Origin: a virus
Lineage: Duplodnaviria; Caudoviricetes
Virus record (IMG/VR): IMGVR_UViG_3300037313_001869
Span: 256,001-320,000 of that record
Length of the DNA: 64,000 nt
Strand: one strand, 5' to 3'
Shown here: piece after piece, positions 1 to 64,000 of the stretch
How positions within the stretch are numbered: position 1 is the first letter of the stretch
Layout: every line of letters begins with the position of its first letter
Notes under the pieces: model-generated
The model's input: only the letters and a program-made list of their open reading frames with translations
Told to the model about the DNA's origin: nothing
Database searches by the model: none
Position numbers and translations under genes: made by a program

Positions 1-189
1 GATGGTCAGGCGCACCTCTTGGCCCTTGTAGGTCGAGAGCGCCTGCTGGGGGTCGAAGTTGACAGGCTGCCCGGCCTGATCCTGCGTCCGGATGTAGAAC
101 CGGTCGGTCATCGGGTCTTGCTCGACCGTACCCTCGACGAGGTAGGTCGCTCGGATGAGTTCTTCGATCTTCTTTGGGTCTGCGGGCAT
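1..189 (-). CDS. hypothetical protein (runs off window edge)
   Basis: ATG at 189 with GAGG upstream; open frame MPADPKEIEELIRATYLVEG... to position 1. Confidence 0.6.
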   Translation of the reverse strand, partial: MPADPKKIEELIRATYLVEGTVEQDPMTDRFYIRTQDQAGQPVNFDPQQALSTYKGQEVRLTI

Positions 190-273
190 GGGCTACCTCG
201 TGAGGACCTTAAACGGCAAGGGGCCCTCGCCCGGGTTATGACACCGGAGAAGGCCCCTTGCCTAAGGAGAACC

Positions 274-2214
274 TCAGCGAATCGGGCAGACGCCCCCGGC
301 GCACTCGTCCGCTTCCATCTCACCACCGCGCGTGAGCGGGTGGTCGTGGTTGATCTGGTCGTAGAGTGACTGGAACGTCTCCGCCGAGCACTCCTCGTAG
401 GGAGCCTGGGCGTAGCCGTGGGCCTTCGGCAGGCACGAGGTGCTCTTGAGCTGCGGGGCGTATTCCGCAAAGCACTTGATCAGCTCCTCGCGCTCGTCCT
501 CGGAAGCCGAGAGGGTGGCCGAGACGGCGTTATCGGCCCAGGATCGCTGCACGGCCGCCTGGCGCTCGAACTGCTCACGGATCGTCTCGGTGAGGACGGT
601 GGTGTTGGTGTGCCGCGCCTTCGTGGGGAAGGCGAAGACCCAGGTGTGCCCGGTCTTGTCGTAGATGCAGTCCTCGAACGGCACGCCGGCCTCGATGAGC
701 GAGAGGGCGAGCGGGTCGTTCTTGGCGATGCGGGTCCGGCGCAGGTAGTAGGGGGCGTAGGGGGCGTGGATGCCAGGGCTGCTCCCGTTGAGGAGCGAGA
801 TCGTGCCCGAAGGCTTGACGGTGGTGACCGTGATGGGCGAGGCGACGCCGAGCGACTCGGCGTAGGCCGTGGCCTCCTCACGGCAGTCCCGGTACCAGGC
901 CGAGAGCTGGTCTTCGGTCCAGGCGAAGTCGCAGAGGCCGCCGATGCCGACGCCCACGCGCATGTTGGCCTCGCCCACTTTCTGGCTCGTCGGGTCCATG
1001 AGGGGCGTGAGCCGCTGACGAAGGCAGTAGCGGGTGACGAGCTTGAAGGCGAGGCTCTTGTCGGTGCGCGACTCGAACATGGCCGGGAAGACCTCGGCGA
1101 GGTTGCACGCCTCCCGATCATGGAGGGCCTGCTCGCCGCAGGGGTTGACGCCCTTGGCACCCGGGTCGGTCTTCCAGACGAGCGGCAGGTTCAGAAGCCC
1201 CGGCTCGCCCGAGCCGTTGAAGAAGATGTCGTCGACCAGGCCCCGCCAGTCGAAGTTCTGGATCTGGCTCCAGGATCGGAACACGATCGAGTTGTTGCTC
1301 GTGTGCCGGTGGCTCTTGACCGCCTCGAAGTCCTTCTTGGCGCTCCGGAAGTCCTGATCGTCAGCGTCGCCGAGGGCGATGAGGGCGCTTCGCCTCACGT
1401 TGCCCGCCTTGATGCAGAGGCCGATGAAGTTGGTGATGTCGAGAGCCTCGACCGACGTGAGCTTTCGGCCGCCCGCGCCTCGGACGATGGCCCACACGTT
1501 GCGAAGAAGGCTCGTCAGGGGCCCGGGGCCGCAGGCGATGCCGCCGAACGTCTTGATGGGCAAGCCACGAGGCCGGACGTGCGACACGTCCACGATGAGA
1601 TCGCGTCCCTCCCACGCCGCCGCGAGGACGCGACGGAGGGCCTCGACCCAGCCCTCTCGGCTGTCAGGGACGATGTAAACGGGCGTCTGGCCGTTCAGGA
1701 ACGACTTCGGATCGGGCCGAACCTCGTCGAGGTTCGGGTGACCCTCGGCACACCAGACCGCGAACCTCGACGGAGCCGCCGAGACCGACGGCATCTCCCC
1801 GACATGGCCGAGGCCGACGCCCACGCCGCCACCGAGCATCAGCATGTTGGCCGTCCAGCACCAGTCCTCGGGCGAGTAGACGGTTGTGTACCAGCAGTTG
1901 TAGCGAGCATCGGCCGGGATGCCCTCGACGCCGCCGGTCCACAGACCTCGTCCCGGAGGAAGCGCCTGGCCCGTCCAGAACAGGTGGTAGAGAAGCTCGC
2001 CCTCCTGCTCGGTCGCATTGGGGTCGAGCGACAGGCTCGCCTCGACGACGCGCCGGATCGTGTCGCTCCAGGCTTCGCCGTCTCGGCTGTACTTCGTCAG
2101 GTACGTCGATCGCGCGAGAAGCGACCGGAACGGGTCCCCCTTCTGGTAGTACGAGTCGAGGAACGAACGCGAGAGCCGAAACGTCTTCTTCGGCGAGGGG
2201 GTGACGATCATCAT
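274..2214 (-). CDS. nrdJ: class II adenosylcobalamin-dependent ribonucleotide reductase
   Basis: PPGRGLW, NCW, GNVRRSA, NPCGEQ, TVKPSGT motifs; C-terminal ECAGGVCPIR. Confidence 0.92.
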   Translation of the reverse strand: MMIVTPSPKKTFRLSRSFLDSYYQKGDPFRSLLARSTYLTKYSRDGEAWSDTIRRVVEASLSLDPNATEQEGELLYHLFWTGQALPPGRGLWTGGVEGIPADARYNCWYTTVYSPEDWCWTANMLMLGGGVGVGLGHVGEMPSVSAAPSRFAVWCAEGHPNLDEVRPDPKSFLNGQTPVYIVPDSREGWVEALRRVLAAAWEGRDLIVDVSHVRPRGLPIKTFGGIACGPGPLTSLLRNVWAIVRGAGGRKLTSVEALDITNFIGLCIKAGNVRRSALIALGDADDQDFRSAKKDFEAVKSHRHTSNNSIVFRSWSQIQNFDWRGLVDDIFFNGSGEPGLLNLPLVWKTDPGAKGVNPCGEQALHDREACNLAEVFPAMFESRTDKSLAFKLVTRYCLRQRLTPLMDPTSQKVGEANMRVGVGIGGLCDFAWTEDQLSAWYRDCREEATAYAESLGVASPITVTTVKPSGTISLLNGSSPGIHAPYAPYYLRRTRIAKNDPLALSLIEAGVPFEDCIYDKTGHTWVFAFPTKARHTNTTVLTETIREQFERQAAVQRSWADNAVSATLSASEDEREELIKCFAEYAPQLKSTSCLPKAHGYAQAPYEECSAETFQSLYDQINHDHPLTRGGEMEADECAGGVCPIR

Positions 2215-2229
2215 GACGGCCTAACTCCT

Positions 2230-3198
2230 TCACTGGGCGGCAAGTGAGAGAACGGTCAGCTCCAGGAGGGTGCGCTTCGACGCCCCCGTCCTTTTGATTT
2301 CCACATCCAGTTTGCATAGCTCCCGCATCACGTTGGCGAGGGAAGCTACCGAGTGCTTCTTGGCCATCGGGATGAAGAACGTACGGCATCGCCACGGGTG
2401 CATTTCGAGCCTCGCGGCGATCTCGTCGTCGCTCGCACCCTTCTTGAGAAGGGCGCAGGCAACCATGAGCTTTTCGACCTGGCGCATGAGCGAGTAGGCG
2501 ACCGGGACGGTCGGGTCGTCAGCGCCGTTCTTGTAGAGCATCGACAGGGCGTCGAGGGCCCTCTTCGGGTCCTTGTTCGCCGCCGCCTCGGCCACCTGAA
2601 AAGGCTCGGCCGTAGCCGTGGGCGAGACCACGAGACGCAAGTGGTCGATCGTGACCGTGCCGCCCTTGTCGAGCAGAAGCCGGATCTTGCGCAGCTCACT
2701 CGACAGTCGGTAAAGGTCCGCGCCGACGACCTGAAAGAGGATCGCAGCGATGCGCGAGTCGACGACGAGCTGGAGGCTCTTGGCCTCCTCCGAGATCCAT
2801 TTGACGACCTCGTTGTTCGTCTCGAACGTCTTCAGCTTCTTGTGCTCCCGGATCTGGGCCTTGCCCGCGAGCTTCGTCCAGAACGCGGGCAGCTTGCCCG
2901 ATCGGAAAACGAGAGCGAGGACCTTCGACACGTCGCGAGCGTCGAGCCCCTCGACGTACGCCTTCAGCACCGATCCGGGCTTGACCCCTTGGGCATTGTC
3001 GACGACCACGACCCGAGGCCGAGCATCCATCGTCACCGTCGAGCACACGTCGACCAGATCCGCCTCGCTCGTCTCCGACCCATCCAGCTCGATGACAGCC
3101 CTCTCGGGCTGCTCTCGAAAGGCACGCGCGTCTCGGTCAAGGAAGAAGTCTTCCTCACCAAAAGACACGACGACCGGGGCAGCGAAACGAAACGCCAT
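2230..3198 (-). CDS. holA: DNA polymerase III delta subunit (clamp loader)
   Basis: GEEDFFLD N-terminus, GADLYRLSSELRK, LCKLDVEIKRTG. Confidence 0.85.
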   Translation of the reverse strand: MAFRFAAPVVVSFGEEDFFLDRDARAFREQPERAVIELDGSETSEADLVDVCSTVTMDARPRVVVVDNAQGVKPGSVLKAYVEGLDARDVSKVLALVFRSGKLPAFWTKLAGKAQIREHKKLKTFETNNEVVKWISEEAKSLQLVVDSRIAAILFQVVGADLYRLSSELRKIRLLLDKGGTVTIDHLRLVVSPTATAEPFQVAEAAANKDPKRALDALSMLYKNGADDPTVPVAYSLMRQVEKLMVACALLKKGASDDEIAARLEMHPWRCRTFFIPMAKKHSVASLANVMRELCKLDVEIKRTGASKRTLLELTVLSLAAQ

Positions 3199-3202
3199 CG
3201 GA

Positions 3203-4156
3203 TAAGACGCCCGAAAAGACAGTAACGATCGCGGTTTTGACGTGAAAAGACAGGTTGATGTACGAGCTATCGTACCGGTCTTCGAGCTTCTTCAGCTCAC
3301 CGGACAGCCTCGCCCACGTCGCCTCGGAAGATCGCGCACGCATCTCGGCTAGACCCCCACGAATGTCGTGGTTGAACACGCGATCAGGGTCGAGGGGAAG
3401 GACGAGAAGGTCATGGGCGAGGAATCGAAGAAACCGGAGGGCAAGCGGCAGGTCTTGAACGATCTCATCAATCGTCGCGAACGAAGAAGACACGTCTCCC
3501 TCGACGCCGTATTTCAATACACTTAGAACACGGTCGCGGAGGGTGAGTCGGCTCGCGCCCCAGTAACGAGTGGCGCGTCCCATCGAACCTTCACCCATCC
3601 TCCCATAGACAAGAGCTTTATCGCCGTCGGGCTCGACCGCACTCAGTCTGGAAATGATGAATGGTGTCGGTAGTTTACGGAAGGGCACCCGGCCGCAACG
3701 CGAGCGAATCGTATTGAGAACCCTGTCGTATCGTTCCGCGAGAAGAAAGAAGCGAGACCGAGCCGGGGGCTCCTCCAAGGTCTTCAGAAGAGCGTTGGCT
3801 GCTGCGGCCGTCATTCGGTCGGCGCCGTCTACGATGAAGAAGCGGTAGGGCGAGGCGGTGGGGTAGAGCTGCGCCCGGTCGACCACCTCCCGCGCAGCCT
3901 CAACGCCGATCTCCTTCTCGCTCGGAGCCGTGACGTAGAGCACATCCGGGTGAACTCCGCGAGCGATTTGCACGACCTCGGGTGCCTTTGGCCCCCCACG
4001 GTCAGCGGCGACCATCTCCTTGATCGTCTCGTAGACCGCGAAGCGTCGGCCCGTGCCCTCCTCCCCGACAAGGAGCAGAGGCGAGACGTACTTGCCCTCG
4101 ATGACCCGTCGCAGAATCGCAACGGCCTCGTCTTGGCACTGGACCTCACTCAGCAC
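3203..4156 (-). CDS. holB: DNA polymerase III delta' subunit; ends at in-frame TTA
   Basis: HPDV, ADRMTAAAANALLKTLEEPP, TIRSRC; TTA at 3205-3203 is 4 nt before the holA ATG (standard code extends it to 3155). Confidence 0.88.
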
Positions 4157-4307
4157 GGGGCTTGTCCGGCAGGGCGAGCGGAGCCTTCGGGGGCACCGGT
4201 TCGATCGTCAGCCGGACGAAGTAGTTCTGACCGCACTTGTCGCATACCAGTCGATACACCTCTTGCCCGCTCGGGATGAGGTGACCGGCGCACTTCAGGC
4301 ACAGCAT
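4146..4307 (-). CDS. small zinc-ribbon protein
   Basis: CLKC...CDKC. Confidence 0.55.
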   Translation of the reverse strand: MLCLKCAGHLIPSGQEVYRLVCDKCGQNYFVRLTIEPVPPKAPLALPDKPRAE

Positions 4308-4347
4308 CAAGATCGTGTCGGACACGCCGGAAAGCCCCCGAGGTGGA

Positions 4348-4572
4348 TCAGAACGGGAAGAAGCCGCCGACCTCGACGGACCACGAGTTGTGGCACTCGA
4401 CGCACTGGTAGATGCGCTGGTGAGAGGCACCAGTGGGGGTCTTCGACGGCAGAACCTCGACCACCTCGCGCGAGTCGCACCCCTCCATCTTGCATCGCAT
4501 CGCGATGGTCTTCGGCTTGGCGGGCTCGGGCTGAGAGAGGCCGGGCTGGAGGCCCTTGGGATCGACGCTCAT
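4348..4572 (-). CDS. small zinc-ribbon protein
   Basis: CKMEGC...YQCVEC; coupled to upstream ORF. Confidence 0.65.
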   Translation of the reverse strand: MSVDPKGLQPGLSQPEPAKPKTIAMRCKMEGCDSREVVEVLPSKTPTGASHQRIYQCVECHNSWSVEVGGFFPF

Positions 4573-4958
4573 AGGTTGCTCCTAGGAAATGAGGTGGTGA
4601 AGAGGCCGGAGAGTACCGCGAGCGTTCGCCTATAGAGGTCCTGGTCGCGGATCGGGACGAGGGCGACCTCGTTCTGAAAGAAGGGGTCTAGGGAATACAC
4701 CGGGGAGACGGGTACCCGAATCGGGTCGAGCGTCCCGTCGAGGAAGTAGGGGAGGATCTGCTGCCAGTCCTCGCCCCGAACGATCGCGTTCACCCCAGGG
4801 CCCGTGAGCCGCACGAAGGCGCGGTCCTTCTCCTGGCCCGTCGAGATCGTCACGGTCTTCCGCACGACCCCGACGATCGCCCGAGCAAGCTCCGGCAGAT
4901 CCTCGGCCGTCAGCCGTTCGAGCCGGAGTCCCCGGCGAGAGCGCAAGCGTTCGTCCAC
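4569..4958 (-). CDS. hypothetical protein
   Basis: 129-aa ORF with ATGA overlap into next gene. Confidence 0.6.
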   Translation of the reverse strand: MDERLRSRRGLRLERLTAEDLPELARAIVGVVRKTVTISTGQEKDRAFVRLTGPGVNAIVRGEDWQQILPYFLDGTLDPIRVPVSPVYSLDPFFQNEVALVPIRDQDLYRRTLAVLSGLFTTSFPRSNL

Positions 4959-5165
4959 GCTCTAGCCGGGGCATAACAGCTTTACGAGAAGAGCAGCACG
5001 ATCGCGCACGTCATGAACACTCCGACGAAGATGCCCGCCCCGAGACCGTGCTGGAAATCGCTCATGCCCGCAAGCCTCTCACGGTAAGGGCGTGTGGGAC
5101 AAAAAAGGAGAGGCCGGCGCCCTCCCTTCAGGGAGAGGCCGGCCTCGGGAGGTACCCGCTCGGGC

Positions 5166-8118
<2,953 letters not shown>

Positions 8119-8122
<4 letters not shown>

Positions 8123-8496
8123 GGCTTACGGTGCAGACAGTACACCGAATCCAGCTCCCCCGGGTCGAGATCGGAGGGGTCGGGTACCGCAGCCCGGCGC
8201 TTGGCATCGATCTGCACCTCGGAGAGAGTCACCTCCCGTCGCCGGACCCACGCCGAAGGTCGATCCGGCTCGCCCCGAAGGGCCAGCCAGCCGTAGGCGT
8301 CGAAGAGGGCCAGCAAGACGGCCGGGCGAGGCGTGCTCGTCCACCGAGCTTCCTCACCCTCTGACAGGACACAGAGCGTGAACCCGTCCTCATCGGTCTC
8401 GACCGACATCTGCCAGCCGTGCGGCAACGCCGCCTCGATCTCGGTCTCCAACCTGGGACGGTCCCAAGTCCACGCATCCGGGGGGATCTGCATCAT
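8119..8496 (-). CDS. hypothetical protein
   Basis: ORF with ATGA overlap into the methyltransferase. Confidence 0.6.
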
Positions 8497-8541
8497 ACCC
8501 CTGCATGGTCTACAAGAAAAAGTAGCAGAAAAGACGGACGA

Positions 8542-8730
8542 TTAACCCGCGAGAAGTTCGATGATGACGACCCCCCGATCCTGCTCGTCGCTCTCGTCCC
8601 TCACCGGGCCGCGGGGGATGAGCGGGATCGGAAGCTCCAAAACGGGCTGATCGCGCCTCTTGTGCTGCTCTTCCTTACGGCGAATCTCTTCGATGATGAA
8701 GGCCGGGAGCATCACAGGAAGCGAGGTCAA
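8542..8730 (-). CDS. small hypothetical protein
   Basis: MLPAFIIEEIRRKEE...RGVVIIEL. Confidence 0.55.
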   Translation of the reverse strand: MTSLPVMLPAFIIEEIRRKEEQHKRRDQPVLELPIPLIPRGPVRDESDEQDRGVVIIELLAG

Positions 8731-8761
8731 TAGTAGATCCTGACGTGAGAGGGAGGGCCCG

Positions 8762-9127
8762 TCAGCCGAGCTTCGAGCCGGGGGCCACGGGCGAAGTGGG
8801 CCTGAGGACCGACAGGGCCTCGGGACCCGATCCGGCCGCGAGGATCATCCCATGCGACTCGACACCCATCATGGCCCGGGGCGGGAGGTTCACGACGAAG
8901 GTGGCCTGGGTACCCACGAGGTCCTCGGGCTTGAACGTCTTGCCGATGCCCGCGAGGATCGTCCGGGGAGAGCCCTCGCCGAGGTCGACCGAGAGGCGCA
9001 AGAGCTTGTTGCTCTTCGGCACCGGCTCGGCCGACAGGATCGTGCCGATCCGGAGGTCGATCTTCTGGAAGTCGTCGATGGTGATGATCGGAGACGGGGC
9101 GGGGATCGTATCGGGCGTGTCGCTCAT
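8762..9127 (-). CDS. tRNA-binding OB-fold protein (Trbp111/CsaA/MetRS C-terminal like)
   Basis: ITIDDFQKIDLRIGTI, NLPPRAMMGVESHGMIL. Confidence 0.88.
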   Translation of the reverse strand: MSDTPDTIPAPSPIITIDDFQKIDLRIGTILSAEPVPKSNKLLRLSVDLGEGSPRTILAGIGKTFKPEDLVGTQATFVVNLPPRAMMGVESHGMILAAGSGPEALSVLRPTSPVAPGSKLG

Positions 9128-9146
9128 GCTCACGACAGACACCAGC

Positions 9147-9716
9147 TCAGGAGCGCTTCTGACGGCTCTCGCGGAGGATGTTGAGAAACAGAAGCCCCTG
9201 CTCCCGAGCATCTTCGACGGCGATGTGAGTGTGCTTCGTCTCGGGAAACCAACGCTTCGGCATGTTCCGCTTGGTCGTGTAACGGTAGTCCGTCCCGAGC
9301 ACGGCCATCGCGAAGCTCTTGATGTCGAGCGCCGAGAACGAAAACGGGCTCTCTCCCGCGAAGCGCCGGAGATACCAGTAGACGAACAGGAAATCGAAGC
9401 CCGCCGGATAGCCCACGAAGACCGGCGTGTGCCCCAGGCCCTTGAGCCACGCGACGTAGCGAGGCATGGCCAGCTCGGGCATTTCAGGGTCCTTACGGCA
9501 CGCAGCCCACGCCTCCGGGTGCTTGACCCAGAACTCGGTCATCGTGGAAGGATCGGGCGTGGCCCCGAAGAGCTGCACGAGGTTGACCGAGAACGAACCG
9601 ACCTCGGTACCGTCGGCGAGGAAGGCGACCGAGCCGAGACTCAGCATCGAGTTGGGACCCGGGATGGGGCCGTCGGTCTCGATGTCGGTGCTAACGTAGA
9701 CCTCAGCGCTTGCCAT
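9147..9716 (-). CDS. DEDDh 3'-5' exoribonuclease (RNase AS/Rv2179c-like)
   Basis: [21 protein letters not shown]. Confidence 0.8.
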
Positions 9717-10146
9717 GGTCGCTCCCGAGCTTCTTCACGATGACGCTCCGCTCGGCGTCGGAGAGCTTGCCAAGAGCCTTCTGAAGGATAGCGTCCTCGG
9801 CGTCCTTCACGAGAACCGCCGAAACCCCCACGGAAAGCTCCCAGCCCGTCTTCCCATCGGCGGTGAGGACGTAGACGGCGCGGGCCGAGCCGTTGGACCC
9901 GTACCAACCCTTGCCGCGCCCCATCTCAAGGGCCTCTTCCTCGCTCCGGAAGTAGCCGAAAAGCTCGCTCCTCCGGTCGTCCACGTCGATGTCCGACCGC
10001 CACCACTGCTCGACGCGGTAGTGGGTGAGGGGGTGGTTCAGAGGGATCGGAAAATCACTGGGTGGCATGGCTCTCCATGACACCAGATCCCAGAGGAGAG
10101 CAGGCGACTCGAACGCCACGCCCGCAAAGGCGCCCTTCGTTTTCAA
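9703..10146 (-). CDS. hypothetical protein (start uncertain)
   Basis: ORF in operon orientation. Confidence 0.5.
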
Positions 10147-10170
10147 GACGATGCCCCGGCCCTGCGGGGT

Positions 10171-10605
10171 TTACTCTCCGGAAGTCTTGCGCTTTTTGGG
10201 TGTACCGAGTCCGAGCGACATGGGAAACCGCACGCGCCAAAACCGCGCGATCGTCCAGTCGAGCTGCTTCTTCTCGGGCCCCAGATCAGCAAACAAGACG
10301 ATGGCCCGATTGGCGTCGACCTCGGCAAAGAAGTCGATCTCGGGCGGACGGTACCCATGCCCATCGCACGAAAAAAGCGTCGGGATGTCTGCGTCGAGGC
10401 AGCGCTTGACCAAAGGGGCGATGCCCGGGTCGAGGTGTGGCCCGAGCTTCTCCCACGGCCAGCGCCGCATCCAATACTGCCGGATCTGGGGGTCAGCCTT
10501 CTCCGCGTCGGAGAGAAGCTGGCAGGGGTACGACGAGCAAGCCGGACGGCGACCGCAAATGTAGCAGTATTCAAGCGGCCGAACGATGATCCGGTCGAGC
10601 TTCAT
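10171..10605 (-). CDS. hypothetical protein
   Basis: Cys motifs and TLFSCDGH. Confidence 0.55.
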   Translation of the reverse strand: MKLDRIIVRPLEYCYICGRRPACSSYPCQLLSDAEKADPQIRQYWMRRWPWEKLGPHLDPGIAPLVKRCLDADIPTLFSCDGHGYRPPEIDFFAEVDANRAIVLFADLGPEKKQLDWTIARFWRVRFPMSLGLGTPKKRKTSGE

Positions 10606-10692
10606 GGCGGAAGGTGGAGAACTCGAATCCCAGACCCTTGCGGGCCCCATTTCGCTTCCAACGAACGCCCCGCCCTGCGGGGTTCACCTTCC
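10605..10692 (-). tRNA. tRNA-Ser(GGA)
   Basis: cloverleaf with long variable arm, loop TTGGAAG, CCA. Confidence 0.85.
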
Positions 10693-10739
10693 AAAGAGAC
10701 AGAGGGCCCGGCCCAAAGGACCGGGCCCCACGCCTACCC

Positions 10740-12332
10740 TAACCAGCGCGTGCGGCGCTTGCCCAGACGGGGCTGCTGCTTCAGAGGCAGCGGCGCCGGC
10801 TCGGGCGGGATCAGGTCGGCACCAGACGAGAGCGGCGAGGAGCTACCCAGGCTCACTCCGAGCGCCCCGAGGCTGAGGTCGGGGTGCGGCGTCACGGTAC
10901 CCACCGACCCGAGCCCAAGATCGGGCGGGGTGACAGGCTCCACCGAAACCAGCCGGACCGGCTCGGGCGTAGGAGTGGGTACCGGGCCCGTGAAGGTCGA
11001 GGTCATCACCTCCTGGGCCGAGTTCGAGACGGCGTAGTTGGCGCTGAGGAGCACCTTCTCGTCCTCGGCCGAGAGGCGCGAGGCCGACACGCCGCGGTTC
11101 ATGGCCCGGCGCATCCCCTGGCGGCTGCCGACGGTCTGGGTGTAGACGCCCGGCAGACCGTACATGCCCCCGAGGTGCGAGGCGACGCCGGCCACGGCGT
11201 CGAGACCGCGGGTCTGGAAGTCGGCCTGCACGACGTTGAAGGCAGCCTGCGCAGCCTGGAAGTCGCCCTTCTCGGCCGCCTTCTCGGCGGCGATCTGAGC
11301 CTTGACGAGCTGGGCGCGGGCCACGATCTCGTCGACCTCCTTCGAGGCTTGCTTCTGCTCCTCGCCCGAACGGACGAACTGCACCTTGGCCTTCGACTCC
11401 TCGGCCCGCTTGTCGACCGACCCGTCTTCGGCGAGGGTCTCGTAGCGGACCTTGACCGAGAAGGCGTTGACCGCCCTCGGGCCCGGCTGCTTCTGGGCCG
11501 CGAGCTTCACCCGGAGCACGAGGTGCTGGGTCTCTTCGGCGAGCAGGGACGGGACCTTGATCGAGACCTCGCCGTCGACCTCCTCCTCGACGTTCACGTC
11601 CGAGAGGACCTCGGCGATCTGGTGGCCGTTCGAGGGGGTCACGTCGATCGTGATCGACTGGGCGTAGGTCGAGAGAAGCCCGCCCAGCTCCTTGCCGAAG
11701 GCGGCGAGGGCCTGATCGGGGTCTTCGATGTAGGCGTAGTTGCCCTCAGCCTTGCCGGCGAGAGCGTTCAGGAGCCCCTGATCGGCATCGCGGCCGTAGC
11801 CGAACGCCGAGACCGAGACATGACCACGGCTCTTCTCGACCAGAGCGCAGAGGCTCGCCTGGTCCTTGGCGATGCCGTGGGTCGGCTGCCCGTCGGTCAG
11901 CATGATGATGCGCGTGAGGGTACCGGCCCCAAGGTCGAGCTGCTTGGCCACTTCGAGGGCCTTCAGCATCCCGTCCGAGAAGTTCGTCCCGCCCTCGATG
12001 TTGATACGGCCGATGGCGAGCTTCAGCTCGTCCTTGCGGGCCTGGGTCATCTCGACCGGATGAAAGTCGACGCGGCCGGCGTCGGAGAAGGTGACGAGCC
12101 CGCCGTAGTCGCCCGGCTGGAGCTGATCGATGAGCTTGATGGCCGACTGCTTCGCGTAGGCGAGCTTCGGACCCCGCATCGACCCCGAGATGTCGATGAC
12201 CGGGATCACGCAGACCCGCGAGCGCTTCTTCTGCCAGTCGATGGCCGGCGCCGTGAGGCTGACGACGAGGTGGGCCTCGGTGTCCTTGTCGAACGCGACC
12301 TGATCGTGCGAAAACTGAGCGTGGATTTTCAT
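10740..12332 (-). CDS. von Willebrand factor A domain protein; ends ...KRRTRW-TTA
   Basis: MIDAS DISGSM, GGTN, LTDG; TTA two codons before TAG. Confidence 0.85.
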
Positions 12333-12553
12333 GGTGGGGATTCCTTCAAGAGGTACGGAGGTTCGCCGAGGTGCGGACGGTGGACGGCCATCCCAAACCA
12401 GAGCAAAATCGCAGCGTCCGGGGCCCGACCCAAGCCGAAGCGCGGTCGAACCTTGAAGGAACCCAAGCTTACGCGCGGTCCCATGAGCACCTATACACCA
12501 GCCAAGCAAGCCGTGCCAGTCGGATCGTGATCTTCTAATCGACGAGGTCCAGC

Positions 12554-12802
12554 ATGGGACGACTCAGGAAACTAATCCGCGAACGCCTCGGCCAGGCGAC
12601 CAGCAATCGCGAGACCTTGGTGACGTGTGAGTCGTGCCAGGGTTCGGGTATGGTCGTGGTCGAGACCCCCGCCGGCTACCGAGGGACGCAATGCGTCTGG
12701 TGCCACGGCGGGGGCTTCGCCCTTCGTGAGGTCAACTACGCCTATGCCCGCTGGCGTCGGATCAAGCTCCGGAACCAGCGGGCAGGAGCGTGTGGCAGCT
12801 TA
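12554..12802 (+). CDS. DnaJ-type zinc-finger small protein; ends at TTA
   Basis: CESCQGSG and CVWCHGGG; TTA 12800-12802 is the complement of the HNH TAA. Confidence 0.65.
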
Positions 12803-13384
12803 CGAGTTCTGCGCCTCCCCCTCCCCGGGGGAGCTGCCGAGCAGGTAGACGCCGCCACCGGCCTTCTGCGAGGCGTCGATGTTGAGGTACGGCACCCAGA
12901 CGGGCGGCACCGAGCGCGTCTCCAGGAAGACCGCGTGCAGGGGCAGGACGTGGGGTTTCGCCGGCCTCCGGAGCAGGCTCATCTTCGCCTGCTCGGGCGT
13001 CCTTCCGCCCTTCTTGTCGTTGCACGGGTAGCAGCAGGTCACGATGTTCTCCCACACCGTCCTTCCGCCCTGCCGGCGGGGGATGACGTGGTCGTAGTTC
13101 AGCTCCCGCATCGTCTTCTTCGCGCCGCAGTATTGGCACCGGAAGCCGTCCCGGGTGAAGACGTTGATGCGCGAGAACTTGACGCCCTTCTTGTGCCCCA
13201 CGACCGGCTTCTTCAGCAGGATGACGGCCGGCACGTAGAGCGTGACCGAGGGCGACGACACGGTCTCCTCGTACTCTTCGAGCACCGTCACCTTGTTCTC
13301 GTACACGAGGCGGATCGAGTCCTGCCACGGCACGATGGCGTGTGGTTGGTACATGTGGTTCAGAAGCAGCGTCCGGGTCTCCAT
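12800..13384 (-). CDS. HNH endonuclease (McrA-like)
   Basis: RDGFRCQYCG, DHVIPR, WENIVTCCYPCN. Confidence 0.9.
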   Translation of the reverse strand: METRTLLLNHMYQPHAIVPWQDSIRLVYENKVTVLEEYEETVSSPSVTLYVPAVILLKKPVVGHKKGVKFSRINVFTRDGFRCQYCGAKKTMRELNYDHVIPRRQGGRTVWENIVTCCYPCNDKKGGRTPEQAKMSLLRRPAKPHVLPLHAVFLETRSVPPVWVPYLNIDASQKAGGGVYLLGSSPGEGEAQNS

Positions 13385-13549
13385 CGCGTCCTACCTTCGT
13401 CTCCGCTTACGCATAGGGGGTGGGTTCTTTCAGGGGGCCCGCCTGGGGGGCCGGGGGAGGTGTAGAGGTCTCTCCGAGAACCAAGACACCTCTCACCAGA
13501 GGTGCCGGCCTTAGAAGGTTCTTCAACCCTCGCCGAGAGGAGACGATCG

Positions 13550-13867
13550 ATGCCGAACCCGTCTGACAGGGCCATCGCCCAGTACCCCCACTGCGATCAG
13601 CGCGTCCTCCATGCCCCCGGAGAGTGCCGCTACTGCGACGAGCACCCAGACTGGCAAGAGCTGCGAAGGACCTGGAACATCAACTTCACGGGCAAGAAGG
13701 AGCCGGGCAAGAGCCCCTGCCCCGCCGAAGCGAGCCGGACAGCTCGGACCATCCACGAGTGGCACGGCAACCGGCCGACTGAGGTGGAGGTGGACCTCAC
13801 CGAACCGGACAGGTACGTCCGCATCCTCGACGCCGAGACCGAGGGCACCGAGAACGGGGGCCGCTGA
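13550..13867 (+). CDS. hypothetical Cys/His-rich protein
   Basis: AGGAG SD; PHCDQRVLHAPGECRYC. Confidence 0.65.
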   Translation: MPNPSDRAIAQYPHCDQRVLHAPGECRYCDEHPDWQELRRTWNINFTGKKEPGKSPCPAEASRTARTIHEWHGNRPTEVEVDLTEPDRYVRILDAETEGTENGGR

Positions 13868-13912
13868 AACGAGAAGAGGGGCCGGCCCAGGAAAGGCCGA
13901 CCCCTCTTTGTG

Positions 13913-14439
13913 GGTGGAGATGCGCGGAATCGAACCGCGGTCCGTGAGGTGAGAAATCGAGCCTGCTACGTGCGTAGTCTCTCGCGGGCCCGAAGGCCCC
14001 ATCCAGAAGAGACAGTCCGGCCCGGCACCAGATTTTGCGCCGGGCTAACTCTATCTCAGACGCGAGACAGCAAGCGACTGACCGTCAAAGAATCGGGCCC
14101 TGCGCCGCCGGAGCCTGGCTCCCGCGTCCTATCCGTAACGCCAGCCGAGACGTGCCACCAAGGTCGCCCCTGGGTTCGTGCCGACTAGCCCTTTTACAAT
14201 GTGTCTCGTTCCCGAGGCCCCACGGCGAACCCCAGGCTACCAGCCCTTGTCGTTTGGTCGTCCCCATCCCGGCTACCAGGGCGATCTCACCCAGGACGAG
14301 TATCCTCTAAGGCCGCGAGGGCCGGCGAGGCGGCGAAGTTGTCGTTCGCAGGTGTGGTTGCCCCGTTGTTCAAGGCGGGCTGGGCGCCGCCTGCACGCAA
14401 ACTCGATCGATCACCCCCCGTCGAAACCATTTCATCCCC
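13913..14439 (-). ncRNA. ssrA: tmRNA, enlarged (~527 nt), tag ANDNFAASPALAA-TTA
   Basis: 5' GGGGATGAAATGGTTTCGAC; 3' GGTTCGATTCCGCGCATCTCCA with G3.U70; tag reading frame 14349-14311. Confidence 0.93.
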
Positions 14440-14493
14440 GGGGGTCTTCTCTCAAATACACCAGACCGAAGGGAGGCGCAAGAGGCGCCGACC

Positions 14494-14578
14494 GGTGCGG
14501 GAAGGGGGACTCGAACCCCCATGCCCAAGGGCCGCCAGGTTTGAGCTGGCGCTGTCTGCCGGTTCCAAGCATTCCCGC
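14494..14578 (-). tRNA. tRNA-Leu(CAA)
   Basis: loop CTCAAAC, long variable arm. Confidence 0.88.
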
Positions 14579-14618
14579 GAAACAACTATTTGTGCAAGGG
14601 ACTCTAGCGGAGATCCCC

Positions 14619-15320
14619 ATGCGCTACAACTACGATCGCCGCGCCAACGAGAACGAGCCCCAGTCCGTCGAGGCGACCGTCGAGGTCGAAGCGGCCGGCA
14701 AGAAGAAGCACCCGCACATCGTGGTCATGAACCGCGCCCTCGTGAAGCTCAAGCCGAAGTACGAGCAGTACCTCGCCAAGCTCTTCGGCGAGTCGTGGCA
14801 TGTCTCTGCCTACGAAGAGAGGATGATGGACTCGATCACCATCTCGGCCAGCTCCCCGATCAAGGCTGGGGGGTCGTGGGCGCTGGAGATTCGAGTGTCC
14901 CCCGAGGCGACCTGGAACCTCAAGGAGGACTCCAAACCCTTCTTCAGCGGGTGGGTGACCTTCACCGACCCGACCAAGCACCAGAGGGCCGAACGCCGCC
15001 TGAATGACACGCTCCCGGAGCAGTTCACCCCCGAGAACATCCTCGGCCCCATCGCCGACCGGATGAAGGCGGCCTACGGCGGCAGCGTCGACAAGGAGAC
15101 CGACGAGGTCAAGGAGTCGATCGAGAAGTGCCGCGAGAGCCTCGTCGAGGTGAGCTTCGCCCTCGACCAAGCCGAAAAGGCCATGGCCAAGGGCGACCTC
15201 AAGGCTGTCCTCGACGACCTGTCGAAGACCCTGCGGACGGTCAGCCGCTCCGCCTCGGATATCGAGAGCGAAGCGCTGCACACGGCCCAGATGCTCGAAA
15301 AGCTCCAGCAGCTCAAGTTA
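14619..15320 (+). CDS. hypothetical protein; ends at TTA
   Basis: MRYNYDRRA...LEKLQQLK then TTA opposite a convergent TAA. Confidence 0.7.
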
Positions 15321-16169
15321 GGACTGGTTCGCCACCTTGAGGAAGGTGGCGAGGTCCGCTTCCAGCATGAGCTTTTGAGCGAGCATCGTATCGGCGTCGG
15401 GCACCTCGTAGTTCCTGGGGTAGATGCAGTAGGACCGCAGGACCTTGCCCGACGCCGGATCGATCTTCTTGACGTTGTTCGACCGGCCCCGGTTGATGCG
15501 GTAGAGGTTGCCGTCCTGGCCGGCGACATCGAAGTAGTTGTGCGCCGTCAGGTCGGCGTTCTGCTTCGCCGAGAGGGTACCGCGAAGGAGCTTCTCGGCT
15601 CTCCCCCGAGCCTCGGCCCGCTCGGCCTCGTAGACCTTCCGCCGCTCCTCGGCTTCAGCCTCCCGGCGAGCGTACGCGGCCCGCTCTTCGTCGGTCATGA
15701 CCCGATGGGAAAGGCGAGCGATGCCCCGAAGGTTGAGAACGGGGGTGCCGATCTCGTCGGCCCACGGGAACCCGCCATCCCCTACGTCCACCATCCCGAG
15801 GAGGTCCATCTCGGTGACCCCCGCGACCTGGGCAGTCGAGAAGATGAGCGCCCGGTTGCCCTGGGGCACGTAGACATGGGTACCCGTCGTGATGGTCGTG
15901 CTCAGCGTGGTACTGAGCACCGTGGTCGCCTCGGCGGGAATGGCTCGAACGACCATCGGCCCGACGGGGAGCACGGCGGGAACAGCCGTCGTCGCCGAGG
16001 TGGCCGTCACCGTGTAGCCCGAGAGGACGTAGGTGGGCATGTCAGAGATGCCCACGGTGACTGTGCCCGCCGTGGTTGCACTTACCATGGTTGCGCTCGC
16101 CGTGAAGGTCAGGACGTTCGTGGACAGCGTCGCCGCGACCGTGTTGGTCTCAAGGTCGAGCATGACCAT
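15318..16169 (-). CDS. hypothetical protein, partner of the upstream GG-ending protein
   Basis: ATG directly after TTA; Thr-rich N-terminus, C-terminal RSYCIYP...DTMLAQKLML. Confidence 0.7.
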   Translation of the reverse strand: MVMLDLETNTVAATLSTNVLTFTASATMVSATTAGTVTVGISDMPTYVLSGYTVTATSATTAVPAVLPVGPMVVRAIPAEATTVLSTTLSTTITTGTHVYVPQGNRALIFSTAQVAGVTEMDLLGMVDVGDGGFPWADEIGTPVLNLRGIARLSHRVMTDEERAAYARREAEAEERRKVYEAERAEARGRAEKLLRGTLSAKQNADLTAHNYFDVAGQDGNLYRINRGRSNNVKKIDPASGKVLRSYCIYPRNYEVPDADTMLAQKLMLEADLATFLKVANQS

Positions 16170-16436
16170 TAAACCCCCCTGCATCGGGGGAACGAAGATG
16201 ACCTGCTGCGCCCTCGGGTCGAACTCGGCCATCATCTCCCCCCGGGCGCCGTCCTCGCCCTCGACCCGGAAGGCGACGTACTTCTGGCTGCGGAAGTAGT
16301 CGAAGCTCCGGCGAGCGTTCTCGACCTCGGCCTCGCTGTCCACGTCCCAGGTGATCTTCGTGTCGCCCTCACGGCCCATGACGGCCATCTCGTGGCGGCG
16401 CGGCGTGGTGGCGGAAACGGCAGCGTTCATGCTCAT
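16170..16436 (-). CDS. small protein ending in C-terminal Gly-Gly; ends at TTA
   Basis: GDTKITWD...VIFVPPMQGG-TTA-ATG. Confidence 0.75.
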
Positions 16437-16697
16437 CGGCATCTCCATTTCGATCTGAGAAACTGCGGGTGTTCCGTCCATACACCGCAGCGCGCCAGGT
16501 TGCCAGGCTCTAGGAGCCGACAGAGCCCCGGTTCCTTTTATGAGCGCCGATGAAGGAGAGCGTACCGGGATGGAAACACCCCGGACGGGCGAGGTTTCTT
16601 TACCTAACGCCGACCTTCCCCCCAGGAAGTCCCTCACAAATCGTAACGGATCGGATTTCGAGATCCCCGGTGGGGCGGCCTTTTCCTGGAGTTTCCC

Positions 16698-17975
16698 ATG
16701 TTTACGTGGACCGAATCTCGCCTCCGGCGAGCCCAGAAGATCCTCGGCCAGTACGCCGTGAGCGAGTTCCGGAGCGCGCTCGCGAAGATGAGCAGGGCGT
16801 TCGATCACGAAGTGAGCCAGAGTGCCCTGCACTCGGCCTTTGCCCGAAACGAACTCGGCGCTCCGACGAGCTACTGCAAGGCCGACGAGGAGCTGCCCAC
16901 GCCGGCCAAAGCGGCGAAGCCTGCCAAGGCGTTCATCTCCGCCAAGGCCGAGCCGATGAACGAGCCGATGCAGAAGCTCATCGAGGCGACCAAGAAAAAG
17001 GCGCCCGTGTCGGTCGGCGACCTCTGCGACAAGCTCGACATGGCCCCCTCGAAGCTCCGGGCCCTCATCGTCTCGGCCCGGGCGCAGGGCATCGAGATCC
17101 ACGTCGAGCACGATCACGTCGGGCTCCAGATGGACAAGCCCAGCTCCCGCGTACAGAAGGTCGGCGTCGCGCCGGTCATTGGCGAGCGGCAGAAGGTCGC
17201 TGTCATCAGCGACACCCACCTTGGCAGCAAATACTGCCTCAGGGCGCAGCTCCGAGAGTTCATCCACTACGCCTACAGCCAGGGCGTGCGCGAGATCCTT
17301 CACCCCGGAGACGTGCTCGACGGCATGTACCGCCACGGCATGTTCGAGGTCTCCCACGTCAGCGTAGACGACCAAGCCCAAGACCTCTTCGACACCCTGC
17401 CCCAGCTCCCCGGCCTCACCTACCACGGGATCACCGGCAACCACGACTTCACGTTCACCGAGCACAGCGGCCTTCAGATCGGCCCCTACCTCACCAACTA
17501 CTTCCGCGAGAGGGGCCGGAACGATCTCCACTTCTACGGCAACCGATCGGCCTTTCTGAAGGTCCGCGGCGCCGTCGTGCATCTCTGGCACCCGAAGAAG
17601 AACACGGGTTTCGCCAAGTCGTACGCGATGCAGAAAAACATCGAGAAGTACAGCTCGGGAGAGAAGCCGAACATCCTCCTCGTCGGCCACTGGCACATCT
17701 TCTGCCAGGTCGAAGAGCGAGCCGTTCACGGCATCGCCTGCCCCACCTTCCAGGGCGGCGGATCGGCGTTCTCGAAGTCGCTCGGCGGAGCGCCGGCCAT
17801 CGGAGGGCTCATCCTCTCGTGGGACCTCACCCGCGACGGAACGATGAGGAGCTTCGCGGTCGAGAAGCGCAGCTACTTCGAGGAGGAGCGCCCGTACGTC
17901 GTCGGCGACGAGCCCCGCGAGGAGATCCGCATCCCCCAGCGTCAAGAGCCCAAGAAGCGCATCAACCGCCGCTGA
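16698..17975 (+). CDS. HTH plus calcineurin-like metallophosphoesterase
   Basis: DTHLG, GDVLDG, GNHD, GHWH. Confidence 0.85.
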   Translation: MFTWTESRLRRAQKILGQYAVSEFRSALAKMSRAFDHEVSQSALHSAFARNELGAPTSYCKADEELPTPAKAAKPAKAFISAKAEPMNEPMQKLIEATKKKAPVSVGDLCDKLDMAPSKLRALIVSARAQGIEIHVEHDHVGLQMDKPSSRVQKVGVAPVIGERQKVAVISDTHLGSKYCLRAQLREFIHYAYSQGVREILHPGDVLDGMYRHGMFEVSHVSVDDQAQDLFDTLPQLPGLTYHGITGNHDFTFTEHSGLQIGPYLTNYFRERGRNDLHFYGNRSAFLKVRGAVVHLWHPKKNTGFAKSYAMQKNIEKYSSGEKPNILLVGHWHIFCQVEERAVHGIACPTFQGGGSAFSKSLGGAPAIGGLILSWDLTRDGTMRSFAVEKRSYFEEERPYVVGDEPREEIRIPQRQEPKKRINRR

Positions 17976-17997
17976 GCCGGTGAGAGGACCACGACCC

Positions 17998-18615
17998 ATG
18001 ATCGAGAGCATCACGATCGATCCCCAGATCAAGGTCCGCGACCCGAGTGAGCTTCTGATGCTCCCGAGGGTCTTGCGCGTCCGGAGCTTCAACGAAGAGG
18101 CTTGCAAAGCGTTCGCCAAGGAGATGAGCCTCGCTCACCAGACCGGGCAGAACATCATCCCCGTGGTCATCGACTCCTACGGCGGCACCGTCTACTCGCT
18201 CCTCTCGATGATCGACACGATCGAGGCGGCCAAGCTGCCAGTGGCTACGATCGCCGAGGGCAAGGCCATGAGCTGCGGGGCGGTCCTTCTCACCTGCGGA
18301 ACCCCGGGCTACCGGTACATCGGCCCCAACGCCACGCTCATGATCCATGACGTGACCGGAGGCAGCAGCCGGACCAAGAGCGAAGAGCTGAAGATGAGCG
18401 CCCGGGAGATCGGGCGGCTCAACAAAAAGCTCTGGCGCATCCTGGAGAAGAACACGGGCAAGGAGAAGGGCGCTCTGTGGAACATGAGCCAGGATCGGGC
18501 GCGGACCGACTGGTACATCCTGCCTAAGCAGGCTGTCTCGCACGGGTTCGCAGACTACGTCGGCGTACCCACGTTCGAGACCACCGTGTCGGTCAAGACA
18601 ACGCTGACACTGTAG
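17998..18615 (+). CDS. clpP: ClpP-family protease
   Basis: SYGG, GKAMSCG, LMIHD. Confidence 0.85.
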   Translation: MIESITIDPQIKVRDPSELLMLPRVLRVRSFNEEACKAFAKEMSLAHQTGQNIIPVVIDSYGGTVYSLLSMIDTIEAAKLPVATIAEGKAMSCGAVLLTCGTPGYRYIGPNATLMIHDVTGGSSRTKSEELKMSAREIGRLNKKLWRILEKNTGKEKGALWNMSQDRARTDWYILPKQAVSHGFADYVGVPTFETTVSVKTTLTL

Positions 18616-18689
18616 GTGCGGGACCAGGGGATCGAACCCTGCTAAACCAGCGTGTCACACTGGTGCTCTCACCAGAGAGCGAGTCCCGC
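18615..18689 (-). tRNA. tRNA-Val(GAC)
   Basis: loop GTGACAC, GTTCGATCC. Confidence 0.85.
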
Positions 18690-18736
18690 GAAAGAAGGCC
18701 CGGCTCCCCAGATAAGGGGGCCGGGCCTTCGGCCGT

Positions 18737-19105
18737 TCAGCTAGCCTGCCTCTTCAGGCGGACCTCGCTCGAACGGGGGATGGGGATGACGTTCTCCCCT
18801 TCGTCTTCGTCGCTGTTGCTCTCGGCGAAGGGGTCACGCCCGAGCGCCGCCTCGATCTTCGCATCCTCCTCGGCCATCTCGGACCGCAGGACCTCGCGCC
18901 AGTTCGGCCCGTAGGTGCAGGCCATCAGCTCAGGGTCGATGGGGTCCGGCTTGCGCGTCTCGTAAGGGACCTGCTTGCGTGCGGTCGGGGCAGACGACCG
19001 GGAGAGCAGGTCTTGGCAGGCATCGGCGAGCGTCTTCTTCTTCGGCTTGAGCGGCTCGCGAGGCGGGGGTTGTTTCTTACTGGCCCGAGAGGAGCGAAAA
19101 GACAT
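18737..19105 (-). CDS. hypothetical protein
   Basis: 122-aa ORF followed by a hairpin. Confidence 0.55.
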   Translation of the reverse strand: MSFRSSRASKKQPPPREPLKPKKKTLADACQDLLSRSSAPTARKQVPYETRKPDPIDPELMACTYGPNWREVLRSEMAEEDAKIEAALGRDPFAESNSDEDEGENVIPIPRSSEVRLKRQAS

Positions 19106-19199
19106 GAAGTCTCCGCGGTTAGGGGTCCACCATAGTCCAAACTAAAAAGGACTAGGTACTCTCGAAGACCACTAGCGAAGTTATCCGGATCTCCCGGGT

Positions 19200-19961
19200 A
19201 TGAGGACTTTGCCCATCACCCGTCCGGCCGACGCACCGGGCGGTCACGAGTTCATGAACCGCCACCTTCACACACCGAGGGCCGAGCGAGAGAAGGCGTT
19301 CACCGCCGAGATCCTCTCGGGAAACGTGCCCCCGCTCCACACCCGGCTCGCGGAGGTGACCTTCAACGAAAGTGGCCACGAGGCCACGCTCTTCGTCTGC
19401 CCCGACTACCTCTCGATCGGCAGCGACACGGACTTCGTCCGGACGCCGCTCGACCCCCACTCGGCCCAGGCCATCGCCGACGCCTTCGACTGCCTTCTGC
19501 CCACGAAGAAGATGGTCGACCTCATCTGGAAGAACGCCACGGTCAAGCTCGCCCCCCAGCCCTGGGGCCCGCCCTACGACTCGTCGATGATGAGCACCGA
19601 GCGCTACATCGCCCACAACGATCGGGTCGAGGCCCAGTGGGACAAGGCCGGCTATGGCATCGGCAACCTCGTCGCCGGGCACAAGAAGGACGTGGTCATC
19701 ACGAACGTGCTCGCGAACAACCCGACCCGCGTGGCCATCTACGGCTGGCACCAGCTCGACGGCAAGGCCATCCAGGGCCCCGGCGTGCAAGCGAAGGCCC
19801 ACGAGGACACCTACGCCGACTACGCCCACGGCATCCGGCTGATCTCGAAGACCATGCTCCTCGACGGGGCCGAGGTCGCCGTGACCGACGTGCTCGCCGA
19901 CAAGGCCCTTTGCTCGCTTCTCAGCGAAGAGGGACCCGTCCTGAAGGCGCGCTACTTCTAG
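19200..19961 (+). CDS. conserved-looking hypothetical enzyme
   Basis: AGHKKDVV, IYGWH, YADYAHGIRL; family not assigned. Confidence 0.7.
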   Translation: MRTLPITRPADAPGGHEFMNRHLHTPRAEREKAFTAEILSGNVPPLHTRLAEVTFNESGHEATLFVCPDYLSIGSDTDFVRTPLDPHSAQAIADAFDCLLPTKKMVDLIWKNATVKLAPQPWGPPYDSSMMSTERYIAHNDRVEAQWDKAGYGIGNLVAGHKKDVVITNVLANNPTRVAIYGWHQLDGKAIQGPGVQAKAHEDTYADYAHGIRLISKTMLLDGAEVAVTDVLADKALCSLLSEEGPVLKARYF

Positions 19962-20034
19962 TACGAGGTGAGAGGATCGAACTCTCCTGCAACGGTTTGT
20001 AGGACCGCGCCCATCACCAGACGGGGGACCTCGC
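19961..20034 (-). tRNA. tRNA-Val(TAC)
   Basis: loop CCTACAA (C33). Confidence 0.8.
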
Positions 20035-20058
20035 GTGAGGGCCCCCGAAGGGGCCCTT

Positions 20059-20508
20059 TCAGATCGTATCCTTGTCGAGCCGGTCGAACCGGCTCGTCGG
20101 GGGCTTCTCCGGCGCCCAATCGGCCGCCGAAGGGCACCAGTCGTTACGGCGCTTACGGGCCGCGTTGAACTTCGTACCGTCATCGAACGGCAGCATGTGA
20201 ACGTCGGAGACTACGTAACCGCGGAGCATCGGCCGGATCTCCTCCCGGGGTTCGACGACGATGACCGTGCCCCCCTTCGGGAGCTTGCGGACCTCGTCAG
20301 CGATCTTCTGCTTGGCCTCGGGGATCGTGGCCTGCGCAAGGGTCAGCTCTTGGACCATCTTGGCCGCGTGGCTCTCGGCTTGCTGAAACCGGAGCAGGTA
20401 CCCCTGCTCGCCGGTCTCATCCGAGACGTAGACCTGGAACGAAGGGGAGGCGAGCCCGAGGGCTTCGAGATCGGCTTTGACGACCGTGAAGTAGACGTAC
20501 TCGGGCAT
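20059..20508 (-). CDS. hypothetical protein with C-terminal SRFDR motif
   Basis: ORF with GGAG SD. Confidence 0.65.
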   Translation of the reverse strand: MPEYVYFTVVKADLEALGLASPSFQVYVSDETGEQGYLLRFQQAESHAAKMVQELTLAQATIPEAKQKIADEVRKLPKGGTVIVVEPREEIRPMLRGYVVSDVHMLPFDDGTKFNAARKRRNDWCPSAADWAPEKPPTSRFDRLDKDTI

Positions 20509-20524
20509 CGGTCTTCTCCCTCAG

Positions 20525-20806
20525 CTACTCTGGCGGAAGAGTCGGCAAGGCGGCAAGGATCTTGTCGGTGATGTCCCCGGCCATGTCCCGCAGCGCGTCC
20601 CACGTCTCGTCCGTCACCGACTCAGGGCGGTCGAGGATGATCCGCTTGCCGAGGTCGATCCGCACGCCCGAGGTGCGGCCCGTGTAGGGGTGTCGGAGCG
20701 TGAGCAGGAGCAAGGGCAAGACGCTGTCTTTTCGGTAGGTAGCCCCCGACAGCTCCCAACCCCCACCTACTTCGCCCGTGAGCGGTACCTTGATCGTATC
20801 GGCCAT
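20525..20806 (-). CDS. hypothetical protein
   Basis: CGGTGTA-N10-ATG upstream. Confidence 0.65.
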   Translation of the reverse strand: MADTIKVPLTGEVGGGWELSGATYRKDSVLPLLLLTLRHPYTGRTSGVRIDLGKRIILDRPESVTDETWDALRDMAGDITDKILAALPTLPPE

Positions 20807-20827
20807 ACCCCGGCTCTACACCGGGAC

Positions 20828-20898
20828 GGTCGCTGTGGAGGGACTCGAACCCTCGCGGCCGGTCTTATGAGGACCGCCTCTCGCCTTGAGTCACAGCG
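20828..20898 (-). tRNA. tRNA-Met/Ile2(CAT)
   Basis: loop CTCATAA, short D arm. Confidence 0.8.
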
Positions 20899-20987
20899 GT
20901 TGGGGGGGCCATCGGGGAGGCGGCCCCATTTCCTCTGTGTCACGGGGGCTCCACGGCGCAAGACGTGAAACTACGGCCCCCGCTCCC

Positions 20988-21060
20988 GGCGCCCCCGCCA
21001 AGAGTCGAACTTGGCGCGCAGCCTTCGGAGGGCTGCTCCGGCATCCGGCCGGACGGGGGC
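20988..21060 (-). tRNA. tRNA-Arg(CCG)
   Basis: loop CTCCGAA. Confidence 0.82.
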
Positions 21061-21218
21061 ATTGAAAAAATCGTTTATGAAACCGTATCGGCTAAGAGCC
21101 ATGCGCCCCCTGAAGGCACGCCTCAAACCCGTTCGCGAGTTCCTGCTTCTCATGCCCATCGTGCTGGCCCTTACGGCCCTCGTGAGCCCCTTTCTCTCCT
21201 GCACGAGGAAGGCATTCG

Positions 21219-21296
21219 GGCACCCCCGGGTGGACTCGAACCACCGCTAGACCCGGTTCCGAAGACCGGCGCTCTATCCGACTGAGCTACGGGGGC
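21219..21296 (-). tRNA. tRNA-Arg(TCG)
   Basis: loop CTTCGGA. Confidence 0.88.
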
Positions 21297-21537
21297 TCGT
21301 GTCTTGTCTGGGCGGTCCAAACCGCCCATGGAACTGGACCGTGCTCCACTCGATCTGGCAGGTGATGCCCGATCGGCTCCGGGTGATGAGCGCCCAGACG
21401 GTCAGGTCGTCGTCGAAAAGCGGTACCCGGTTACCGATGAGCAACTGCCTCTCTTGGAGGAGGTCGAGAAGCTCGGCAGGGGCCGCGATGCTGTCGTTCT
21501 CGTTGCGGGTAGAGAAGTCGACCCGGAAGCTGCGCAT
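21274..21537 (-). CDS. hypothetical protein
   Basis: CGGTGTC-N9-ATG upstream. Confidence 0.5.
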   Translation of the reverse strand: MRSFRVDFSTRNENDSIAAPAELLDLLQERQLLIGNRVPLFDDDLTVWALITRSRSGITCQIEWSTVQFHGRFGPPRQDTSPRSSVG

Positions 21538-21610
21538 GTCTCCCTAGACACCGGTACGGAGCTGGTCCTCTTATCGAGGGGGGGTGGGTACCTGCCGAAA
21601 GGACCGCCCC

Positions 21611-21820
21611 ATGCAGTTCCGGGTGTCGTACCGCCGAGAGGAAGAGGGCTGGCTCGCCAGCATCTACGCCGTGCCCGGCTGCCACGTCGAGGTCGCCTCG
21701 AAGGACGAGGCCCACGCGAGGCTTCGAGAGGTGCTGCGGTTCTTTTTCGACGACGCCGACGAGGCCGTCTTCACCGACGAGCCGACAAGGGCGCCCCCGG
21801 CAGGAGTCGAACCCGCCTGA
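21611..21820 (+). CDS. HicB-like small protein
   Basis: EEEGWLASIYAVPGCH...EAHARLREVL. Confidence 0.65.
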   Translation: MQFRVSYRREEEGWLASIYAVPGCHVEVASKDEAHARLREVLRFFFDDADEAVFTDEPTRAPPAGVEPA

Positions 21821-21865
21821 TGCCGGGTAGAAGCCGGCCGCCTACTCCGATCGAGCCACGGGGGC
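21790..21865 (-). tRNA. tRNA-Arg(TCT)
   Basis: loop CTTCTAC. Confidence 0.87.
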
Positions 21866-21866
21866 G

Positions 21867-22469
21867 TAAGCGGATCTTTCGGACGAGAGCCGGGTAGGAG
21901 ACGCTCATCGTCAGGGTGAGCGAGCCGCCCTGGCCCTTCGCGTCGATCTTGGCCCGGGCCATGGCGTCCGAAGCATCGGACGCCGCGTCCGATTCAGCCC
22001 GAAGCTTGGCCCGGGCGTGGGCGTCATCTTCGTCCGCGAGGTACTCGTCGGCCCGCTCGCGCATCGAATCGAAGTCCATCCGAAGCTCACGAACGATGGC
22101 GCTGTAGAGGGCGCCGTTCGCGAGCAGCCCGCCCGGGTCGGAGACCTGAACCACCTGGTTCTTGCGGAAGGCATCGGCGAGCATGTCGAGCACCTTCGAC
22201 CCGTACGACCGGGGCAACACGAGGGCGCCCGGAGTCGGACGAGAGGGTACCGTGGGCTCGGGAGCGTGCCGAGGCCCGCCGCTCTTGCGCTCGATGTCGT
22301 CGAGCACGGCGAGCTGCTTCGGAGAGAGAGTCCGGCCCCGCTCGGCCTGCTGCAAGATCGACTGAAGGAAGTTGCTCCGCTCATACCCCGGAATAGCCCG
22401 GATGCGATCGGGGACCGAGGTGGCGGCGAGCTTGTAAGCCCGCACGACGCGGGGCACGAGAGGGTCCAT
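21867..22469 (-). CDS. RVAR-motif protein; ends at TTA just before tRNA-Arg
   Basis: MDPLVPRVVRAY; TTA at 21869-21867. Confidence 0.7.
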
Positions 22470-22498
22470 GCCCCAAGCGGGCTCATAAAAAGAACGAG

Positions 22499-22569
22499 AG
22501 CGGGTGAGGGGAATCGAACCCCCTCCTTCGCGTTGGCAACGCGATGCTCGACCTTCGAGCTACACCCGC
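22499..22569 (-). tRNA. tRNA-Gly(GCC)
   Basis: loop TTGCCAA. Confidence 0.9.
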
Positions 22570-22712
22570 ATTGGGGTACTTTTACGCCCGGAGCCCTTCC
22601 GCGGAGGAATCCCCGAACGCTTCGTAGGCGGGCCATAGTACCAAACCCAAGTGCCCTACGGGGAGCGCAGCAACGCATCCGGGGGCGGTCCTACTAGGTC
22701 CCCGAAGGGACC

Positions 22713-22787
22713 GGAGCTGGCTGCGGGGATCGAACCCGCCTAACCCGCTTACCACGCGGGGGCCCTCACCATGATGGCTCAGCCAGC
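22713..22787 (-). tRNA. tRNA-Thr(GGT)
   Basis: loop GTGGTAA. Confidence 0.82.
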
Positions 22788-22870
22788 AAAATTTATATGG
22801 GATCTTCGGCCTACGTCAACCTGAGGCTGAGGAAGTGACCCGCGGTTCTACTTGTGAAAGGCGGGTGTCG

Positions 22871-24967
22871 ATGGGTCTTTCTCTTGGTCTTGGCGTAGGT
22901 TTGGCGACAGGGTTGGGCTCCTTCAAGGCACCCCCCGCCACCCTTAACATCGTCGTGGACGGTAACTCCATTGGGGCTGGGGTGAGCGGTTTTCCGCCCG
23001 GTACCCTCCTTGGCATCATGGTCGGCGAGACGGCCTGCGTCCCTACCGTGAGCACCATCGCGGTAGCTGGCCAGGCGACAACCGATCGCATCGCAGCCGC
23101 TCCGACGGACCTTCAGCCGCTCTACAACCCCGACGCTGACGCCAACGTAGCGTTTTTGATCGAAATCATCAACGATGCGGGGTCAGGCGACGCCGCAGCA
23201 TGTGCCGCCCACGTCGAAGAGTGGTGCGGCCTCGCTCGCAGCTACGGTTTCAAGGCCGTCGTCGTCCTGGGGTGCCACAGGGACAACGGCCCTGTCGGCA
23301 TCAACACAGTAATCGACGACGCAAACGCGCTCATCCGAACCGGTTGGAGATCATACGCCGACGGCATCGTGGACCCGATCCAGGACCCACGCCTCGCCAA
23401 CAACGAAGACGTGCGGTACTTCGCCCCGGACGGTGGCGCGTGGGTCCATTTGAATTTCAACGGCGACCTCATTCTCGCGTCGCTGATGATGACGAAGCTC
23501 CGCGCGATGTACGGCCTCCCGTTCACGCCGGGACAGCTCCCAGGGTGCCAATACTGTCTGACTGCCATCGACTCGTCGCGCATCTTCAATGCCTCTGGGG
23601 ACCCCATCTCGGACGGTGAGGATGTGGCTTCGGTCATCGGCTACGGCCTCCAGGCTGGCCCGTCTTCGAGAGCCACAGGCACGGGCTTCACCTACGAAGC
23701 AGCCGGTCTCGCCGGCAAGCCCTGCTTCTCCACCCCAGGCGGCATCGCCTACCTGGCCACCCCGACCGTCACCCGTTCTGAGATGTGCCGCGTGGTGATT
23801 GCCCGGTGGACCGGCACTGGCACCCTCATCAGCACCGAGGGCGGCTACGGCTATCTCGGCGGTGTGGTGCCCTACTCGACGTACTACTCCGACGGCAGTG
23901 TGGGATCGCAGTGGAACGCCGACGTACCCGACTACTACGTAAGCGAAACGAAGACGCAGAGCATCGTCCACCAGTATCGGGGGACGCGCACAAGCGAAGA
24001 GCTGCGCCTGAACTTGAGCCCGGTCTCTAAGAGTGCTGGTTTGTTGACGGATGATCCCTCGATCGTCGATGCCAACATGGGGCACTACCTGGGCGACGCG
24101 ACGTACGACATCGCCCCGGGCAAATACCTGCTCGATTATTTTGGGAACATCTGGCTGACGGACACAGAGCTGGAGCGTTTGCTCAACTACGTCACCGCCC
24201 AGGGGTACACGCTCAGCACCGACGCACCGGAGACCCCAGCCCCAGACGCAGCGGTCATGGCAGCGAGTCCCGCACTGTACCTCGATGCGGGCGATGAATC
24301 CCAGTTGTATAGCGACCTGGGTACTACGCTCGTCACCGGCTCCGGCGACCTGGTCCGGCAGATGAACGACAAGAGCGGCAGCGGGCACAACGCCACAGCG
24401 GTGGGAGACCCCAACCGGTTCGAGTACATCACCAACGTCCTCAATGGGCGTGGTGCTTGTCGCATCGACCCCACGGCGCGAGGTGGGCAGGGCAAGGCGC
24501 TCATGTTCAACATCGGCGCAACGGGAACGGGACTCCACCTCTTCCTCGTCTCCAAGCAGCCGAGCGCACCCAATGCCTGGGTCGGTCAGTTCGATCTATC
24601 CGACCCGGCCATCAGCGCCACGCACTTCCCCTACGCCGACGGCAACATCTACGACGGCACATGCTCCATCTCGCGTCATGTCATCGGCAACCCTGGCAGC
24701 TCGATCCCGGGCTTCTCATGGAACGCCTTCCACATCTACGAAGTAGAGGTATCGGCCACCGCTTGGACCGCACGCATGGACGGAGTGCAGCTCTACCAAG
24801 CTGCGGGGGACTTCCGAAATCTCGTGAGCGCCGGGCGTATCGGAGGTAACTCCTCGGGCTTTCAGTTCATGGACGGGTGGCTCGCGATGATGGTGATTTA
24901 CAACTATGCACTCGGTGCTAGTCGCACGGGGGTCTACAACAACATCAAGGCTATCTGCGGCCTTTGA
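22871..24967 (+). CDS. SGNH-hydrolase plus LamG-like protein (possible virion fibre or decoration)
   Basis: VDGNSI, ND and xxHLN SGNH-like blocks; YLDA..QMNDKSGSGHNAT LamG-type segment. Confidence 0.65.
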   Translation: MGLSLGLGVGLATGLGSFKAPPATLNIVVDGNSIGAGVSGFPPGTLLGIMVGETACVPTVSTIAVAGQATTDRIAAAPTDLQPLYNPDADANVAFLIEIINDAGSGDAAACAAHVEEWCGLARSYGFKAVVVLGCHRDNGPVGINTVIDDANALIRTGWRSYADGIVDPIQDPRLANNEDVRYFAPDGGAWVHLNFNGDLILASLMMTKLRAMYGLPFTPGQLPGCQYCLTAIDSSRIFNASGDPISDGEDVASVIGYGLQAGPSSRATGTGFTYEAAGLAGKPCFSTPGGIAYLATPTVTRSEMCRVVIARWTGTGTLISTEGGYGYLGGVVPYSTYYSDGSVGSQWNADVPDYYVSETKTQSIVHQYRGTRTSEELRLNLSPVSKSAGLLTDDPSIVDANMGHYLGDATYDIAPGKYLLDYFGNIWLTDTELERLLNYVTAQGYTLSTDAPETPAPDAAVMAASPALYLDAGDESQLYSDLGTTLVTGSGDLVRQMNDKSGSGHNATAVGDPNRFEYITNVLNGRGACRIDPTARGGQGKALMFNIGATGTGLHLFLVSKQPSAPNAWVGQFDLSDPAISATHFPYADGNIYDGTCSISRHVIGNPGSSIPGFSWNAFHIYEVEVSATAWTARMDGVQLYQAAGDFRNLVSAGRIGGNSSGFQFMDGWLAMMVIYNYALGASRTGVYNNIKAICGL

Positions 24968-25057
24968 GGCAGTAACCGTAGAGACCGCCCCCCTCTCGAA
25001 GTTGGGGGTGTACTTGCGAGAGTGGGTCAGCCAGCAAAATTTCGGTGTAACGAGAGC

Positions 25058-25774
25058 ATGGCGCTCTCTTCTGCCGTTTGCGATCTGATCGACGATGCCC
25101 TCCACAGCCGCCTGACAGACCGGACGGGGCCGAGCTTTCTTCCCGACCTCCGGAACCGGACGGTCTCGTCGTGGAAGGAGCTTTCGGGACCGCTCGCGAA
25201 CTCCCTCGAAGACTTCCACGCCTACTCGCCCGCGATCGTGATCACGAACGTCATCCGGCCCTTCATGATCGGCCGGCGCGAGCCCGTCTGGCCGCTCTTT
25301 CTTGGCCAGACCATCCAAGTCGCCGTCGAGAGCAAGGTCAGCAGCCGCGGTACCCACGACCCCGAGGTCCAGCAGAAGTGGAAGCGGTTCTCGACCGCCT
25401 GCGCGATGACCACGATGGAGCCCTCGGAAGGGTCGCCCTTCGCCCGCGCCGACGAGGCCGAGTTCATCGCAAGGAGCGTCGGAGACCTGCCGACGATCTG
25501 GACCGAGTACGTCAACCACGCCGTCCGGACCGTCGCAAAGACCTGGACCCACGGCCTACCGGTCTTCGTGCTGCTCTTCTCGGAGTGGCAGTTCGACCCG
25601 CGCCGGTACGATACGATGCGCCTGGCCATGCGGCCGTTCAACCACCCGAGGGTGCTCTACCTCGAAGCCCCCGAGATCCTGTCGGAGGAGGCGAAGCTCG
25701 GCTCACCGGACCGTACGCCACCCAGGCCGCACCCGAGCGAGGGGACGAGGTTCGGGCGCGAAGACCCGATCTGA
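25058..25774 (+). CDS. hypothetical protein with C-terminal TRFGREDPI
   Basis: CGGTGTA-N8-ATG upstream. Confidence 0.65.
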   Translation: MALSSAVCDLIDDALHSRLTDRTGPSFLPDLRNRTVSSWKELSGPLANSLEDFHAYSPAIVITNVIRPFMIGRREPVWPLFLGQTIQVAVESKVSSRGTHDPEVQQKWKRFSTACAMTTMEPSEGSPFARADEAEFIARSVGDLPTIWTEYVNHAVRTVAKTWTHGLPVFVLLFSEWQFDPRRYDTMRLAMRPFNHPRVLYLEAPEILSEEAKLGSPDRTPPRPHPSEGTRFGREDPI

Positions 25775-25775
25775 G

Positions 25776-25848
25776 AGTCGAGGGTGGGAATCGAACCCAC
25801 GAATACCAGGGTTGCAAGCTGGCCCCTTTGCCATTTGGGTACCTCGAC
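25776..25848 (-). tRNA. tRNA-Cys(GCA)
   Basis: loop TTGCAAC, U73. Confidence 0.85.
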
Positions 25849-26194
25849 AGAAAACTACACACAACCGTGCCGGGCAAAGGCCCGCTGAAGGGCGATGACC
25901 TTCCAGTCCTCGGGCTCGGAGCTGTCACGGTACAGCTCGTGCCAGATGATATAAAGCTCGGTGAGGGTCGCCTGCCGGACGTGCCGGAGAAACTCCAGGT
26001 CCTTCAGGCGGTCCCATTCCGCAGGCGTCATGTACGGATCGTACACCGACGAAAAGAGGCGCGGCGACAAGGGGTTGCACAGTCCAGGTTTGGCAGGTGG
26101 GGTCGGGCGCGAGTCCGACATCTCCGGAGGTTCAGCCCCGGCGCCTTGCACTTAGGCGACCCATCTAGGGTAGACCATGCTTCATTCGCTACGC

Positions 26195-26268
26195 TGGAGC
26201 GGGCCGCGGGAGTCGAACCCGCCTGGACAGGGTGGAAGCCTGTAGCCTAACCGATCGGCCAGGCCCGC
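26195..26268 (-). tRNA. tRNA-Gly(TCC)
   Basis: loop CTTCCAC, CCA. Confidence 0.88.
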
Positions 26269-26294
26269 AAATGATTTTATGGGGTTTCACGAGC

Positions 26295-26948
26295 ATGACC
26301 CCCTCTGTCATGCGCGTTGTCGCCCGCTACGTCCTCGCCGCCGGCATCCCCCTGGGCGAAACCGTGGAGTTCGGGTCCGTTCGTATCCACCGCTACGCCG
26401 ATCACTTCCAGGTCACCGACCTGACCTTCGCTGGCAAGCGGGGCAAGAAGGTCCGGCTGATGAACATCTCGCCGACGTACGCTTACAAGGGCGACAAGAG
26501 CGGGTGGATGGACCGGGTCGGCGACGCCATGTCGGACTACCGGTCCTACGATCAGGTGAAGGGCTTCATCAAGGACATGCTCGCCGACTTCCCGGGGGAG
26601 ATCAGCATCAACGAATACGAGACCCGGGGCGTGGACGTGAACCCCGGCGGCTCCGAGCGCATCTCGATCAAGACGCCGAACGGCATCGAGATCAACGCCC
26701 TGCCCGACAACTTCGGTCTGGTCTTCTCCTACGACATCCCAGACCCCGAGGACCCCGACCGGCCCGCCAACGACAGCGCCGGCAAGTCCTACCGAGGCCA
26801 GGACACGCTCTACTACCCGAAGAGCAAGAAGGACGCGGCCGTCTTCTACAACTGGCTCAAGGCCAACCGGGCCGAGGTCCAGAAGATGACCATCCAGGAC
26901 TTCCGCAAGCTCTGGGACACGCTCGGCGTTCGCTTCGATTACCACTGA
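26295..26948 (+). CDS. RVAR-motif hypothetical protein
   Basis: MTPSVMRVVARY; TTTTAT upstream. Confidence 0.75.
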   Translation: MTPSVMRVVARYVLAAGIPLGETVEFGSVRIHRYADHFQVTDLTFAGKRGKKVRLMNISPTYAYKGDKSGWMDRVGDAMSDYRSYDQVKGFIKDMLADFPGEISINEYETRGVDVNPGGSERISIKTPNGIEINALPDNFGLVFSYDIPDPEDPDRPANDSAGKSYRGQDTLYYPKSKKDAAVFYNWLKANRAEVQKMTIQDFRKLWDTLGVRFDYH

Positions 26949-26951
26949 GAC

Positions 26952-27209
26952 TCAGAGGTCATCCTCGCCACAGATCGAGCACATGCTGCCGAACATGCCG
27001 AGGTGACCCCAGGCGCTCCGACCATCCTTGTGCCGATGCGTGCAGCTCTTCCGAAGGGTAGCTAGCCTCTCGACGAGGACCTTGTCCTCGTCGTGCAGGG
27101 ACCGTTGCTGCTCGCTGATCTGACGCCGCCTGGCCACGAGGGCCTCTAGCTCGTCGATCGTATCCTCTTGCGAGTGCTGCCCGATCCGATCGAAGCGCGT
27201 GAGAACCAT
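26952..27209 (-). CDS. hypothetical Zn-binding protein
   Basis: MVLTRFDR; CTH...CSIC; CGGTGTA-N10-ATG. Confidence 0.65.
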   Translation of the reverse strand: MVLTRFDRIGQHSQEDTIDELEALVARRRQISEQQRSLHDEDKVLVERLATLRKSCTHRHKDGRSAWGHLGMFGSMCSICGEDDL

Positions 27210-27254
27210 GCGCCCGATTTACACCGGCAGATCCTCCTATGCCCGAGCCTTGGC

Positions 27255-27533
27255 ATGAACAAGGATCTCGCCAGCAAGCTTGGCCTGGCGCTCATCGCCG
27301 CCACGATCATCGCCATCGGCCTCGGCATGTTGCGCTGGAACGGCAAGGGCAAGTACCTCGGCCCTTCGGATGGAGGCGTCGAGCCCTTCCCGACGGACCT
27401 CGTGCCGACGCTCAACGCTCCGGCCCCCTCCGCCCCTCCGGCCCCCTCCGCGAGCGCCCCGGCCGTCCACGCGGTCGAGTGCGACCTTCAGCACCAAACC
27501 ACGCCGGGCCTCTACGACTGCGACCTCCGCTTA
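27255..27533 (+). CDS. membrane-anchored small protein; ends at TTA
   Basis: N-terminal TM helix, Pro/Ala linker; TTA opposite a convergent TAA. Confidence 0.65.
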
Positions 27534-27806
27534 GCGGTTGTGGTCCTTCAGCTCGGCGATCGAGTAGATCCCGCTCATCCAGAGCGAAGCCTGGATGAAG
27601 CCGAGCCACCGCTGGACCTTGTCCCACTTGCCGGCTTCGAGCAGCTTGAGCGCCTCCTCGCACATGAAGAGGGTGTGGGCGAGAGCGGCGCCGCTCGTCG
27701 GGCAGACCGTTTCGGGGCTGATGCGTACGGGCTCGACCCCGTACTTCCGAAGACGGTCGGCGTAGGACGTGAGAGCGGAGCGAACCTGGTCGGGCGTCAT
27801 GTCCAA
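27531..27806 (-). CDS. hypothetical protein
   Basis: KVQRWLGFIQ...LKDHNR. Confidence 0.7.
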   Translation of the reverse strand: MDMTPDQVRSALTSYADRLRKYGVEPVRISPETVCPTSGAALAHTLFMCEEALKLLEAGKWDKVQRWLGFIQASLWMSGIYSIAELKDHNR

Positions 27807-27812
27807 CCCCTA

Positions 27813-28745
27813 TCACTCAGAAACCAAAGATTCCAGAAGATCCCCGAGGGAAGGGGCCTGCAAGGCTTCGAGACGATCTTGGCTGTAACGGGCCCAGTGG
27901 GGGGACATGTCACAGCCCCAGAATGCCCGACCCAGTTGAAGGGCCGCTTCTCCGGTCGAGCCCCCGCCCATGAAGCAGTCCAGAACTACGTCCCCAGGCC
28001 GGCTAGAGGCTTCGATGATACGGCTCAGAAGGCTCTTCGGCTTCTCGCACGGGTGCTTGCCTCGGTAGGGTCGAACGGTCTCGAAAGACCAGGCATCCGT
28101 AAAGCCGCCCTCGGGCGCCTGAAAAGGTCGGATGCCCTCTTCCCACGGGGGCAGCCTCAAGACCTCGCGCAGCCGCTCGTATTGCTCCCTGGTAGGGGTG
28201 TTGAGACCGGCTTCCCAGTTCGACACCGCCCCGCCGTGGTTCACCTTGCCGTAGGCCCCGATACGTTCGGTCAAGTCCTTGGCCGAGAGGCCCGACTCGG
28301 CGCGAGCGACCTTCAGCAAGCTGGCAAAGCCGGAGCTTTGCTCCGCGAAGATCAGCCTCTCGGTGTCGTCGTACCAGCTACGTAGCGAAGCCTTGGAGCA
28401 TTTTTTCTTCCACCCATCGAACCCGGGCGGGCTCGTCTTGCACCACACGATATGGTTGAGGACGTGAAAGCGCTCGCTCAACATCAGCTCTACCCGCCCT
28501 GCCATACGGGGAGAGGCGAAGCAGTAGAGCGACCCGTTCGGGACAAGTACCCTGCGCCACTCGTCGGCGACCGTCGACAGCCAAGCAAGGAACGACGTGG
28601 GGTCATCCCACTGCTGGTCCCAGGGCTCGTCCTTCACCCGGAAGTAAGGAGGGTCGGTACAGATCAGGTGGACGGAGTGGCGGGGCAGAGACCGCAGAAA
28701 ATCCAGGCAATCGGACTCGACGCACCGAAATACAGCCTGCTCCAT
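27813..28745 (-). CDS. DNA methyltransferase with internal XRE-HTH
   Basis: TDPPY, VSNWEAG, HPCEKP, DCFMGGGSTG. Confidence 0.88.
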   Translation of the reverse strand: MEQAVFRCVESDCLDFLRSLPRHSVHLICTDPPYFRVKDEPWDQQWDDPTSFLAWLSTVADEWRRVLVPNGSLYCFASPRMAGRVELMLSERFHVLNHIVWCKTSPPGFDGWKKKCSKASLRSWYDDTERLIFAEQSSGFASLLKVARAESGLSAKDLTERIGAYGKVNHGGAVSNWEAGLNTPTREQYERLREVLRLPPWEEGIRPFQAPEGGFTDAWSFETVRPYRGKHPCEKPKSLLSRIIEASSRPGDVVLDCFMGGGSTGEAALQLGRAFWGCDMSPHWARYSQDRLEALQAPSLGDLLESLVSE

Positions 28746-28779
28746 CGGAAGCCCGACGATAGCAGAATTTCGAGTCTTG

Positions 28780-28852
28780 TGGTGGAGGTAAAGGGAGTCG
28801 AACCCTTCTGCACCTGCTTGCAAAGCAAGGCCGTCGCCCGCGACATACCCCC
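28780..28852 (-). tRNA. tRNA-Ala(TGC)
   Basis: G3.U70, loop TTTGCAA, CCA. Confidence 0.85.
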
Positions 28853-29047
28853 GATATAGCGGCACAAGGCCGCTTCGATCTTCGATCAGGTCAGCCGAGA
28901 AGGACCTTTGCCCCTCCCACGGCTACAAGGCGTGTACGTGGCCCGGTAGCTGGCCCCTTACGGGGCGTGACCCTCGGGGGATCTCGAAGAGACCTCCCCC
29001 GGCGTCCGACAGGCAAGCAAGTTGCCTGGGTCCACACGAAGAATCTA

Positions 29048-29121
29048 GCGCCCCCGCGAGGAGTCGAACCTACGCACGACAGGTTTCGTAGACCTGCGCT
29101 GGCATCCGGCCAGACGGGGGC
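29048..29121 (-). tRNA. tRNA-Arg(ACG)
   Basis: loop CTACGAA. Confidence 0.83.
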
Positions 29122-29126
29122 ATACT

Positions 29127-29753
29127 TCATGAAAAAATCTGACGAAACGTGAGGTTGACCCTCGCGCCCACGGGCGCCTTGGTTTTGGGAACCTCGTGCA
29201 ACCAATGTGCCTGGGTGCTGCCGCCCATGAGGAGCAGGCCCCCATCGGTGAGGTCGATGGCTACCTTGCGGCCCTTCTCCCGGGCGTGCCGGAGAACGAA
29301 GCGCCGGGTGGACCCGAGCGAAAGCGAAGCGATCTGGGGCATCGGGCCCAGCTCCCGCTCGTCGTCGGCGTGCAGGCCGATCGAGTCGCGGCCGTCGCGG
29401 TAGAGGTTCCCGAGGCAGCTATTCCACGGGTGACCCGTCTCCTCGCGGAGCTGGCCCAAGATTGGCAGGAGCGCCGGGGCCCACGCGAGCGGGGTGAACG
29501 AGCGGCCCGAGTACCGGTAGGTCTTGCCCGGGTCGCCGTACCACGCCGTGAGACGCGGCTGCATGATCTCCCGGCCCATGATCCGGATGGGTACCTGGTC
29601 CCAGGCCATCCCGTCCCGGAGGCTGTCGACCGTGACGCCGAGGCCCCGGGCCCGCACCCAGAACGGGTGGAAGGCGAGCCAGGCGCCGTCGCCGAGGTCC
29701 GTCATCTGGAAGCCCCCGGCCTCGGCCAGCCTCTTGCGCATGTCGGTGGTCAT
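29127..29753 (-). CDS. alkB: AlkB-family 2OG-Fe(II) dioxygenase
   Basis: PRLTAWYG, NLYRDGRDSIGLHADDE, HEVPK, RVNLTFR. Confidence 0.9.
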   Translation of the reverse strand: MTTDMRKRLAEAGGFQMTDLGDGAWLAFHPFWVRARGLGVTVDSLRDGMAWDQVPIRIMGREIMQPRLTAWYGDPGKTYRYSGRSFTPLAWAPALLPILGQLREETGHPWNSCLGNLYRDGRDSIGLHADDERELGPMPQIASLSLGSTRRFVLRHAREKGRKVAIDLTDGGLLLMGGSTQAHWLHEVPKTKAPVGARVNLTFRQIFS

Positions 29754-30052
29754 CAGCGCTTCTCCTCGGACTTCTGAAGCTCGGCGTTCTCGCGCGCCGC
29801 CCGCATCGTATCGAGGGCCCGATCCTTGCGGCTGTAGTTGGTCGACCCGCTCCAGAGCGACTTGCCGCCCTTCGAGGGGAAGAGCGAGATGACCACCCCG
29901 CCCTCATCCCCCTCCTCGCTGTACTCGTACAGCTCGAACTGGATCTCGCAGTCTCGCCAGATCCAGATCGTGCCCTCGGCCCCCGTGCCCTCCGCGAGGA
30001 TGGAATCTCGGACCTCGCCCATCGTCGTCTTGCTGGTCAGCTTGCGTTCCAT
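29753..30052 (-). CDS. hypothetical protein
   Basis: TGATG coupling to alkB. Confidence 0.6.
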   Translation of the reverse strand: MERKLTSKTTMGEVRDSILAEGTGAEGTIWIWRDCEIQFELYEYSEEGDEGGVVISLFPSKGGKSLWSGSTNYSRKDRALDTMRAARENAELQKSEEKR

Positions 30053-30164
30053 GCCCCCAAGACGGGCGAGGGTAGGGCTTTTTTCCAAGATAACGGGCGC
30101 GTCCTCCTCCTAGACGATCGGGGCCTTTCGGCCCCGAGCAGGATTCGCACCTGCGCACACCCTC

Positions 30165-30237
30165 GTGGAGCTGAGGGGAGTCGAACCCCTGTCTACGCAC
30201 TGCCAGCGCGTTGCTCTCCCAGTTGAGCTACAGCCCC
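30165..30237 (-). tRNA. tRNA-Ala(GGC)
   Basis: GGGGCTGTAGCTCA, G3.U70. Confidence 0.9.
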
Positions 30238-30283
30238 GTGATGAGAAGCGAGGGGGCCTCTCTTGGCCCCCTCGCGGCGTTTC

Positions 30284-30379
30284 TAACCCCTTGCGGTTTC
30301 GGTAAACCCGACGCCAGCAGGGACGGCACATGTAGCCCCGTCCGAGCAAGGCGCTGGCGAGCTGGCAGAACTTGCACAT
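30284..30379 (-). CDS. tiny Cys-rich protein; ends at TTA
   Basis: AGGAGG SD, CKFC..CRPC; the standard code would run into tRNA-Ala. Confidence 0.5.
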
Positions 30380-30464
30380 CTCGACCACCTCCTTTCTTCA
30401 AGGAAAGGAGGCTTACGAGGGCGCGGGGTCGACGTTCATGCCGGCGACAGACGCCGCCTAGGGC

Positions 30465-30854
30465 TCAGCCCTGACGGGTCTTGCGTTCGATCGATTCGGC
30501 CGCCGCGACGGCGAGGGCGGCGATCTGGACGAGAAGCTTTCGCTGCTTCGCCGGATCGGTCTCAGCACAGAAGAGCGACCCGTTCTTCTGCTCGATGTAG
30601 TGGACCCACTCGCCCACCGTGTGCTCGTCGTCGTGAGACGGGCCGCCCCACTTCTCGTCCTGGGCAAGACGCTCGGCCTCGACCTCGGCGTAGAGCTTCT
30701 GCCGAGCCTGCGGGTCGGAGGTCTTCGGCGTGGGGGCTTCCGGCTGGGCTTCGGCCTCGGCGGCCTTGTCCTTCTTGCCGAAGATGGCGTCCCAGTTGTC
30801 TCGGTAGGGCTTCGAGCCCACGGCCACGTTGAAGGTCTTTTCGAGGTATTGCAT
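30465..30854 (-). CDS. MazG-like NTP pyrophosphatase-fold protein
   Basis: ERLAQDEKWG...LVQIAALAVAAAE. Confidence 0.55.
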   Translation of the reverse strand: MQYLEKTFNVAVGSKPYRDNWDAIFGKKDKAAEAEAQPEAPTPKTSDPQARQKLYAEVEAERLAQDEKWGGPSHDDEHTVGEWVHYIEQKNGSLFCAETDPAKQRKLLVQIAALAVAAAESIERKTRQG

Positions 30855-30878
30855 CGTGCGGGTACCGTACACCGCGTC

Positions 30879-30951
30879 GTGGAGCTAGCCGGGGTCGAAC
30901 CGGCGTCTCTACCGTGCGAGGGTAGCGCTCTCCCGGTTGAGCTATAGCCCC
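30879..30951 (-). tRNA. tRNA-Ala(CGC)
   Basis: loop CTCGCAC, G3.U70. Confidence 0.9.
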
Positions 30952-30955
30952 GGGA

Positions 30956-31570
30956 TCAGAGAAGACCGTCTTTGGTGAGCTGCGCCTCGACCTGCCCCAT
31001 GTAGAAGAGTCGCTCGTCCTTGGCGTCGGCGCCGATGGCGTCCATCAGAAGCCCCCGGGCCGCCTCGGCGTAGTCATACCGCTCGATCACCTTGTAGACC
31101 TTCTGGATGACCGAGACGGGCGCGAGCTTCGGCTTGGCCTCGGCTGCCTTCCAGGCGTCGAGGAGCTTGCGAGCCTCTCGCTTGGTCTTGCCATTGAGAT
31201 CGCCCTTGCCGTAGTACCAGTGCTGCCACCAGTCGTGAGGGTCGATCCCCTGCAAGAGCTTCTTCCAGAACGGGTGAACCGAGAGCTTCGAGGGAGGGAG
31301 CACCTTGAAGCTCGTGTAGTTGTACTCGTCCGGGCTCTCCGAGATGGCCGCGATCTCGGCATCGTCGTAGGCTTCCAGCCCGTACGGGTACGTGCTCGGA
31401 TGCCTGTCTTGCATCTCGGGCAGGTTGAAATACGAAGCCATCCGGGCCTCGTCCTCGTTCGGGAAGGGCCCGTAGAGCACAACCGCGTCGCCCTTGCGCC
31501 GAACGATGTAGGGCTTGTCGTTGTATGCCCTGAGAAACCTGCGGGCGATCTTGAGAGCGAGCGGGTCCAT
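30956..31570 (-). CDS. RVAR-motif hypothetical protein
   Basis: MDPLALKIARRF; CTTAT upstream. Confidence 0.75.
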   Translation of the reverse strand: MDPLALKIARRFLRAYNDKPYIVRRKGDAVVLYGPFPNEDEARMASYFNLPEMQDRHPSTYPYGLEAYDDAEIAAISESPDEYNYTSFKVLPPSKLSVHPFWKKLLQGIDPHDWWQHWYYGKGDLNGKTKREARKLLDAWKAAEAKPKLAPVSVIQKVYKVIERYDYAEAARGLLMDAIGADAKDERLFYMGQVEAQLTKDGLL

Positions 31571-31597
31571 CACCGAAAGGTGACGTATAAGTGCTTG

Positions 31598-31673
31598 TGG
31601 ATGGGGTGGCAGGGATCGAACCTGCATCAGCCTGGATCAAAGCCAGGTGCCCTGCCAGTTGGACTACACCCCA
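31598..31673 (-). tRNA. tRNA-Gln(TTG)
   Basis: loop CTTTGAT. Confidence 0.87.
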
Positions 31674-31981
31674 GTGAATCTGCGGAGCCGGGCCATGGTG
31701 GCCACGGCGACCTTGCGCATTTCGGGCTTGTGCCCGGTGGCAAGAAGTGTCTTGTACTGCCGCTCGACCCGAGCGTACTGACCCTCATCGTGGATCAGGC
31801 CGAGCCGCTTCTGGGCCCGAGCTATCGCCACCTTCTTCCAGGAAGGGGCCCCCTTGTGGTGGAAGCGCTTCGCCAGGGACTCGATGGTCGAGACCGTCGC
31901 AGCCCGCACTTCCCCCAGAAAGGCTAGGTCGTCCTCGATCCCTTTCATCTTCCCGACGTGGCTCCACTTGCGACTGGTCAT
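31664..31981 (-). CDS. hypothetical protein
   Basis: shares WKxVAIxRA with ORF 25855-26151. Confidence 0.5.
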   Translation of the reverse strand: MTSRKWSHVGKMKGIEDDLAFLGEVRAATVSTIESLAKRFHHKGAPSWKKVAIARAQKRLGLIHDEGQYARVERQYKTLLATGHKPEMRKVAVATMARLRRFTGV

Positions 31982-32161
31982 CGCCGTGGGGGATCATACA
32001 CCCGCGAAGCTCTGCCCTGGCAACTTCTTGGTTCTCTGCGAGGCCCACGGCAAAAGGGCTGCTCCAGAAAGCCTCGTCCGCCATCTCCGCGTCGATCTGC
32101 TCCCACATCGCAGCGAGGTCGTCCTCGGTGGGGTACTCATCGATGGCGAAGTAACGAGGCA

Positions 32162-32237
32162 TGGTGGACCCACGGGGATTTGAACCCCGATCGACCGGGT
32201 AAGAACCGGCTGCTCTACGCTGTTGAGCTATAGGTCC
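32162..32237 (-). tRNA. tRNA-Lys(CTT)
   Basis: loop TTCTTAC, CCA. Confidence 0.88.
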
Positions 32238-32238
32238 G

Positions 32239-32314
32239 TGGTTGGGGTGCTAGGACTCGAACCTAGACTTGGACGGCATCAGAAACCGTTGCCCTACCAT
32301 TAGGCGACACCCCA
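32239..32314 (-). tRNA. tRNA-Gln(CTG)
   Basis: loop TTCTGAT, CCA. Confidence 0.87.
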
Positions 32315-32362
32315 AGAACTTCACAAAGATACACGGCGCCGGCCTGGCTGTCCAGACCGTTG

Positions 32363-32437
32363 TGGCGCCCCCGAAGGGAATCGAACCCTCCTCGACGGAT
32401 CGACAATCCGCTCGCCTCACCAGATGCGTACGGGGGC
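32363..32437 (-). tRNA. tRNA-Asp(GTC)
   Basis: loop TTGTCGA, GCCA. Confidence 0.87.
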
Positions 32438-32440
32438 AAA

Positions 32441-32677
32441 CTACTTGATGCGAGCCTTCGTGGTCGACACCTCGACCATACGCAGCTCGACGATCTCCCA
32501 GGTGGCGGGGATCTTCTTCGCCTCGCCGGGGTACTGACCCCGGCAGTAGAGCTTCAGATGGGCATCGATCTGCTGCTTCGAGGTCCAAGCCTTGCCGGTC
32601 TTCGTCCACGAGGGGCAGTACCCACCCGTGGAAAACAAGCCGGTCTTGGTGTCTCGGATCTTGAAGATGCTGTCCAT
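32441..32677 (-). CDS. hypothetical protein
   Basis: FKIRDTKTGLFSTGG; TGGTGTA-N10-ATG. Confidence 0.65.
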   Translation of the reverse strand: MDSIFKIRDTKTGLFSTGGYCPSWTKTGKAWTSKQQIDAHLKLYCRGQYPGEAKKIPATWEIVELRMVEVSTTKARIK

Positions 32678-32695
32678 CCTCAAGCTATACACCAA

Positions 32696-32774
32696 TGGCG
32701 CAGCGTACGGGATTTGAACCCGTGGTCTTCACCGTGACAGGGTGACGGGGACGGCCAGACTCCCCTAACGCTGC
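32696..32774 (-). tRNA. tRNA-Asp(GTC)
   Basis: loop CTGTCAC, GCCA. Confidence 0.9.
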
Positions 32775-32779
32775 AAGTT

Positions 32780-33241
32780 TCAGTAGTCGTAGTGCCCCCG
32801 AGACTGCGGGGCCGGCAGCTTGTAGCCCTTCAGCCAGGCGCGGTTCTTCTTGCTGTGGGTGTACTTCGAGAAGTAGTTCCACGCCCGCGTCGAGCCAGAA
32901 CCCGAGACCCTGTCCTTCTCCCGGAACGCTTCCACGTCCCGCTCGAAGCGGCTCGGAGGGGGCAGGTTGCCCTCGGTGAGATAGAGAAGCTCCTCGGCCC
33001 CCGTGCCCGGGTACAGCTCGTGGGCGTGGACGATCATGCCGTAGCCCCCGAACATGTTCGTGCAGACCATCTCGTTGACGGTCACCTCCTTGTCGAGGAT
33101 GGCTGTGAGCTGGTCCAGCTCCTCGTGGGTGAGGAGCCGGTACGCCTTGACCGACACAGGCGAGTCCTTGGCCTTGTGGTTCGCCGGCCAGAGCGACTCA
33201 TTCAGGTTTTGCAGCCAGACCCGGTCTTCCTCGGAGAGCAT
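32780..33241 (-). CDS. hypothetical protein (internal PPPSRFER)
   Basis: CGGTGTA-N9-ATG. Confidence 0.7.
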   Translation of the reverse strand: MLSEEDRVWLQNLNESLWPANHKAKDSPVSVKAYRLLTHEELDQLTAILDKEVTVNEMVCTNMFGGYGMIVHAHELYPGTGAEELLYLTEGNLPPPSRFERDVEAFREKDRVSGSGSTRAWNYFSKYTHSKKNRAWLKGYKLPAPQSRGHYDY

Positions 33242-33268
33242 GGGCCCTCCTACACCGGGGCCGGGACC

Positions 33269-33613
33269 TCAGAGATCCTGATCTTCGAGCGACTCGTAGA
33301 CCCGGGCGAGCATTGTGCGAAGCTGCTTGAGGGCCGGCATCGCCTTGCCGAGCTTCTTGCTCATCTCGTCGAGCTGGTTCTTGGAGATGTTCGGCCCCGC
33401 CCCCTCGTGCTTGGGGAGGTGGACAATCGCCTCGGTGACGAGACCGGGCACGTCCCCCAGGATCGAAGTCACGTAGTGGAGCTGCTGGAGCGCCTCTTCG
33501 AGGGCGTCGGTGTTCTTCGACGCCTGCTTCGCTTGGTACTGGTCGACCAGGTCATAGGCCGCCGAAGGGTTGGTCTCGGCAAGGTCCGAGGCACGCTTGA
33601 GGATCTTGTCCAT
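33269..33613 (-). CDS. hypothetical helical protein
   Basis: TTTTAT upstream, GAGG SD. Confidence 0.65.
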   Translation of the reverse strand: MDKILKRASDLAETNPSAAYDLVDQYQAKQASKNTDALEEALQQLHYVTSILGDVPGLVTEAIVHLPKHEGAGPNISKNQLDEMSKKLGKAMPALKQLRTMLARVYESLEDQDL

Positions 33614-33646
33614 GGTCGTGCCTCTACCGTCCGATAAAAGAAATTT

Positions 33647-33721
33647 GTGCCCCCGGCAGGAGTCGAACCTGCTGAAAAACGCTTTAGGAGAGCGTTGCCT
33701 TGTCCGTTCGGCCACGAGGGC
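33647..33721 (-). tRNA. tRNA-Arg(CCT)
   Basis: loop CTCCTAA. Confidence 0.87.
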
Positions 33722-33723
33722 AG

Positions 33724-34209
33724 TCAGAGAGGGTCTTCCCGGTCGAAGCGGCTCGGAGGCGGCGGGGCCTCGGGCTTCGGCTTGGGCGGGTCGATCTTGC
33801 TCACGATGACCTGGTCGGACCAGATCGAGGCGATGCTAGCCCGAGCCGGAATGTCCTGGCGGACAGGCATCGACCCCACGCGCTCTGGGTTCCCCGTAAG
33901 GTACACTGTCCCGGGGGCCACAACGGGACTGGAGATGGCCGAAACCGCCTCGTTGAAGATACGGTCGATGACCGGGAACACATCGCCGTTCTGGTTGGGC
34001 TCGGACCGCCCCCGAAGGGTCTCGACGACCTCTTCGGACCCGACCGACCGGATGTGCTGAACGGGAGCGCGCTCGACCGGCCGATCGGCCCCGATGACTG
34101 TGAGGGTCTCCGGCCGGGGGAGACCGAACTGCTCGTGGAGGTACCTGTCGGCAGCCTCCCGGAAAAACCTCAGCAAGGCGGCCCGAGTGGCTTCGGAAGG
34201 GGGCGGCAT
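33724..34209 (-). CDS. hypothetical protein with C-terminal PPPSRFDREDPL
   Basis: CGGTGTA-N10-ATG. Confidence 0.65.
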   Translation of the reverse strand: MPPPSEATRAALLRFFREAADRYLHEQFGLPRPETLTVIGADRPVERAPVQHIRSVGSEEVVETLRGRSEPNQNGDVFPVIDRIFNEAVSAISSPVVAPGTVYLTGNPERVGSMPVRQDIPARASIASIWSDQVIVSKIDPPKPKPEAPPPPSRFDREDPL

Positions 34210-34492
34210 CGAAGGGATCTACACCGCCCCCGCCGGGCTCACCACCAGGTCTGGCCGTTCTTCACCGCCTCGGGCGGGTTCCAGCCGAGGTGGGGGCTCG
34301 CCGAGAGCATCGAAGAAACCGGCCTCGCCGTGGCCCGCTTGAGCTTCACCAGCTCCTTCGCCAGGGCTTGCATGAGGGGCCGCTCGGAAACCTTGAAAGT
34401 CGTATGCTCGTTCATCTACGTCTCCTATAGGGGGCCTATAATAAAGAGACTAGAAGGGAACGACCCGGTTGTTTTGTTGAAGAACGCCCGGC

Positions 34493-34984
34493 ATGATGGG
34501 CCTTCTCGAAGTCAGGACGGCGCCCGGCAAGGGCCGGGGGGTGTACGCGGGGCAAGCCTACGGCAAGGGCCTGGAGGTGCTTCAGTTCGAGGGGCAGGTC
34601 GTTCGCCGGAGCGAGATCCCCGACCCTCTGCCGCCCGAGGACGACCACTTCTTGCAGTTCGGCCCCGACAGCTACCTCGGGCCCTCGGGCGGAATCGACG
34701 ACCTCGTCAACCACGCCTGCGACCCCAACTGCGCCGTGCTCATCACCCCCGGCCGGGTCTCGCTCGTCGCGATCCGAACCATCGAGGACGGCGAGGAGGT
34801 GACGTTCGACTACTCCCTAACGAGCCTGGAGCCCCCGGACCAGTGGCGGCTCGACTGCCGATGCGGATCGGCGGGCTGCCGCAGGGTCGTCACGGGCTTT
34901 CTGTGGCTCCCCCGATCAGAGCAAGAGCGGCTCGTCCAAGCCGGCCTCGTGCCGCCCTACGTCTGCCAGGCGGCGGGTCTCTGA
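34493..34984 (+). CDS. SET-domain methyltransferase with post-SET cysteines
   Basis: GKGRGVYA, NHACDPN, GEEVTFDY, CRCGSAGCR. Confidence 0.88.
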   Translation: MMGLLEVRTAPGKGRGVYAGQAYGKGLEVLQFEGQVVRRSEIPDPLPPEDDHFLQFGPDSYLGPSGGIDDLVNHACDPNCAVLITPGRVSLVAIRTIEDGEEVTFDYSLTSLEPPDQWRLDCRCGSAGCRRVVTGFLWLPRSEQERLVQAGLVPPYVCQAAGL

Positions 34985-34987
34985 ACA

Positions 34988-35064
34988 TGGGGTGGGCGGC
35001 GGGAATCGAACCCGTCCTTCCGAGGGTCACAGCCTCGTGCCTTCACCAGATGGCTACGCTCACC
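34988..35064 (-). tRNA. tRNA-His(GTG)
   Basis: G-1:C73, loop CTGTGAC. Confidence 0.9.
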
Positions 35065-35103
35065 ATGTAGGACTCGCAGGGCGTCAACGTTCCCCACGAA
35101 CCC

Positions 35104-35189
35104 GGCGGAAACAGGAGGAGTCGAACCTCACCCCGTGAGGGGCAGCCCGAGTAGCAATCGGGTGTCGCGCCGCCGCGACCTCAGTTTCC
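35104..35189 (-). tRNA. tRNA-Ser(GCT)
   Basis: loop TTGCTAC, long variable arm. Confidence 0.83.
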
Positions 35190-35441
35190 AAGTACCTCTT
35201 TACGGAACCGTTCCAGACCTTGCCGGATGAGCTGCTCGGCCTCGTCGTGGGGCATGTGACTGGCCGCCGCCGGGCTATCCCCGTAGGTGCTCTCGATGCT
35301 CCAAAGCCCGTTCGGCGTCTCGACTTCGAGCGACCATCGTTGCCAGCGGGCGCGGAAGTACCACGGGAGCCCCTCGATCTCCCCCTCCCCTTGGACAGGG
35401 CAGCGGCCGAAAACGAAGATGGGTTTTGGTTGGGTTTCCAT
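35181..35441 (-). CDS. hypothetical protein
   Basis: CPVQGEG...WYFRARWQRWSL. Confidence 0.65.
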   Translation of the reverse strand: METQPKPIFVFGRCPVQGEGEIEGLPWYFRARWQRWSLEVETPNGLWSIESTYGDSPAAASHMPHDEAEQLIRQGLERFRKEVLGN

Positions 35442-35442
35442 A

Positions 35443-35528
35443 GCGGAAGACGGAGTAATCGAAACTCACACCCTTGCGAGTGCTCTTGGTTTTCGAGGCC
35501 AGACCCCGCCCTGCGGAGTTCGTCTTCC
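35443..35528 (-). tRNA. tRNA-Ser(CGA)
   Basis: loop CTCGAAA, long variable arm. Confidence 0.82.
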
Positions 35529-35553
35529 ATGTGCCCCTTACGGGGCGAAGGGC

Positions 35554-35799
35554 TCACTCGCGCGAACCCGTCAGACGGTCGACCAGGTAGCCGAGACTCC
35601 GGCCGTCCTGCTCGTCCTCGCTGGTCGAGAAGCCGTAGAACGTGTCAACGCCCTCGTGCCTCTCGCCCGCGTCATCGACGATGACCCCACTGCTTGTGAG
35701 GCCAACCGCCGCGAACGCCTGCTGTGCTGCCTCGACGCTCTGAAACTGCATCTCGGTCGTACAGCAGCCGCAACCTTGCTTGACGTAGATCGTGATCAT
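35554..35799 (-). CDS. hypothetical protein
   Basis: AGGAGG SD. Confidence 0.6.
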   Translation of the reverse strand: MITIYVKQGCGCCTTEMQFQSVEAAQQAFAAVGLTSSGVIVDDAGERHEGVDTFYGFSTSEDEQDGRSLGYLVDRLTGSRE

Positions 35800-35845
35800 G
35801 GGGTGCCTCCTTCAAGGACCCGTGCCTCTCACTCGGCCCCATGAT

Positions 35846-36322
35846 CTAGAACGGCAAGCTGAGTTGCGCGCCTGATTCTTCGATGTCCTCCGGCCCTTCG
35901 TCAAGGCCGGGGTTCTGCATCTTCCAGAGGAGCGGCAGGAGCAAGTACAGCTCTTGCCGGGCCCGGTCGCTATCGTAGGGCTTGGCCCGCTTGGCGGCCA
36001 CGACGTGCCGGACGACCCTTCCGCAGACTTCGAGAAGGCCCCACCCCTGGGGCAGCTCCTCGGGCTTGATGATGCCCTTCGGGGTCATGAAGTAGCGCGA
36101 CTGGCCCATGCCCACCCGGTGCCTCGCGAGCTTGTGCTTGTCCCGGAGAAAATCCGAGCGGCTCACCTTGCACTCGACGAGGATCGACCAGCCCCTCTTC
36201 CACCCGATCGCGTCGGGCAGCTCGTAGACCATGGTGCTGTAGGGCTCGCCCAAGGCCACGTAGCATCGCTCGCTCTTCAGGAGCCAGCGGACGGCCCTCG
36301 CGACCAGCTCCTTGTGGGTCAT
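35846..36322 (-). CDS. PD-(D/E)xK nuclease-like protein (MmcB-like) with beta-clamp motif
   Basis: PDAIG..ECKVSRSDF; C-terminal QLSLPF. Confidence 0.75.
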   Translation of the reverse strand: MTHKELVARAVRWLLKSERCYVALGEPYSTMVYELPDAIGWKRGWSILVECKVSRSDFLRDKHKLARHRVGMGQSRYFMTPKGIIKPEELPQGWGLLEVCGRVVRHVVAAKRAKPYDSDRARQELYLLLPLLWKMQNPGLDEGPEDIEESGAQLSLPF

Positions 36323-36351
36323 ACCCAGGGCGCCGGCACAGAAGGAACCTC

Positions 36352-36425
36352 GGTCAGGGAGGCGGGAATCGAACCCGCTAGGTCCTGGTTCCAAACCAGG
36401 CGGCCTACCTTAGACCTTCTCCCTG
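36352..36425 (-). tRNA. tRNA-Pro(TGG)
   Basis: loop TTTGGAA. Confidence 0.87.
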
Positions 36426-36603
36426 AGGTGAGGCGACCGAGGGCCCTCGTGAGAGAGTCCGCACGGCCGCCTCTGGGCGATATACAGCAAGCCCCGAGGT
36501 CCCAGAGCTAGCGAAGCTAGGTAGGCCCTCGAAGAACCACGCCCGGCCCGAAGACCGAGGATGCTGCGCCCAACCCCCTTGCGGGGGCTATCACGGGGGG
36601 CTT

Positions 36604-36678
36604 TGGTAGGTACGGGCAGAGTCGAACTGCCATCCCATCCTTATCAGAGATGAGTTCTTACCGTTGAACTACGTACCC
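36604..36678 (-). tRNA. tRNA-Ile(GAT)
   Basis: loop CTGATAA, CCA. Confidence 0.9.
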
Positions 36679-37175
36679 AAGAGCTTCTTGTATCTGCCCT
36701 GAACGGCAGCGGGGGAGACCCCAGCCGCCTTGGCGATCGTCGCCCACGAGACCCCGTCCTTGCGAAGAGCAAGAACGTCGACCCCATCCCAGCTCCCTCG
36801 GTGCGTCGAGAGGCGCTTACGCGCCAAGGTCGCAGCCGCTTTTTGGGGAGCTAGAGCCTGCTCTCTCAGGGTGGAGAACAGGGCCGGATCGAAGCGCGGG
36901 ATGTCCTGGGGAAGCTGCCGATACCCCGCATGAACTTCACGGTGGCAACGGCAACAGAGCAGAACGCATTTCTCGACCTCGGCTGCCAGCTTCTCAAAAG
37001 AAGCCGTAGTGGCCCAAGACGAAACCCCGAGGTCCTTCTCTTTCGGGTCGAGGTGGTGGAACTCCAACGCCTCGATGCACGAGTCGTAGGAGCAACAGCC
37101 GCATCGGCCCCCAAAAGACTGGGTCAAGAGTTGCTTGACCCGCTTCCTCCACGCCTTGACATTTCTGTACGGCAT
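36669..37175 (-). CDS. HNH endonuclease with C-terminal HTH
   Basis: ALEFHHLDP..KCVLLCCRCHREVH. Confidence 0.8.
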   Translation of the reverse strand: MPYRNVKAWRKRVKQLLTQSFGGRCGCCSYDSCIEALEFHHLDPKEKDLGVSSWATTASFEKLAAEVEKCVLLCCRCHREVHAGYRQLPQDIPRFDPALFSTLREQALAPQKAAATLARKRLSTHRGSWDGVDVLALRKDGVSWATIAKAAGVSPAAVQGRYKKLLGT

Positions 37176-37218
37176 AGGTTGCGATTGTACCGCAACCACA
37201 ACCTGACGCAAGTTCATC

Positions 37219-37376
37219 CCTCAGGACAAAGGGGGTGAAAGACATCATGCCCTTGCGGGCTCCGGTGCGTCTGCCAGTTCCGCCACACCTCTCTCGCGAG
37301 AGGAGGAGGGACTCGAACCCTCAAGCCCTTTCGGGCGCCGGTTTTGCGAATGTAGTCCTTCGAGCATTCCTGAGAA
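37219..37376 (-). ncRNA. Y-RNA-like ncRNA 1 with permuted tRNA-Leu-like domain (YrlA-like)
   Basis: terminal stem CTCAGGA/TCCTGAG, GAATG, GGACTACAT; T arm, acceptor stem closed by GCGA, D arm; TTTGTC. Confidence 0.75.
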
Positions 37377-37380
37377 ACGA

Positions 37381-37464
37381 GTGCGCAAGGGGGGACTTGA
37401 ACCCCCAAGCCCTTTCGGGCGCTAGCACCTCAAGCTAGTGCGGTTGCCTTTTCGCCACCTGCGC
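37381..37464 (-). tRNA. tRNA-Leu(GAG)
   Basis: loop TTGAGGT, long variable arm. Confidence 0.9.
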
Positions 37465-37474
37465 GTACTACCTA

Positions 37475-37743
37475 CCTCGACAAAGGGTGTGAAGAGAAGG
37501 CTCTTTCGAGCCGCCTGCGCATTGTGGGTCCCCTTTCGGGGATACCCACCGCTCGCCCCGCACCTTCGACTCACTACCCTATCCCCCACCAGGGAGGAGA
37601 GCAGATCCTCAGGTTGCCCTGAGTCAAGGAGTCTCTGACCCGGCGTGTTACCGCTTGGGATGCTGGTGCCGTCGCTAGTCCCTCACGGGAACATCGCTAC
37701 CTTGGGGCCGTTATGGATGTGTACTCCTCACGATCATTCGAGG
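37475..37743 (-). ncRNA. Y-RNA-like ncRNA 2 (long cargo, ~270 nt)
   Basis: CCTCGAATG..GGAGTACAC ... CTTTGTCGAGG. Confidence 0.68.
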
Positions 37744-37763
37744 CACCCCCCTTGCGGGGGGCA

Positions 37764-37838
37764 GTCTGGGTGGGGCGACTCGAACGCCCAACCTCCGCGT
37801 CCCGAACGCGGCGCTCTACCAGGTTGAGCCACACCCAG
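37764..37838 (-). tRNA. tRNA-Pro(CGG)
   Basis: loop TTCGGGA. Confidence 0.9.
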
Positions 37839-37893
37839 ATGTTGACGGGCCCCGAAGGGGCCCGCTAGGCCGAAGAGACGGCCGAAGTAATCA

Positions 37894-38024
37894 CGATCTG
37901 ACAAAGAACGCAAAGAGCTTTTCGTGTGCTGCCTCTACACCACCCCGGCATAGAGAGCCGGAGCCAGGAATCGAACCTGGGCCACGTCTGGGCAAGAGAT
38001 GGACTCCTCACTGCATTCAGATCG
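37894..38024 (-). ncRNA. Y-RNA-like ncRNA 3 with permuted tRNA-like domain
   Basis: CGATCTGAATG..GGAGTCCAT; CCAGGTTCGATTCCTGG; looped acceptor stem; D arm; TTTGTCAGATCG. Confidence 0.75.
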
Positions 38025-38027
38025 CTT

Positions 38028-38113
38028 GTGCTCAGGGCGGGACTCGAACCCGCACGCCACAAAGGGCCGCCGCTTCTGAGACGGCGTTGTCTGCCAAATT
38101 CCATCACCTGAGC
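38028..38113 (-). tRNA. tRNA-Leu(CAG)
   Basis: loop CTCAGAA. Confidence 0.88.
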
Positions 38114-38120
38114 GTGATTG

Positions 38121-38273
38121 CTAGTTCCACCCGGCCGGCGGCCGGGTACGGTAAGCACCCTGCTGCTCGGCCCGGCGAATGGCCCGCTCGACCTGCACGG
38201 CAGGTGGCGGGAAGACGGTCTCTCGTACGACGGTAACCGCAGTCCGGAGAAGGAGGCGGAGAAGAGCGGACAT
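38121..38273 (-). CDS. small hypothetical protein
   Basis: CGGTGTA-N9-ATG; MSALLRLLLR... Confidence 0.5.
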   Translation of the reverse strand: MSALLRLLLRTAVTVVRETVFPPPAVQVERAIRRAEQQGAYRTRPPAGWN

Positions 38274-38297
38274 ACCGTACGATACACCGCCGAAGGC

Positions 38298-39452
38298 TCA
38301 GCCGGCCTTCATCTTGTCCTCGACGAGCGCCTGAAGCTCGCTCGCGTGCTGGACGAACTGGGTGACCATCTGCATCCGGCCGACCTGCACCACCGAGGAC
38401 GAGAGGTGGATCGAGAGGTTGTAGAGACGCTCGGCCTGCTGCCGGACCTCGTCGGCGATGGGCGAGTGCTTGTAGAGGTTGGCGAAGCCGCCGATCTCGC
38501 TCGTGAGCTGGTAGACCGTCTTGCTCGACACGCCCATGCCGCTCGTCGCAAGGTCCCTCAGGGTCGTGTTGGCGTCGCCGAAGTCCTTGATGAGCGAGGC
38601 GAACTTCTCCTTCAGCTTCGCCGCGATCTCCTTGTCCCTGGTCTTCAGGAAGCCCCGCAGGACCGAAATCACCGTCTCGTGCAGCTCGCCGAAAGGGTTC
38701 TTCCCGTGACCGATGAGGTCGAGGGGAGGCGTCGTCAGAACGGTCTTGTAGAGGTTCGAGACGCGCGTGAGCCGGGCCTTCGGGGCCGCGAGCCCGATCG
38801 AGGTGAGGTCGGCGCCGAGGTCCTTGATGTGCCCACCGAGCTTGCGGATCTCCCGCTTGACGGCGCCTTCGGCGTCGTGGGCCTCGGCCCAGAGATCCTC
38901 GGACATGTCGACGAGGCGCGTGGTCTTCTTTTCGAGCAGCTCGTAGGGCGTCTTGTCGACGAAGTCCGGGTCGAGGTTCTTCGGGGCCCGCTGGATGCTC
39001 CCAAGGGCGGCGAGGTAGTGGCTCGTCGGTACCTGGGCGAGCTGCGAGTAGAAGGTCCAGGAGTGGTTGTCGCCGCTTCGCGAGTAGGAGATCGACCCGG
39101 CGTTCATCTTCTGGAGGTCCTCGTGCAGGTCCTTCATGAACTTGAGCGCCTTCGCCAGGCTGTCGTTGACATGGGCGAGGGTCGAGATCCCTTGCACGTC
39201 CTCGGCCGCCTTGATGGGCTCGGCGAGGTCCTTCGCGGCTTCCTTCGTCAGGATGGGCTTGTCGGTCCGGCCGAAGTGCTTCTTCCAGAACTCCGAGTAG
39301 ACCGCCCTGGCCTCCTCGATCTTGTCCATCTGGGCGCCGAACCCGATCGAAGCCGCCTCAGCGACGCGGACGCTGGCGAGACGGTGCCTCGCGGCGATGA
39401 CGTAGCTCTGACGGACGAGGGTAGCTTGCTCTTTCGCGACCTTGCTCGGCAT
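38298..39452 (-). CDS. helical hypothetical protein (RVAR-like N-terminus)
   Basis: 384-aa ORF, strong GC3 codon bias. Confidence 0.75.
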   Translation of the reverse strand: MPSKVAKEQATLVRQSYVIAARHRLASVRVAEAASIGFGAQMDKIEEARAVYSEFWKKHFGRTDKPILTKEAAKDLAEPIKAAEDVQGISTLAHVNDSLAKALKFMKDLHEDLQKMNAGSISYSRSGDNHSWTFYSQLAQVPTSHYLAALGSIQRAPKNLDPDFVDKTPYELLEKKTTRLVDMSEDLWAEAHDAEGAVKREIRKLGGHIKDLGADLTSIGLAAPKARLTRVSNLYKTVLTTPPLDLIGHGKNPFGELHETVISVLRGFLKTRDKEIAAKLKEKFASLIKDFGDANTTLRDLATSGMGVSSKTVYQLTSEIGGFANLYKHSPIADEVRQQAERLYNLSIHLSSSVVQVGRMQMVTQFVQHASELQALVEDKMKAG

Positions 39453-39484
39453 GGTACCTGGTAAGGCGCGATAGAAACAGTCTC

Positions 39485-39558
39485 GGTCAGCCTGGCGGGA
39501 ATCGAACCCGCTGCCTCTTCGTCCCCAACGAAGCGCGCTACCGATGCGCTACAGGCTG
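39485..39558 (-). tRNA. tRNA-Pro(GGG)
   Basis: loop TTGGGGA. Confidence 0.88.
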
Positions 39559-39584
39559 ATGGTGGCCCCGAAGGGCCGAGACGG

Positions 39585-39932
39585 TCACGGCTTCTGCGCA
39601 AGCCCGAGAAGGGCGATGCGGGCCTCGTCGATGTCGCAGACCGCCTTCTCGAAGTACGCCTTCGACTTCTCGGCCGTCGCGCGGGTCTTGGCGAGGTCAC
39701 GTTCGGTCTGGGTGATGAACGAGGCGGCAAGCCCCCTCGCGGCCTCCTCCAGATCGGGCCCCTCTCCCTGGCAGTAGAAGACCGCCCCCACGTCGCCCTC
39801 CTCGGGGCGCATCGTGACGAGAAAGACGCTGTCCTTCGCGACGAAGGAGACGCCAAAGCGGAACTTCCGGCCCGAGTACGCCTTGTGGGCCTGCTCGGAG
39901 AGGGTGCGGATCACGGTGTCGATGAGCGCCAT
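39585..39932 (-). CDS. hypothetical protein
   Basis: CGGTGTA-N10-ATG. Confidence 0.65.
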   Translation of the reverse strand: MALIDTVIRTLSEQAHKAYSGRKFRFGVSFVAKDSVFLVTMRPEEGDVGAVFYCQGEGPDLEEAARGLAASFITQTERDLAKTRATAEKSKAYFEKAVCDIDEARIALLGLAQKP

Positions 39933-39952
39933 GGGCGCCTTCTACACCGATC

Positions 39953-40028
39953 GGTGGCTAGGGCCGGAATCGAACCGGCTACACCCGGATTTTCAATCCA
40001 GTGCTCTACCAGAATGAGCTACCTAGCC
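39953..40028 (-). tRNA. tRNA-Phe(GAA)
   Basis: loop TTGAAAA. Confidence 0.9.
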
Positions 40029-40035
40029 GTAGATT

Positions 40036-40168
40036 CGTAGCGACAAGGGGCGACAAGACCGTTTTTACGCTGGCTACCGTTACCACACCCCGCGTCAGGT
40101 TGCGGGGCCGGGAGTCGAACCCGGGCTTCGTCCTTGAAATGGTGGAGTCCCATCAGGCATTCGCTACG
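40036..40168 (-). ncRNA. Y-RNA-like ncRNA 4 with permuted tRNA-like domain
   Basis: CGTAGCGAATG..GGACTCCAC; CCGGGTTCGACTCCCGG; CCCCGC/GCGGGG looped stem; CTTGTCGCTACG. Confidence 0.75.
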
Positions 40169-40245
40169 GTGGGTCGTCCCGGGATCGAACCGGGTTCTTC
40201 GGCTTTTCAGACCGACGCTAAGATCACCAGACCAGCTCACGACCC
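40168..40245 (-). tRNA. tRNA-Phe(GAA)
   Basis: loop CTGAAAA. Confidence 0.85.
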
Positions 40246-40251
40246 GTTACA

Positions 40252-40408
40252 AGCGTCCAACAAGGGGGGTGCCCAGACACATGACCCCCACGAACCCGGC
40301 TTTCACCCCGGACGAAGGGGACACCCCCACCTGAACCATCGAGCAGGGAGGAAGGTTTGCTCGCCGGTTCAGGTGGGGGCGTGTAGTCCAAACGTGTATT
40401 CGGACGCT
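40252..40408 (-). ncRNA. Y-RNA-like ncRNA 5 (long hairpin cargo)
   Basis: AGCGTCCGAATA..GGACTACAC ... CTTGTTGGACGCT. Confidence 0.7.
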
Positions 40409-40410
40409 CG

Positions 40411-40485
40411 TGGCACGGCAGGGGGGAATCGAACCCTAGACCTTCCGGAGTTTTGGAGGCTCCGTTACACCCTGTGTTCTGCCGT
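40411..40485 (-). tRNA. tRNA-Trp(CCA), atypical D arm
   Basis: loop CTCCAAA, GCCA. Confidence 0.75.
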
Positions 40486-40490
40486 AAAAG

Positions 40491-40754
40491 TTATGACTTC
40501 TGCTTCTCGAACTTGATGCTGGCGTACGTCCCGAGGAAGCCGCCCACGGCGGCTGCCAGAAGGGTCCTCTTGTCGTGCATGACGAGGAGCATGTTCGTGC
40601 CCGCGAGGAGCACGATGCCCGACGAGATGAGCGAGGCCCGTACGGCCTTCTTCTCGGCGGTGGCGATGATGTACGCGGCCCAGGCCGCATCGACCACGAT
40701 TGCCACCGCGAACGCCAGAGCGAACGGCCAAGAAGACTCTACCCAACCAGGCAT
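40491..40754 (-). CDS. small membrane protein
   Basis: three hydrophobic segments, GGFLGTY. Confidence 0.65.
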   Translation of the reverse strand: MPGWVESSWPFALAFAVAIVVDAAWAAYIIATAEKKAVRASLISSGIVLLAGTNMLLVMHDKRTLLAAAVGGFLGTYASIKFEKQKS

Positions 40755-40783
40755 CCCCCAAAGCTACCACGAACCTGAGGTAG

Positions 40784-40866
40784 GGCTCGACAATGAAGGT
40801 GAGAGACCTTGGCCTAGGCGTTACCCCAGGTACCCTAACAGGTGGAGTCCCTCTTGCATTCGAGCC
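40784..40866 (-). ncRNA. Y-RNA-like ncRNA 6 (minimal)
   Basis: GGCTCGAATG..GGACTCCAC ... ATTGTCGAGCC. Confidence 0.7.
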
Positions 40867-40867
40867 A

Positions 40868-40940
40868 GGCGCGGAGGCAGGACTTGAACCTGCAACCTTC
40901 GGGTTATGAGCCCGACAAGCTACCATTGCTCCACTCCGCA
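40868..40940 (-). tRNA. initiator-type tRNA-fMet(CAT)
   Basis: GGG/CCC anticodon stem, loop CTCATAA. Confidence 0.87.
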
Positions 40941-41013
40941 GCGCCTCGTGGGGGTTTCGATCCCCCTTCAGCCCCTTGAAAGGGGGCCATCCTAGCCAGT
41001 AGACGAACGAGGC
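40941..41013 (-). tRNA. tRNA-Glu(TTC)
   Basis: loop CTTTCAA. Confidence 0.85.
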
Positions 41014-41358
41014 TCAGGTCTTCGGCCGGCGCCGCTCGAACTCCCGGATCTTGTGGCAGTTCGAGCAGACCAGCTCGCACTTTTCGATCTCTTCGACCAG
41101 AGCCTCCAAGGACGGGGCCGCGTAGGCGTCACCGACGTTGAAGAGCTTGGTCGAGGGGTCGACGTGGTCGAACTCCAGAACGTACACCGGCCACTGGTAC
41201 TCGCAGTCGGTGCAGAAGGGGTTCTCCCTCTTCAAGGTCTGGACGAACTCCCGGACCGCCTCGACCAGCTCGTCCTTGCGAAAGGGCCGCGTCGAGGCTC
41301 GAAGGAACTTCCGACCTTGGAGGGTGTTACCTCGGCCGGGGCGTCGCTTGCGCTGCAC
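41014..41358 (-). CDS. HNH endonuclease-like protein (start uncertain)
   Basis: CTDC..LEFDHVDP..KCELVCSNCH. Confidence 0.75.
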   Translation of the reverse strand: MQRKRRPGRGNTLQGRKFLRASTRPFRKDELVEAVREFVQTLKRENPFCTDCEYQWPVYVLEFDHVDPSTKLFNVGDAYAAPSLEALVEEIEKCELVCSNCHKIREFERRRPKT

Positions 41359-41381
41359 ACCCAAGCCGGACGATAAGAGAA

Positions 41382-41446
41382 GGAGCGACAAGCCGTTTGC
41401 CTAGAGAGACGTTTGTAGAGGTGTACTCCAGGCTTTCATTCGCTCC
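41382..41446 (-). ncRNA. Y-RNA-like ncRNA 7 (minimal)
   Basis: GGAGCGAATG..GGAGTACAC ... CTTGTCGCTCC. Confidence 0.7.
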
Positions 41447-41447
41447 A

Positions 41448-41523
41448 GCGATCCCAGCGGGATTTGAACCCGCGTTGTCCGCGTGAGAGGCGGGCGTCCT
41501 AGACCGGGCTAGACGATGGGACC
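41448..41523 (-). tRNA. tRNA-Glu(CTC)
   Basis: loop CTCTCAC. Confidence 0.9.
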
Positions 41524-41700
41524 AAGATACCCCGGCGGGCTTTTACCTCCGCCAGGGCGGCACAAGCTCGAAGCGGTCACTTCGAGGGTCCTCCCCGCTA
41601 GGGGCGTGCTTTGGACCTAGGAGCAGGGTTGTAACACCCGCTCACGAAGACGCAAGAAAAAAGCCCGTGGGCGACTCTCAGGGGTCTTCGTCTAGGGAAA

Positions 41701-41767
41701 GGATCGACAAGGGGACGGGCAAGACCGGTACTTTTTCATGGTGTAGTCCTGACCCAACATTCGATCC
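41701..41767 (-). ncRNA. Y-RNA-like ncRNA 8 (minimal)
   Basis: GGATCGAATG..GGACTACAC ... CTTGTCGATCC. Confidence 0.7.
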
Positions 41768-41843
41768 GGTTGCGGGCACGGGGAATCGAACCCCGCTGTC
41801 TCCGGCGTATGAAACCGGCGTAGAAGCCGCTTTACTCGCCCGC
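41768..41843 (-). tRNA. tRNA-Met(CAT)
   Basis: loop TTCATAC. Confidence 0.78.
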
Positions 41844-41844
41844 A

Positions 41845-41914
41845 GCACGTCCAGAAGGAATCGAACCCTCGCCGCCGGAGTTGGAAACCGGTTGGTCACC
41901 TTGACCTTGGACGT
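41845..41914 (-). tRNA. tRNA-Trp(CCA)
   Basis: loop TTCCAAC, short D arm. Confidence 0.78.
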
Positions 41915-41961
41915 AGATGCCCTCCGAGACCCAAGGTACAGAACCAGAAGTCCCGGAAGGA

Positions 41962-42046
41962 GTGGGCCGCCAGGGAATCGAACCCTGCTAGTCCGCGAAG
42001 GACGACACGTTTACAGCGTGTTTGAGCTTCCAAGCTCCCGCGACCC
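41962..42046 (-). tRNA. tRNA-Tyr(GTA)
   Basis: loop CTGTAAA, long variable arm. Confidence 0.85.
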
Positions 42047-42094
42047 GAATGACCCCCTTGCGGGGGTGGAGTTGAATCGGCCCCCTTGGGGACC

Positions 42095-42169
42095 GGAGCT
42101 GGCGATGGGAGTCGAACCCACCTGGTCCTCTTTACGAAAGAGGTGCGCTCCCACGAGTGCTACACCAGC
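42095..42169 (-). tRNA. tRNA-Thr(CGT)
   Basis: loop TTCGTAA. Confidence 0.87.
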
Positions 42170-42223
42170 ATTCACCGGGGCTGCAACCCCGGGCCATCGT
42201 ACCGTTGCAGCAGTACGACAGCA

Positions 42224-42296
42224 GAGCCCCGTCCCGGAATCGAACCGAGTTTTCCGCGTTACAAAGGCGGCGCCTCACCATTTAGGCGTAAGGGGC
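42224..42296 (-). tRNA. tRNA-Thr(TGT)
   Basis: loop TTTGTAA. Confidence 0.83.
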
Positions 42297-42390
42297 AATC
42301 AGCTCCCGTAAGGGAGCGGCCCTGCGCCCGAAGGAGCAGGGGGTGAGAAGTCAGCACCAGTCCCTAACTTCATGAAGGACCGAATGCCTA

Positions 42391-42464
42391 GCTCCGAGGG
42401 AGGGAGTCGAACCCCCGCTGACAGAAGTTAACAGCTTCTCGCTCTACCGCTGAGCTACCCCGGA
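42391..42464 (-). tRNA. tRNA-Asn(GTT)
   Basis: loop CTGTTAA. Confidence 0.9.
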
Positions 42465-42471
42465 ATGACTG

Positions 42472-42642
42472 TAAAGAACACTGACCGGTCGACCACTTGG
42501 GGAGGTCGGGACGGTCGGGGACGTACACGAGCGCCTCGTCGTCGGGCAGCTCCTCGATGAGCACGTCATCGAAGGGCACGCCGAACGCCGTAGCATACTT
42601 CCGCCGCAGCTTCGCGGCTTCGGTTCGGCAGTTGGCGCTCAC
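42472..42642 (-). CDS. small hypothetical protein; ends at TTA just before tRNA-Asn
   Basis: AGGAGG SD plus GTG; TTA at 42474-42472. Confidence 0.55.
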
Positions 42643-42687
42643 CCCCCTCCTAGACACCGGAGGGGGCGGGACTCTGACAGAGATTTT

Positions 42688-42903
42688 TCAGGCGTCGCCA
42701 CGGGCCGCGCCAGGAAAGCGCAGAGCGTGGGAGTGCTTGGCGAACTTCTCGCCGAAGAGGGTCTTGATCATCCAGTAGTCCTCGGCCCTCTCGGCCGCCT
42801 CGCACTCGGGGCAGCCCTTCATATGCTCGACGTGGGCAAGGATCTCCTCGTCCGAAGAGGTGGCAGTCGGGGCGGGGTAGGTGCAGGGAGCGATGGTCTT
42901 CAT
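42688..42903 (-). CDS. small Zn-finger (anti-sigma ZAS-like) protein
   Basis: HVEHMKGCPEC. Confidence 0.5.
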   Translation of the reverse strand: MKTIAPCTYPAPTATSSDEEILAHVEHMKGCPECEAAERAEDYWMIKTLFGEKFAKHSHALRFPGAARGDA

Positions 42904-42964
42904 GCCCCATCAGTCGCAAGAACCCCCGCCGAGATTACACCCCTCGGTCGATTTTTCTCTGCCG

Positions 42965-43041
42965 TGGCTGTGGGGGTAGGAGTCGAACCTACGGAATCGC
43001 GGTTAACAGCCGCGCCGATGTACCGGCACATCAGCCCCACA
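42965..43041 (-). tRNA. tRNA-Asn(GTT)
   Basis: loop CTGTTAA, GCCA. Confidence 0.83.
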
Positions 43042-43269
43042 AAAAGAGAGGCTCGCCCCCGCCTCACGGCGGAGACAAGCGCCCTCCCGGACCCGGTGTT
43101 ACCCAGGCCCTTCTTTCTTGTAAACCATGCAGGGGAGGTGCGTGCTCCTGCCTGTCTCGCCCGCTGGAGCCCCCAGTAGAGTCGGGGTCGATCACCGCAA
43201 CGAGACGTTTCGGCCCTAACCCCCCAAACGGGGAGCGTCGGTGGCCGTGGCAAGCCGTCCTAGCCCTGT

Positions 43270-43286
43270 CAGATTGTCAAAGGTCA
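43270..43286 (-). promoter_or_regulatory. boxA-like antitermination site
   Basis: TGACCTTTGACAATCTG resembles rrn boxA; lies near the 5' end of the tRNA array. Confidence 0.5.
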
Positions 43287-43311
43287 GTCCCCGCGCCCGA
43301 AGGAGGGGGAG

Positions 43312-43387
43312 TGGAACCAGGAGCACGACTCGAACGCGCCTTCCGAGGGTCAGAACCTCGTGTCTTTGCCGGATAGACGATCCTGGT
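43312..43387 (-). tRNA. tRNA-Gln(CTG)
   Basis: loop TTCTGAC, CCA. Confidence 0.82.
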
Positions 43388-43402
43388 AGATGCAAACGCT
43401 GA

Positions 43403-43477
43403 TGGTCGGGGGCACGGGAATCGAACCCGCCTCTCTCAGGTTAAGAGCCTGCTGCGTCACCTTGACGCCAACCCCCA
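43403..43477 (-). tRNA. tRNA-Lys(CTT)
   Basis: loop CTCTTAA, CCA. Confidence 0.83.
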
Positions 43478-43485
43478 ATAGGGTC

Positions 43486-43559
43486 GGTGGGACGCACCAG
43501 AATCGAACTGGCCCCTTGAGGATTAAAAGTCCCCTGCACCACCTTGGTGCTAACGTCCC
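43486..43559 (-). tRNA. tRNA-Lys(TTT)
   Basis: loop CTTTTAA. Confidence 0.87.
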
Positions 43560-43739
43560 GTCCTTTCGTAGCCCGCCTTCGCGGGCTTGCGCTTCTGTTT
43601 ACGTTTCATGGCGAGGCTTCCTGACGAAGGTTTTTGCAGGAGTTTCGAGCACTTACGGAAGATACACGTCTCCCGTGGCGCGCAGACGCGCGCAGACAAC
43701 ACCGCTAGCGGACGGGGTTTTTCTCGGCGTAAACCCCTA

Positions 43740-44045
43740 GAACGCCGAAGGCCGCCTCTGGTCGGAACCAGGGCGGCCTTCGCGAGCGAGATCAGGTCTC
43801 TCGTCTCTCTCGGCCGCCCTAGTTACCCACCTCCGGGTTGGCATGATTCGAGGTGGGATACGAGGGCGTCTGAATCTGGGCAAAACCGGCAAGGAGGACG
43901 CGCTTCTCTTCCCCGGCGCTCAGAACGCACCAATCCGCCTTCGCCATCGAGGCGACCAGGGCGGTTTTGGTGGAGAGCGAGAGGGTTGAGGACACGTAGA
44001 CTCCGAAGAAGGGTTCTGCTGCTGCTCAGGACCACCTAACACCGG
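43740..44045 (-). promoter_or_regulatory. putative attenuator leader of the tRNA array
   Basis: CGGTGTT promoter motif; ORF ending PGGG-TAA; AGGGCGGCC can pair with the 5' arm of hairpin GAAGGCCGCCCTGG/CCAGAGGCGGCCTTC. Confidence 0.5.
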
Positions 44046-44153
44046 GTCGCGAGACCAGCAAGAACTTTCTTACCGGTGGGTGCGAAGGGTAGGCTAAGGT
44101 AAGGCTCGCTAAGCGGGACTTACTCGTCCTGTAGAGACCGAAATATAGAAACT

Positions 44154-44819
44154 TTACGCAACCTGATTTGCAAGTCGCACGGGGCCGAGGAAGGTGCCGT
44201 TGAACTCGTCTGCCATGGCCCCCTCTCCGAGCAGGCCGGCCGTGCAGAACCCCACCTGAAAGAGGGTCGATGCAAAAGGAGTCCACGCGGACGTGGGCGG
44301 AGAGGCCCAGCTCTGAAGGACCCCGTTGACCTCCAGGGTGGCGTACTGGTTACCGGACACAGGCGCGGTCGCGTTCCACCGGAGCCGGATCTGGTAGCTG
44401 TAGCCCTCGTCCATGGCGTCGCCGCTTGGAGTGCTCAGCCCCACGGTTACGCCCCCGGCGTCCACGATCATCACATAGGGACGGTTGCTCGTGTCGAGCA
44501 GCAGAAGGATGAAGCCGAGTGGGGCGTCGGGATCGTTCAGAAGGGAGGCAAGGGCCATGTCCGTCCCGGGCGTACCCGTGGTGATGGTCATGTCGAGCGT
44601 GCCCTTGGTCGCCACGTAGTTGGCGGGCAGGGGGGCGTGCCCCGACGAACGAGCGAGGGCAATGAGCCCAGGCACCGGACGGTTCACGACGAGCGTGCCC
44701 CAGGTCGGACCCCCCGGCGTCGACTCGCCAGTCTGGTGAACATCGACGATCAAACCGCTCGGAGCATGGAAGAAGGTAGGGGTCGCCACAGGACACGAGA
44801 TCCAAAAGAGCTTTAGCAA
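44154..44819 (-). CDS. beta-rich hypothetical protein (possible structural)
   Basis: Gly/Thr/Pro-rich 221-aa ORF; start uncertain. Confidence 0.55.
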   Translation of the reverse strand: MLKLFWISCPVATPTFFHAPSGLIVDVHQTGESTPGGPTWGTLVVNRPVPGLIALARSSGHAPLPANYVATKGTLDMTITTGTPGTDMALASLLNDPDAPLGFILLLLDTSNRPYVMIVDAGGVTVGLSTPSGDAMDEGYSYQIRLRWNATAPVSGNQYATLEVNGVLQSWASPPTSAWTPFASTLFQVGFCTAGLLGEGAMADEFNGTFLGPVRLANQVA

Positions 44820-44844
44820 AAGCTCTTTTGCGTCGCGGTCTTAC

Positions 44845-45465
44845 ATGAACGAGCCCACGACAGCCCAGGTCGAGACCATGCTGAGGACGGCGTCCGACGC
44901 CGCCGGGACGGGCGGGCCCGTCTTCCGGTCGCAGGTCTTCGGCAACCCCTGGGACCGGTTCGTCGAGTCTTGGACGCCCCGGATCTACCGCTTCGTTGCC
45001 GAGGCCCTCGGGCCCTACGGTACCCGCCCGCTGCCCGACATTCTCCCGCTCGCCGAGGGGATGCACGCAGCCGGGGCCACGGCGAGCTTCGACATGCGCT
45101 CGGGTCAGGTGCGGCTCGCCACCTCGACCGAGGGCAACCCGGGCCAGATCCTCGAAAAGCTCTGCCACGAGTTCACCCACGGCGCCCTCGCGAACTTCCC
45201 CGAGGGAGATCCTTTCTACGAAGAGGGGTTCGTCGACTACTCGGTCTGGGTGATGGCGCACGCGCCCATGTGGGGGCAGTTTCGTCAGGCCATGATCGAC
45301 GCGGCGTCCTTCAACATCAAGATGCGCCGCGAGCGGGCTCTCGTCACCCAGACCGACTACGATCGAAAGAGGTGGGCCGGCGGGCTCTACGCCTCGATCG
45401 CCTACGGCCCCATGATCATCGCTCGCCTCCGCAACAAGAAGCTCTCCGAGGACCTGACGTGGTAG
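44845..45465 (+). CDS. zincin-like metallopeptidase
   Basis: LCHEFTHG and YEEGFVDY. Confidence 0.7.
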   Translation: MNEPTTAQVETMLRTASDAAGTGGPVFRSQVFGNPWDRFVESWTPRIYRFVAEALGPYGTRPLPDILPLAEGMHAAGATASFDMRSGQVRLATSTEGNPGQILEKLCHEFTHGALANFPEGDPFYEEGFVDYSVWVMAHAPMWGQFRQAMIDAASFNIKMRRERALVTQTDYDRKRWAGGLYASIAYGPMIIARLRNKKLSEDLTW

Positions 45466-45722
45466 CCGAAGGGTGGTTCGTCTACATCCTCGACAGCCCC
45501 AACGGCAAGGGGTTCTACACGGGGATGACGAACAACCCCGAGCGCCGGCTCGCCCAGCACAACGCCGGCAAGGGGGCCCGCTTCACCCGAGGCACGGGCC
45601 CCTGGCGGATCGTCTACCTCGAACCTGCGGCCTCGAAGTCCGACGCCCTGCGACGGGAGGCGGCCATCAAGCGCCTCACCCGGGCCGGCAAGAAGTCCCT
45701 CATCGCCAGGTACCAACCATGA
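45459..45722 (+). CDS. GIY-YIG nuclease (UPF0213/YhbQ-like)
   Basis: WFVYIL..FYTGMTNNPERRLAQHNAGKGARFTR. Confidence 0.88.
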   Translation: MVAEGWFVYILDSPNGKGFYTGMTNNPERRLAQHNAGKGARFTRGTGPWRIVYLEPAASKSDALRREAAIKRLTRAGKKSLIARYQP

Positions 45723-46432
45723 CCGACCCGCTCGCCCTCCGCGTCGCTCGACTCTTTCTCGCTCGCACGGTCCCGATCGACAAGCCGGCCATCAAGCGCC
45801 TGGCCGAGAGCCTGGCCGAGGGGCTCAAGAAGGAGCTGGGCAAGATGAGCCCCGACGAGCCGGTGGGCGACGACATCCTCGTGCCGGAGACCTTCCGCCT
45901 GCGGAAGGTGGTGGGGGGCGAGATCCTGATCCGGGTCACCCTGATGACGGAACCGAGCCCGAGCGGAAACCTCGTCACCGACAGCGTCTACACGATCAAC
46001 GAGAGGGGCAACCTGCTCGGCGTCACCGTCAACGGCCGGGGGTCGGTCAAGGCGATGCTCCTTGCGATCCGGACCGGGATGCTTGCGGGCGAGGTCTATA
46101 CCGCCCTCCTCCATGAGCTGACCCATGCCGCCGACAAGATCCACGGCGTGCAGGATGAAGAGGCGATGCGCTCAGACCCCCGGCTCTACTACAACCAGCC
46201 GGGCGAGGTTCGGGCCTACACCCAGGAGATCGTCGAGCAAGCGCTCGAAGCCGCCCGGCAGCTTGTCAAGAACCCGGCCAAGCGGACCCCCAAGCTCGCC
46301 CAGACGGCGCTGATGGTGAGCGAGACGTGGGGCAAGATCAAAAAGTACCTCTCGCCCCAGAACGCCCAGAAGATCATGAAGACGGTCTACCAGGTGCTCG
46401 ACCGCGAAGGGCTGCTTTCGCCCGAGGTCTGA
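45719..46432 (+). CDS. RVAR-motif protein with HExxH
   Basis: MTDPLALRVARLF; LLHELTHA; YYNQPGEVRAY. Confidence 0.75.
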   Translation: MTDPLALRVARLFLARTVPIDKPAIKRLAESLAEGLKKELGKMSPDEPVGDDILVPETFRLRKVVGGEILIRVTLMTEPSPSGNLVTDSVYTINERGNLLGVTVNGRGSVKAMLLAIRTGMLAGEVYTALLHELTHAADKIHGVQDEEAMRSDPRLYYNQPGEVRAYTQEIVEQALEAARQLVKNPAKRTPKLAQTALMVSETWGKIKKYLSPQNAQKIMKTVYQVLDREGLLSPEV

Positions 46433-46556
46433 GCCCTCGACCGATTTCTGGAAAAAAGGCCGGCCCTCATCCGTTGTCAGAACCACGGGGGCTGACGGCT
46501 CCCACGAGCAGAGACGACAGGGCGAAGCGGCAGGGCGCCTCAGCGAAGTCCCCCGC

Positions 46557-46719
46557 AGCTACCCAGGTGGGCAGCCCCCAGAAAGGTGCGACATACGATG
46601 GATTAGACGACGCGGGTGGTCCCCGCCGGCAAGACGGTCCCCAGCAAGAGCAACCCAGATTGGGCAACGCCCGGAAAGGCGAAACACACGATGGATTAGA
46701 GGATGCGGGTGGCCCCCGC
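46557..46719. repeat. two imperfect ~70-nt direct repeats in a non-coding gap
   Basis: acccag..gaaagg..acgatggattaga..gcgggtgg(t/c)ccccgc twice, ~92 nt apart. Confidence 0.75.
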
Positions 46720-46809
46720 GAGAAGATCGAACGGGTGTGGTGAGCAACCCCGGAAGGCTCACCGAACGGCGCGAAGGAGGCATGACCCTCCTCTCGGGCC
46801 GTTCGTGCT

Positions 46810-47100
46810 TCAGCCGACCCGATCGAAGCGGTTACCCGGGCTCGGGTTCGGTGGCGGAAAGATGCGCGTCGCCGGCCCCTTCACATGCAGCTCATAGACC
46901 TCGTACCCCCGGATGAGGCCCTCCCGAACCCGAAGCACCGTGACGGTTGAAACACACCCCCGCAGAGGCTCCCGGGTCCCATCCTGGGAAACGGAATACA
47001 CATCGCCGTCCACGATCGCCAGGCCCCCGTTGGGGGCGCGGAGAATCCCGTTCCAGAAGAAGAGGTCTTCGGTCAGAGTCGGGTCATCCGGGGTCTCCAT
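46810..47100 (-). CDS. hypothetical protein with C-terminal NRFDRVG
   Basis: ORF downstream of methyltransferase. Confidence 0.55.
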   Translation of the reverse strand: METPDDPTLTEDLFFWNGILRAPNGGLAIVDGDVYSVSQDGTREPLRGCVSTVTVLRVREGLIRGYEVYELHVKGPATRIFPPPNPSPGNRFDRVG

Positions 47101-47935
47101 CGTCGTCTCCAAGCTGCTCGATGAGCCGACCGATATCGGTCCGGTCGTCAGCCTGAATCCTTGACACCGTCTTCTCGAACGTCTCTGGGTCTTGCTCGAC
47201 GATCACGAACCGCCGGCCGTGCTTGCGAGCGGCGAAGGCAGCCGTTCCCGACCCGGCGAACGGGTCGAGCACCCACTCGCCCCGCTCGGTATGGGCGAGG
47301 ATCGGGATCTCGTAGAGCTTCTCGGGCTTCTGGTTGACGTGGACCTTGCCCCGGAGGATCTCGGTCACGTCCGTCCAGACCGTCGTGCGCCGGAGGTACT
47401 CGCTCTTCGCCGGGTATTTGGCGTTGTAACCGGCATACCCCCGCTTCTCGTCGAGCAAAGGGACCTCGAAGCGCCGGGGCTTCTTCGCGTCCCCAAGCAC
47501 AAGGTAGGCGACCTCTTCCCGAGCAAAGAGGTAGCTCCACTGGATGCCGTAGCCACGCTTCTTCGCCCAGGTGATCGGGGCGGGGAGCGAGTAGGGCGTA
47601 TGGTTCTCTACGTCGGCGAGGTACCGGAAGTAGGGACGGAAGGACCTGCGCCCCTCCTCCTTCATCCGGCCCACGCCGCCCCAGACGTAGAGGGCCGCGC
47701 CGGGGAGGCTCAGCCGGGCGATATCGTTGGTCCAGCCGAACATCCAGCGAGCGAACTGGTGGTCATCGCCCCGGACTCGATCCCACTCCTCGCCCACGAT
47801 GTTGCCGTAGGGCGGGTCGGCGATGACGAGAGGCAGGGGGCCGGCGTGACGCGAAATGGCTTCGAGGACGGCGGGGTCCGGGAACGAGCCCAGGATCGCA
47901 ACGCCGTCCTCGAAGAGAACTTCCCGGACGGTCAT
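47084..47935 (-). CDS. DNA N4/N6 methyltransferase
   Basis: ADPPY, HVNQKP, DPFAGSGT. Confidence 0.88.
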   Translation of the reverse strand: MTVREVLFEDGVAILGSFPDPAVLEAISRHAGPLPLVIADPPYGNIVGEEWDRVRGDDHQFARWMFGWTNDIARLSLPGAALYVWGGVGRMKEEGRRSFRPYFRYLADVENHTPYSLPAPITWAKKRGYGIQWSYLFAREEVAYLVLGDAKKPRRFEVPLLDEKRGYAGYNAKYPAKSEYLRRTTVWTDVTEILRGKVHVNQKPEKLYEIPILAHTERGEWVLDPFAGSGTAAFAARKHGRRFVIVEQDPETFEKTVSRIQADDRTDIGRLIEQLGDDDGDPG

Positions 47936-47957
47936 GGCCCGGGAGGCTAGCACACCC

Positions 47958-49187
47958 TCAGCGGCAGCGGGCCGTCAAGGTCCAGCCGGCGTGCTTGAGC
48001 CGGTGGCTGTAGACCTCTTCGAGGGCGTCCTTCACCTTGTTCTTGAAGACCTTCTGCCAGAAGGGCTGCAAGATCGGCCCCTCGCCCTTCTGCTCACGAT
48101 GCTTTTCGAGCATCGCCAGGAAGGGCAGCTCCTTGTTGTGGAGGATCTCGCCGTCGCTCTTGTTGTCGAGCAGCATATCGAAGTAGAGGGGCAGGTCCTT
48201 GACCATCTGCTTGCGAATGTCGGCGGGGATCTCCCGCTTGCCGCCCGCCTCGTCCGACAGGTCCTCGAAGAACTCGGTCGCCTGCGACAGCTCGATGATG
48301 AGCGACGAAGGCTCGCTCGTCAGGGCATCGAGAAGGGGGTGAAGCAGAGCGAGCACGCCGGTCTTGCGCGACCGAGAGAGGTCGACGGTCTTGCCCGACG
48401 GCACCTTCTTCAGGATCTTCGAGAGGGCCGGGTCCTGGAGCGTGCGGAAGGCAAGCGGGTAGCTCTTGCCGTTCACCTTGATCGAGACCTCCCGAGGGTT
48501 CTTGACCGTCAGCTCGATCTTGGGCGCGTCCGGCCGGCTCGCGTCGACCTGGCTGAGCAGGTCGTCGATCTCGCTCACGCTGAGCGCCTTGCTCAGATTC
48601 TCGCGGACCTCGTCGAGCCGCTCCTCGCTCATCACGTCGTCGAGGTAGCCCCACTGGTTCGGGTCGGCGATGACGCGCTCGACGTTCTTCCCCTCGTCGT
48701 CCGTCTCGGTCATCGACACGTCTCGGTCCTGGCTCCGGAGGATGTCGAGCGCCCGGTTTTGCATCGACCGGAGCGTGTAGCCCTGCGCCTGAGAGAGGTT
48801 CTTGCCCTTCAGGCCCGCGAGAAACGAGGCGTTCTCCTGGGGGTCGAACATCTTGAGGAGCAGCTCCATCACGACCTCTTCGGCGAGGTCGGGGTTCCGG
48901 AACTTGGCGAGCAGGGCCTTGTAGACCTTGTTGCCGAAGTCCCTGGCCTCCGACCCTCCGTAGGTCCGGTAGACCTTCTGGATGTCCCGGACCTCCTTGA
49001 TCGGCTTCGCCGGCTCGGGCATCCCCTCGACCCCCGCGAGGTAGAAGTAGCCGTAGAGCACGCCCCCGAGGTCGTGCTGGATCGACGACAGCTTGACGAG
49101 GAGGTTGGCAAGACGGTAGCCCCACGGGAGCGAGGCGTAGACCTTGCGGCGGAGGTTTTCGGCGGCGGCAGCGAGGCGAAGGGACAT
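47958..49187 (-). CDS. sigma70/ECF region-2-like protein
   Basis: DLAEEVVMELLLK...YTLRSMQNRALDILR. Confidence 0.55.
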   Translation of the reverse strand: MSLRLAAAAENLRRKVYASLPWGYRLANLLVKLSSIQHDLGGVLYGYFYLAGVEGMPEPAKPIKEVRDIQKVYRTYGGSEARDFGNKVYKALLAKFRNPDLAEEVVMELLLKMFDPQENASFLAGLKGKNLSQAQGYTLRSMQNRALDILRSQDRDVSMTETDDEGKNVERVIADPNQWGYLDDVMSEERLDEVRENLSKALSVSEIDDLLSQVDASRPDAPKIELTVKNPREVSIKVNGKSYPLAFRTLQDPALSKILKKVPSGKTVDLSRSRKTGVLALLHPLLDALTSEPSSLIIELSQATEFFEDLSDEAGGKREIPADIRKQMVKDLPLYFDMLLDNKSDGEILHNKELPFLAMLEKHREQKGEGPILQPFWQKVFKNKVKDALEEVYSHRLKHAGWTLTARCR

Positions 49188-49244
49188 GTCAAAATCGTCC
49201 CGCGGATAAGTACAAATTTGCCAGCCCCGGTGTAGCCTTCGAGC

Positions 49245-49775
49245 ATGGCGAACTACGGCTACGTCCACATGAAGAAGAAGCTCAAGCGAGACGAGATGCT
49301 GCCTCTTCTGCGCGAGACGATCGCGAAGATGCTGCCCGGGCCGTGGGAGGTGAAGGAGACCGACTGGGACGACGAAGGCCCGGTGTGGTTCGTCTTTCTG
49401 CCCGGCACGGCCCAAGACCGGGAGGGGGCTCGCAAGATGGCCCTCGCCCCGGGGCAGGACGTAGGCTTCCCGGTCGCCCTCCAGGGCGGAGGCAAGCGGC
49501 TCGCCTTCCGGCACATGATCAACTTCTTCGAGTCCTGGGCCCAGGGCCGGATCGAGGAAGAGCTGGGCGAACAGTTCGGCGTCGGCGTCGAATACGACGC
49601 GACCGACGAGACCTACGCGCCGACCCGGCGCGAATACCGCCGGGGCAAGACCTACTTCGAGTACCTCTCGCGCAATTTCGACAAGCCCCTGTCGAAGGAG
49701 GACGAGGAGTTTCTGAACGGCCGCTTCCGCGAGATGGCCCCGCCCGGCTTCTGGCGTGGCGAGGAGTTCGGCTGA
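49245..49775 (+). CDS. hypothetical protein
   Basis: CGGTGTA-N10-ATG. Confidence 0.75.
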   Translation: MANYGYVHMKKKLKRDEMLPLLRETIAKMLPGPWEVKETDWDDEGPVWFVFLPGTAQDREGARKMALAPGQDVGFPVALQGGGKRLAFRHMINFFESWAQGRIEEELGEQFGVGVEYDATDETYAPTRREYRRGKTYFEYLSRNFDKPLSKEDEEFLNGRFREMAPPGFWRGEEFG

Positions 49776-50083
49776 TGGCCCTGATGACCCCGATCGAAAA
49801 CGTCCTCGGCGATCAGCTCGAAGCCTGGGCTGACCAGTATGTCCGGCTCTTCCGGGACGTTCGCGGCCAGGCGGGCATCGTAGGCATCCACCGGGCGAGG
49901 CTCGGGCCGCAGACGCGCACCTTCACGGGCGAGTTTCGCTACCACGTCTGGGAGAACGAGCGCTGGGCTGTCTACGTCTCCTCGACCCGGGGCGCGTGCT
50001 TCCATGTCCCTGAAGGCACTTCGGCCCAGGACGCCTTGCGTGCCTGGGCCGAGTACGAAAAGAAGCTTCGGAACAAGGGCTAA
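49775..50083 (+). CDS. hypothetical protein
   Basis: TGATG coupling; MALMTPIEN. Confidence 0.65.
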   Translation: MALMTPIENVLGDQLEAWADQYVRLFRDVRGQAGIVGIHRARLGPQTRTFTGEFRYHVWENERWAVYVSSTRGACFHVPEGTSAQDALRAWAEYEKKLRNKG

Positions 50084-51073
50084 GCCCGTGCCCGACCACT
50101 TGCCGACGGATTTCAGCACCGACTTCGGCAGCGCGAGGCCCGCGACCACTTCCTTCAGCGACAGGCCCTCGGCGAAGAAGGTGAGAAAGACCTGCTGGAC
50201 CCGCTCGTGGTCATCGAGGCCGTCGCCAGCCACGAGAGCGCCGATCTCGGCCTTGCCCGCCTCGGAGAGCTTCTTGTCCTTGCCCACGAAGTCGAGCAGA
50301 GGCTCTGCCGAGAGCTTGACCCCGCGGGTGATGTCGGCGACGACCCGCGCCACCTCGGCCGTGGCCTGCTGCCGGCACGAGGTTTCATCGACGACCATCG
50401 ATTCCCACGCCTGCTCTTCCTCGCCGAGCGGAGCGAGGTAGATGTCCTTGTAGCGGCGCGACCGGGTCCGGCACCAGTTGGAGAAGATGTTGTGGACGGC
50501 GGAGGCGAGGTACATCTTGAACCGGCCCCGCGTGCGCGGCACAACGGGCTCGATCGTCGAGTGCGTCTTGGCGAAGGTCCCGCAGAGCTTCACCTTCTCG
50601 ATGTCGACCATCTCGAAGAGGGTCTTCTTCGACGACCAGCCGGCCTTGGTCCGATGGGCCTCGGAGCCCGGCACCCAGAGAGGCCGGCCCCGGGCGTCGA
50701 CTGGCTCGGGCATGAACTTCTTGGTCTGGGTGCGGGTCGTATCCCCCCGCTTCTTCTTGCGCATGTCGCCGCCTCCATGCGCCCGCCACATCATCACCTT
50801 CCACTGCTGCCAGGTGACCTGAAGGTAGCTCGCCGCCTGCTCGGCTGTGCAACGCGAAGCGATCGACCCGGCCGACGTGCGGTACTTGTTGACCACGTCG
50901 ACACGCACCAGCTCTAGCCAGACGTGCTGGAGGATGTCCTCGAAGTTGGTTGCGACGCGGTTGTTCCTCGTGATCAGGCTGACGACGTAGGGCGTGAACA
51001 CACGCACCAGGTCATTGAGATCGGTCGGGACGTAGCCGTCAGGGATCTTGTCGAGCACCTTCGCCATTTGCAT
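50081..51073 (-). CDS. sigma-factor-like protein with insertion; ends at TTA
   Basis: FEDILQHVWLEL ... FKMYLASAVHNIFSNWCR; TTA opposite a convergent TAA. Confidence 0.6.
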
Positions 51074-51161
51074 TCCCTCTCTTTCGGGCCCAGACGATTG
51101 AGCCCCCGCTCTTTTTCTCGGAATCGACCGGAAGGCGGGATCTGCCGCTCTCGCGCTCCGG

Positions 51162-51950
51162 TTGGCGCCGCCTGGTGGGGGCGGCGAGCTTCTGCCTTAC
51201 GTCCGCGCTCGAAGAGGTGTCAATGTTAAAGCAAGGCACCCTTCGATGACGCGCCGCGGAAACCTCCCTAACACTGCGAAAATCAACGAAAACCCTCCTC
51301 GCCGCCGGACGGCCTCGGGAGAAGTCCCTCTTCTGCCGTCGACCTTGGTTAGCGACGGGTCTCCTGGTATGCTCGAAGAAATGCAGGAGATCAGCGAAGA
51401 CGACGTGCCCAGTGGCCTCGACGACTTCGAGTTTTCCCTGGCCCTCATGGCAGCCCTCGGGGCCGCCACCGCCACCGTCTCGGGCAGCGGCCCGGCCGAA
51501 CGGGCCCGGATGCTGGCCCGCCATGCCCTCGAAGCCTTGCCCGAGGGCGCAGCCTCCTCGGCCGAGCTGTGCGTCATCCAGAACGCGCTCCGGACGATCG
51601 CCGGAAAGCCCCCGCTCGGTACCACCGGCCTCGTTCCCGCTTCGGCCCCCTGGACCCGCCGGACGTTCGAGACGCTCGCTCTTGCCTGGGCCACTTGGGT
51701 CTCGGACGATACGGCCCCCCTCGCTCTGACGGCCCACGCCCTCCGTACGGCCGAGCCCCCGAAGGAGGATGACCAGGGAGCCGTCGAGCTGGAGGCGCTC
51801 CGTCATTGGGCGACGGCCCTCGAACTGCTCGAAAGCAACAGGCCGCTTGCCCGGAGGTGGTTCGACCGGGCCGTGTTCGCCAGCGAAGGTACCGAGTCGA
51901 GTCTCGCGATCTCGTGGACCTTCGTGGCGACCTTCTTCCCGGCTGCCTGA
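51162..51950 (+). CDS. hypothetical protein (start uncertain)
   Basis: 262-aa ORF. Confidence 0.55.
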   Translation: MAPPGGGGELLPYVRARRGVNVKARHPSMTRRGNLPNTAKINENPPRRRTASGEVPLLPSTLVSDGSPGMLEEMQEISEDDVPSGLDDFEFSLALMAALGAATATVSGSGPAERARMLARHALEALPEGAASSAELCVIQNALRTIAGKPPLGTTGLVPASAPWTRRTFETLALAWATWVSDDTAPLALTAHALRTAEPPKEDDQGAVELEALRHWATALELLESNRPLARRWFDRAVFASEGTESSLAISWTFVATFFPAA

Positions 51951-51959
51951 GCTACAAGA

Positions 51960-52169
51960 TCAGACCGCTCGCTTCGGCCGCCCCCTCGGGCGGCCAACGT
52001 TCGGTACCACCGGCTGATCCCAAGGCCGCACCTGGATTCGGTTCTGCCAGGCGCCCCCTTCCGGGAAGTACCGGAGAAGCCCGTCTCGCTCGGCTCGCGC
52101 CTCGCTCTCTGTCTTCCACGCCTTAGGGACATACAGCGTACCGGATTGGAGGTCTACGATCGCCCACAC
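51960..52169 (-). CDS. small hypothetical protein with AT-hook-like RPRGRPKR
   Basis: C-terminal GRPRGRPKR. Confidence 0.55.
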   Translation of the reverse strand: MWAIVDLQSGTLYVPKAWKTESEARAERDGLLRYFPEGGAWQNRIQVRPWDQPVVPNVGRPRGRPKRAV

Positions 52170-52322
52170 GGTCTGCGCCTCGTTCTGTCGGAGGATGTGA
52201 TCCGACGATCTCCCCCAGACACCGGAAGGTCCGAAACGGACGCAGGGTGCAGGAAGACCTGTAGCACTCTCCCCACGAAAAGGAAGATGCCCGAAAGCAG
52301 ACGTGTCCAGGGAAAATACAGG

Positions 52323-52697
52323 TTACTTCGTCGTGATCCCCATCGAGGAGGCGACGCCTCGGATCGTGGCCGAGAGGAGCAGATCCTTCGCCTTCTGGTA
52401 CTCCGGAAGCTCTCCGTAGGGGACCAGACAGGGGTGCGTCAGCTTCTCGGCATCCTTCTTCTCACCGTAGGTCCAGCCGGCCTCGATCTTCTGGAGCATC
52501 CACGATTCGTGCAGCTCCTTCGGATCGTAAGAGCCGAAGAGCACCTGTCGTGCTCCCAATCGGGCGCTGACCTTCTGCCACTCAGGAGCCTCTTCCCAGG
52601 AGACCTGGGACGGATCGCCGATCAGGGCGCAGTAGGTACGGTTCACTTCGTGAGCGGCTCTCGCGAGCTTCTCGATCACGTTTTCGGTTACGTTCAT
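52323..52697 (-). CDS. RyR-domain protein
   Basis: HESWMLQKIEAGWTYG..THPCLVPYGELP..QKAKD. Confidence 0.85.
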   Translation of the reverse strand: MNVTENVIEKLARAAHEVNRTYCALIGDPSQVSWEEAPEWQKVSARLGARQVLFGSYDPKELHESWMLQKIEAGWTYGEKKDAEKLTHPCLVPYGELPEYQKAKDLLLSATIRGVASSMGITTK

Positions 52698-53338
52698 GTC
52701 GTTACGGTTCGGTGTTGAGTCTGGGTCTGAGTCGGGTGCGTCTTCTTCTCTTGCTGCTGTCGCTTCTTCTTCTTCTGGTGCTGGGGTGGGTACGGTTGCG
52801 GTTACGGGTGGGGGTACGATGTCGAGGATGCTTGGGGTCTTGGTCGTCTGAAGCTTCGCTTCATCCGAGATCAAATCTCAGACAGAAGAGATACTGATCT
52901 CAGAGATCCCTGAGGGATCAGAGAGATCGAGAGAGAAGCTCTTCTTGGCTACTTCCCCATGGGGAGTCCGGACGGTCTCTACCGTCCGCTTCCCTTCCGT
53001 CGAGATGCCGAGCGAGATCCTCGTAGGCTTCCTACTCGTGTTCGGCAGAGCAGACATGGCGTGCATGGTCTTCGGGGAGGATCGACGGGGGTACGTGAGA
53101 GGATGTCGGACAGGCCCACTCTCACCTTCAGCAATCGGGTCTTTTCGGAACGTCCTCGGAAGCTTGAGGGGTTACCGTCCCCCCTTCGGGGGCAAGGAGC
53201 CGTAGAACCTGGTTGCCATCCCCTCTGAGCCGTAGGGGACGCTCCCCTGAGTACACCATCGAAGGTTTGTCGATCCCTTCCCACGGGGAAGCACCCTCCG
53301 GATCGCGTTCCTTTCTATAGGATCTGGGGTGTATCCCC

Positions 53339-53662
53339 ATGCAACCCACGACGATTCTCGTGTTCTCGGACCTCAAGGACTCGCCCCGCGTGGCAAAATC
53401 CCTTCCGGATACGCTCCGGATCGGCGATCACCTCGTCCTGGACCTCACCGTTCGGCGGAAGAATGGCGGACGGACCGAGGAACTCCGGGTGAACGGAGAG
53501 TTCCGGGTGACCTCCTCGGTGCTCGACGCTCGGACGACCCCTCAGCGGCTCGTCTCCGTCGAGGCCCTCCGGGTCGCACCCATCTGGAAAGCGGTCAAGA
53601 ACCCCCCTTCCTGGGCCAGGAAGATGCCGCCGGCCCGCTTCCCTCGTACTCGGGTCGAGTGA
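53339..53662 (+). CDS. hypothetical protein
   Basis: 107-aa ORF. Confidence 0.55.
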   Translation: MQPTTILVFSDLKDSPRVAKSLPDTLRIGDHLVLDLTVRRKNGGRTEELRVNGEFRVTSSVLDARTTPQRLVSVEALRVAPIWKAVKNPPSWARKMPPARFPRTRVE

Positions 53663-53696
53663 ACCCCGAAGGGGCACGGTACCCGTCCCTCGCGGG

Positions 53697-54167
53697 CTAC
53701 TTCCAGCTCGCCAGACGGGTCCGGAGCAAGGGCTTGATCTTGTCAGCCTGAGCCTGGCCTTCCGCCCAGCGCTCCCGGAAGCGGGTCTGGGCCGCCTCGT
53801 CCGCGGCGTAGGAGCCTCCCCCGGACCCCTGGTTGTCACAGCCGTACCAGGCTTGGTCTCCCCAGGCGATAGCCCGGTCGATTCCCACCCCGGGGTCGAG
53901 GGCGAGCTGGAGAAGGTGGATGGCGCTGCTCACGCACCCGCCGGCCCCGGGGATGGCGCTGGACCCTAGGGCCGCGCCGTAATCCGCGTCCGACTTCTTG
54001 AACGTGGCCTCGGCGTAGCTGTCGAAGGCGACCGTGATCAGGTACGCCAGGGTTACGGGATGCCCCGGGTAGACCGACGCTTCGCCCAGCACTTCGTGGT
54101 CCGACCGGTGAGCGAACCGCAGAGTGTTTTGTGAAACCGGCTTGGTATGACTCTTGGGGCGCCTCAA
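53697..54167 (-). CDS. hypothetical protein
   Basis: GAGGAGG SD, TTG start. Confidence 0.6.
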   Translation of the reverse strand: MRRPKSHTKPVSQNTLRFAHRSDHEVLGEASVYPGHPVTLAYLITVAFDSYAEATFKKSDADYGAALGSSAIPGAGGCVSSAIHLLQLALDPGVGIDRAIAWGDQAWYGCDNQGSGGGSYAADEAAQTRFRERWAEGQAQADKIKPLLRTRLASWK

Positions 54168-54310
54168 ATTGTCCTCCTCGTCCTCGTCATGCTCTTTTCG
54201 GCCCTAGCGACCCGGGCCTACGTTCGAGGGCACCCCGGGATCTTCGTTCTCGCGCTCGTTCTCCTGCTCATCCCGCTCGCCTTGCTTTACCGAGACTACC
54301 GAGCCGCCCG

Positions 54311-54832
54311 CTAACAGAACTCCCGGCCGATAAGCTCGGTGAACTCGATCGGGCAGTCGGCGAGGACCTCGACGAACTCCCGCGCCGTGTAGGTTTTGCG
54401 GTACTCGTCTTCGACGAGCGGCCTATCGCTACCCATCTCTTCGGCGAGAATGCGCCGGACCGTCTCGGGGTTCTGGGCCCACGAGAACGAGCAGCAGTAG
54501 GAGACGCCGTTCCGGTCTGTCACGGCTTCGGGGGCTTCCTCCGCGCTAAGTGCCCGATCGAACCGGGTCGGTATCCGGTCACGCTCGCTCTTGTGGCAGA
54601 GCGGGCAGCGATCGAACCACTCGCTCCTGCCCGTATGGAGCATCTCGTTGCCCCCCTTGCAGAGGGTGACCCGGCAGTCCCAGCAGAACATGCCGGCGCC
54701 CGAGCGCTTTCCGAGGTGGACCTTCGGGTCCATGTCGTCGTAGCCCCGGCGGATCTCGATGGTCTCGCCCGTGGGCAGCGTGTGCTCCCGCGGCTCGCAG
54801 CCAGGAACGACCCAGTAGAAGTTGGTGCCCAT
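54311..54832 (-). CDS. Cys-rich hypothetical protein (internal TRFDR)
   Basis: MGTNFY..HLGKRS..CWDC..CPLC. Confidence 0.7.
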   Translation of the reverse strand: MGTNFYWVVPGCEPREHTLPTGETIEIRRGYDDMDPKVHLGKRSGAGMFCWDCRVTLCKGGNEMLHTGRSEWFDRCPLCHKSERDRIPTRFDRALSAEEAPEAVTDRNGVSYCCSFSWAQNPETVRRILAEEMGSDRPLVEDEYRKTYTAREFVEVLADCPIEFTELIGREFC

Positions 54833-54833
54833 G

Positions 54834-55133
54834 TCACTCCACCCCGTTCTTTTTCTTCCACTCCTCGTGCTCGGCGACCTTCGCCTCGTGGGCCTTTCTC
54901 GCGAGCTGGAGGGCCTCGTCGAGCGGGTAGCGGCAGCCCTGGAGGAAGTCCTCTGTCCGGTCGGACGGGAACCGCTCGCTCCCCCACTGCCCATCGCGGA
55001 AGAGGGCCCAGCCCACCGAGTCGAGGATGGCCCACATCCCCTTCTCCTGGTGCCGAAGCTCGACGTGAACGGTCGTGTGATCGCCGAGGACGCCGAAGGT
55101 GTAGCGTGTCGCGTGGCACTTGGGGGTGGTCAT
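54834..55133 (-). CDS. hypothetical protein
   Basis: CGGTGTT-N9-ATG. Confidence 0.6.
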   Translation of the reverse strand: MTTPKCHATRYTFGVLGDHTTVHVELRHQEKGMWAILDSVGWALFRDGQWGSERFPSDRTEDFLQGCRYPLDEALQLARKAHEAKVAEHEEWKKKNGVE

Positions 55134-55375
55134 GCTTCTTCTAACACCGAAGACGGGGCTTCTTTTCGGATCGTCTCGAAATTCTCCCCGATGATTGTGA
55201 TCTCCCCCGGCCCCCAAACGAGCCGTCCCTGACGGGCCGCCGACCGAACGCGAAGAGCCGTCGCGAGGTCGTGGGGGAAGCCCGCCTCGAAGAGCCGGCG
55301 GCGCAGGGCGGGGATGGACTCGGGGCCGGGGTCTTTCATTGGAAAATCCCTGACGGTTACACCGTCTTAGACGAC

Positions 55376-55690
55376 ATGACCGCTGCCGTCGAGACCTCGC
55401 CCGAGTTTGAGAGCATCGAAGCCTTTGCTCAGTTTCTCCTCGACGAGGAGCGTACCGAGTTCTGCCTCGACGAGGTCTTGCAGCTTGCCGAGACCTTGCG
55501 CCGGTCGAACCCCCGGATCATTGCCGAGCTGAAAAGCTACGGCTTCCAGATGACGGCGCGGGAGGTGCCGAAGAAGGTCCGCGGTTTCACGTCCAGCAGC
55601 CATGATCGTTTCTACGGCCCCGGGTCGAGCAAGATGCACGGCGGCTCGGGCTACGAGCAGATCGCCGGCTTTGCCGGCCAGAAAGGATGA
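55376..55690 (+). CDS. hypothetical protein
   Basis: VRGFTSSSHDRF..HGGSGYEQI. Confidence 0.65.
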   Translation: MTAAVETSPEFESIEAFAQFLLDEERTEFCLDEVLQLAETLRRSNPRIIAELKSYGFQMTAREVPKKVRGFTSSSHDRFYGPGSSKMHGGSGYEQIAGFAGQKG

Positions 55691-56103
55691 ACCCCATGAC
55701 GCCCCCCACGTTTCAGATCGCCCCTGCTTCGGGAGACTTCGTCGGCCAGACCGAAGACCTCTTTGCCTGGGAGGGTATCCAGGTCTCCTCGGAGGAGCGG
55801 CCCTTGGCCGTGGCCGTCGTTGGGGAGGAAGTCGTCGGGGCCCTCACCTTCGGCACCTACCCGGACGAGGACGGCCTCCGGGTCACGTTCTCGATCGTGG
55901 TCGAGGAGGGCTACCGCCGGCAGGGCATTGCTCGGGCTCTGGTCCAGCGGGCCCTCGATCAGGCGGGTTCGCGTCTCTCGGGGTACTATTTCCGGGTCTG
56001 GGTCGTGAACCCCCACATGGCGTCTCTGCTTGGAAGCATGGGCTTCGAGACCGAGAACGGGGAGTGGTCGGAAGACGCCCCGCACATGTACCTCTACGCT
56101 TGA
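55687..56103 (+). CDS. GNAT acetyltransferase
   Basis: VEEGYRRQGIARAL; N..MASLLGSMGF. Confidence 0.8.
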   Translation: MNPMTPPTFQIAPASGDFVGQTEDLFAWEGIQVSSEERPLAVAVVGEEVVGALTFGTYPDEDGLRVTFSIVVEEGYRRQGIARALVQRALDQAGSRLSGYYFRVWVVNPHMASLLGSMGFETENGEWSEDAPHMYLYA

Positions 56104-56106
56104 GCG

Positions 56107-56568
56107 CTACTTGTACGGCCAGGGGTCGGCTCGGCCCTTGAGCCGGTTCGGGCTCCCTCCGTCTTCGAGGCGGCGCAGCTCGTCGTTCTCCACGTCCGTG
56201 TACTCCTGCTCGACCTGGCAGGCGGGCTCGTGGTTTCGGCCTTCGTAGAGCTTGTCCCCGCTCATGTCCTCGAAGAGCTTGATGTAGGCCCGTGCCTGCT
56301 TCTCTTCGATTGGATCGGTGAGGAGCCCGGCGTGAAGGGCCCGCGAGAGGGCCATGATCCCGAGGTCGGGCCTCGGGTTCTCCGGCATCGTGAGTCCCTT
56401 TGGGTGCGTCGCTGGGTCACCAGGCATCCGGGCAAAGAAGCTTGCCATCAGGTCGGGCTCGGGTCCGCCACCCTCTTCGATGCGCTCGGCGGCGAGGGTC
56501 TGAAGCGTCACCGACTCGGAAGGGTGCGCGGGCCCGGCAAGCATGTCCCGGATGTTCTTGGCTGTCAT
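56107..56568 (-). CDS. hypothetical protein
   Basis: 153-aa ORF. Confidence 0.6.
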   Translation of the reverse strand: MTAKNIRDMLAGPAHPSESVTLQTLAAERIEEGGGPEPDLMASFFARMPGDPATHPKGLTMPENPRPDLGIMALSRALHAGLLTDPIEEKQARAYIKLFEDMSGDKLYEGRNHEPACQVEQEYTDVENDELRRLEDGGSPNRLKGRADPWPYK

Positions 56569-56601
56569 GGCTCTTCTAGGGGTGATCCCAGAAGAGCTTT
56601 T

Positions 56602-57219
56602 TCAGTACCCCTCCCACCGGGCCCGCTCGGCTTCTTTCTTGCCCCAGAAGCCCATCCAGGCTTTCGGGTCCTCGGGGTCGAGGTGCCAGCGGAAGGTGTT
56701 GGCGATCCGCTCCATCCCGGGTAGGTTGTCGGCCGTGATGTCGGGCCAGATGTCGAAGTAGAGCGTGTTCCAGACCTCATCGTCGTCGGGCCGCACGTCG
56801 TAGATGTCTTCGCAGAGGATGAAGAGCCGCTCGTCGTCGATGGCCTTCTGGAACGCCGGGGCCACGAGGTCGATCACGTCCTCGCTCTTCTCGAAGACCA
56901 GGATCGACTCGACCTCGGGCTTCTGAAGCAAGGGCACGAGCACCATGCCGAGGCCGAGGCCGGCGATGAGCACGCGGCCGTGGGCCCGGGCGAGTAGCTC
57001 GGTGTTGGTCCGCTGCTCCATCGGCGTGTCGCTCATGACGAGCTGGCCCCCCACGAAGAGCTGGGCGTAGGTCCCTTCGGGGATGGCCTGCTCCCGGCCG
57101 CCGGTCGCGGCCTCCCGGATGCGGGAGAAGTCGGCCTCGGATTTGCCGATCTGGAGGATCTTGATCTCGGCCTCACCCTGCTTGCGCGGCGAGAGGCGCT
57201 TTGACATGGGCTCGAACAT
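56602..57219 (-). CDS. spermidine-synthase-like SAM-binding protein
   Basis: MSDTPME, VLIAGLGLG, FEKS, YFDIW. Confidence 0.7.
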   Translation of the reverse strand: MFEPMSKRLSPRKQGEAEIKILQIGKSEADFSRIREAATGGREQAIPEGTYAQLFVGGQLVMSDTPMEQRTNTELLARAHGRVLIAGLGLGMVLVPLLQKPEVESILVFEKSEDVIDLVAPAFQKAIDDERLFILCEDIYDVRPDDDEVWNTLYFDIWPDITADNLPGMERIANTFRWHLDPEDPKAWMGFWGKKEAERARWEGY

Positions 57220-57260
57220 ACCGCGCCTTTACACCGCCCAAGAGGTGTAGAGAGGGGAGC

Positions 57261-57983
57261 ATGAGCATCCTTTCCGGACTGGAGATCCAGAAGCAGATCA
57301 AGGCAGGGCGGATCGAAGTCGAGCCCTTCGACCCCCACTACATGAACCCCGCGAGCCTCGACCTCACCCTCGGTCGCGAGGTCTTGGTTTACCACAACGT
57401 AGTCGACAGTTGCAGCCCCGACTACAGCCCCAACCACCCCGAGCGCTACTTCTCGCCCGTTCGCCGAAACGGAGTCAAAGGGGAAGGACTCATGCCCCGG
57501 GCCTGCCAGAACCCGAACCGGCCCTTCCCTGGGATGACCTTTCGGCCGAACGGCTATCTCGACGCGGCGATGGAAAACGAGACCATCGGGTGCGTGCTCG
57601 AACCCTGGGAGCCGTTCTTTCTCCGGCCCGGGATCGGCTATCTCATGAGCGTCGCCGAGCGCATCCGAACCGACCACTATGTGCCCATCTTGGACGGCAA
57701 GTCTTCGATCGGCCGGCTCTTTGCGGTCGTTCATGTCACCGCTGGCTTCGGGGACCCTGGGTTCGATGGCCAGTTCACGCTCGAAGTGCAAGTCACCCAC
57801 CCGCTCATCGTCTACCCGGGGCAGCGCTGCTGTCAGGTGCGTTTCGAGACCATCGAGGGCGAGGTCTCGCTCTACCAAGGCAACTACACGGGCGATGCTG
57901 CCAAGGGGTCGGTGTCCTCTCGTGCCTGGAAGCAGATCGAAAAAGACCGCGCCTACCTTGCCTCGAAAGCCAAGCCCCGATGA
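57261..57983 (+). CDS. dcd: dCTP deaminase
   Basis: NPASLDLTLG, GKSSIGRL, TAGFGDPGFDGQFTLE. Confidence 0.9.
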   Translation: MSILSGLEIQKQIKAGRIEVEPFDPHYMNPASLDLTLGREVLVYHNVVDSCSPDYSPNHPERYFSPVRRNGVKGEGLMPRACQNPNRPFPGMTFRPNGYLDAAMENETIGCVLEPWEPFFLRPGIGYLMSVAERIRTDHYVPILDGKSSIGRLFAVVHVTAGFGDPGFDGQFTLEVQVTHPLIVYPGQRCCQVRFETIEGEVSLYQGNYTGDAAKGSVSSRAWKQIEKDRAYLASKAKPR

Positions 57984-58510
57984 CCCCCTACGCTCCTAGC
58001 CGCCTTCCGCTCGTCCACTACCCGGAGCCGATCCTCGCGAGGAAGGCCGACCCGATCACCGTGACGGGTCAGACCCGCACCCTCGCTCTCGACATGATCC
58101 ATACGATGCGGGCCGAACGGGGCATCGGCCTTGCCGCTCCGCAGGTGGGCCTGCCCATCCGGATGTTCGTCGTGGACGTGGAGTGGGTCTCGGGCGAGCC
58201 CGCTCCGTATGTCTTCGTCAACCCGGCCATCGTCTCGGCGAGCGAGGAGAAGGTCGATTCGGTCGAGGGTTGTCTCTCGTTTCCCGGCGAGAGTATCTGG
58301 GTACCGCGGCACAAGAAGGTCGTCATCTTCGCCCTCGACGAGCGGGGTGAGAGCTTTACGCTCGAAGCCGAGGGCCTGCTCTCGGTCGTCATCCAGCACG
58401 AGTTCGACCACATCGAAGGCCGGACTTTCGCCGATCTCCAGAACCGGACCAGCCTCGCGATGATGAAGAAGCGCCTCGCCAAGCGGGCGAAGAAAGCGAG
58501 CCGGACATGA
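57980..58510 (+). CDS. def: peptide deformylase
   Basis: GIGLAAPQVG, EGCLS, QHEFDH. Confidence 0.95.
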   Translation: MTPYAPSRLPLVHYPEPILARKADPITVTGQTRTLALDMIHTMRAERGIGLAAPQVGLPIRMFVVDVEWVSGEPAPYVFVNPAIVSASEEKVDSVEGCLSFPGESIWVPRHKKVVIFALDERGESFTLEAEGLLSVVIQHEFDHIEGRTFADLQNRTSLAMMKKRLAKRAKKASRT

Positions 58511-58884
58511 CTCTCGAAGCGACCCTCCGGGCCTACATCGACCAGCGGATCGAGGGCCTCACCAAGCGGACGGCCATGTTCGTCGGCAAAGGGCCCGACG
58601 CTCCCCTTGCCCTAGAGACCTGCTGGCGCGATCTGCTCGACCTCGAAATGATGCTCTGCCCCGACCCCATCGAGCAGCATCCGACGGCGTACGTCTGGCG
58701 GGCCATGGCGGTCGTTCAGAACCGCCGCTACCCCGAGTCGTCCTTCACCATCAGCAGCCTGGAGAAGGACCTCGGCCGGATCAACGACTACTTCCTGGCC
58801 GTCCGGACCGAGCTTCTCACCGTGACGGTGAAGGAGACGGACCGCTTGGAGGCGGCTCGTTCTCGTCCATCTGACCCCGGATGA
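58507..58884 (+). CDS. hypothetical protein
   Basis: ATGA coupling to def. Confidence 0.55.
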   Translation: MTLEATLRAYIDQRIEGLTKRTAMFVGKGPDAPLALETCWRDLLDLEMMLCPDPIEQHPTAYVWRAMAVVQNRRYPESSFTISSLEKDLGRINDYFLAVRTELLTVTVKETDRLEAARSRPSDPG

Positions 58885-59038
58885 CCTCGTCGTAGAAGCC
58901 CGCGGGTACCTGCACCTTGGCCTTCGCCCCGCTCGGCAGGCGGATCGTCAGGGTGTAGCGGGTGCGGCCGACGACGAGGTCTCCCTTGTAGAGATCCACG
59001 GGCCGGGCCTCTTCGCAGGCGATGATGTCGAGCTTCAT
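58817..59038 (-). CDS. small hypothetical protein
   Basis: MKLDIIACEE... Confidence 0.5.
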   Translation of the reverse strand: MKLDIIACEEARPVDLYKGDLVVGRTRYTLTIRLPSGAKAKVQVPAGFYDEVIRGQMDENEPPPSGPSPSPSR

Positions 59039-59073
59039 GCCCCGCTCGGAGGCACAAGGACTTGAACGGGGCG

Positions 59074-59244
59074 TCAGCCTCGGCCGGTGCCTGCCTCGTG
59101 CGGGGGTACCGTTGCGTCGTGGACCCAGTTGCTCCACCGCTCGGCCGGGGCGTAGAGGTGGCGCATCCAGAAGATGACTTCGCTCGCGGGGTGGGCGAAG
59201 AGGTTGTGGAAGGTCCAGTTCTGCACGAGGCGTCGGAGGGTCAT
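59074..59244 (-). CDS. small hypothetical protein
   Basis: WTFHNLFAHP..WVHDAT; coupled to speD-like gene. Confidence 0.55.
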   Translation of the reverse strand: MTLRRLVQNWTFHNLFAHPASEVIFWMRHLYAPAERWSNWVHDATVPPHEAGTGRG

Positions 59245-59633
59245 GGAGGGGGGCTGCGGAAGATCCGCGTGTGGTTGAGCGCCGTGGGGTTCAGGAACTC
59301 GGCCACCGTGCCGATCGCCCGCTCGTGGTCGAAGCCCTTGCAGGAGAAGAGGTCGGCCATGAAGACGCGGCGCAGGGGCCAGCAGTGGATCGACATGTGC
59401 GAGGTCGAGATCATGCAGTAGCCCGAGATTCCGCCCTCGTCCACGAACTTGTCCCCGGTGAGCTTCGACGGATCGACCTCGACCTCCTTGAAGACGGGAC
59501 CGAAGATGAGCTGCATGTCGAGGTCTTCGACCAGCTTCAGCATCATGCCGCGGAGGTTCGTCTCGTTGAAGACAGCGGGGTCCTTGACCCGACCGTCCAG
59601 GGTGAGGTGCAGGCCGTCGATCGCATTCGCCAT
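59241..59633 (-). CDS. speD: S-adenosylmethionine decarboxylase proenzyme-like
   Basis: GLHLTLD, GISG..ISTSHMSIHCWP, DLFSC. Confidence 0.8.
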   Translation of the reverse strand: MANAIDGLHLTLDGRVKDPAVFNETNLRGMMLKLVEDLDMQLIFGPVFKEVEVDPSKLTGDKFVDEGGISGYCMISTSHMSIHCWPLRRVFMADLFSCKGFDHERAIGTVAEFLNPTALNHTRIFRSPPP

Positions 59634-59660
59634 GGGGTACGTCAGTACCCCAAAAAAGCC

Positions 59661-61256
59661 TTAGCGAACCAGACTTTCGAGCAGGTGCCTCGCCAAAACC
59701 TTTCGGGCGAAGCGGAAGGTCTCCTTCTCGGGCCCGCCAAAGACCAGGGCCTCGAACGGGACGCTCTGCGAGACCGGGAGCTTGCCCATGCAGTAGAAGG
59801 CGAACATCTCGGCGAAGTTCTCGTGCGGCCCGCCATTCTTCGCGTACGCCGAGACGAACCCTTTGTAGTTGGGGGCGTCCGTGTTCCGGGTTTGGAGGTA
59901 TCCTTCGAGAGGGATGCGGCCGACCACGTTCGGGTCGTCCACGTTCTCCATGACGACGTACGTGTCCCTGCCCTTCCGCTCGACTTGCCGAACCCGGTAG
60001 GTACCCCCTCGCTTCGGGTCCTTCCAGAGGTCACCGGCCTTGGGCCGAGCGGTCGTCGCGTACCCGGCCTCCTCCCCTGCGAGGATCTCGTAGAGCCTGT
60101 CTACGCCGGGGTCGTTCTTCAGGAATTTGCGGGCGTACCGATGCCCCAGCTCGTGAAGTACGACGTAGACCGTGTCGTAGTCGGTCTTGACGTTGGCTCG
60201 CACGAAAAACGAATCGGAGCTGGCCACGTAGAAAGCGAGCGAGTCTTTTTTGCTGCTGATGGTGTTGGTGACCTGTACGTCGCCGTAGCACACCTCGCCG
60301 AGCCCGCTCGACTTCGCCAGAGCCTCGGCCTTCTTCATGACCTCGGCGACGTTGTCCACGATCTCGGAGGAGAAGCCGCCCGCGTTTACGACCGTGAAGC
60401 TCCCAGCCCTCTTCTTGGTCGCTCCTGCACCTTCCTCGCTGTGCTCCTTGCCCTTGGCGATCACGTCCTTAGCGAGCTTCAGCTCACCCTGGCAGCGCTT
60501 GTAAAGGTCCTGGTACACTTCCAGGACCTTCATGTCGGCGATAGCGCCCGAGCCTGGGATTCTGATCTTGAACCCCTTGTCGTGGTCCCGCGCGATCTTC
60601 TCGATCTTCTTGCGCTGTGCCGGGGCCAGAGAGAAGTTCTGGAGCAAGGAAAAGAAGAGAGCCCGTCCGGCGTCCGGCAGCTTCGTGACGGCAATCTTGA
60701 TCTTCGACCACGCCTGCTCCGAGAGCTGGACCGCCGGCACGTAGGCCGCTTCCAGGGCCGGGGGCATCGGCTCGCCCTTCTTCGTGAGCCGGAAGGTGAA
60801 GTGCTCGTTGATCGTCTTGCGGGCCTTCTCGCACGCCTCGGGGTCGAGGTCGAGGATCTGCACGGCCTTCTCGAACTCAGCAAGGAGAGCCCGCGTCTCG
60901 TCGAGCCCAGCCTCGACGAGGTCCGCCATCACCAGGCGAGCGAGCTTCGTCGCCCCCGCCTCCTCTGCCTTGGCCTGCTCTTCCTTGGCCTGCTCTTCCT
61001 TGGCTTGCTCAGCGAGAGCCTTCTCTTTCACGTCGGCTCGCCAGACCTTGAACAGGCCCATGACCTTGTTCTTCTTGCGGCCCTTCGGGATCGGCTCGAT
61101 CTCGATCGTGGGGTTGCCCCACTTGTCCTTGCCGATCGCTACGATCTTCCCGCGGTGGTTCTTGTACTTCCCGTATAGCACGATCGTGCCCGGGTTCATG
61201 TACGACGCACTCTTGAGGTAGCTCGTAACGACTCGGTGGGTCAGCTCTTCGTCCAT
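59661..61256 (-). CDS. RVAR-motif multidomain protein with zincin HExxH
   Basis: HRVVTSY; VLHELGHRY; SAYA..ENFAEMF. Confidence 0.75.
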   Translation of the reverse strand: MDEELTHRVVTSYLKSASYMNPGTIVLYGKYKNHRGKIVAIGKDKWGNPTIEIEPIPKGRKKNKVMGLFKVWRADVKEKALAEQAKEEQAKEEQAKAEEAGATKLARLVMADLVEAGLDETRALLAEFEKAVQILDLDPEACEKARKTINEHFTFRLTKKGEPMPPALEAAYVPAVQLSEQAWSKIKIAVTKLPDAGRALFFSLLQNFSLAPAQRKKIEKIARDHDKGFKIRIPGSGAIADMKVLEVYQDLYKRCQGELKLAKDVIAKGKEHSEEGAGATKKRAGSFTVVNAGGFSSEIVDNVAEVMKKAEALAKSSGLGEVCYGDVQVTNTISSKKDSLAFYVASSDSFFVRANVKTDYDTVYVVLHELGHRYARKFLKNDPGVDRLYEILAGEEAGYATTARPKAGDLWKDPKRGGTYRVRQVERKGRDTYVVMENVDDPNVVGRIPLEGYLQTRNTDAPNYKGFVSAYAKNGGPHENFAEMFAFYCMGKLPVSQSVPFEALVFGGPEKETFRFARKVLARHLLESLVR

Positions 61257-61807
61257 CGCTCTTCCGAGTCTCCGTACAAGTCCAATATCTCCTTGGCCCA
61301 ACGGATCTTGTCAGCGACGCGCTGCCCCGGGGGCTGGCTGCTAGACCAAAGTTCCAGGTTCTCGGGCCGGTTGTCGTTCCGCACCCCGTTAATGTGGTGG
61401 ACGTTCTCGTGGGGCAGAAGAGGTCGCCCGAGGATTTGCTCCATCACTACTCGATGTTGCAGTTTCTTTGTACCCCCTCGGCCCCCTATGCTCACGCTGA
61501 CGTATCCCCGTGTGAGAGACCCCTGGCCCTTCTCACCTCGGAGGCGTGTGGTGGGGTCCCCATGGGTCCGGAAGGCATTGTAGTGCTTCCGGCAGTACCC
61601 CTTCGCCAAGTAGGGCTTGCCGCAGCCCTCGACCGAGCAGGTTGCCCCCGGGGGTTTGGCGCCGAAGGCCCGCTCTCGCTTGCCTTGGGCTGCAAGCGGG
61701 TCCCCGTGAGCGTAGTTCGCGTGGTAGTGGTGCTTGCACCACCCCTTGGCGAAGTGCGGGGACCCGCAATCTTGTACTTCACAGCTCTTGGGCGCCTTGT
61801 CGGACAT
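61241..61807 (-). CDS. HNH homing endonuclease with Cys-His repeats
   Basis: HRVVME..VHHINGVRNDNRPENLEL. Confidence 0.88.
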   Translation of the reverse strand: MSDKAPKSCEVQDCGSPHFAKGWCKHHYHANYAHGDPLAAQGKRERAFGAKPPGATCSVEGCGKPYLAKGYCRKHYNAFRTHGDPTTRLRGEKGQGSLTRGYVSVSIGGRGGTKKLQHRVVMEQILGRPLLPHENVHHINGVRNDNRPENLELWSSSQPPGQRVADKIRWAKEILDLYGDSEERWTKS

Positions 61808-61837
61808 ACCCTAGCGAAAGTACAAGAGGAGTAGAGC

Positions 61838-61999
61838 TTACTTCTTCGGCGTGGGCTGCTGGGCGAGGAAGGCGGCGACGACCGATTCGGCCGAAGCCGT
61901 CTTGGTCTTCTTCTCGTCCTTCTTCTTCCCTTTGCCCTTCTTCGGCTTGGTCCAGTCCTCGTTCTCGTCGGTGAGGTGGATCGTGATCGGCTTGCTCAT
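61838..61999 (-). CDS. small Lys-rich protein
   Basis: ATGA coupling; KTASAESVVAAFL. Confidence 0.55.
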   Translation of the reverse strand: MSKPITIHLTDENEDWTKPKKGKGKKKDEKKTKTASAESVVAAFLAQQPTPKK

Positions 62000-63225
62000 G
62001 ACCTGGCCTTGTCGGCAACCTTGCCGGTATTGGTGGAGGCGCCGAGGACGACGACCTCGGCTTCGCCGAGCGTGTCCTTGTGGCTGCCGTGGGGCCCGAA
62101 CTTCGGGTTGGTGAGCGCAGAGGAGAAGACTTGCTCGGCGGGGATCTTGTACTCGATGCGGCGACCGAAGGCGCTCGCCCTCCCGCTGTCGGTCGTGAAC
62201 GAGGACATCTCGCGGGTCTTGATCTGGATCTCGTCGCCCTCCTTCGGGGGCGAGCCGTCGATCATCCCGGAGACGCCGCGGTAGACGGTCAGCTCCTTGA
62301 CCCCGAGCTTTTTCAGCATCGCCTGCGTGAAGGTGTAGGACTTCTTCACGTACGCGGCCAGCTCCTTGTCCTTCTCGCCTTCCTTGCGGTATTTCTTCGC
62401 GTCGTCGTCCTTCTCGTCGTTCGGCGAGGGCGACCCCTTCACGCCGAGGCTCTTGGCGAGCCCATGGAGCTTCTGCGACGCGGGGGCGGCCGACGACTGC
62501 TGCCAGTCGCCCATCACGTCTTCGTGGATGGCCCGCTCCTTCTCGGTAAGGACGTGCTTCTCGAAGTGCTCGCCGATCTGGGGGCCAGCGGCGTGGAGCA
62601 TCTTCTCCCCCTCGCTCTTCGCCTGCCACTCCTTCAGCATGGACTTCATGCCGGGGCGAGACTTGATCGCCTCCTTCAGCTTCTTCTCGTAGTCCTTGAC
62701 GGCCTTCTGCATGGCCGGCTTGAGCTTCTCGATCGCCTCGCCGTGCTCCTTCAGGACGGCGTCGATCTCGGCCTCGTCTGGCCCGAGGGCGCCCTCGAAG
62801 GAGGTGGCGCTCTTCTTCTTCGGCTCCTCCTTCTTCTCTTCCTTGGGCTCGGGCTTCTCTTCCTTCTTCGGGGCGGGCTTGTCCTTCTTCGGCTCCTCTT
62901 CCTTCTTCGCCGGAGCCTTCTCCCCGCCCTTGCTCTCGGGGTTCTTCTTCGCCCACTCCTTGTACTCCTCCATCGCCTTGCCGAAGAACGTCTTGTCCCT
63001 CAGCGCGGTCGTGAAGGAGACCTGGCTGTAGCGGCCCTTGGTCTCGGCGTTCGGGTTCGGCACTTTCTTCTTGCCGCCCTGGTGGACCTTGTCGAGCCAC
63101 TCCTGCCAGCGGGCCGGGGGCCCCGACTTCTTTCCGGACTCGCCCTCGCCTTCGTCGGCGGTGAAGGTACGGCCCGACCTGGCGAGGAAGAGTCGAGCGA
63201 CGCGGATAGAAGCGGGGTCGTGCAT
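61996..63225 (-). CDS. RVAR-motif protein with ADP-ribosyltransferase-like domain
   Basis: IRVARLF; VYRGV, SSFT, EAEVV (R-S-E triad). Confidence 0.7.
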   Translation of the reverse strand: MHDPASIRVARLFLARSGRTFTADEGEGESGKKSGPPARWQEWLDKVHQGGKKKVPNPNAETKGRYSQVSFTTALRDKTFFGKAMEEYKEWAKKNPESKGGEKAPAKKEEEPKKDKPAPKKEEKPEPKEEKKEEPKKKSATSFEGALGPDEAEIDAVLKEHGEAIEKLKPAMQKAVKDYEKKLKEAIKSRPGMKSMLKEWQAKSEGEKMLHAAGPQIGEHFEKHVLTEKERAIHEDVMGDWQQSSAAPASQKLHGLAKSLGVKGSPSPNDEKDDDAKKYRKEGEKDKELAAYVKKSYTFTQAMLKKLGVKELTVYRGVSGMIDGSPPKEGDEIQIKTREMSSFTTDSGRASAFGRRIEYKIPAEQVFSSALTNPKFGPHGSHKDTLGEAEVVVLGASTNTGKVADKARS

Positions 63226-63265
63226 GGCAGGGGTCTCTCGATCGGATTCCGTATAAACGGAAGTC

Positions 63266-64000
63266 TCAGAACATCGATCCGAACGTCGGGACCCAGAGGT
63301 CGTAGGTCTGCTCCCACGCGAGCATCTCGGGCTCCATGTAGCAGTAGCCCCGATCGCCCCAACCCTGGCCCCAGGAGTTCTTGACGATGTAGAGGTTCGA
63401 GGAGGCGATGTAGCCGACGACGATGAGGGCGTGACCTCCGAGGGTCGCTCCCGTGGGCTTCTTCGCCGTCGCGTTCGGACCTGAGAGGGCCTCGAACGCC
63501 TTGTCGATCATCGTACCGAAAACGACCGGGTGGTTTGCCCGAAGCGCGGCCTGGATCTCGGCGAGCCGGTCGTCGTAGACGCCCTTGATGCGGTAGTAGC
63601 TGTGGATCTTGTGGCCGAACGCCTGGCGCATGGCCTTGATGCTCGGGAGCGTGAAGACCTTTGCCGTGTCGTAGGGCCAGATGTCTTCGTCGCAGATGCC
63701 CCAGCGCGAGAGGGCCTCGAAGGCGAGCCGGATGTGGGTACCCTTGTCCTGGTCCACGTCCCCTTGGCCGTCGTTGTTCGCGTCCATCAGGGCGCGGGCG
63801 AGGGTGTAGACGAAGAGGCGGGAGAGCTGAACGGGGGGCTTTGGGTCGCGGCCCTGGGCCTTCGCCTGCTTCTCCTCCTCGATGGCGTTCAGGATCTCGA
63901 TGGCGTCGGCCGTGGCGTTGCCCACGCACGAGCTGAGCGAGCGCTGGTTCGACTCGGTGCAGTACGGCCGAAGGTCGGCGTCGCCCTCTCCGACCGCCGC
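63266..64000 (-). CDS. papain-like C1 cysteine peptidase (5' end outside window)
   Basis: NQ..SSCVGNA, GGHA, KNSWG. Confidence 0.88.
   Translation of the reverse strand, partial: AAVGEGDADLRPYCTESNQRSLSSCVGNATADAIEILNAIEEEKQAKAQGRDPKPPVQLSRLFVYTLARALMDANNDGQGDVDQDKGTHIRLAFEALSRWGICDEDIWPYDTAKVFTLPSIKAMRQAFGHKIHSYYRIKGVYDDRLAEIQAALRANHPVVFGTMIDKAFEALSGPNATAKKPTGATLGGHALIVVGYIASSNLYIVKNSWGQGWGDRGYCYMEPEMLAWEQTYDLWVPTFGSMF

Follow-up and report, generated by a model that had tools for sequence, protein, structure and literature searches.

TTA codons at gene ends in the window

The window, by which we refer to the whole 64,000-nucleotide stretch of DNA analyzed here, is part of the 435-kb, high-GC genome of a jumbo phage. 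It contained a large array of tRNA genes, a tmRNA gene and 11 TTA codons in frame at actual or putative gene ends, as follows.

3203-3205, minus strand: TTA ending a holB-like gene (DNA polymerase III delta'; ORF from 4156, PF13177 match at window positions 3206-4156)
10093-43559, minus strand: array of 43 tRNA genes (ARAGORN), with tRNA-Leu anticodons CAA (14494-14578), GAG (37381-37464) and CAG (38028-38113)
10740-10742, minus strand: TTA ending a vWA-domain gene (10743-12332/12509; VWA Pfam matches)
12800-12802, both strands: TAA stop of the minus-strand gene 12800-13384 and possibly TTA stop of a weak plus-strand Zn-ribbon ORF, 12554-12802
13912-14439, minus strand: tmRNA gene (Rfam RF00023, 78.8 bits, E = 6.6e-29)
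15318-15320, both strands: two-way stop of the plus-strand gene 14619-15320 (TTA) and the minus-strand gene 15318-16169 (TAA) (six-frame model, gene calls)
16170-16172, minus strand: TTA ending a 649-codon ORF, 16173-18119 (six-frame model)
21867-21869, minus strand: TTA ending the gene 21870-22469, abutting tRNA-Arg(UCU) at 21789-21866 (ARAGORN, six-frame model, gene calls)
27531-27533, both strands: two-way stop of the plus-strand gene 27255-27533 (TTA) and the minus-strand gene 27531-27806 (TAA) (six-frame model, gene calls)
30284-30286, minus strand: in-frame TTA of a short putative ORF, absent from the gene calls, upstream of tRNA-Ala(GGC)
42472-42474, minus strand: TTA ending a small gene, 42475-42642, 7 nt before tRNA-Asn at 42391-42464 (ARAGORN, six-frame model, gene calls)
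50081-50083, both strands: two-way stop of the minus-strand gene 50081-51067 (TTA) and the plus-strand gene 49775-50083 (TAA) (six-frame model, gene calls)

All 11 TTA codons that the initial annotation had interpreted as gene ends were found at its positions and in its frames, and 9 of them were supported as such, while those at 12800 and 30286 were located on weak ORFs. The coding signal in the TTA frame ceased at the codon at 15318 and 27531 on the plus strand and at 16172, 21869, 42474 and 50083 on the minus strand. At 15318-15320, the six-frame model switched from frame +0 (21 bits) upstream to frame -0 (22 bits) downstream. Support was moderate (8.7 bits) at 3205 on the minus strand, where the signal ceased at TTA and switched to the frame of holA, the ATG of which is located at 3198, 4 nt past the TTA and after the bases TCCG; the related phage L021 has equal spacing between the two genes, but a standard stop codon. 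The TTA at 10742 on the minus strand is uninformative alone, because a TAG codon is located two codons later. However, the orthologous vWA protein in the relative G001 aligned to the last residue before the TTA and had a TGA codon at exactly that position.

Of the two weak sites, the TTA at 12800 on the plus strand is the complement of the TAA codon that ends the well-supported minus-strand gene, and the Zn-ribbon ORF lacked a clear coding signal, its sole match, to DnaJ_CXXCXGXG, being below the threshold. No coding signal was obtained with the six-frame model on either side of the TTA at 30286 on the minus strand. At 15318, 27531 and 50083, as well as at 12800, the TTA coincides with the TAA stop of a convergent gene on the opposite strand, a feature absent from the initial annotation. 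The TTA at 16170-16172 is directly followed, in frame, by the ATG of the gene 15318-16169, and translation table 11 merges the two into a single ORF of 933 amino acids. Likewise, the ORF at 21869 on the minus strand runs for 31 codons through tRNA-Arg(UCU) under table 11; this tRNA gene abuts the TTA at 21867, without the 1-nt gap originally described.

The tmRNA, which ARAGORN did not call at 13912-14439 in its run on the window, is a bona fide tmRNA with a tag frame of ANDNFAASPALAA followed by TTA (14310-14308). The codon is thus located directly after the residues PALAA, as had been observed previously, and the next standard stop codon in this frame is found 7 codons beyond it. In the tags of the relatives G001, G003, and G004, a TGA codon is located at the place aligned with the TTA.

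Coding signal and orthologous stop codons across the genome

When TTA was treated as a stop, it terminated 68 of the 605 genes (~11%), including those for RecA, ClpX, the vWA protein and the holB-like subunit of the clamp loader. TAA, TAG, and TGA terminated 60, 91, and 386 genes, respectively, and are thus still stop codons, as initially suggested. The four-stop code yielded 605 genes as compared to 570 with table 11, and the number of doubly covered bases was halved, from 6,241 to 2,883.

A six-frame codon model was used to compare the coding signal upstream and downstream of each in-frame codon in the whole genome. For TTA, the signal was confined to the upstream side in 60 cases and present on both sides in 4, whereas the numbers for the pooled rare sense codons were 342 and 302 (Fisher p = 9e-12 versus TTA; individually CTA 54/44, TGT 64/70 and AAT 55/109). 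The pooled standard stops gave 404 and 46 (p = 0.50 versus TTA; individually TAA 42/7, TAG 76/9 and TGA 286/30). The TTA pattern is well outside chance. Downstream of each of the 4 two-sided TTA cases, there was a new start, a convergent gene or, two codons later, a standard stop, and the two-sided cases for TAG all represented a stop and restart. Furthermore, no internal TTA was identified among over 54,000 conserved codons in the alignments, which extends to the whole genome the absence of internal in-frame TTA codons noted for the window. Fourteen apparent internal TTA codons were rejected, as they were off-frame shadow alignments or located upstream of the start.

The protein ends provided an internal ruler, in that about 88 genes end in the motif R[FY][DE][RKH], with 4 further residues before the stop codon in most cases. 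Six of these genes had TTA at the stop position, such as one ending in RFDREGPL, which table 11 would extend by 415 codons. It was also noted that a common TTA/TAA trinucleotide served as a two-way stop at 13 of 51 convergent junctions and that stop-start overlaps of the form TTATG were present, which together fit ribosomal termination rather than mRNA ends. No special sequence context was found at the 68 TTA stops; the base immediately 3' of the codon was C or T at 55%, G at 41% and A at 4% of the sites.

For 25 TTA-ended genes, we identified orthologues in the complete 407-kb genome of the relative G001 with alignments that stopped no more than 15 residues short of the C-terminus. The median offset between the TTA and the standard stop codon in G001 was 0 codons, with 19 of the 25 located within 5 codons and 10 at exactly the same position, and these offsets matched those of the phage genes that end in standard stops. 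For the gene at genome positions 250988-251863, four relatives had TGA or TAG at the place aligned with the TTA, and L021 likewise had TTA. Similarly, the RecA homologues ended at the TTA position, and none contained the Ser/Arg-rich extension that follows it. Homologue alignments in general ended at the TTA, often exactly on an orthologous stop codon, and no homologues with post-TTA extensions were found. Since TTA is placed exactly at the stop codons of the relatives, we infer that it is a fourth stop signal. Frame statistics, orthologues and gene calls thereby extend to the genome what had been suggested from the window, and all of the checks suggested in the initial annotation that were carried out favored TTA as a terminator.

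Related phages and translation genes

TTA as a stop is present in the phage and in at least 2 related phages, L020 (JGI contig, 458 kb, 61% GC) and L021 (Logan and NCBI contig, 454 kb, 56.5% GC). TTA ended about 40% of the proteins in the L021 region. In the RNR gene of L021, it aligned with a stop in both L020 and L022, and a 501-amino-acid "gene" in L021 corresponded to two genes in three relatives. In most of the relatives, TTA encodes leucine, and phages of both kinds are close and syntenic relatives, with L021 (stop) being the sister of L022 (sense). An exclusive clade of the three TTA-stop phages was not recovered and was marginally rejected (p-AU = 0.039), which suggests that there has been more than one change or that the trait is determined by the host.

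No tRNA-Leu(UAA) was detected with ARAGORN in the window or the whole phage genome, nor was a remnant of the G001 gene found by blastn. The phage has retained tRNA-Leu(CAA), a tRNA specific for UUG, which is a common leucine codon with about 500 conserved sites; L020 also contains Leu(CAA) and lacks Leu(UAA). Three of the 4 TTA-sense relatives that were checked (G001, G003, and G005) contained tRNA-Leu(UAA), whereas none was found in the 38 kb read from G004. Since G004 uses TTA as a sense codon without a Leu(UAA) of its own, the tRNA set of a phage alone does not fix the meaning of the codon. A search for release-factor-like genes in the phage recovered no RF1, RF2, ArfB or eRF1-like gene, and an altered release factor must therefore be the host's or a phage factor that is not recognized as such. 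A gene for a peptidyl-tRNA hydrolase of the PTH2 family is located at genome positions 332417-332695.

Possible routes to termination at UUA

From the sequence comparisons, UUA is very probably no longer a leucine codon in the phage and would terminate translation as a fourth stop beside UAA, UAG, and UGA, a degree of confidence that refers to termination at TTA and not to the mechanism of release. In the proposed course of events, the tRNA reading UUA would have been lost, or would be absent from the infected cell, leaving the codon unassigned and available for capture as a terminator (codon capture). The chances are roughly equal for and against recognition of UUA by an RF2-like class-I release factor of bacterial type that reads the second codon base less strictly. 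This factor would come from the host, perhaps after modification by the phage, or be an unrecognized phage protein. Such an RF2 route has been proposed for UUA stops in labyrinthulean mitochondria and peDinoflagellate plastids, where Ser204 within RF2's codon-binding region is substituted (PMC12574857).

The code may instead be set by the host, a reading to which we assign roughly a one-in-three standing: the phages would infect an unrecognized bacterial lineage that reads UUA as a stop or has no decoder for it, and their genes and tmRNA would have adapted. The absence of a release factor gene and the scattering of TTA-stop phages among TTA-sense relatives are consistent with this, as is the indication from G004 that relatives can use a host tRNA for UUA. 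Moreover, L021 is rich in TTA stops although its GC content is only 56.5%, and the disappearance of sense TTA is therefore not accounted for by GC pressure acting on the phage alone. However, no bacterial genome with TTA stops was found in the literature searched. Two Armatimonadia MAGs with G-P-F instead of S-P-F in RF2 were examined as a lead to the host, with a negative outcome; their tmRNA tags end in standard stops, no credible TTA-ended gene was found in 362 kb, and TAG is more frequent than TGA, unlike in the phage. It is rather unlikely that UUA is a "hungry" unassigned codon at which ribosomes stall for want of tRNA-Leu(UAA) until the chain is freed by rescue, although the phage lacks both this tRNA and a release factor gene and encodes PTH2, a tmRNA, and ClpX. 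Release could then occur by drop-off and hydrolysis by the phage PTH2 or by slow near-cognate release by an ordinary release factor. Stalling would be slow and costly for 11% of the proteins (about 40% in the L021 region), including RecA, ClpX, and very large proteins, and peptidyl-tRNA drop-off is inefficient with long nascent chains. Rescue by tmRNA would mark the products for degradation and, as the tag frame itself ends in UUA, would stall again. Ordinary termination with reinitiation is suggested by the TTATG overlaps and the short distances to the following gene.

That TTA still encodes leucine and the genes continue as far as the following standard stop, with the extensions as tolerated junk, is highly improbable. 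Read by table 11, every ORF does stay open past the TTA, for up to 1,271 codons, but the extensions accumulate rare codons, have non-coding codon statistics and occur in no homologue. As the initial annotation had described, they run antisense through neighboring genes, into tRNA genes, or fuse unrelated proteins. This reading also implies stop-loss in 68 genes and a tmRNA tag that has lost its ALAA end. A +1 frameshift at UUA onto an overlapping UAG or UAA (T-TAG or T-TAA), which had been entertained for part of the sites, is next to negligible as a general route: G follows TTA at 41% of the stops and A at 4%, but the 55% followed by C or T offer no +1 stop and include TTA codons that exactly match an orthologous stop. 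We consider it just as far-fetched that the true codon is TAA and that TTA represents a sequencing, assembly, or base-modification artefact. TTA is one base away from TAA and the genome was assembled from metagenomic data, but the same usage in two other independently assembled phages, that is in three assemblies from different samples (IMG/VR record, JGI contig, and Logan/NCBI contig), argues against such errors, which would need to strike stop positions only. At the 13 common TTA/TAA sites, a base change would only shift the TTA to the gene on the other strand.

Unassigned codons are known from Micrococcus luteus. In high-GC Actinobacteria, as in the phage, high GC content expels TTA from genes, and decoding is via a single tRNA-Leu(UAA), as illustrated by the bldA-dependent TTA codons of Streptomyces (PMC10732093). 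However, TTA is there a regulated or simply unused sense codon that closes no genes, whereas 68 genes of the phage and its tmRNA tag end in TTA. Phages that recode TAG or TGA as an amino acid, including Lak, crAss-like, and other phages (PMC7886860, PMC8346664, PMC11210395), share with this phage genes miscalled by table 11 and a large tRNA set that includes a suppressor-like tRNA(CUA), but their change is from stop to sense, opposite to that seen here, where TAG, TGA, and TAA all remain stops.

Closer parallels are found in organelles. UUA is a stop in the mitochondria of Thraustochytrium and other Labyrinthulea (NCBI table 23), and UUA and UCA are stops in peDinoflagellate plastids (PMC12574857). 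As in the phage, the same codon has changed from leucine to stop in a bacterial-type translation system and occurs solely at homologue-defined 3' gene ends. In those cases, the genomes are the tiny ones of organelles, and RF2 is encoded in the nucleus and has the Ser204 substitution, whereas the phage is a 435-kb virus of bacteria that encodes 44 tRNAs but no release factor. In the mitochondria of Marsupiomonadales and Pseudoscourfieldia (Pycnococcus), both UUA and UUG are stops, with a modified mtRF1a implicated (PMC12574857, PMC6821328); the change from leucine to stop likewise followed the loss of the codon from genes, but in the phage UUG remains a leucine codon with a dedicated tRNA-Leu(CAA). 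Until now, a change of TTA from leucine to stop had been described only in a few mitochondria and plastids.

Coding signal around in-frame TTA codons

The window comprises bases 256,001-320,000 of a single contig of 435,218 bp with a GC content of 64.8%, an IMG/VR virus record that carries direct terminal repeats and is rated complete. It contains 43 of the 44 tRNA genes in the genome, all on the minus strand and none with the anticodon UAA, and also encodes a GroEL-like chaperonin, the clamp-loader subunits holA and holB, a vWA protein, DNA methylases and a tmRNA:

Window 13912-14439, minus strand: tmRNA (Rfam RF00023, 78.8 bits)

It was also noted that a 409-aa protein (window 61996-63225, minus strand) weakly matched the ADP-ribosyltransferase DRAT (PF07357, E = 1.7e-6). 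Host translation proteins are known targets of modification by phage ADP-ribosyltransferases.

All 11 in-frame TTA codons that the initial annotation had interpreted as natural gene ends were present in the window, and the interpretation held for 9 of them, while it was doubtful for the other 2. The coding frame was scored in the 120 nt on either side of each site with a six-frame codon model built from 91 long ORFs. At 6 sites (15318, 16172, 21869, 27531, 42474, and 50083), the TTA frame was the best coding frame upstream and no longer so from the TTA codon on, and the same switch was observed, but with a weaker signal, at the end of the holB-like gene (3205). The TTA codon at 14310 was the codon that follows ...PALAA in the tag frame of the tmRNA. 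At the end of the vWA gene (10742), a TAG codon is located two codons further on, which gives the site little weight alone; the TGA codon of the orthologue in G001, a complete relative in which TTA is a sense codon, was placed exactly at the TTA position. The 2 doubtful codons (12800 and 30286) were located in short ORFs without coding signal. Those at 15318, 27531, and 50083, as well as the doubtful one at 12800, represent the complement of the TAA stop codon of a convergent gene.

The behavior of in-frame TTA codons was stop-like rather than sense-like throughout the genome.

Table. In-frame codons with a coding signal upstream only or on both sides (six-frame model, whole genome)
Codon; upstream only; both sides
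TTA; 60; 4
TAA; 42; 7
TAG; 76; 9
TGA; 286; 30
CTA; 54; 44
TGT; 64; 70
AGT; 45; 77
AAT; 55; 109

The counts for TTA differed from those of the pooled rare sense codons (Fisher's test, p = 9e-12) and not from those of the standard stops (p = 0.50), and all 4 TTA sites with a coding signal on both sides were explained by an immediate new start, a standard stop two codons on or a convergent gene. Coding-like stretches were identified downstream of 5 of 51 TTA codons versus 43 of 72 CTA codons, and other rare codons accumulated downstream of TTA. TAA, TAG, and TGA were all stop-like in these counts, in agreement with the earlier suggestion that they are still used as stop codons. A reading of TAG or TGA as sense codons was rejected; at the 9 TAG and 7 TAA sites flanked by coding signal, a new start was located a few codons downstream.

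TTA is the complement of TAA stops on the opposite strand, and open antisense frames could therefore give rise to shadow ORFs that seem to end at TTA. Such an artefact was rejected by the six-frame model, which separates sense from antisense frames and identified the TTA frame as the best coding frame upstream at approximately 53 of 57 sites. Furthermore, the stop-like effect was not seen for CTA (complement of TAG) or TCA (complement of TGA), and the TTA pattern is thus not a by-product of opposite-strand stops.

With a simple gene caller, the number of genes increased from 570 with the standard bacterial code (table 11) to 605 with the four-stop code (table 11 plus TTA as stop), while the number of doubly covered bases decreased from 6,241 to 2,883, so that the comparison of coding densities proposed in the initial annotation came out in favor of TTA as a stop. 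Among the 605 genes, 386 ended in TGA, 91 in TAG, 68 in TTA, and 60 in TAA, which makes TTA stops as common as TAA stops. That TTA is merely an unassigned and unused codon is ruled out by these 68 genes and the tmRNA tag, which have TTA as the first in-frame terminator. TTA stops were most common in the conserved minus-strand core (13 of the 41 genes between 200 and 240 kb) and rare in the plus-strand paralogue arrays. At 13 of the 51 convergent gene junctions in the whole genome, the genes overlapped by exactly three bases, read as TTA on one strand and as TAA on the other, a two-way stop that is possible only in a code in which UUA is a stop.

No conserved sequence context or motif was found around the 68 TTA stops, for which the next base was G in 41%, C in 37%, T in 18%, and A in 4%. 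The initial annotation had considered a +1 shift into T-TAG or T-TAA. There is no standard stop in the +1 frame at the sites followed by C or T, and with these bases in 37% and 18% of the cases, respectively, a +1 slip into TAG or TAA is ruled out as a general mechanism.

Gene ends in homologues and related phages

The genes for RecA and ClpX, here listed by their positions in the fetched loci, both end at TTA:

L013:9005-10273, minus strand: RecA
L006:3238-4575, minus strand: ClpX

The 13 examined RecA homologues (55% to 63% identity) ended no more than a few residues from the TTA position, in acidic tails, and the Ser/Arg-rich extension of 40 codons that follows the TTA codon was present in none of them, as would be expected from the initial annotation.

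For a comparison of gene ends, we fetched the whole of G001, a complete genome of 407 kb with a GC content of 57.8%, in which orthologues were found for 35 of the 68 TTA-ended genes. In the 25 orthologue pairs that were aligned to the C-terminus, the median offset between the standard stop in G001 and the TTA codon in our phage was 0 codons, with the G001 stop located within 5 codons of the TTA in 19 pairs and exactly at the TTA position in 10. The distribution of offsets matched that of the genes in our phage that end in TGA, TAG, or TAA. For the gene at genome positions 250988-251863, four relatives have TGA or TAG in alignment with the TTA codon, and a fifth has TTA as well.

The lack of internal in-frame TTA codons, previously noted from a manual scan, was confirmed in reciprocal tblastn searches with G001, which covered more than 54,000 conserved codons in the interior of alignments and yielded 0 true cases. 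The alignments did contain 14 TTA codons of our genome, all of them off the coding frame or upstream of a start. Other codons at conserved positions in the same searches included 74 CTA, 47 ATA, 161 AGA, and 502 TTG.

About 88 genes in the genome encode a C-terminal R[FY][DE][RKH] motif, which in most cases is followed by exactly four residues ([ED]-x-[VP]-[LIV]) and the stop, and TTA was found in the stop position of 6 such genes. To a gene that ends in ...RFDREGPL and TTA in a tandem paralogue array, table 11 would add 415 codons. The motif represents a C-terminal tag common to small proteins that are otherwise unrelated or hypervariable, examples of which are:

L018:2315-2929 (a fetched locus), plus strand: gene with R[FY][DE][RKH] end
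Genome 385648-402313: array of genes with R[FY][DE][RKH] ends

We consider it very likely that TTA serves as a fourth stop codon in our phage.

A search with RecA led to a clade of jumbo phages that share synteny and have contigs of up to 470 kb, while no relatives were found in the viral contig collection with a 649-aa protein as query. Most relatives in the clade, including about twenty in IMG/VR, use TTA as Leu. TTA is rare in G001, yet read as Leu. In the related phage L022 (55.5% GC), 15 in-frame TTA codons were identified inside genes, 9 of which align with Leu in our genome with the homology continuing beyond them. The six-frame model had too little power on the short loci of the relatives, and orthologue alignments were used in its place.

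The TTA usage in two independent assemblies, L020 and L021, was like that in our phage. L021 is a Logan contig (SRR26324626), also available at NCBI (GCA_040384025.1, JAWVHG010000027.1), with a GC content of 56.5%, in which all 8 in-frame TTA codons of 18 genes were located at orthologous gene ends. One of them aligns with the stop of the RNR gene in L020, another with the stop in L022 and the TTA in our phage, and yet another divides a 501-aa "gene," the counterpart of two separate genes in three relatives. L020, a JGI contig of 458 kb with a GC content of 61%, contained only two in-frame TTA codons, one at the junction of the RuvC-like and RecA genes and one at an orthologous C-terminus. The protein listed publicly as a 634-aa "RecA" in this phage (L020:10001-11905, protein P0024, JGI 3300081839) is a RuvC-like protein and RecA fused through the in-frame TTA codon.

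In a tree inferred from six concatenated proteins, our phage, L020, and the pair of L021 and L022 branched close together. Monophyly of the three TTA-stop phages to the exclusion of the others was marginally rejected (p-AU = 0.039), and the trait has thus either undergone more than one change or tracks the host. A clade of the three together with L022 was not rejected (p = 0.24).

tRNA sets, the tmRNA tag and probable release at UUA

The tag frame of the tmRNA in our phage encodes ANDNFAASPALAA, followed by TTA, whereas translation according to table 11 would yield a tag that is seven residues longer and has lost the ALAA end. The tags of G001 and of two further TTA-sense relatives, G003 and G004, are similar and end in ...AA, with a TGA codon next that is aligned with our TTA. 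ARAGORN called the tmRNAs of G001 and G004 and missed that of our phage; the cause may be a tag frame without a standard stop at the expected place, and tmRNA calls may be lost systematically in TTA-stop genomes.

The comparison of tRNA-Leu genes covered our phage and L020 as TTA-stop phages, the L021 contig ending before its Leu tRNAs.

Table. Use of TTA and tRNA-Leu genes
Phage; TTA; tRNA-Leu anticodons
Our phage; stop; CAA, GAG, CAG
L020 (complete 35-tRNA array); stop; UAG, CAA, CAG, GAG
G001; sense; set includes UAA
G003; sense; set includes UAA
G005; sense; set includes UAA
G004; sense; no UAA in the 38 kb read

No tRNA-Leu(UAA) gene was found in our genome by relaxed ARAGORN or by blastn with the G001 tRNA. 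A tRNA-Leu(CAA) that reads only UUG, in the absence of a reader of UUA, is a requirement of a code in which UUA is a stop. The host tRNAs also matter, because no tRNA-Leu(UAA) gene is present in the 38 kb of G004, in which TTA is a sense codon.

The tRNA arrays are largely syntenic between our phage (window 10093-43559, minus strand) and G001 (64156-77220), and the slot after Glu(UUC) is occupied by Leu(UAA) in G001 and by a tRNA with the anticodon CAU in our phage. The tRNAs Leu-UAA, Leu-UAG, Ile-UAU, and Val-UAC, which correspond to A-ending codons, are lost in our phage, with its higher GC content, and kept in G001. Our phage also encodes a suppressor-like type-II tRNA of 93 nt with the anticodon CUA, A73, and an encoded CCA. 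It is located outside the window on the fetched locus L103, and is flanked by genes for two proteins:

Genome 331929-332021 (L103:1013-1105), minus strand: tRNA(CUA)
L103:1471-1791, minus strand: PTH2 peptidyl-tRNA hydrolase
L103:487-975, minus strand: "Swiss Army Knife" RNA-repair HAD-domain protein

G001 contains two tRNA(CUA) genes. No use was found for this tRNA in our phage, in which TAG is an ordinary stop.

The search for release factors proposed in the initial annotation identified none in the phage genome, with no match to RF-1, PCRF or eRF1 (eRF1_2) domains or to bacterial Pth and with the small PTH2 as the only hit. We favor a scenario in which the tRNA that reads UUA was lost and UUA is recognized by a release factor, which would come from the host or be an unrecognized phage product. 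An RF2-type change, with a substitution at Ser204 in the codon-recognition region, has been found independently in two lineages (PMC12574857). The main alternative is that ribosomes stall at a hungry UUA codon and are then rescued, which is a poor fit with the fraction of genes that end in TTA, with the UUA codon at the end of the tmRNA tag itself, and with stop-start overlaps such as TTATG.

We scanned 185,579 species genomes for high-GC RF2 genes in which a codon with C or G as the first base stood in place of the Ser codon of the S-P-F motif (the residue before P-F-D). The only in-frame variants were G-P-F in two Armatimonadia MAGs and R-P-F in one Intrasporangium MAG. Nine further matches in MFD MAGs contained homopolymer insertions in an ordinary S-P-F region, as in nanopore indel artefacts. 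The frameshift was read directly in the prfB gene of one of them (L153:585-600), with an additional C in TCGCC(C)G, which encodes Ser-Pro of S-P-F, and the same shifted-frame peptide pattern was seen around S-P-F in the other eight (L134, L136, L140, L143, L144, L148, L158, and L160). These frameshifts most likely represent a recurrent long-read homopolymer error and not biology. The Gly-Pro-Phe variants of Ser-Pro-Phe, the conserved motif for codon recognition, were located as follows:

L165:3050-3082: RF2 in the uncultured Armatimonadia MAG G007
L145:2759-2791: RF2 in the uncultured Armatimonadia MAG G006

These two MAGs have a GC content of 68% to 71% and no in-frame TTA among roughly 74,000 core codons. 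TAG was the most common stop in the Armatimonadia MAGs, with 73 cases versus 43 for TGA in 200 kb, which is unusual for genomes of high GC content. No credible TTA-ended gene was found in them, the sole "TTA end" being located at a scaffold gap, and the tmRNA tags end in TAA or TAG. Hence, neither the use of TTA nor the tmRNA tags support the Armatimonadia G-P-F MAGs as hosts, which is no evidence against other hosts.

It is also conceivable, if rather unlikely, that the phage itself imposes the change of code during infection. The host tRNA-Leu(UAA) would then be removed or inactivated by the phage, which would bring a nearly complete set of tRNAs, with the UUG-only tRNA-Leu(CAA) among them, and an unrecognized phage factor or a modified host release factor would redirect release activity to UUA. 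All host messages that contain UUA would be cut short, and the phage genes, purged of internal TTA, would be immune. If true, the code switch would be both a weapon for host shut-off and a barrier to the expression of phage genes in the wrong cell.

Relation to known genetic codes

UUA is a stop in NCBI table 23, described for Thraustochytrium mitochondria and extended in 2025 to peDinoflagellate plastids, and both UUA and UUG are stops in the mitochondria of some green algae (PMC12574857, PMC6821328). The peDinoflagellate plastid report describes itself as the first case outside mitochondria (PMC12574857). As in table 23, our phage contains no TTA at conserved internal positions and has TTA at the stop positions of its relatives. 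The recoding reported in phages is from stop to sense (PMC7886860, PMC8346664, PMC11210395), whereas the change in our phage is in the opposite direction, from sense to stop. A search of the full-text literature yielded no description of a phage or bacterium that uses TTA or UUA as a stop, and sense-to-stop reassignment is documented so far only in organelles. The lines of evidence added here are the alignment of stops in orthologues, the TTA-sense and TTA-stop relatives, the comparison of tRNA-Leu genes, the shared convergent stops, and the RF2 lead.

Standard gene callers mis-annotate such genomes, as seen from the 634-aa "RecA," a 933-aa fusion in the window, ORFs that run through tRNAs, and the tmRNA missed by ARAGORN. 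To our knowledge, sense-to-stop changes are beyond the reach of Codetta and similar tools for code prediction. For genome recoding and biocontainment, a release system that reads UUA would be an interesting tool. Our results suggest either a release activity not known so far or a lineage of bacterial hosts that deviates from the standard code, and the close syntenic relatives that read TTA as Leu provide a natural experiment on codon loss and recapture. A phage lineage in which UUA is a stop would bring the sense-to-stop change into the bacterial and viral world.

Follow-up and report, generated by a model that had tools for sequence, protein, structure and literature searches.

Evidence that UUA is a fourth stop codon in a 435-kb soil phage whose convergent genes can end on one shared triplet

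Codons at gene ends in the phage and its relatives

UUA very probably acts as a fourth stop codon in the translation of this phage's genes, a conclusion for which there are no proteomic or ribosome data and no listed RNA run. The phage has a complete genome of 435 kb, recovered from soil, with 65% GC; the window referred to below is the whole stretch of it that was analysed here, 64,000 nucleotides long. A gene caller that was allowed to end genes at TTA found 612 genes, which stop at TGA (392), TAG (87), TTA (69) and TAA (64). Since this caller counts TTA as a stop, its finding of no in-frame TTA is circular, and we used tests of continuation, of aligned codons and of C-termini instead. Among approximately 57,000 conserved aligned codons TTA was present at most once (0–1), the single case arising from alignment overshoot at the end of a gene. 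TAG was absent and TGA occurred once, also by overshoot, so conserved genes hold no in-frame TAG or TGA. At the 143 positions where relatives stop, TTA was found in 10 and was the second commonest codon, compared with 0–3 for the other one-step neighbours of stops.

Coding continued past TTA in 3 of 50 cases (6%), all three of them adjacent genes, against 16 of 297 for the standard stops (p 0.74). It continued past CTA in 23 of 60 cases (38%), which differs from TTA (p 8e-5), and CTA is used as a sense codon 137 times in the genome. TCA, with continuation in 44% of cases, is also sense, as is TTG, while TAA, TAG and TGA are still stops (5–8% continuation). The stretches beyond TTA scored as non-coding, and 46 of the 69 run into other genes. 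Neither the aligned codons, the continuation test nor the extension scores yielded a TTA past which the protein continues. ATA was rejected as a fifth stop: 29 copies are scattered within called genes and none stands where relatives stop. TTA stops are concentrated in the core/virion block (17 of 60 genes, scan p 0.006) and scarce in a block of small genes (1 of 90, p 0.009); TAA stops show no clustering along the genome. The uneven spread could reflect gene age, and some small genes of early type also end at TTA.

Homologues place their C-termini at the same points. In 46 of 50 comparisons the orthologue ended no more than 10 aa from the phage's TTA, and for one core gene 115 of 120 homologues ended exactly there; four others extend with Leu, and in the three whose DNA was checked the Leu codon is TTA. 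Across six related contigs, none of 14,061 conserved codons was TTA, TTA made up 8 of the 21 stops at homologous ends, and four of the contigs end genes with TTA. In the GC-matched relative G281, TTA encodes Leu, tRNA-Leu(UAA) is kept and no TTA occurs at homologous ends. The trait tracks a phage clade, and in one phage from outside that clade (L315) the same gene also ends at TTA. Major capsid identity was rejected as a clade marker, being 90–95% across the family. Judged from these sequence comparisons, TTA is a stop in this phage and its closest relatives. The change seems to have evolved by codon capture, with TTA nearly gone from the genes of GC-rich relatives before its reuse as a stop.

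Convergent genes ending on one triplet

Four pairs of convergent genes in the window meet on a single triplet (Table 1), which is possible as TTA and TAA are reverse complements of each other. These are the triplets that the initial annotation had pointed out, and on the + strand they read TTA at 12800, 15318 and 27531 and TAA at 50081. Its proposal that the triplet terminates both strands held at each of them: TAA closes one gene and the opposing, in-register TTA ends the coding of the other. The four coincidences had also been put forward as hard to explain otherwise. TTA stands opposite every TAA trivially, and four cases alone prove little, so the real test is where the genes end.

Table 1. 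Features of the window discussed in the text
Feature	Position	Strand	Remark
tRNA array, 43 ARAGORN tRNAs and at least 3 more	10093..43559	-	
vWA-domain gene ending at TTA	10740..12332	-	G002 orthologue has TGA in the same position
DnaJ-type zinc-finger gene, 82 aa, ending at TTA	12554..12802	+	Pfam E 2e-4, below curated cut-off
Shared triplet	12800..12802	both	TTA ends the + zinc-finger gene, TAA the - HNH gene
HNH endonuclease gene, 194 aa, ending at TAA	12800..13384	-	
tmRNA gene, 528 nt	13912..14439	-	Rfam RF00023, 78.8 bits
tmRNA tag frame	14308..14349	-	ANDNFAASPALAA, then TTA (14310-14308)
233-aa gene ending at TTA	14619..15320	+	TTA in the alignment column where five homologues end
Shared triplet TTA/TAA	15318..15320	both	Supported by homologue ends
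283-aa gene ending at TAA	15318..16169	-	
88-aa gene ending ...MQGG, then TTA	16170..16436	-	Next gene's ATG directly after TTA, in frame
200-aa gene ending at TTA	21867..22469	-	Not shared
92-aa gene ending at TTA	27255..27533	+	Coding score only
Shared triplet TTA/TAA	27531..27533	both	
89-aa gene ending at TAA	27531..27800	-	Homologues full-length
56-aa gene ending at TTA	42472..42642	-	Not shared
102-aa gene ending at TAA	49775..50083	+	
Shared triplet TAA/TTA	50081..50083	both	
328-aa gene ending at TTA	50081..51067	-	Supported by orthologue ends
65-aa gene ending at TTA	55142..55339	-	Not shared

For the 328-aa gene the orthologues in G001 and G002, two complete relatives, stop 1–4 residues from the TTA, and reading through it would add 143 codons. 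A sixth homologue of the 233-aa gene, P0241, has TTA in the stop column, and the gene caller of the database continued through it. No homologue was found for the 92-aa gene, whose coding score per codon is 0.30 before TTA and -0.22 after it. The site at 12800 is the weakest of the four: its zinc-finger gene was not called by the gene caller and no sequence homologue was found. Under table 11 this gene would have 303 aa, the excess being an antisense shadow of the HNH gene, and look-alikes of its protein in the Atlas have 60–102 aa, not 303. A separate Logan assembly, possibly of the source sample, showed zero differences from the window over positions 10500-30000.

Across the whole genome, 14 of 49 convergent junctions have one TTA/TAA triplet common to both genes (15 with the site at 12800). 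At these junctions, shared ends were found for 14 of 19 TAA gene ends and for none of 62 TAG/TGA ends (Fisher 6e-12), a contrast that follows partly from the gene caller allowing TTA as a stop. The comparisons called for by the initial annotation gave the expected results: convergent junctions with TAA are in register in 15 of 19 cases against one third under a frame null (binomial 6e-5), and the CTA/TAG and TCA/TGA controls gave no shared ends at convergent junctions. The overlap geometry is, as claimed, impossible in the standard code, and two standard-code relatives have no shared triplets. Their convergent stops are interlocked by 4-base overlaps, whose place the 3-base overlap takes in this phage. 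Most TTA stops (55 of 69) lie outside shared triplets, and the sharing of triplets is a by-product of the genome-wide reading of TTA as a stop, not a separate device. A role for hairpins or palindromes at the shared sites was rejected (not above shuffled flanks, p 0.15), and no terminator excess was found. As a quick diagnostic for other genomes the signature is weak, since it requires convergent genes; the codon found at homologous C-termini is the stronger test.

Decoding of UUA and the likely host

The tag of the phage tmRNA closes with ...ALAA followed by TTA, where related tags carry a standard stop; tmRNA tags of Polyangiaceae likewise have a standard stop there. Pattern scans of IMG/VR for a tmRNA tag, or for a core gene, that closes with TTA returned no matches. 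Neither the tRNA array nor the remainder of the phage genome was found to contain tRNA-Leu(UAA) or a derivative with anticodon UAA, while three standard-code relatives encode this tRNA. tRNA-Leu(UAG) is also missing from the phage although CTA is sense, so a missing tRNA gene proves little on its own. The phage also carries a Pth2-like gene.

No release factor was recognised in the phage: there was no match to Pfam RF-1 or PCRF, none to the six frames with an RF2 profile made from 115 sequences, and none in scans for GGQ in release-factor context or for baeRF-type motifs. A Pfam screen of 281 phage-specific genes (absent from G001 and G002) gave no release factor and no anticodon nuclease, and an NCBIfam screen of genes absent from these relatives gave no release factor among the best 25 families listed. 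These profile screens left out about 90 short or tile-spanning phage-specific genes and most shared genes.

A host among the Myxococcota is likely, on the basis of HU matches of ~40% identity and the ANDN...ALAA tag, but the host was not identified; a GroEL comparison was uninformative and no close cultured phage was found. TTA is nearly absent in some Myxococcota of 71–72% GC. In 27 Myxococcota-type genomes that we sampled (2–140 kb each, hence low power) nothing indicated that TTA is a stop, and where 80 RF2 loci were scored coding continued past TTA in 9 of 12 cases. A pattern for tRNA-Leu(UAA) missed in 91 of 251 genomes, at least partly because it was too strict.

We take the serine of the RF2 motif H/Q-T-S-F to be the residue numbered Ser204 in studies of organelles, following RF2 numbering. 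Its replacement by Ala, Gly or Cys has been linked to UUA as a stop in organelles (PMC12574857). A scan aimed at Ala or Gly at the motif serine returned 120 loci, all of which have one of the two, and the same substitution was present in 47 of 68 sampled genomes in the order of a Polyangiaceae MAG (the likely host order). The tRNA-Leu(UAA) arm is kept in 46 of 48 Myxococcota-type genomes with this RF2, and TTA in Myxococcota-type genomes is sense wherever testable. With many bacteria combining RF2 Ala/Gly and sense TTA, the substitution is not sufficient alone, and their sense TTA suggests that release factor and tRNA compete.

Could TTA still encode Leu, with the apparent ends explained by stop-loss mutations, by assembly errors or by the antisense shadows of GC-rich DNA? 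At 65% GC, long antisense frames in register are frequent, and a single substitution separates TTA from TAA and from TGA, but we find this barely credible: no such build-up is seen for the other codons one step away from a stop, the extensions score as non-coding and enter other genes, G281 has no TTA at homologous ends at matched GC, the second assembly is identical, and the pattern is repeated in related contigs from other samples. Only slightly less remote is an empty UUA codon, at which ribosomes would stall and be rescued (by ArfB/ArfA-type factors, Pth drop-off or mRNA cleavage), shift by +1 or bypass. The phage has no cognate tRNA gene and does have a tmRNA and the Pth2-like gene, and a Streptomyces phage has been suggested to bypass UUA (PMC10732093). 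Against it, a tmRNA tag that itself ended in a stall would, we infer, be self-defeating, stop-start overlaps of the form TTATG exist in the genome, and TTA use is highest in abundant core genes. A +1 frameshift onto a stop was rejected, as 37 of 69 TTA precede C or T and A or G is not enriched (p 0.24).

A phage-encoded factor or adaptor of unknown fold that reads UUA, or steers host RF1 or RF2 to it, would fit a trait that tracks the phage clade, and could be hidden among the ~60% of phage genes without a homologue in G001 and G002, most of which have no Pfam match. We regard it as improbable, there being neither GGQ in release-factor context nor any RF-like profile match. A recoded host, whose own genes end at TTA, is unlikely but has more in its favour; it would be an unsampled GC-rich bacterial lineage without tRNA-Leu(UAA) and with a permissive RF2, and the phage would follow its code. 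No phage release factor was found, no gene was seen to contain a sense TTA while ATA, just as rare, lies within genes 29 times, the tmRNA too closes with TTA, the codon is nearly absent in the Myxococcota of 71–72% GC mentioned above, and L315 has its TTA outside the clade. What speaks against such a host is the lack of a TTA-stop signal in the 27 genomes, at low power, or in the 80 RF2 loci, the retention of the tRNA in nearly all Ala/Gly genomes, and the uneven spread of TTA stops along the phage genome.

The mechanism we propose is inferred at most of its steps. UUA would be read as a fourth stop while phage genes are translated, of which we have little doubt, and the peptide would probably be released by a class I release factor of the host, proposed because the phage has no recognisable one. 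The likeliest candidate would be an RF2 whose motif serine is replaced by Ala or Gly. The host may keep the standard code, with UUA unmasked in infection: the phage would have given up its own tRNA-Leu(UAA), and the rare one of the host may be inactivated or outcompeted by an unidentified phage function. We give the whole chain, from UUA as a stop through host RF2 to tRNA-Leu(UAA) out of play, an even chance. The absence of sense TTA and the TTA-ended small genes of early type fit a permanently recoded host equally well.

Comparison with known code changes

Rare UUA in GC-rich DNA is also a feature of Streptomyces, where its reading depends on one tRNA, bldA. The phage resembles that system in both respects, but there UUA is Leu within genes, whereas in the phage it never lies within a gene and sits at conserved C-termini. 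Among organelles, the mitochondrial code of Labyrinthulea (Thraustochytrium) is NCBI table 23. UUA is a stop in these mitochondria (PMC12574857), and they share with the phage the codon, the change from Leu to stop and the retention of all three standard stops; unlike them, the phage has a large GC-rich genome with ~600 genes and no release factor gene, and uses bacterial ribosomes. The same source describes UUA/UCA as stops in peDinoflagellate plastids, with an RF2 Ser204 change as the proposed cause, and UUR as stops in the mitochondria of Marsupiomonadales and Pseudoscourfieldia (PMC12574857). As in the phage, the codons occur there only at 3' ends defined by homologues, and the cognate tRNA gene is absent from Marsupiomonadales mitogenomes (PMC12574857). 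The phage differs in that UUA alone is affected, TCA and TTG being sense.

Stop-codon-recoded phages read TAG or TGA as an amino acid (bioRxiv 10.1101/2021.08.26.457843; PMC13037316). Here the direction is the opposite, from sense to stop, and no suppressor tRNA or phage release factor explains the change; the two marks of recoded phages (codes 15 and 4), in-frame TAG/TGA and a phage RF1/RF2, are both lacking. The phage and jumbo-phage literature that we examined considers stop-to-sense changes only. Reports of sense-to-stop changes are confined to mitochondria and, since 2025, to one plastid lineage (PMC12574857), where the peDinoflagellate plastid case is called the first outside mitochondria. 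We found no prokaryotic or phage case in the open-access literature, and, as far as we could find, this phage or its host would provide the first such reassignment on bacterial ribosomes.

In practical terms, table 11 gives false tails to ~11% of the phage's proteins (P0121, P0126 and P0241 are examples), and screens based on coding density (codes 15, 90 and 91) are blind to such genomes. For the organellar RF2 Ser204 hypothesis, a case on bacterial ribosomes opens the way to tests in bacteria. Altogether, we think it reasonably likely that either a phage clade imposes a sense-to-stop change on a standard-code host by removing tRNA-Leu(UAA) and drawing on a latent ability to terminate at UUA in the RF2 of many GC-rich bacteria, with Ala or Gly at the motif serine, or an undescribed bacterial lineage with four stop codons exists.

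Convergent genes sharing one TTA/TAA triplet

G000, the phage genome under study, is that of a jumbo phage. The virus record comprises 435,218 bp with direct terminal repeats, has 65% GC and is of soil origin; the window covers its positions 256001–320000. The phage encodes a class II ribonucleotide reductase, GroEL and ClpP, and the window contains a tmRNA and a large array of tRNA genes; we found no close cultured relative.

The initial annotation had reported four triplets in the window at which the TAA stop of one gene lies opposite an in-frame TTA of the facing gene, and we confirmed all four (see table). Under translation table 11, the TTA-bearing frames extend 142–283 more codons, and these extensions are antisense shadows of the facing gene. 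The accompanying interpretation, that the triplet terminates on both strands, was supported.

Because every TAA has TTA opposite, the test is whether genes end at TTA. When four stops were allowed in gene calling, one triplet was common to both genes at 14 of 49 convergent junctions. In the TAG/TGA control proposed in the initial annotation, the triplet was shared at 14 of 19 TAA ends versus none of 62 TAG/TGA ends. TAA junctions were in register in 15 of 19 cases, versus one in three expected (p 6e-5). The complete standard-code relatives G001 and G002 had no 3-base convergent overlaps and had 4-base overlaps at 3/30 and 6/37; from this we infer a family tendency towards interlocked convergent stops, which the new code permits in a tighter form. 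Palindromes in the flanks of shared sites showed no excess over shuffled flanks (p 0.15). The shared triplet is one sign of a genome-wide code change.

Features of G000; positions are those of the window unless a locus is named
Feature	Position	Strand	Observation
Shared triplet	12800		+ gene is a small zinc-finger protein, look-alikes 60–102 aa; sequence homologue sought, none in hand
Shared triplet	15318		Five homologues of the + gene stop in the TTA's alignment column; a sixth has TTA there
Shared triplet	27531		Basis is a coding-score switch at TTA
Shared triplet	50081		Orthologues of the - gene end within 1–4 residues of TTA
tmRNA	13912–14439		528 nt; relatives ~350 nt (~170 nt shorter)
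88-aa protein	16170–16436		Exposure of its C-terminal Gly-Gly depends on TTA being a stop; 283-aa gene directly after, in frame
tRNA, Val(UAC)-like loop	19963–20034	-	Missed by ARAGORN
tRNA, Ser(GCU)-like loop	35106–35190	-	Missed by ARAGORN
Degenerate Leu-type tRNA	~37296–37372
Weak Y RNA-like (YrlA) match	40034–40167	-	23 bits, below gathering score; between two tRNA-Phe genes
tRNA, Trp(CCA)-like loop	40414–40486	-	Missed by ARAGORN
GNAT acetyltransferase gene	55696–56103	+	Absent from G001, G002 and the examined part of G281
tRNA, anticodon CUA, long variable arm	L014:11929–12021 (G000 331929–332021)	-	Present though TAG is a stop; Pth2-like gene ~370 bases away
TTA-ended gene with ribosomal protein L7/L12 C-terminal domain	L015:18380–19063 (G000 358380–359063)	-

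TTA as a stop across the genome

We are highly confident that TTA is a stop in G000, and its set of stop codons is that of NCBI table 23. When TTA was admitted as a stop, gene-model coverage rose from 83% to 87% and the score rose as well, a gain far larger than from ATA, CTA or AGA, and 69 of 612 genes ended at TTA. Following a coding stretch, coding carried on after 6% of TTA, 5–8% of standard stops and 21–58% of rare sense codons. Two counts were independent of the gene caller: among ~57,000 codons in alignments with proteins of relatives, TTA occurred 0–1 times, and it was the second commonest codon where relatives stop (TGA 45, TTA 10, TAG 9, TAA 3). We rejected stop-loss mutation as the source of the TTA ends, since other one-step neighbours of stops occurred there only 0–3 times. 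A Logan assembly, possibly of the source sample, showed no difference over 19.5 kb at 32x word depth.

The tmRNA tag reads ANDNFAASPALAA followed by TTA; in G002, in the GC-matched standard-code relative G281 and in one Polyangiaceae genome, the tag closes with AA and then a standard stop. A tRNA-Leu(UAA) is encoded by G281, G001 and G002 and was not found in G000. Nor did we find tRNA-Ile(UAU) or tRNA-Leu(UAG) genes in G000, which are present in G002 and G281; G002 carries two CUA tRNAs.

ATA is nearly purged from the whole genome (29 in 127,000 codons, 2–3 in conserved cores) and still looks like a sense codon. TTAA, TTAG, AATT and CTAG are under-represented genome-wide (0.35–0.6 of expectation), and A directly follows only 3 of 69 TTA stops. 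The 88-aa Gly-Gly protein is possibly a ubiquitin-like modifier.

Distribution among relatives

For one core gene, 115 of 120 homologues stop exactly at the position of the G000 TTA. Four other core-gene homologues run on with leucine, and TTA was found there in all three whose DNA was examined. The contig carrying one of these is 454 kb long, has 57% GC and shows four TTA ends within 21 kb. Across six related contigs, TTA was absent from 14,061 conserved codons and supplied 8 of 21 stops at homologous ends; four contigs have TTA ends, while the other two show only TTA absence. Support for a common group was moderate: those of the related contigs that could be placed grouped with G000 in a quick one-gene tree (SH-aLRT 87), and the branch separating the G000 group in a four-gene tree had 75/89 (contig L330 was left out of both).

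Most of 80 family members avoid TTA or read it as leucine. In G281 (64% GC), TTA occurs in the middle of genes and at no homologous end. TTA is already at 0–0.2 per 1000 codons in G002, G281 and another comparison genome, G280, which would fit codon capture. In a 4-kb IMG/VR contig (L315), nested among standard-code phages outside the TTA clade, one conserved gene ends at TTA and has an extension of 51 codons beyond it; a single site does not discriminate between a second origin and stop loss.

How UUA might be terminated

Organellar termination at UUA has been linked to replacement of Ser204 by Ala, Gly or Cys in RF2-type factors, and the serine was called invariant in RF2 (PMC12574857). We found no class I release factor in the G000 genome and none among 281 specific genes. 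At 37 of 69 TTA sites a +1 shift would not reach a stop, and stall-and-rescue at TTA appears to fit poorly with the TTA-ended tmRNA and with TTATG overlaps; together these results leave a host factor. In a GTDB scan, at least 120 true RF2 genes (loci L076–L195) had Ala or Gly at the Ser of the H/Q-T-S-F motif, which we take to be Ser204. The matches listed include Myxococcota, Acidimicrobiia, Thermoleophilia, Planctomycetota and others, and 47 of 68 genomes from the order to which a Polyangiaceae MAG belongs carry the substitution. Such bacteria, many of them GC-rich, read TTA as leucine where testable, and 46 of 48 keep tRNA-Leu(UAA); the substitution is therefore not sufficient, and may be permissive for UUA termination. 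There are weak signs that the host of G000 belongs to Myxococcota.

We favour, at about even credence, a route imposed by the phage, in which the host would keep the standard code, its rare tRNA-Leu(UAA) would be put out of play during infection and its RF2 would then release at UUA. The TTA stops cluster in the core block, which fits this route and could also be explained by gene age; the clustering is comparable to the late-gene bias known in stop-to-sense phages. We looked for an anticodon nuclease in G000 without finding one, and the GNAT gene is an untested lead for tRNA inactivation. That the host itself is permanently recoded, with TTA as a stop, seems rather unlikely to us, and stays a serious rival given that sense TTA was found in none of the genes.

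The code of G000 behaves as in the organellar UUA reassignments and satisfies their criteria at the level of sequence; their tRNA and release-factor criteria depend on the host. G000 does not belong among the phages with TAG/TGA recoding. We found no phage or bacterial case of UUA as a stop in the open-access literature. Many GC-rich bacteria that still read TTA as leucine carry Ala or Gly in place of the RF2 serine which the organelle work called invariant.

Follow-up and report, generated by a model that had tools for sequence, protein, structure and literature searches.

A jumbo-phage tmRNA whose tag appears to end at UUA points to a probable UUA stop code in a Polyangiaceae clade and its phages

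How does a tmRNA tag end when its reading frame runs from the terminal alanines directly into TTA? This question is raised by an RNA gene in a 64,000-nt stretch of phage DNA (the window, to which positions refer), part of a complete, 435 kb, 65% GC jumbo phage with terminal repeats. A first-pass annotation, made from the letters alone, described an oversized tmRNA here and offered two readings: either TTA terminates the tag and leaves a canonical degron, or it is read as leucine and the degron is masked, giving a code-dependent switch between rescue-and-degrade and rescue-and-keep. The tmRNA features are as follows.

13874–13908, minus strand: 15-bp terminator-like hairpin directly downstream of the tmRNA (z = -6.24)
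13911–14439, minus strand: one-piece tmRNA gene, 528 nt to the CCA position (Rfam RF00023, sequence, two identical runs)
13911–13915, minus strand: discriminator A followed by CCCA, with no CCA encoded in register (sequence; similar ends in several Polyangiaceae tmRNAs)
13978–14171, minus strand: expanded segment, 194 nt against 19–20 nt in three relatives (alignment)
14172–14239, minus strand: pk3-like region, two crossing helices (helix list; 3' strand motif common to three phage relatives)
14287–14307, minus strand: read-through tail (LEDTRPG if translated), which is not conserved and lies across predicted stems (alignments, helix list)
14308–14310, minus strand: TTA, putative tag stop (TAA, TAG or TGA at the same place in standard-code relatives; TTA in one phage and seven bacteria)
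14311–14349, minus strand: tag frame of 13 codons, the last four being Ala-Leu-Ala-Ala (ANDN start and resume context common to 8 phage and 35 Polyangiaceae tmRNAs)
14360–14392, minus strand: pk1 region upstream of the resume codon (Rfam alignment, helix list; putative knot, from sequence)

The oversized tmRNA is real. A covariance search with Rfam RF00023 matches 13912–14439 (minus strand) at 78.8 bits, over a cut-off of 47, and covers model positions 1–374, which is the whole model. The score is below that of its relatives, and ARAGORN does not call the gene. The acceptor stem with G3-U70, helix 2 and the resume context are all intact in the Rfam alignment, and the discriminator A and T arm are present. 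The RNA therefore resembles the one-piece tmRNAs of RF00023, including phage-borne ones, in its tRNA-like domain, helix 2, pk1 region, alanine resume codon and Ala-Ala tag end; it is unlike them in that UUA closes the tag, in some 175 extra nucleotides before the 3' strand of helix 2, and in being missed by ARAGORN. Phage-borne tmRNAs have been described in the mycobacteriophage Bxz1 group and Bacillus phage G (PMC4131195). Searching cultured phages with blastn returned short T-arm matches only, a first pattern scan of viral DNA did not find tmRNA relatives, and no sigma-70 promoter match was found for the gene. At 528 nt it is longer than the tmRNAs of eight related phages (350–397 nt) and those of the Polyangiaceae (about 340–390 nt). 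The initial estimate of about 527 nt against a usual 350–400 nt thus holds, but the extra sequence, first placed in the pseudoknot region at large, narrows to the 194 nt at 14171–13978, which appear to replace the pk4 region (alignment, helix list). The encoded 3' end is A-CCCA at 13915–13911, so CCA must indeed be repaired, as had been pointed out; this is ordinary in the group, since unencoded CCA is common among the tmRNAs compared and several from Polyangiaceae end likewise. No match for SmpB or for a CCA-adding enzyme was found in the phage (three relatives have the latter), which suggests that both come from the host.

The tag frame reads as originally quoted, GCG AAC ... GCC TTA GAG GAT ACT CGT CCT GGG TGA, with the resume codon GCG at 14349–14347, a conserved A at -4, and the TGA at 14289–14287 as its end if TTA is read through. 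It ends in Ala-Ala and then a stop if TTA is a stop, and does not under table 11. Among the eight related phage records compared, seven tags have Ala followed by TAA, TAG or TGA; the eighth, from the 322 kb phage G020, has ALAA-TTA and an unrelated 28-residue tail if read through. All the aligned relatives share the same alanine resume context and ANDN start. None carries a LEDTRPG-like extension after another leucine codon; standard stops stand there instead. TTA very probably ends this tag, which then would be a normal AA-ending degron, and the tmRNA appears to be an ordinary family member in function.

The genome as a whole treats TTA in the same way. Under table 11, 19 of 46 in-frame TTA codons lie within the last 40 codons (12% expected, p = 5e-7), and codon score falls from +0.16 to -0.19 after TTA, with no fall after any of 13 other rare codons. 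TTA is also the best of nine trial stops, raising coding cover from 0.842 to 0.881. No internal TTA is seen in 57,826 codons aligned to proteins of two standard-code relatives, but this absence alone is weak here because ATA is nearly absent too (one internal case in this GC-rich phage). It is C-terminal placement that carries the argument: in 24 genes TTA lies a median of 2 codons from the homolog's end, and read-through overshoots that end by a median of 41.5. About 70 genes, conserved core genes among them, are closed by TTA, as many as by TAA (an approximate count, from a simple in-house caller). UUA is thus likely to be a constitutive stop in the cell that translates the phage, and the first of the two original readings is strongly supported.

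The surroundings of the tmRNA include the following features.

10740–12332, minus strand: vWA-domain gene closed by TTA (gene calls with TTA stop)
14494–14578, minus strand: tRNA-Leu(CAA), 54 nt upstream of the tmRNA (ARAGORN)
14619–15320, plus strand: gene closed by TTA, the triplet doubling as TAA of a convergent gene (gene calls)
16170–16436, minus strand: 88-aa gene ending Gly-Gly then TTA (gene calls)
17998–18615, plus strand: ClpP-family protease gene (Pfam PF00574)

A ClpX gene, itself closed by TTA, lies elsewhere in the genome, and together with the ClpP-family protein it fits a working degradation pathway. The metallophosphoesterase and ClpP-family pair at 16698–18615 (plus strand) is common to G020 and was found in neither G001 nor G022. 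In fifteen convergent gene pairs, one TAA/TTA triplet serves as the stop on both strands (for example at 12800–12802 and 15318–15320). With TTA as a stop, one table-11 ORF (L020, 9400–14019) becomes two genes, one of 267 aa and the other a DUF6094 methylase-helicase, and each of them is common to G020 only. The 88-aa protein ends in Gly-Gly only if TTA is a stop; its ubiquitin-like end is a lead only, with no Pfam match and with unnamed viral proteins as its Atlas look-alikes. The window also holds 43 tRNA genes on one strand (10093–43559), with no Leu(UAA), no Leu(UAG) and a single Ser, and a stand-alone tRNA-binding domain gene at 8762–9211. Relatives G024 and G019 likewise have tRNA-Leu genes just upstream of the tmRNA, the nearest in G024 being tRNA-Leu(UAA). 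A CUA-anticodon (amber-type) tRNA is called by ARAGORN in this phage (genome c331929–332021), in G020 and in G022, and internal TAG is nearly nil.

In G020 the UUA-stop code appears even more clearly than in the source phage. Internal aligned codons comprise no TTA in 44,601, with 743 CTA and 258 ATA; 33 genes end at TTA with a median offset of 1 from the homolog's end, and TTA closes 97 of 338 called genes (11–29% across the two phages). A sister relation between the source phage and G020 is rejected in a nine-gene tree (delta logL 59.7; the AU test warned of few replicates), which suggests that the two adopted the code separately. The tRNA-Leu(UAA) gene was not detected in either phage and is present in G001, G022 and G024. 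In G022 (L123–L142) TTA is rare (16 against 384 CTA), yet it is internal and aligned to leucine, and the tRNA is kept; this phage possibly represents a state before or beside reassignment. Of two metagenome scans, the first gave nothing and the second only G020 again.

The same arrangement is found in bacteria. When GTDB was scanned by pattern for tmRNAs with Ala-Ala-TTA, seven Polyangiaceae (Myxococcota) MAGs came up, on contigs DASTPP010000111, JADLFU010000008, JANWXX010000071, CAYNEK010000036, CAUJFL010000099, CAZSDX010000231 and JALOQB010000140. All seven are true tmRNAs whose terminal Ala-Ala is followed at once by an in-frame TTA and whose tails are unrelated, and the 29 other tags read in the family all end in standard stops. 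For G136 (L283), ARAGORN gives a 24-residue tag by reading past TTA, a mis-annotation caused by the code. In all five clade genomes checked, ribosomal-protein genes are closed by TTA: rpsJ, rplB, rpsS and rplW have it where relatives have TAA, TGA or TAG. For rpsJ this is the codon at which the control G107 has TAA, for rplB that at which G081 has TAA, and for rpsS that at which G026 has TAG. In about 360 kb of sampled clade DNA TTA is the best trial stop, which it is not in controls (small counts). The tRNA-Leu(UAA) motif is found in none of eight clade genomes (the seven plus G046), all incomplete MAGs whose absence counts as one evolutionary event rather than eight, against 127 of 143 others; the clade appears to have lost this tRNA. 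To judge from these sequences, TTA behaves as a stop in this phage, in G020 and in the Polyangiaceae clade.

What would release peptides at UUA? The seven TTA-tag genomes and G046 share an RF2 that is 75–80% identical within the group and at most 68% identical to others, and the same genomes group in both the RF1 and RF2 trees (support 99 and 100). Scored against 22 non-clade relatives, its changes are T139Q, D143G, a 3-aa insertion after G175, L201F, F207Y (seven of eight), S216A and S218V (E. coli numbering). They cluster in the codon-reading head, at the tip of helix alpha-5 and the SPF loop, the regions with which RF2 reads the stop codon. An order-wide scan of the RF2 motif finds the Phe variant in clade genomes only, among 401 (rows with one mismatch being standard RF2), and clade RF1 keeps its PAT motif. 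S216A, which replaces the serine of the TSF motif, is shared by 7 of the 22 non-clade Polyangiaceae RF2s (L245–L266), and those among them with a tag read use standard stops; the change is therefore not sufficient and is at most a precondition. E. coli S216 appears to match Ser204 (an offset of 12 relative to Thermus numbering). In organelles, UUA termination has been tied to RF2 Ser204 changes (PMC12574857). If the host supplies termination, it is highly probable that the clade RF2 is the factor, and we infer that it reads UUA.

Whether the host does so has to be weighed against a phage that imposes a UUA stop on a standard-code host, by a release factor without GGQ, by a modifier of release factors, or by destruction of the host tRNA-Leu(UAA) followed by rescue. 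Most phage genes are without a known family, and 19 genes occur in both TTA phages but went undetected in two standard-code relatives, which leaves room for such a device. Ten of these 19 were scanned, however, and only a phosphoesterase, a ClpP and a methylase-helicase were recognised; no RF-1/PCRF domain was found in the complete source phage or 12 relatives (13 phage records), and custom HMMs found no release factor in four phage genomes. The code is moreover common to two non-sister phages, and a same-code clade exists in a bacterial family whose tags start alike. An imposed stop is thus unlikely, and the host most likely supplies UUA termination because no release factor was found in any of these phages. 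The clade bacteria are likely hosts through the shared code, the ANDN-type tags, the lack of a phage release factor and the two independent phage cases. A direct link, whose absence speaks for an imposed stop, was sought by several routes: comparing 73 CRISPR spacers with the phage gave no real match (the best, 17/35 nt, is chance); phage ClpX is 42–46% identical to all family members, with no clade preference; and the phage tmRNA resembles those of the clade no more than those of other Polyangiaceae. No host emerged from a search for ATCase homologs, and phage protein h16 was not found in 151 Polyangiaceae.

UUA might instead be leaky or context-dependent, the ribosome pausing for want of a tRNA and being released inefficiently, whether by near-cognate RF2 or through rescue of the ArfB type, and sometimes reading through. 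The missing tRNA-Leu(UAA) motif would allow this, as would the ArfB-like GGQ proteins in two clade genomes and the modest share of called clade-bacterial genes that TTA closes (about 6–8% in sampled DNA). Ribosomal-protein genes and 11–29% of phage genes nevertheless need efficient release, and the RF2 head changes are specific to the clade, which makes leakiness very unlikely.

The proposed switch, in which the phage would toggle between an ALAA tag and one extended by LEDTRPG, draws its appeal from the fact that ClpX needs the terminal Ala-Ala, which the extension would bury. It is not supported. The tails beyond TTA are unrelated and range from 2 to 28 aa in nine phage and bacterial tmRNAs. 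With UUA as leucine the phage genome would be inexpressible, since about 70 genes need TTA as a stop, and a standard-code cell therefore cannot support the phage. Neither the two TTA phages nor the likely hosts showed a tRNA reading UUA as leucine, and clade-bacterial tmRNAs end alike, so the arrangement is not a phage device; a switch is highly improbable. An assembly error or a frameshifted, dead tmRNA is hardly credible: deleting one T would restore a standard stop (GCC-TAG) and the RNA is oversized and scores below its relatives, but the tmRNA letters agree in contigs from two soil runs, either of them a possible source sample (0 substitutions, 0 indels), eight other tmRNAs have TTA at this place with different bases after it, and the RNA has kept its acceptor stem, helix 2 and resume context.

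The reading we favour, at a probability of roughly 80%, is that a free-living Polyangiaceae clade has reassigned UUA through loss of a tRNA and remodelling of RF2, and that at least two lineages of jumbo phage each took up the code on their own, tmRNA tags included. In the bacteria, tRNA-Leu(UAA) would be gone; RF2, which has changed near the residues recognising codon positions 1–3, would release at UUA as well as at UAA and UGA. The phage would infect such a bacterium and have dropped its own tRNA-Leu(UAA), and many of its stops, that of the tmRNA tag among them, would have drifted to TTA. With UUA as a constitutive stop wherever the phage is translated, its functional tmRNA would add a normal degron, and tagged proteins would go to ClpXP, whether host or phage-encoded, with SmpB and the CCA-adding enzyme of the host.

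The insertion seems to be a separate matter: it is absent from G020 and from the clade-bacterial tmRNAs, and is therefore unrelated to the code. Inside it is a 115-nt branched domain (13986–14100) closed by a perfect 8-bp helix, with z = -3.36 for this region, which was chosen after inspection, and z = -1.75 for the whole segment. No homolog was found in any fetched DNA. An intron, a repeat or an ORF was considered as its origin, and no homolog, duplication or convincing ORF was seen. It is probably a tolerated peripheral expansion, in the loop running round the small subunit; it may have a function of its own, though this is not favoured.

UUA-to-stop is the code of Labyrinthulea mitochondria (NCBI table 23). 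It is also found in peDinoflagellate plastids, whose UUA/UCA termination was called the first sense-to-stop case outside mitochondria (PMC12574857, 2025). The present case is like these in having UUA only at gene ends, an altered RF2-type factor and alanine at the Ser204 equivalent (S216). It is unlike them in concerning free-living bacteria of 4.5–12 Mb and about 70% GC and their phages, rather than small organelle genomes; clade RF2 also has further changes, and its alanine occurs in standard-code relatives. Stop-recoded phages, which read TAG as Gln or TGA as Trp, are likewise jumbo phage lineages with some members off the standard code. Here, however, the direction is opposite, from sense to stop, and the code appears to match the host clade rather than oppose the host; no internal stops occur in aligned regions and no phage release factor was found, unlike in stop-recoded phages that read internal TAG or TGA as sense and have a release factor and suppressor tRNA of their own. 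In Streptomyces, the rare UUA read by the bldA tRNA is leucine inside genes; high GC and the singling out of UUA are shared, whereas here UUA never stands inside genes and the motif of its tRNA is absent.

In the literature searched, outside which most subscription papers lie, UUA-to-stop is reported only for mitochondria and plastids, and no bacterial case was found. If confirmed, this would be, within that literature, the first sense-to-stop reassignment found for a free-living bacterium. It would provide a natural four-stop code, a purifiable release factor and close standard-code relatives as controls, making the rejection by RF2 of a pyrimidine at codon position 2 directly testable. Database proteins of such genomes would carry false C-terminal tails, and codes of this kind can be screened for cheaply through tmRNA tags. 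The value of this tmRNA lies in pointing to a code with UUA as a stop, used by a bacterial clade and by its phages; such a code is predicted to act as a barrier to gene and phage transfer and to give a marker, readable from sequence, by which jumbo phages can be assigned to hosts.
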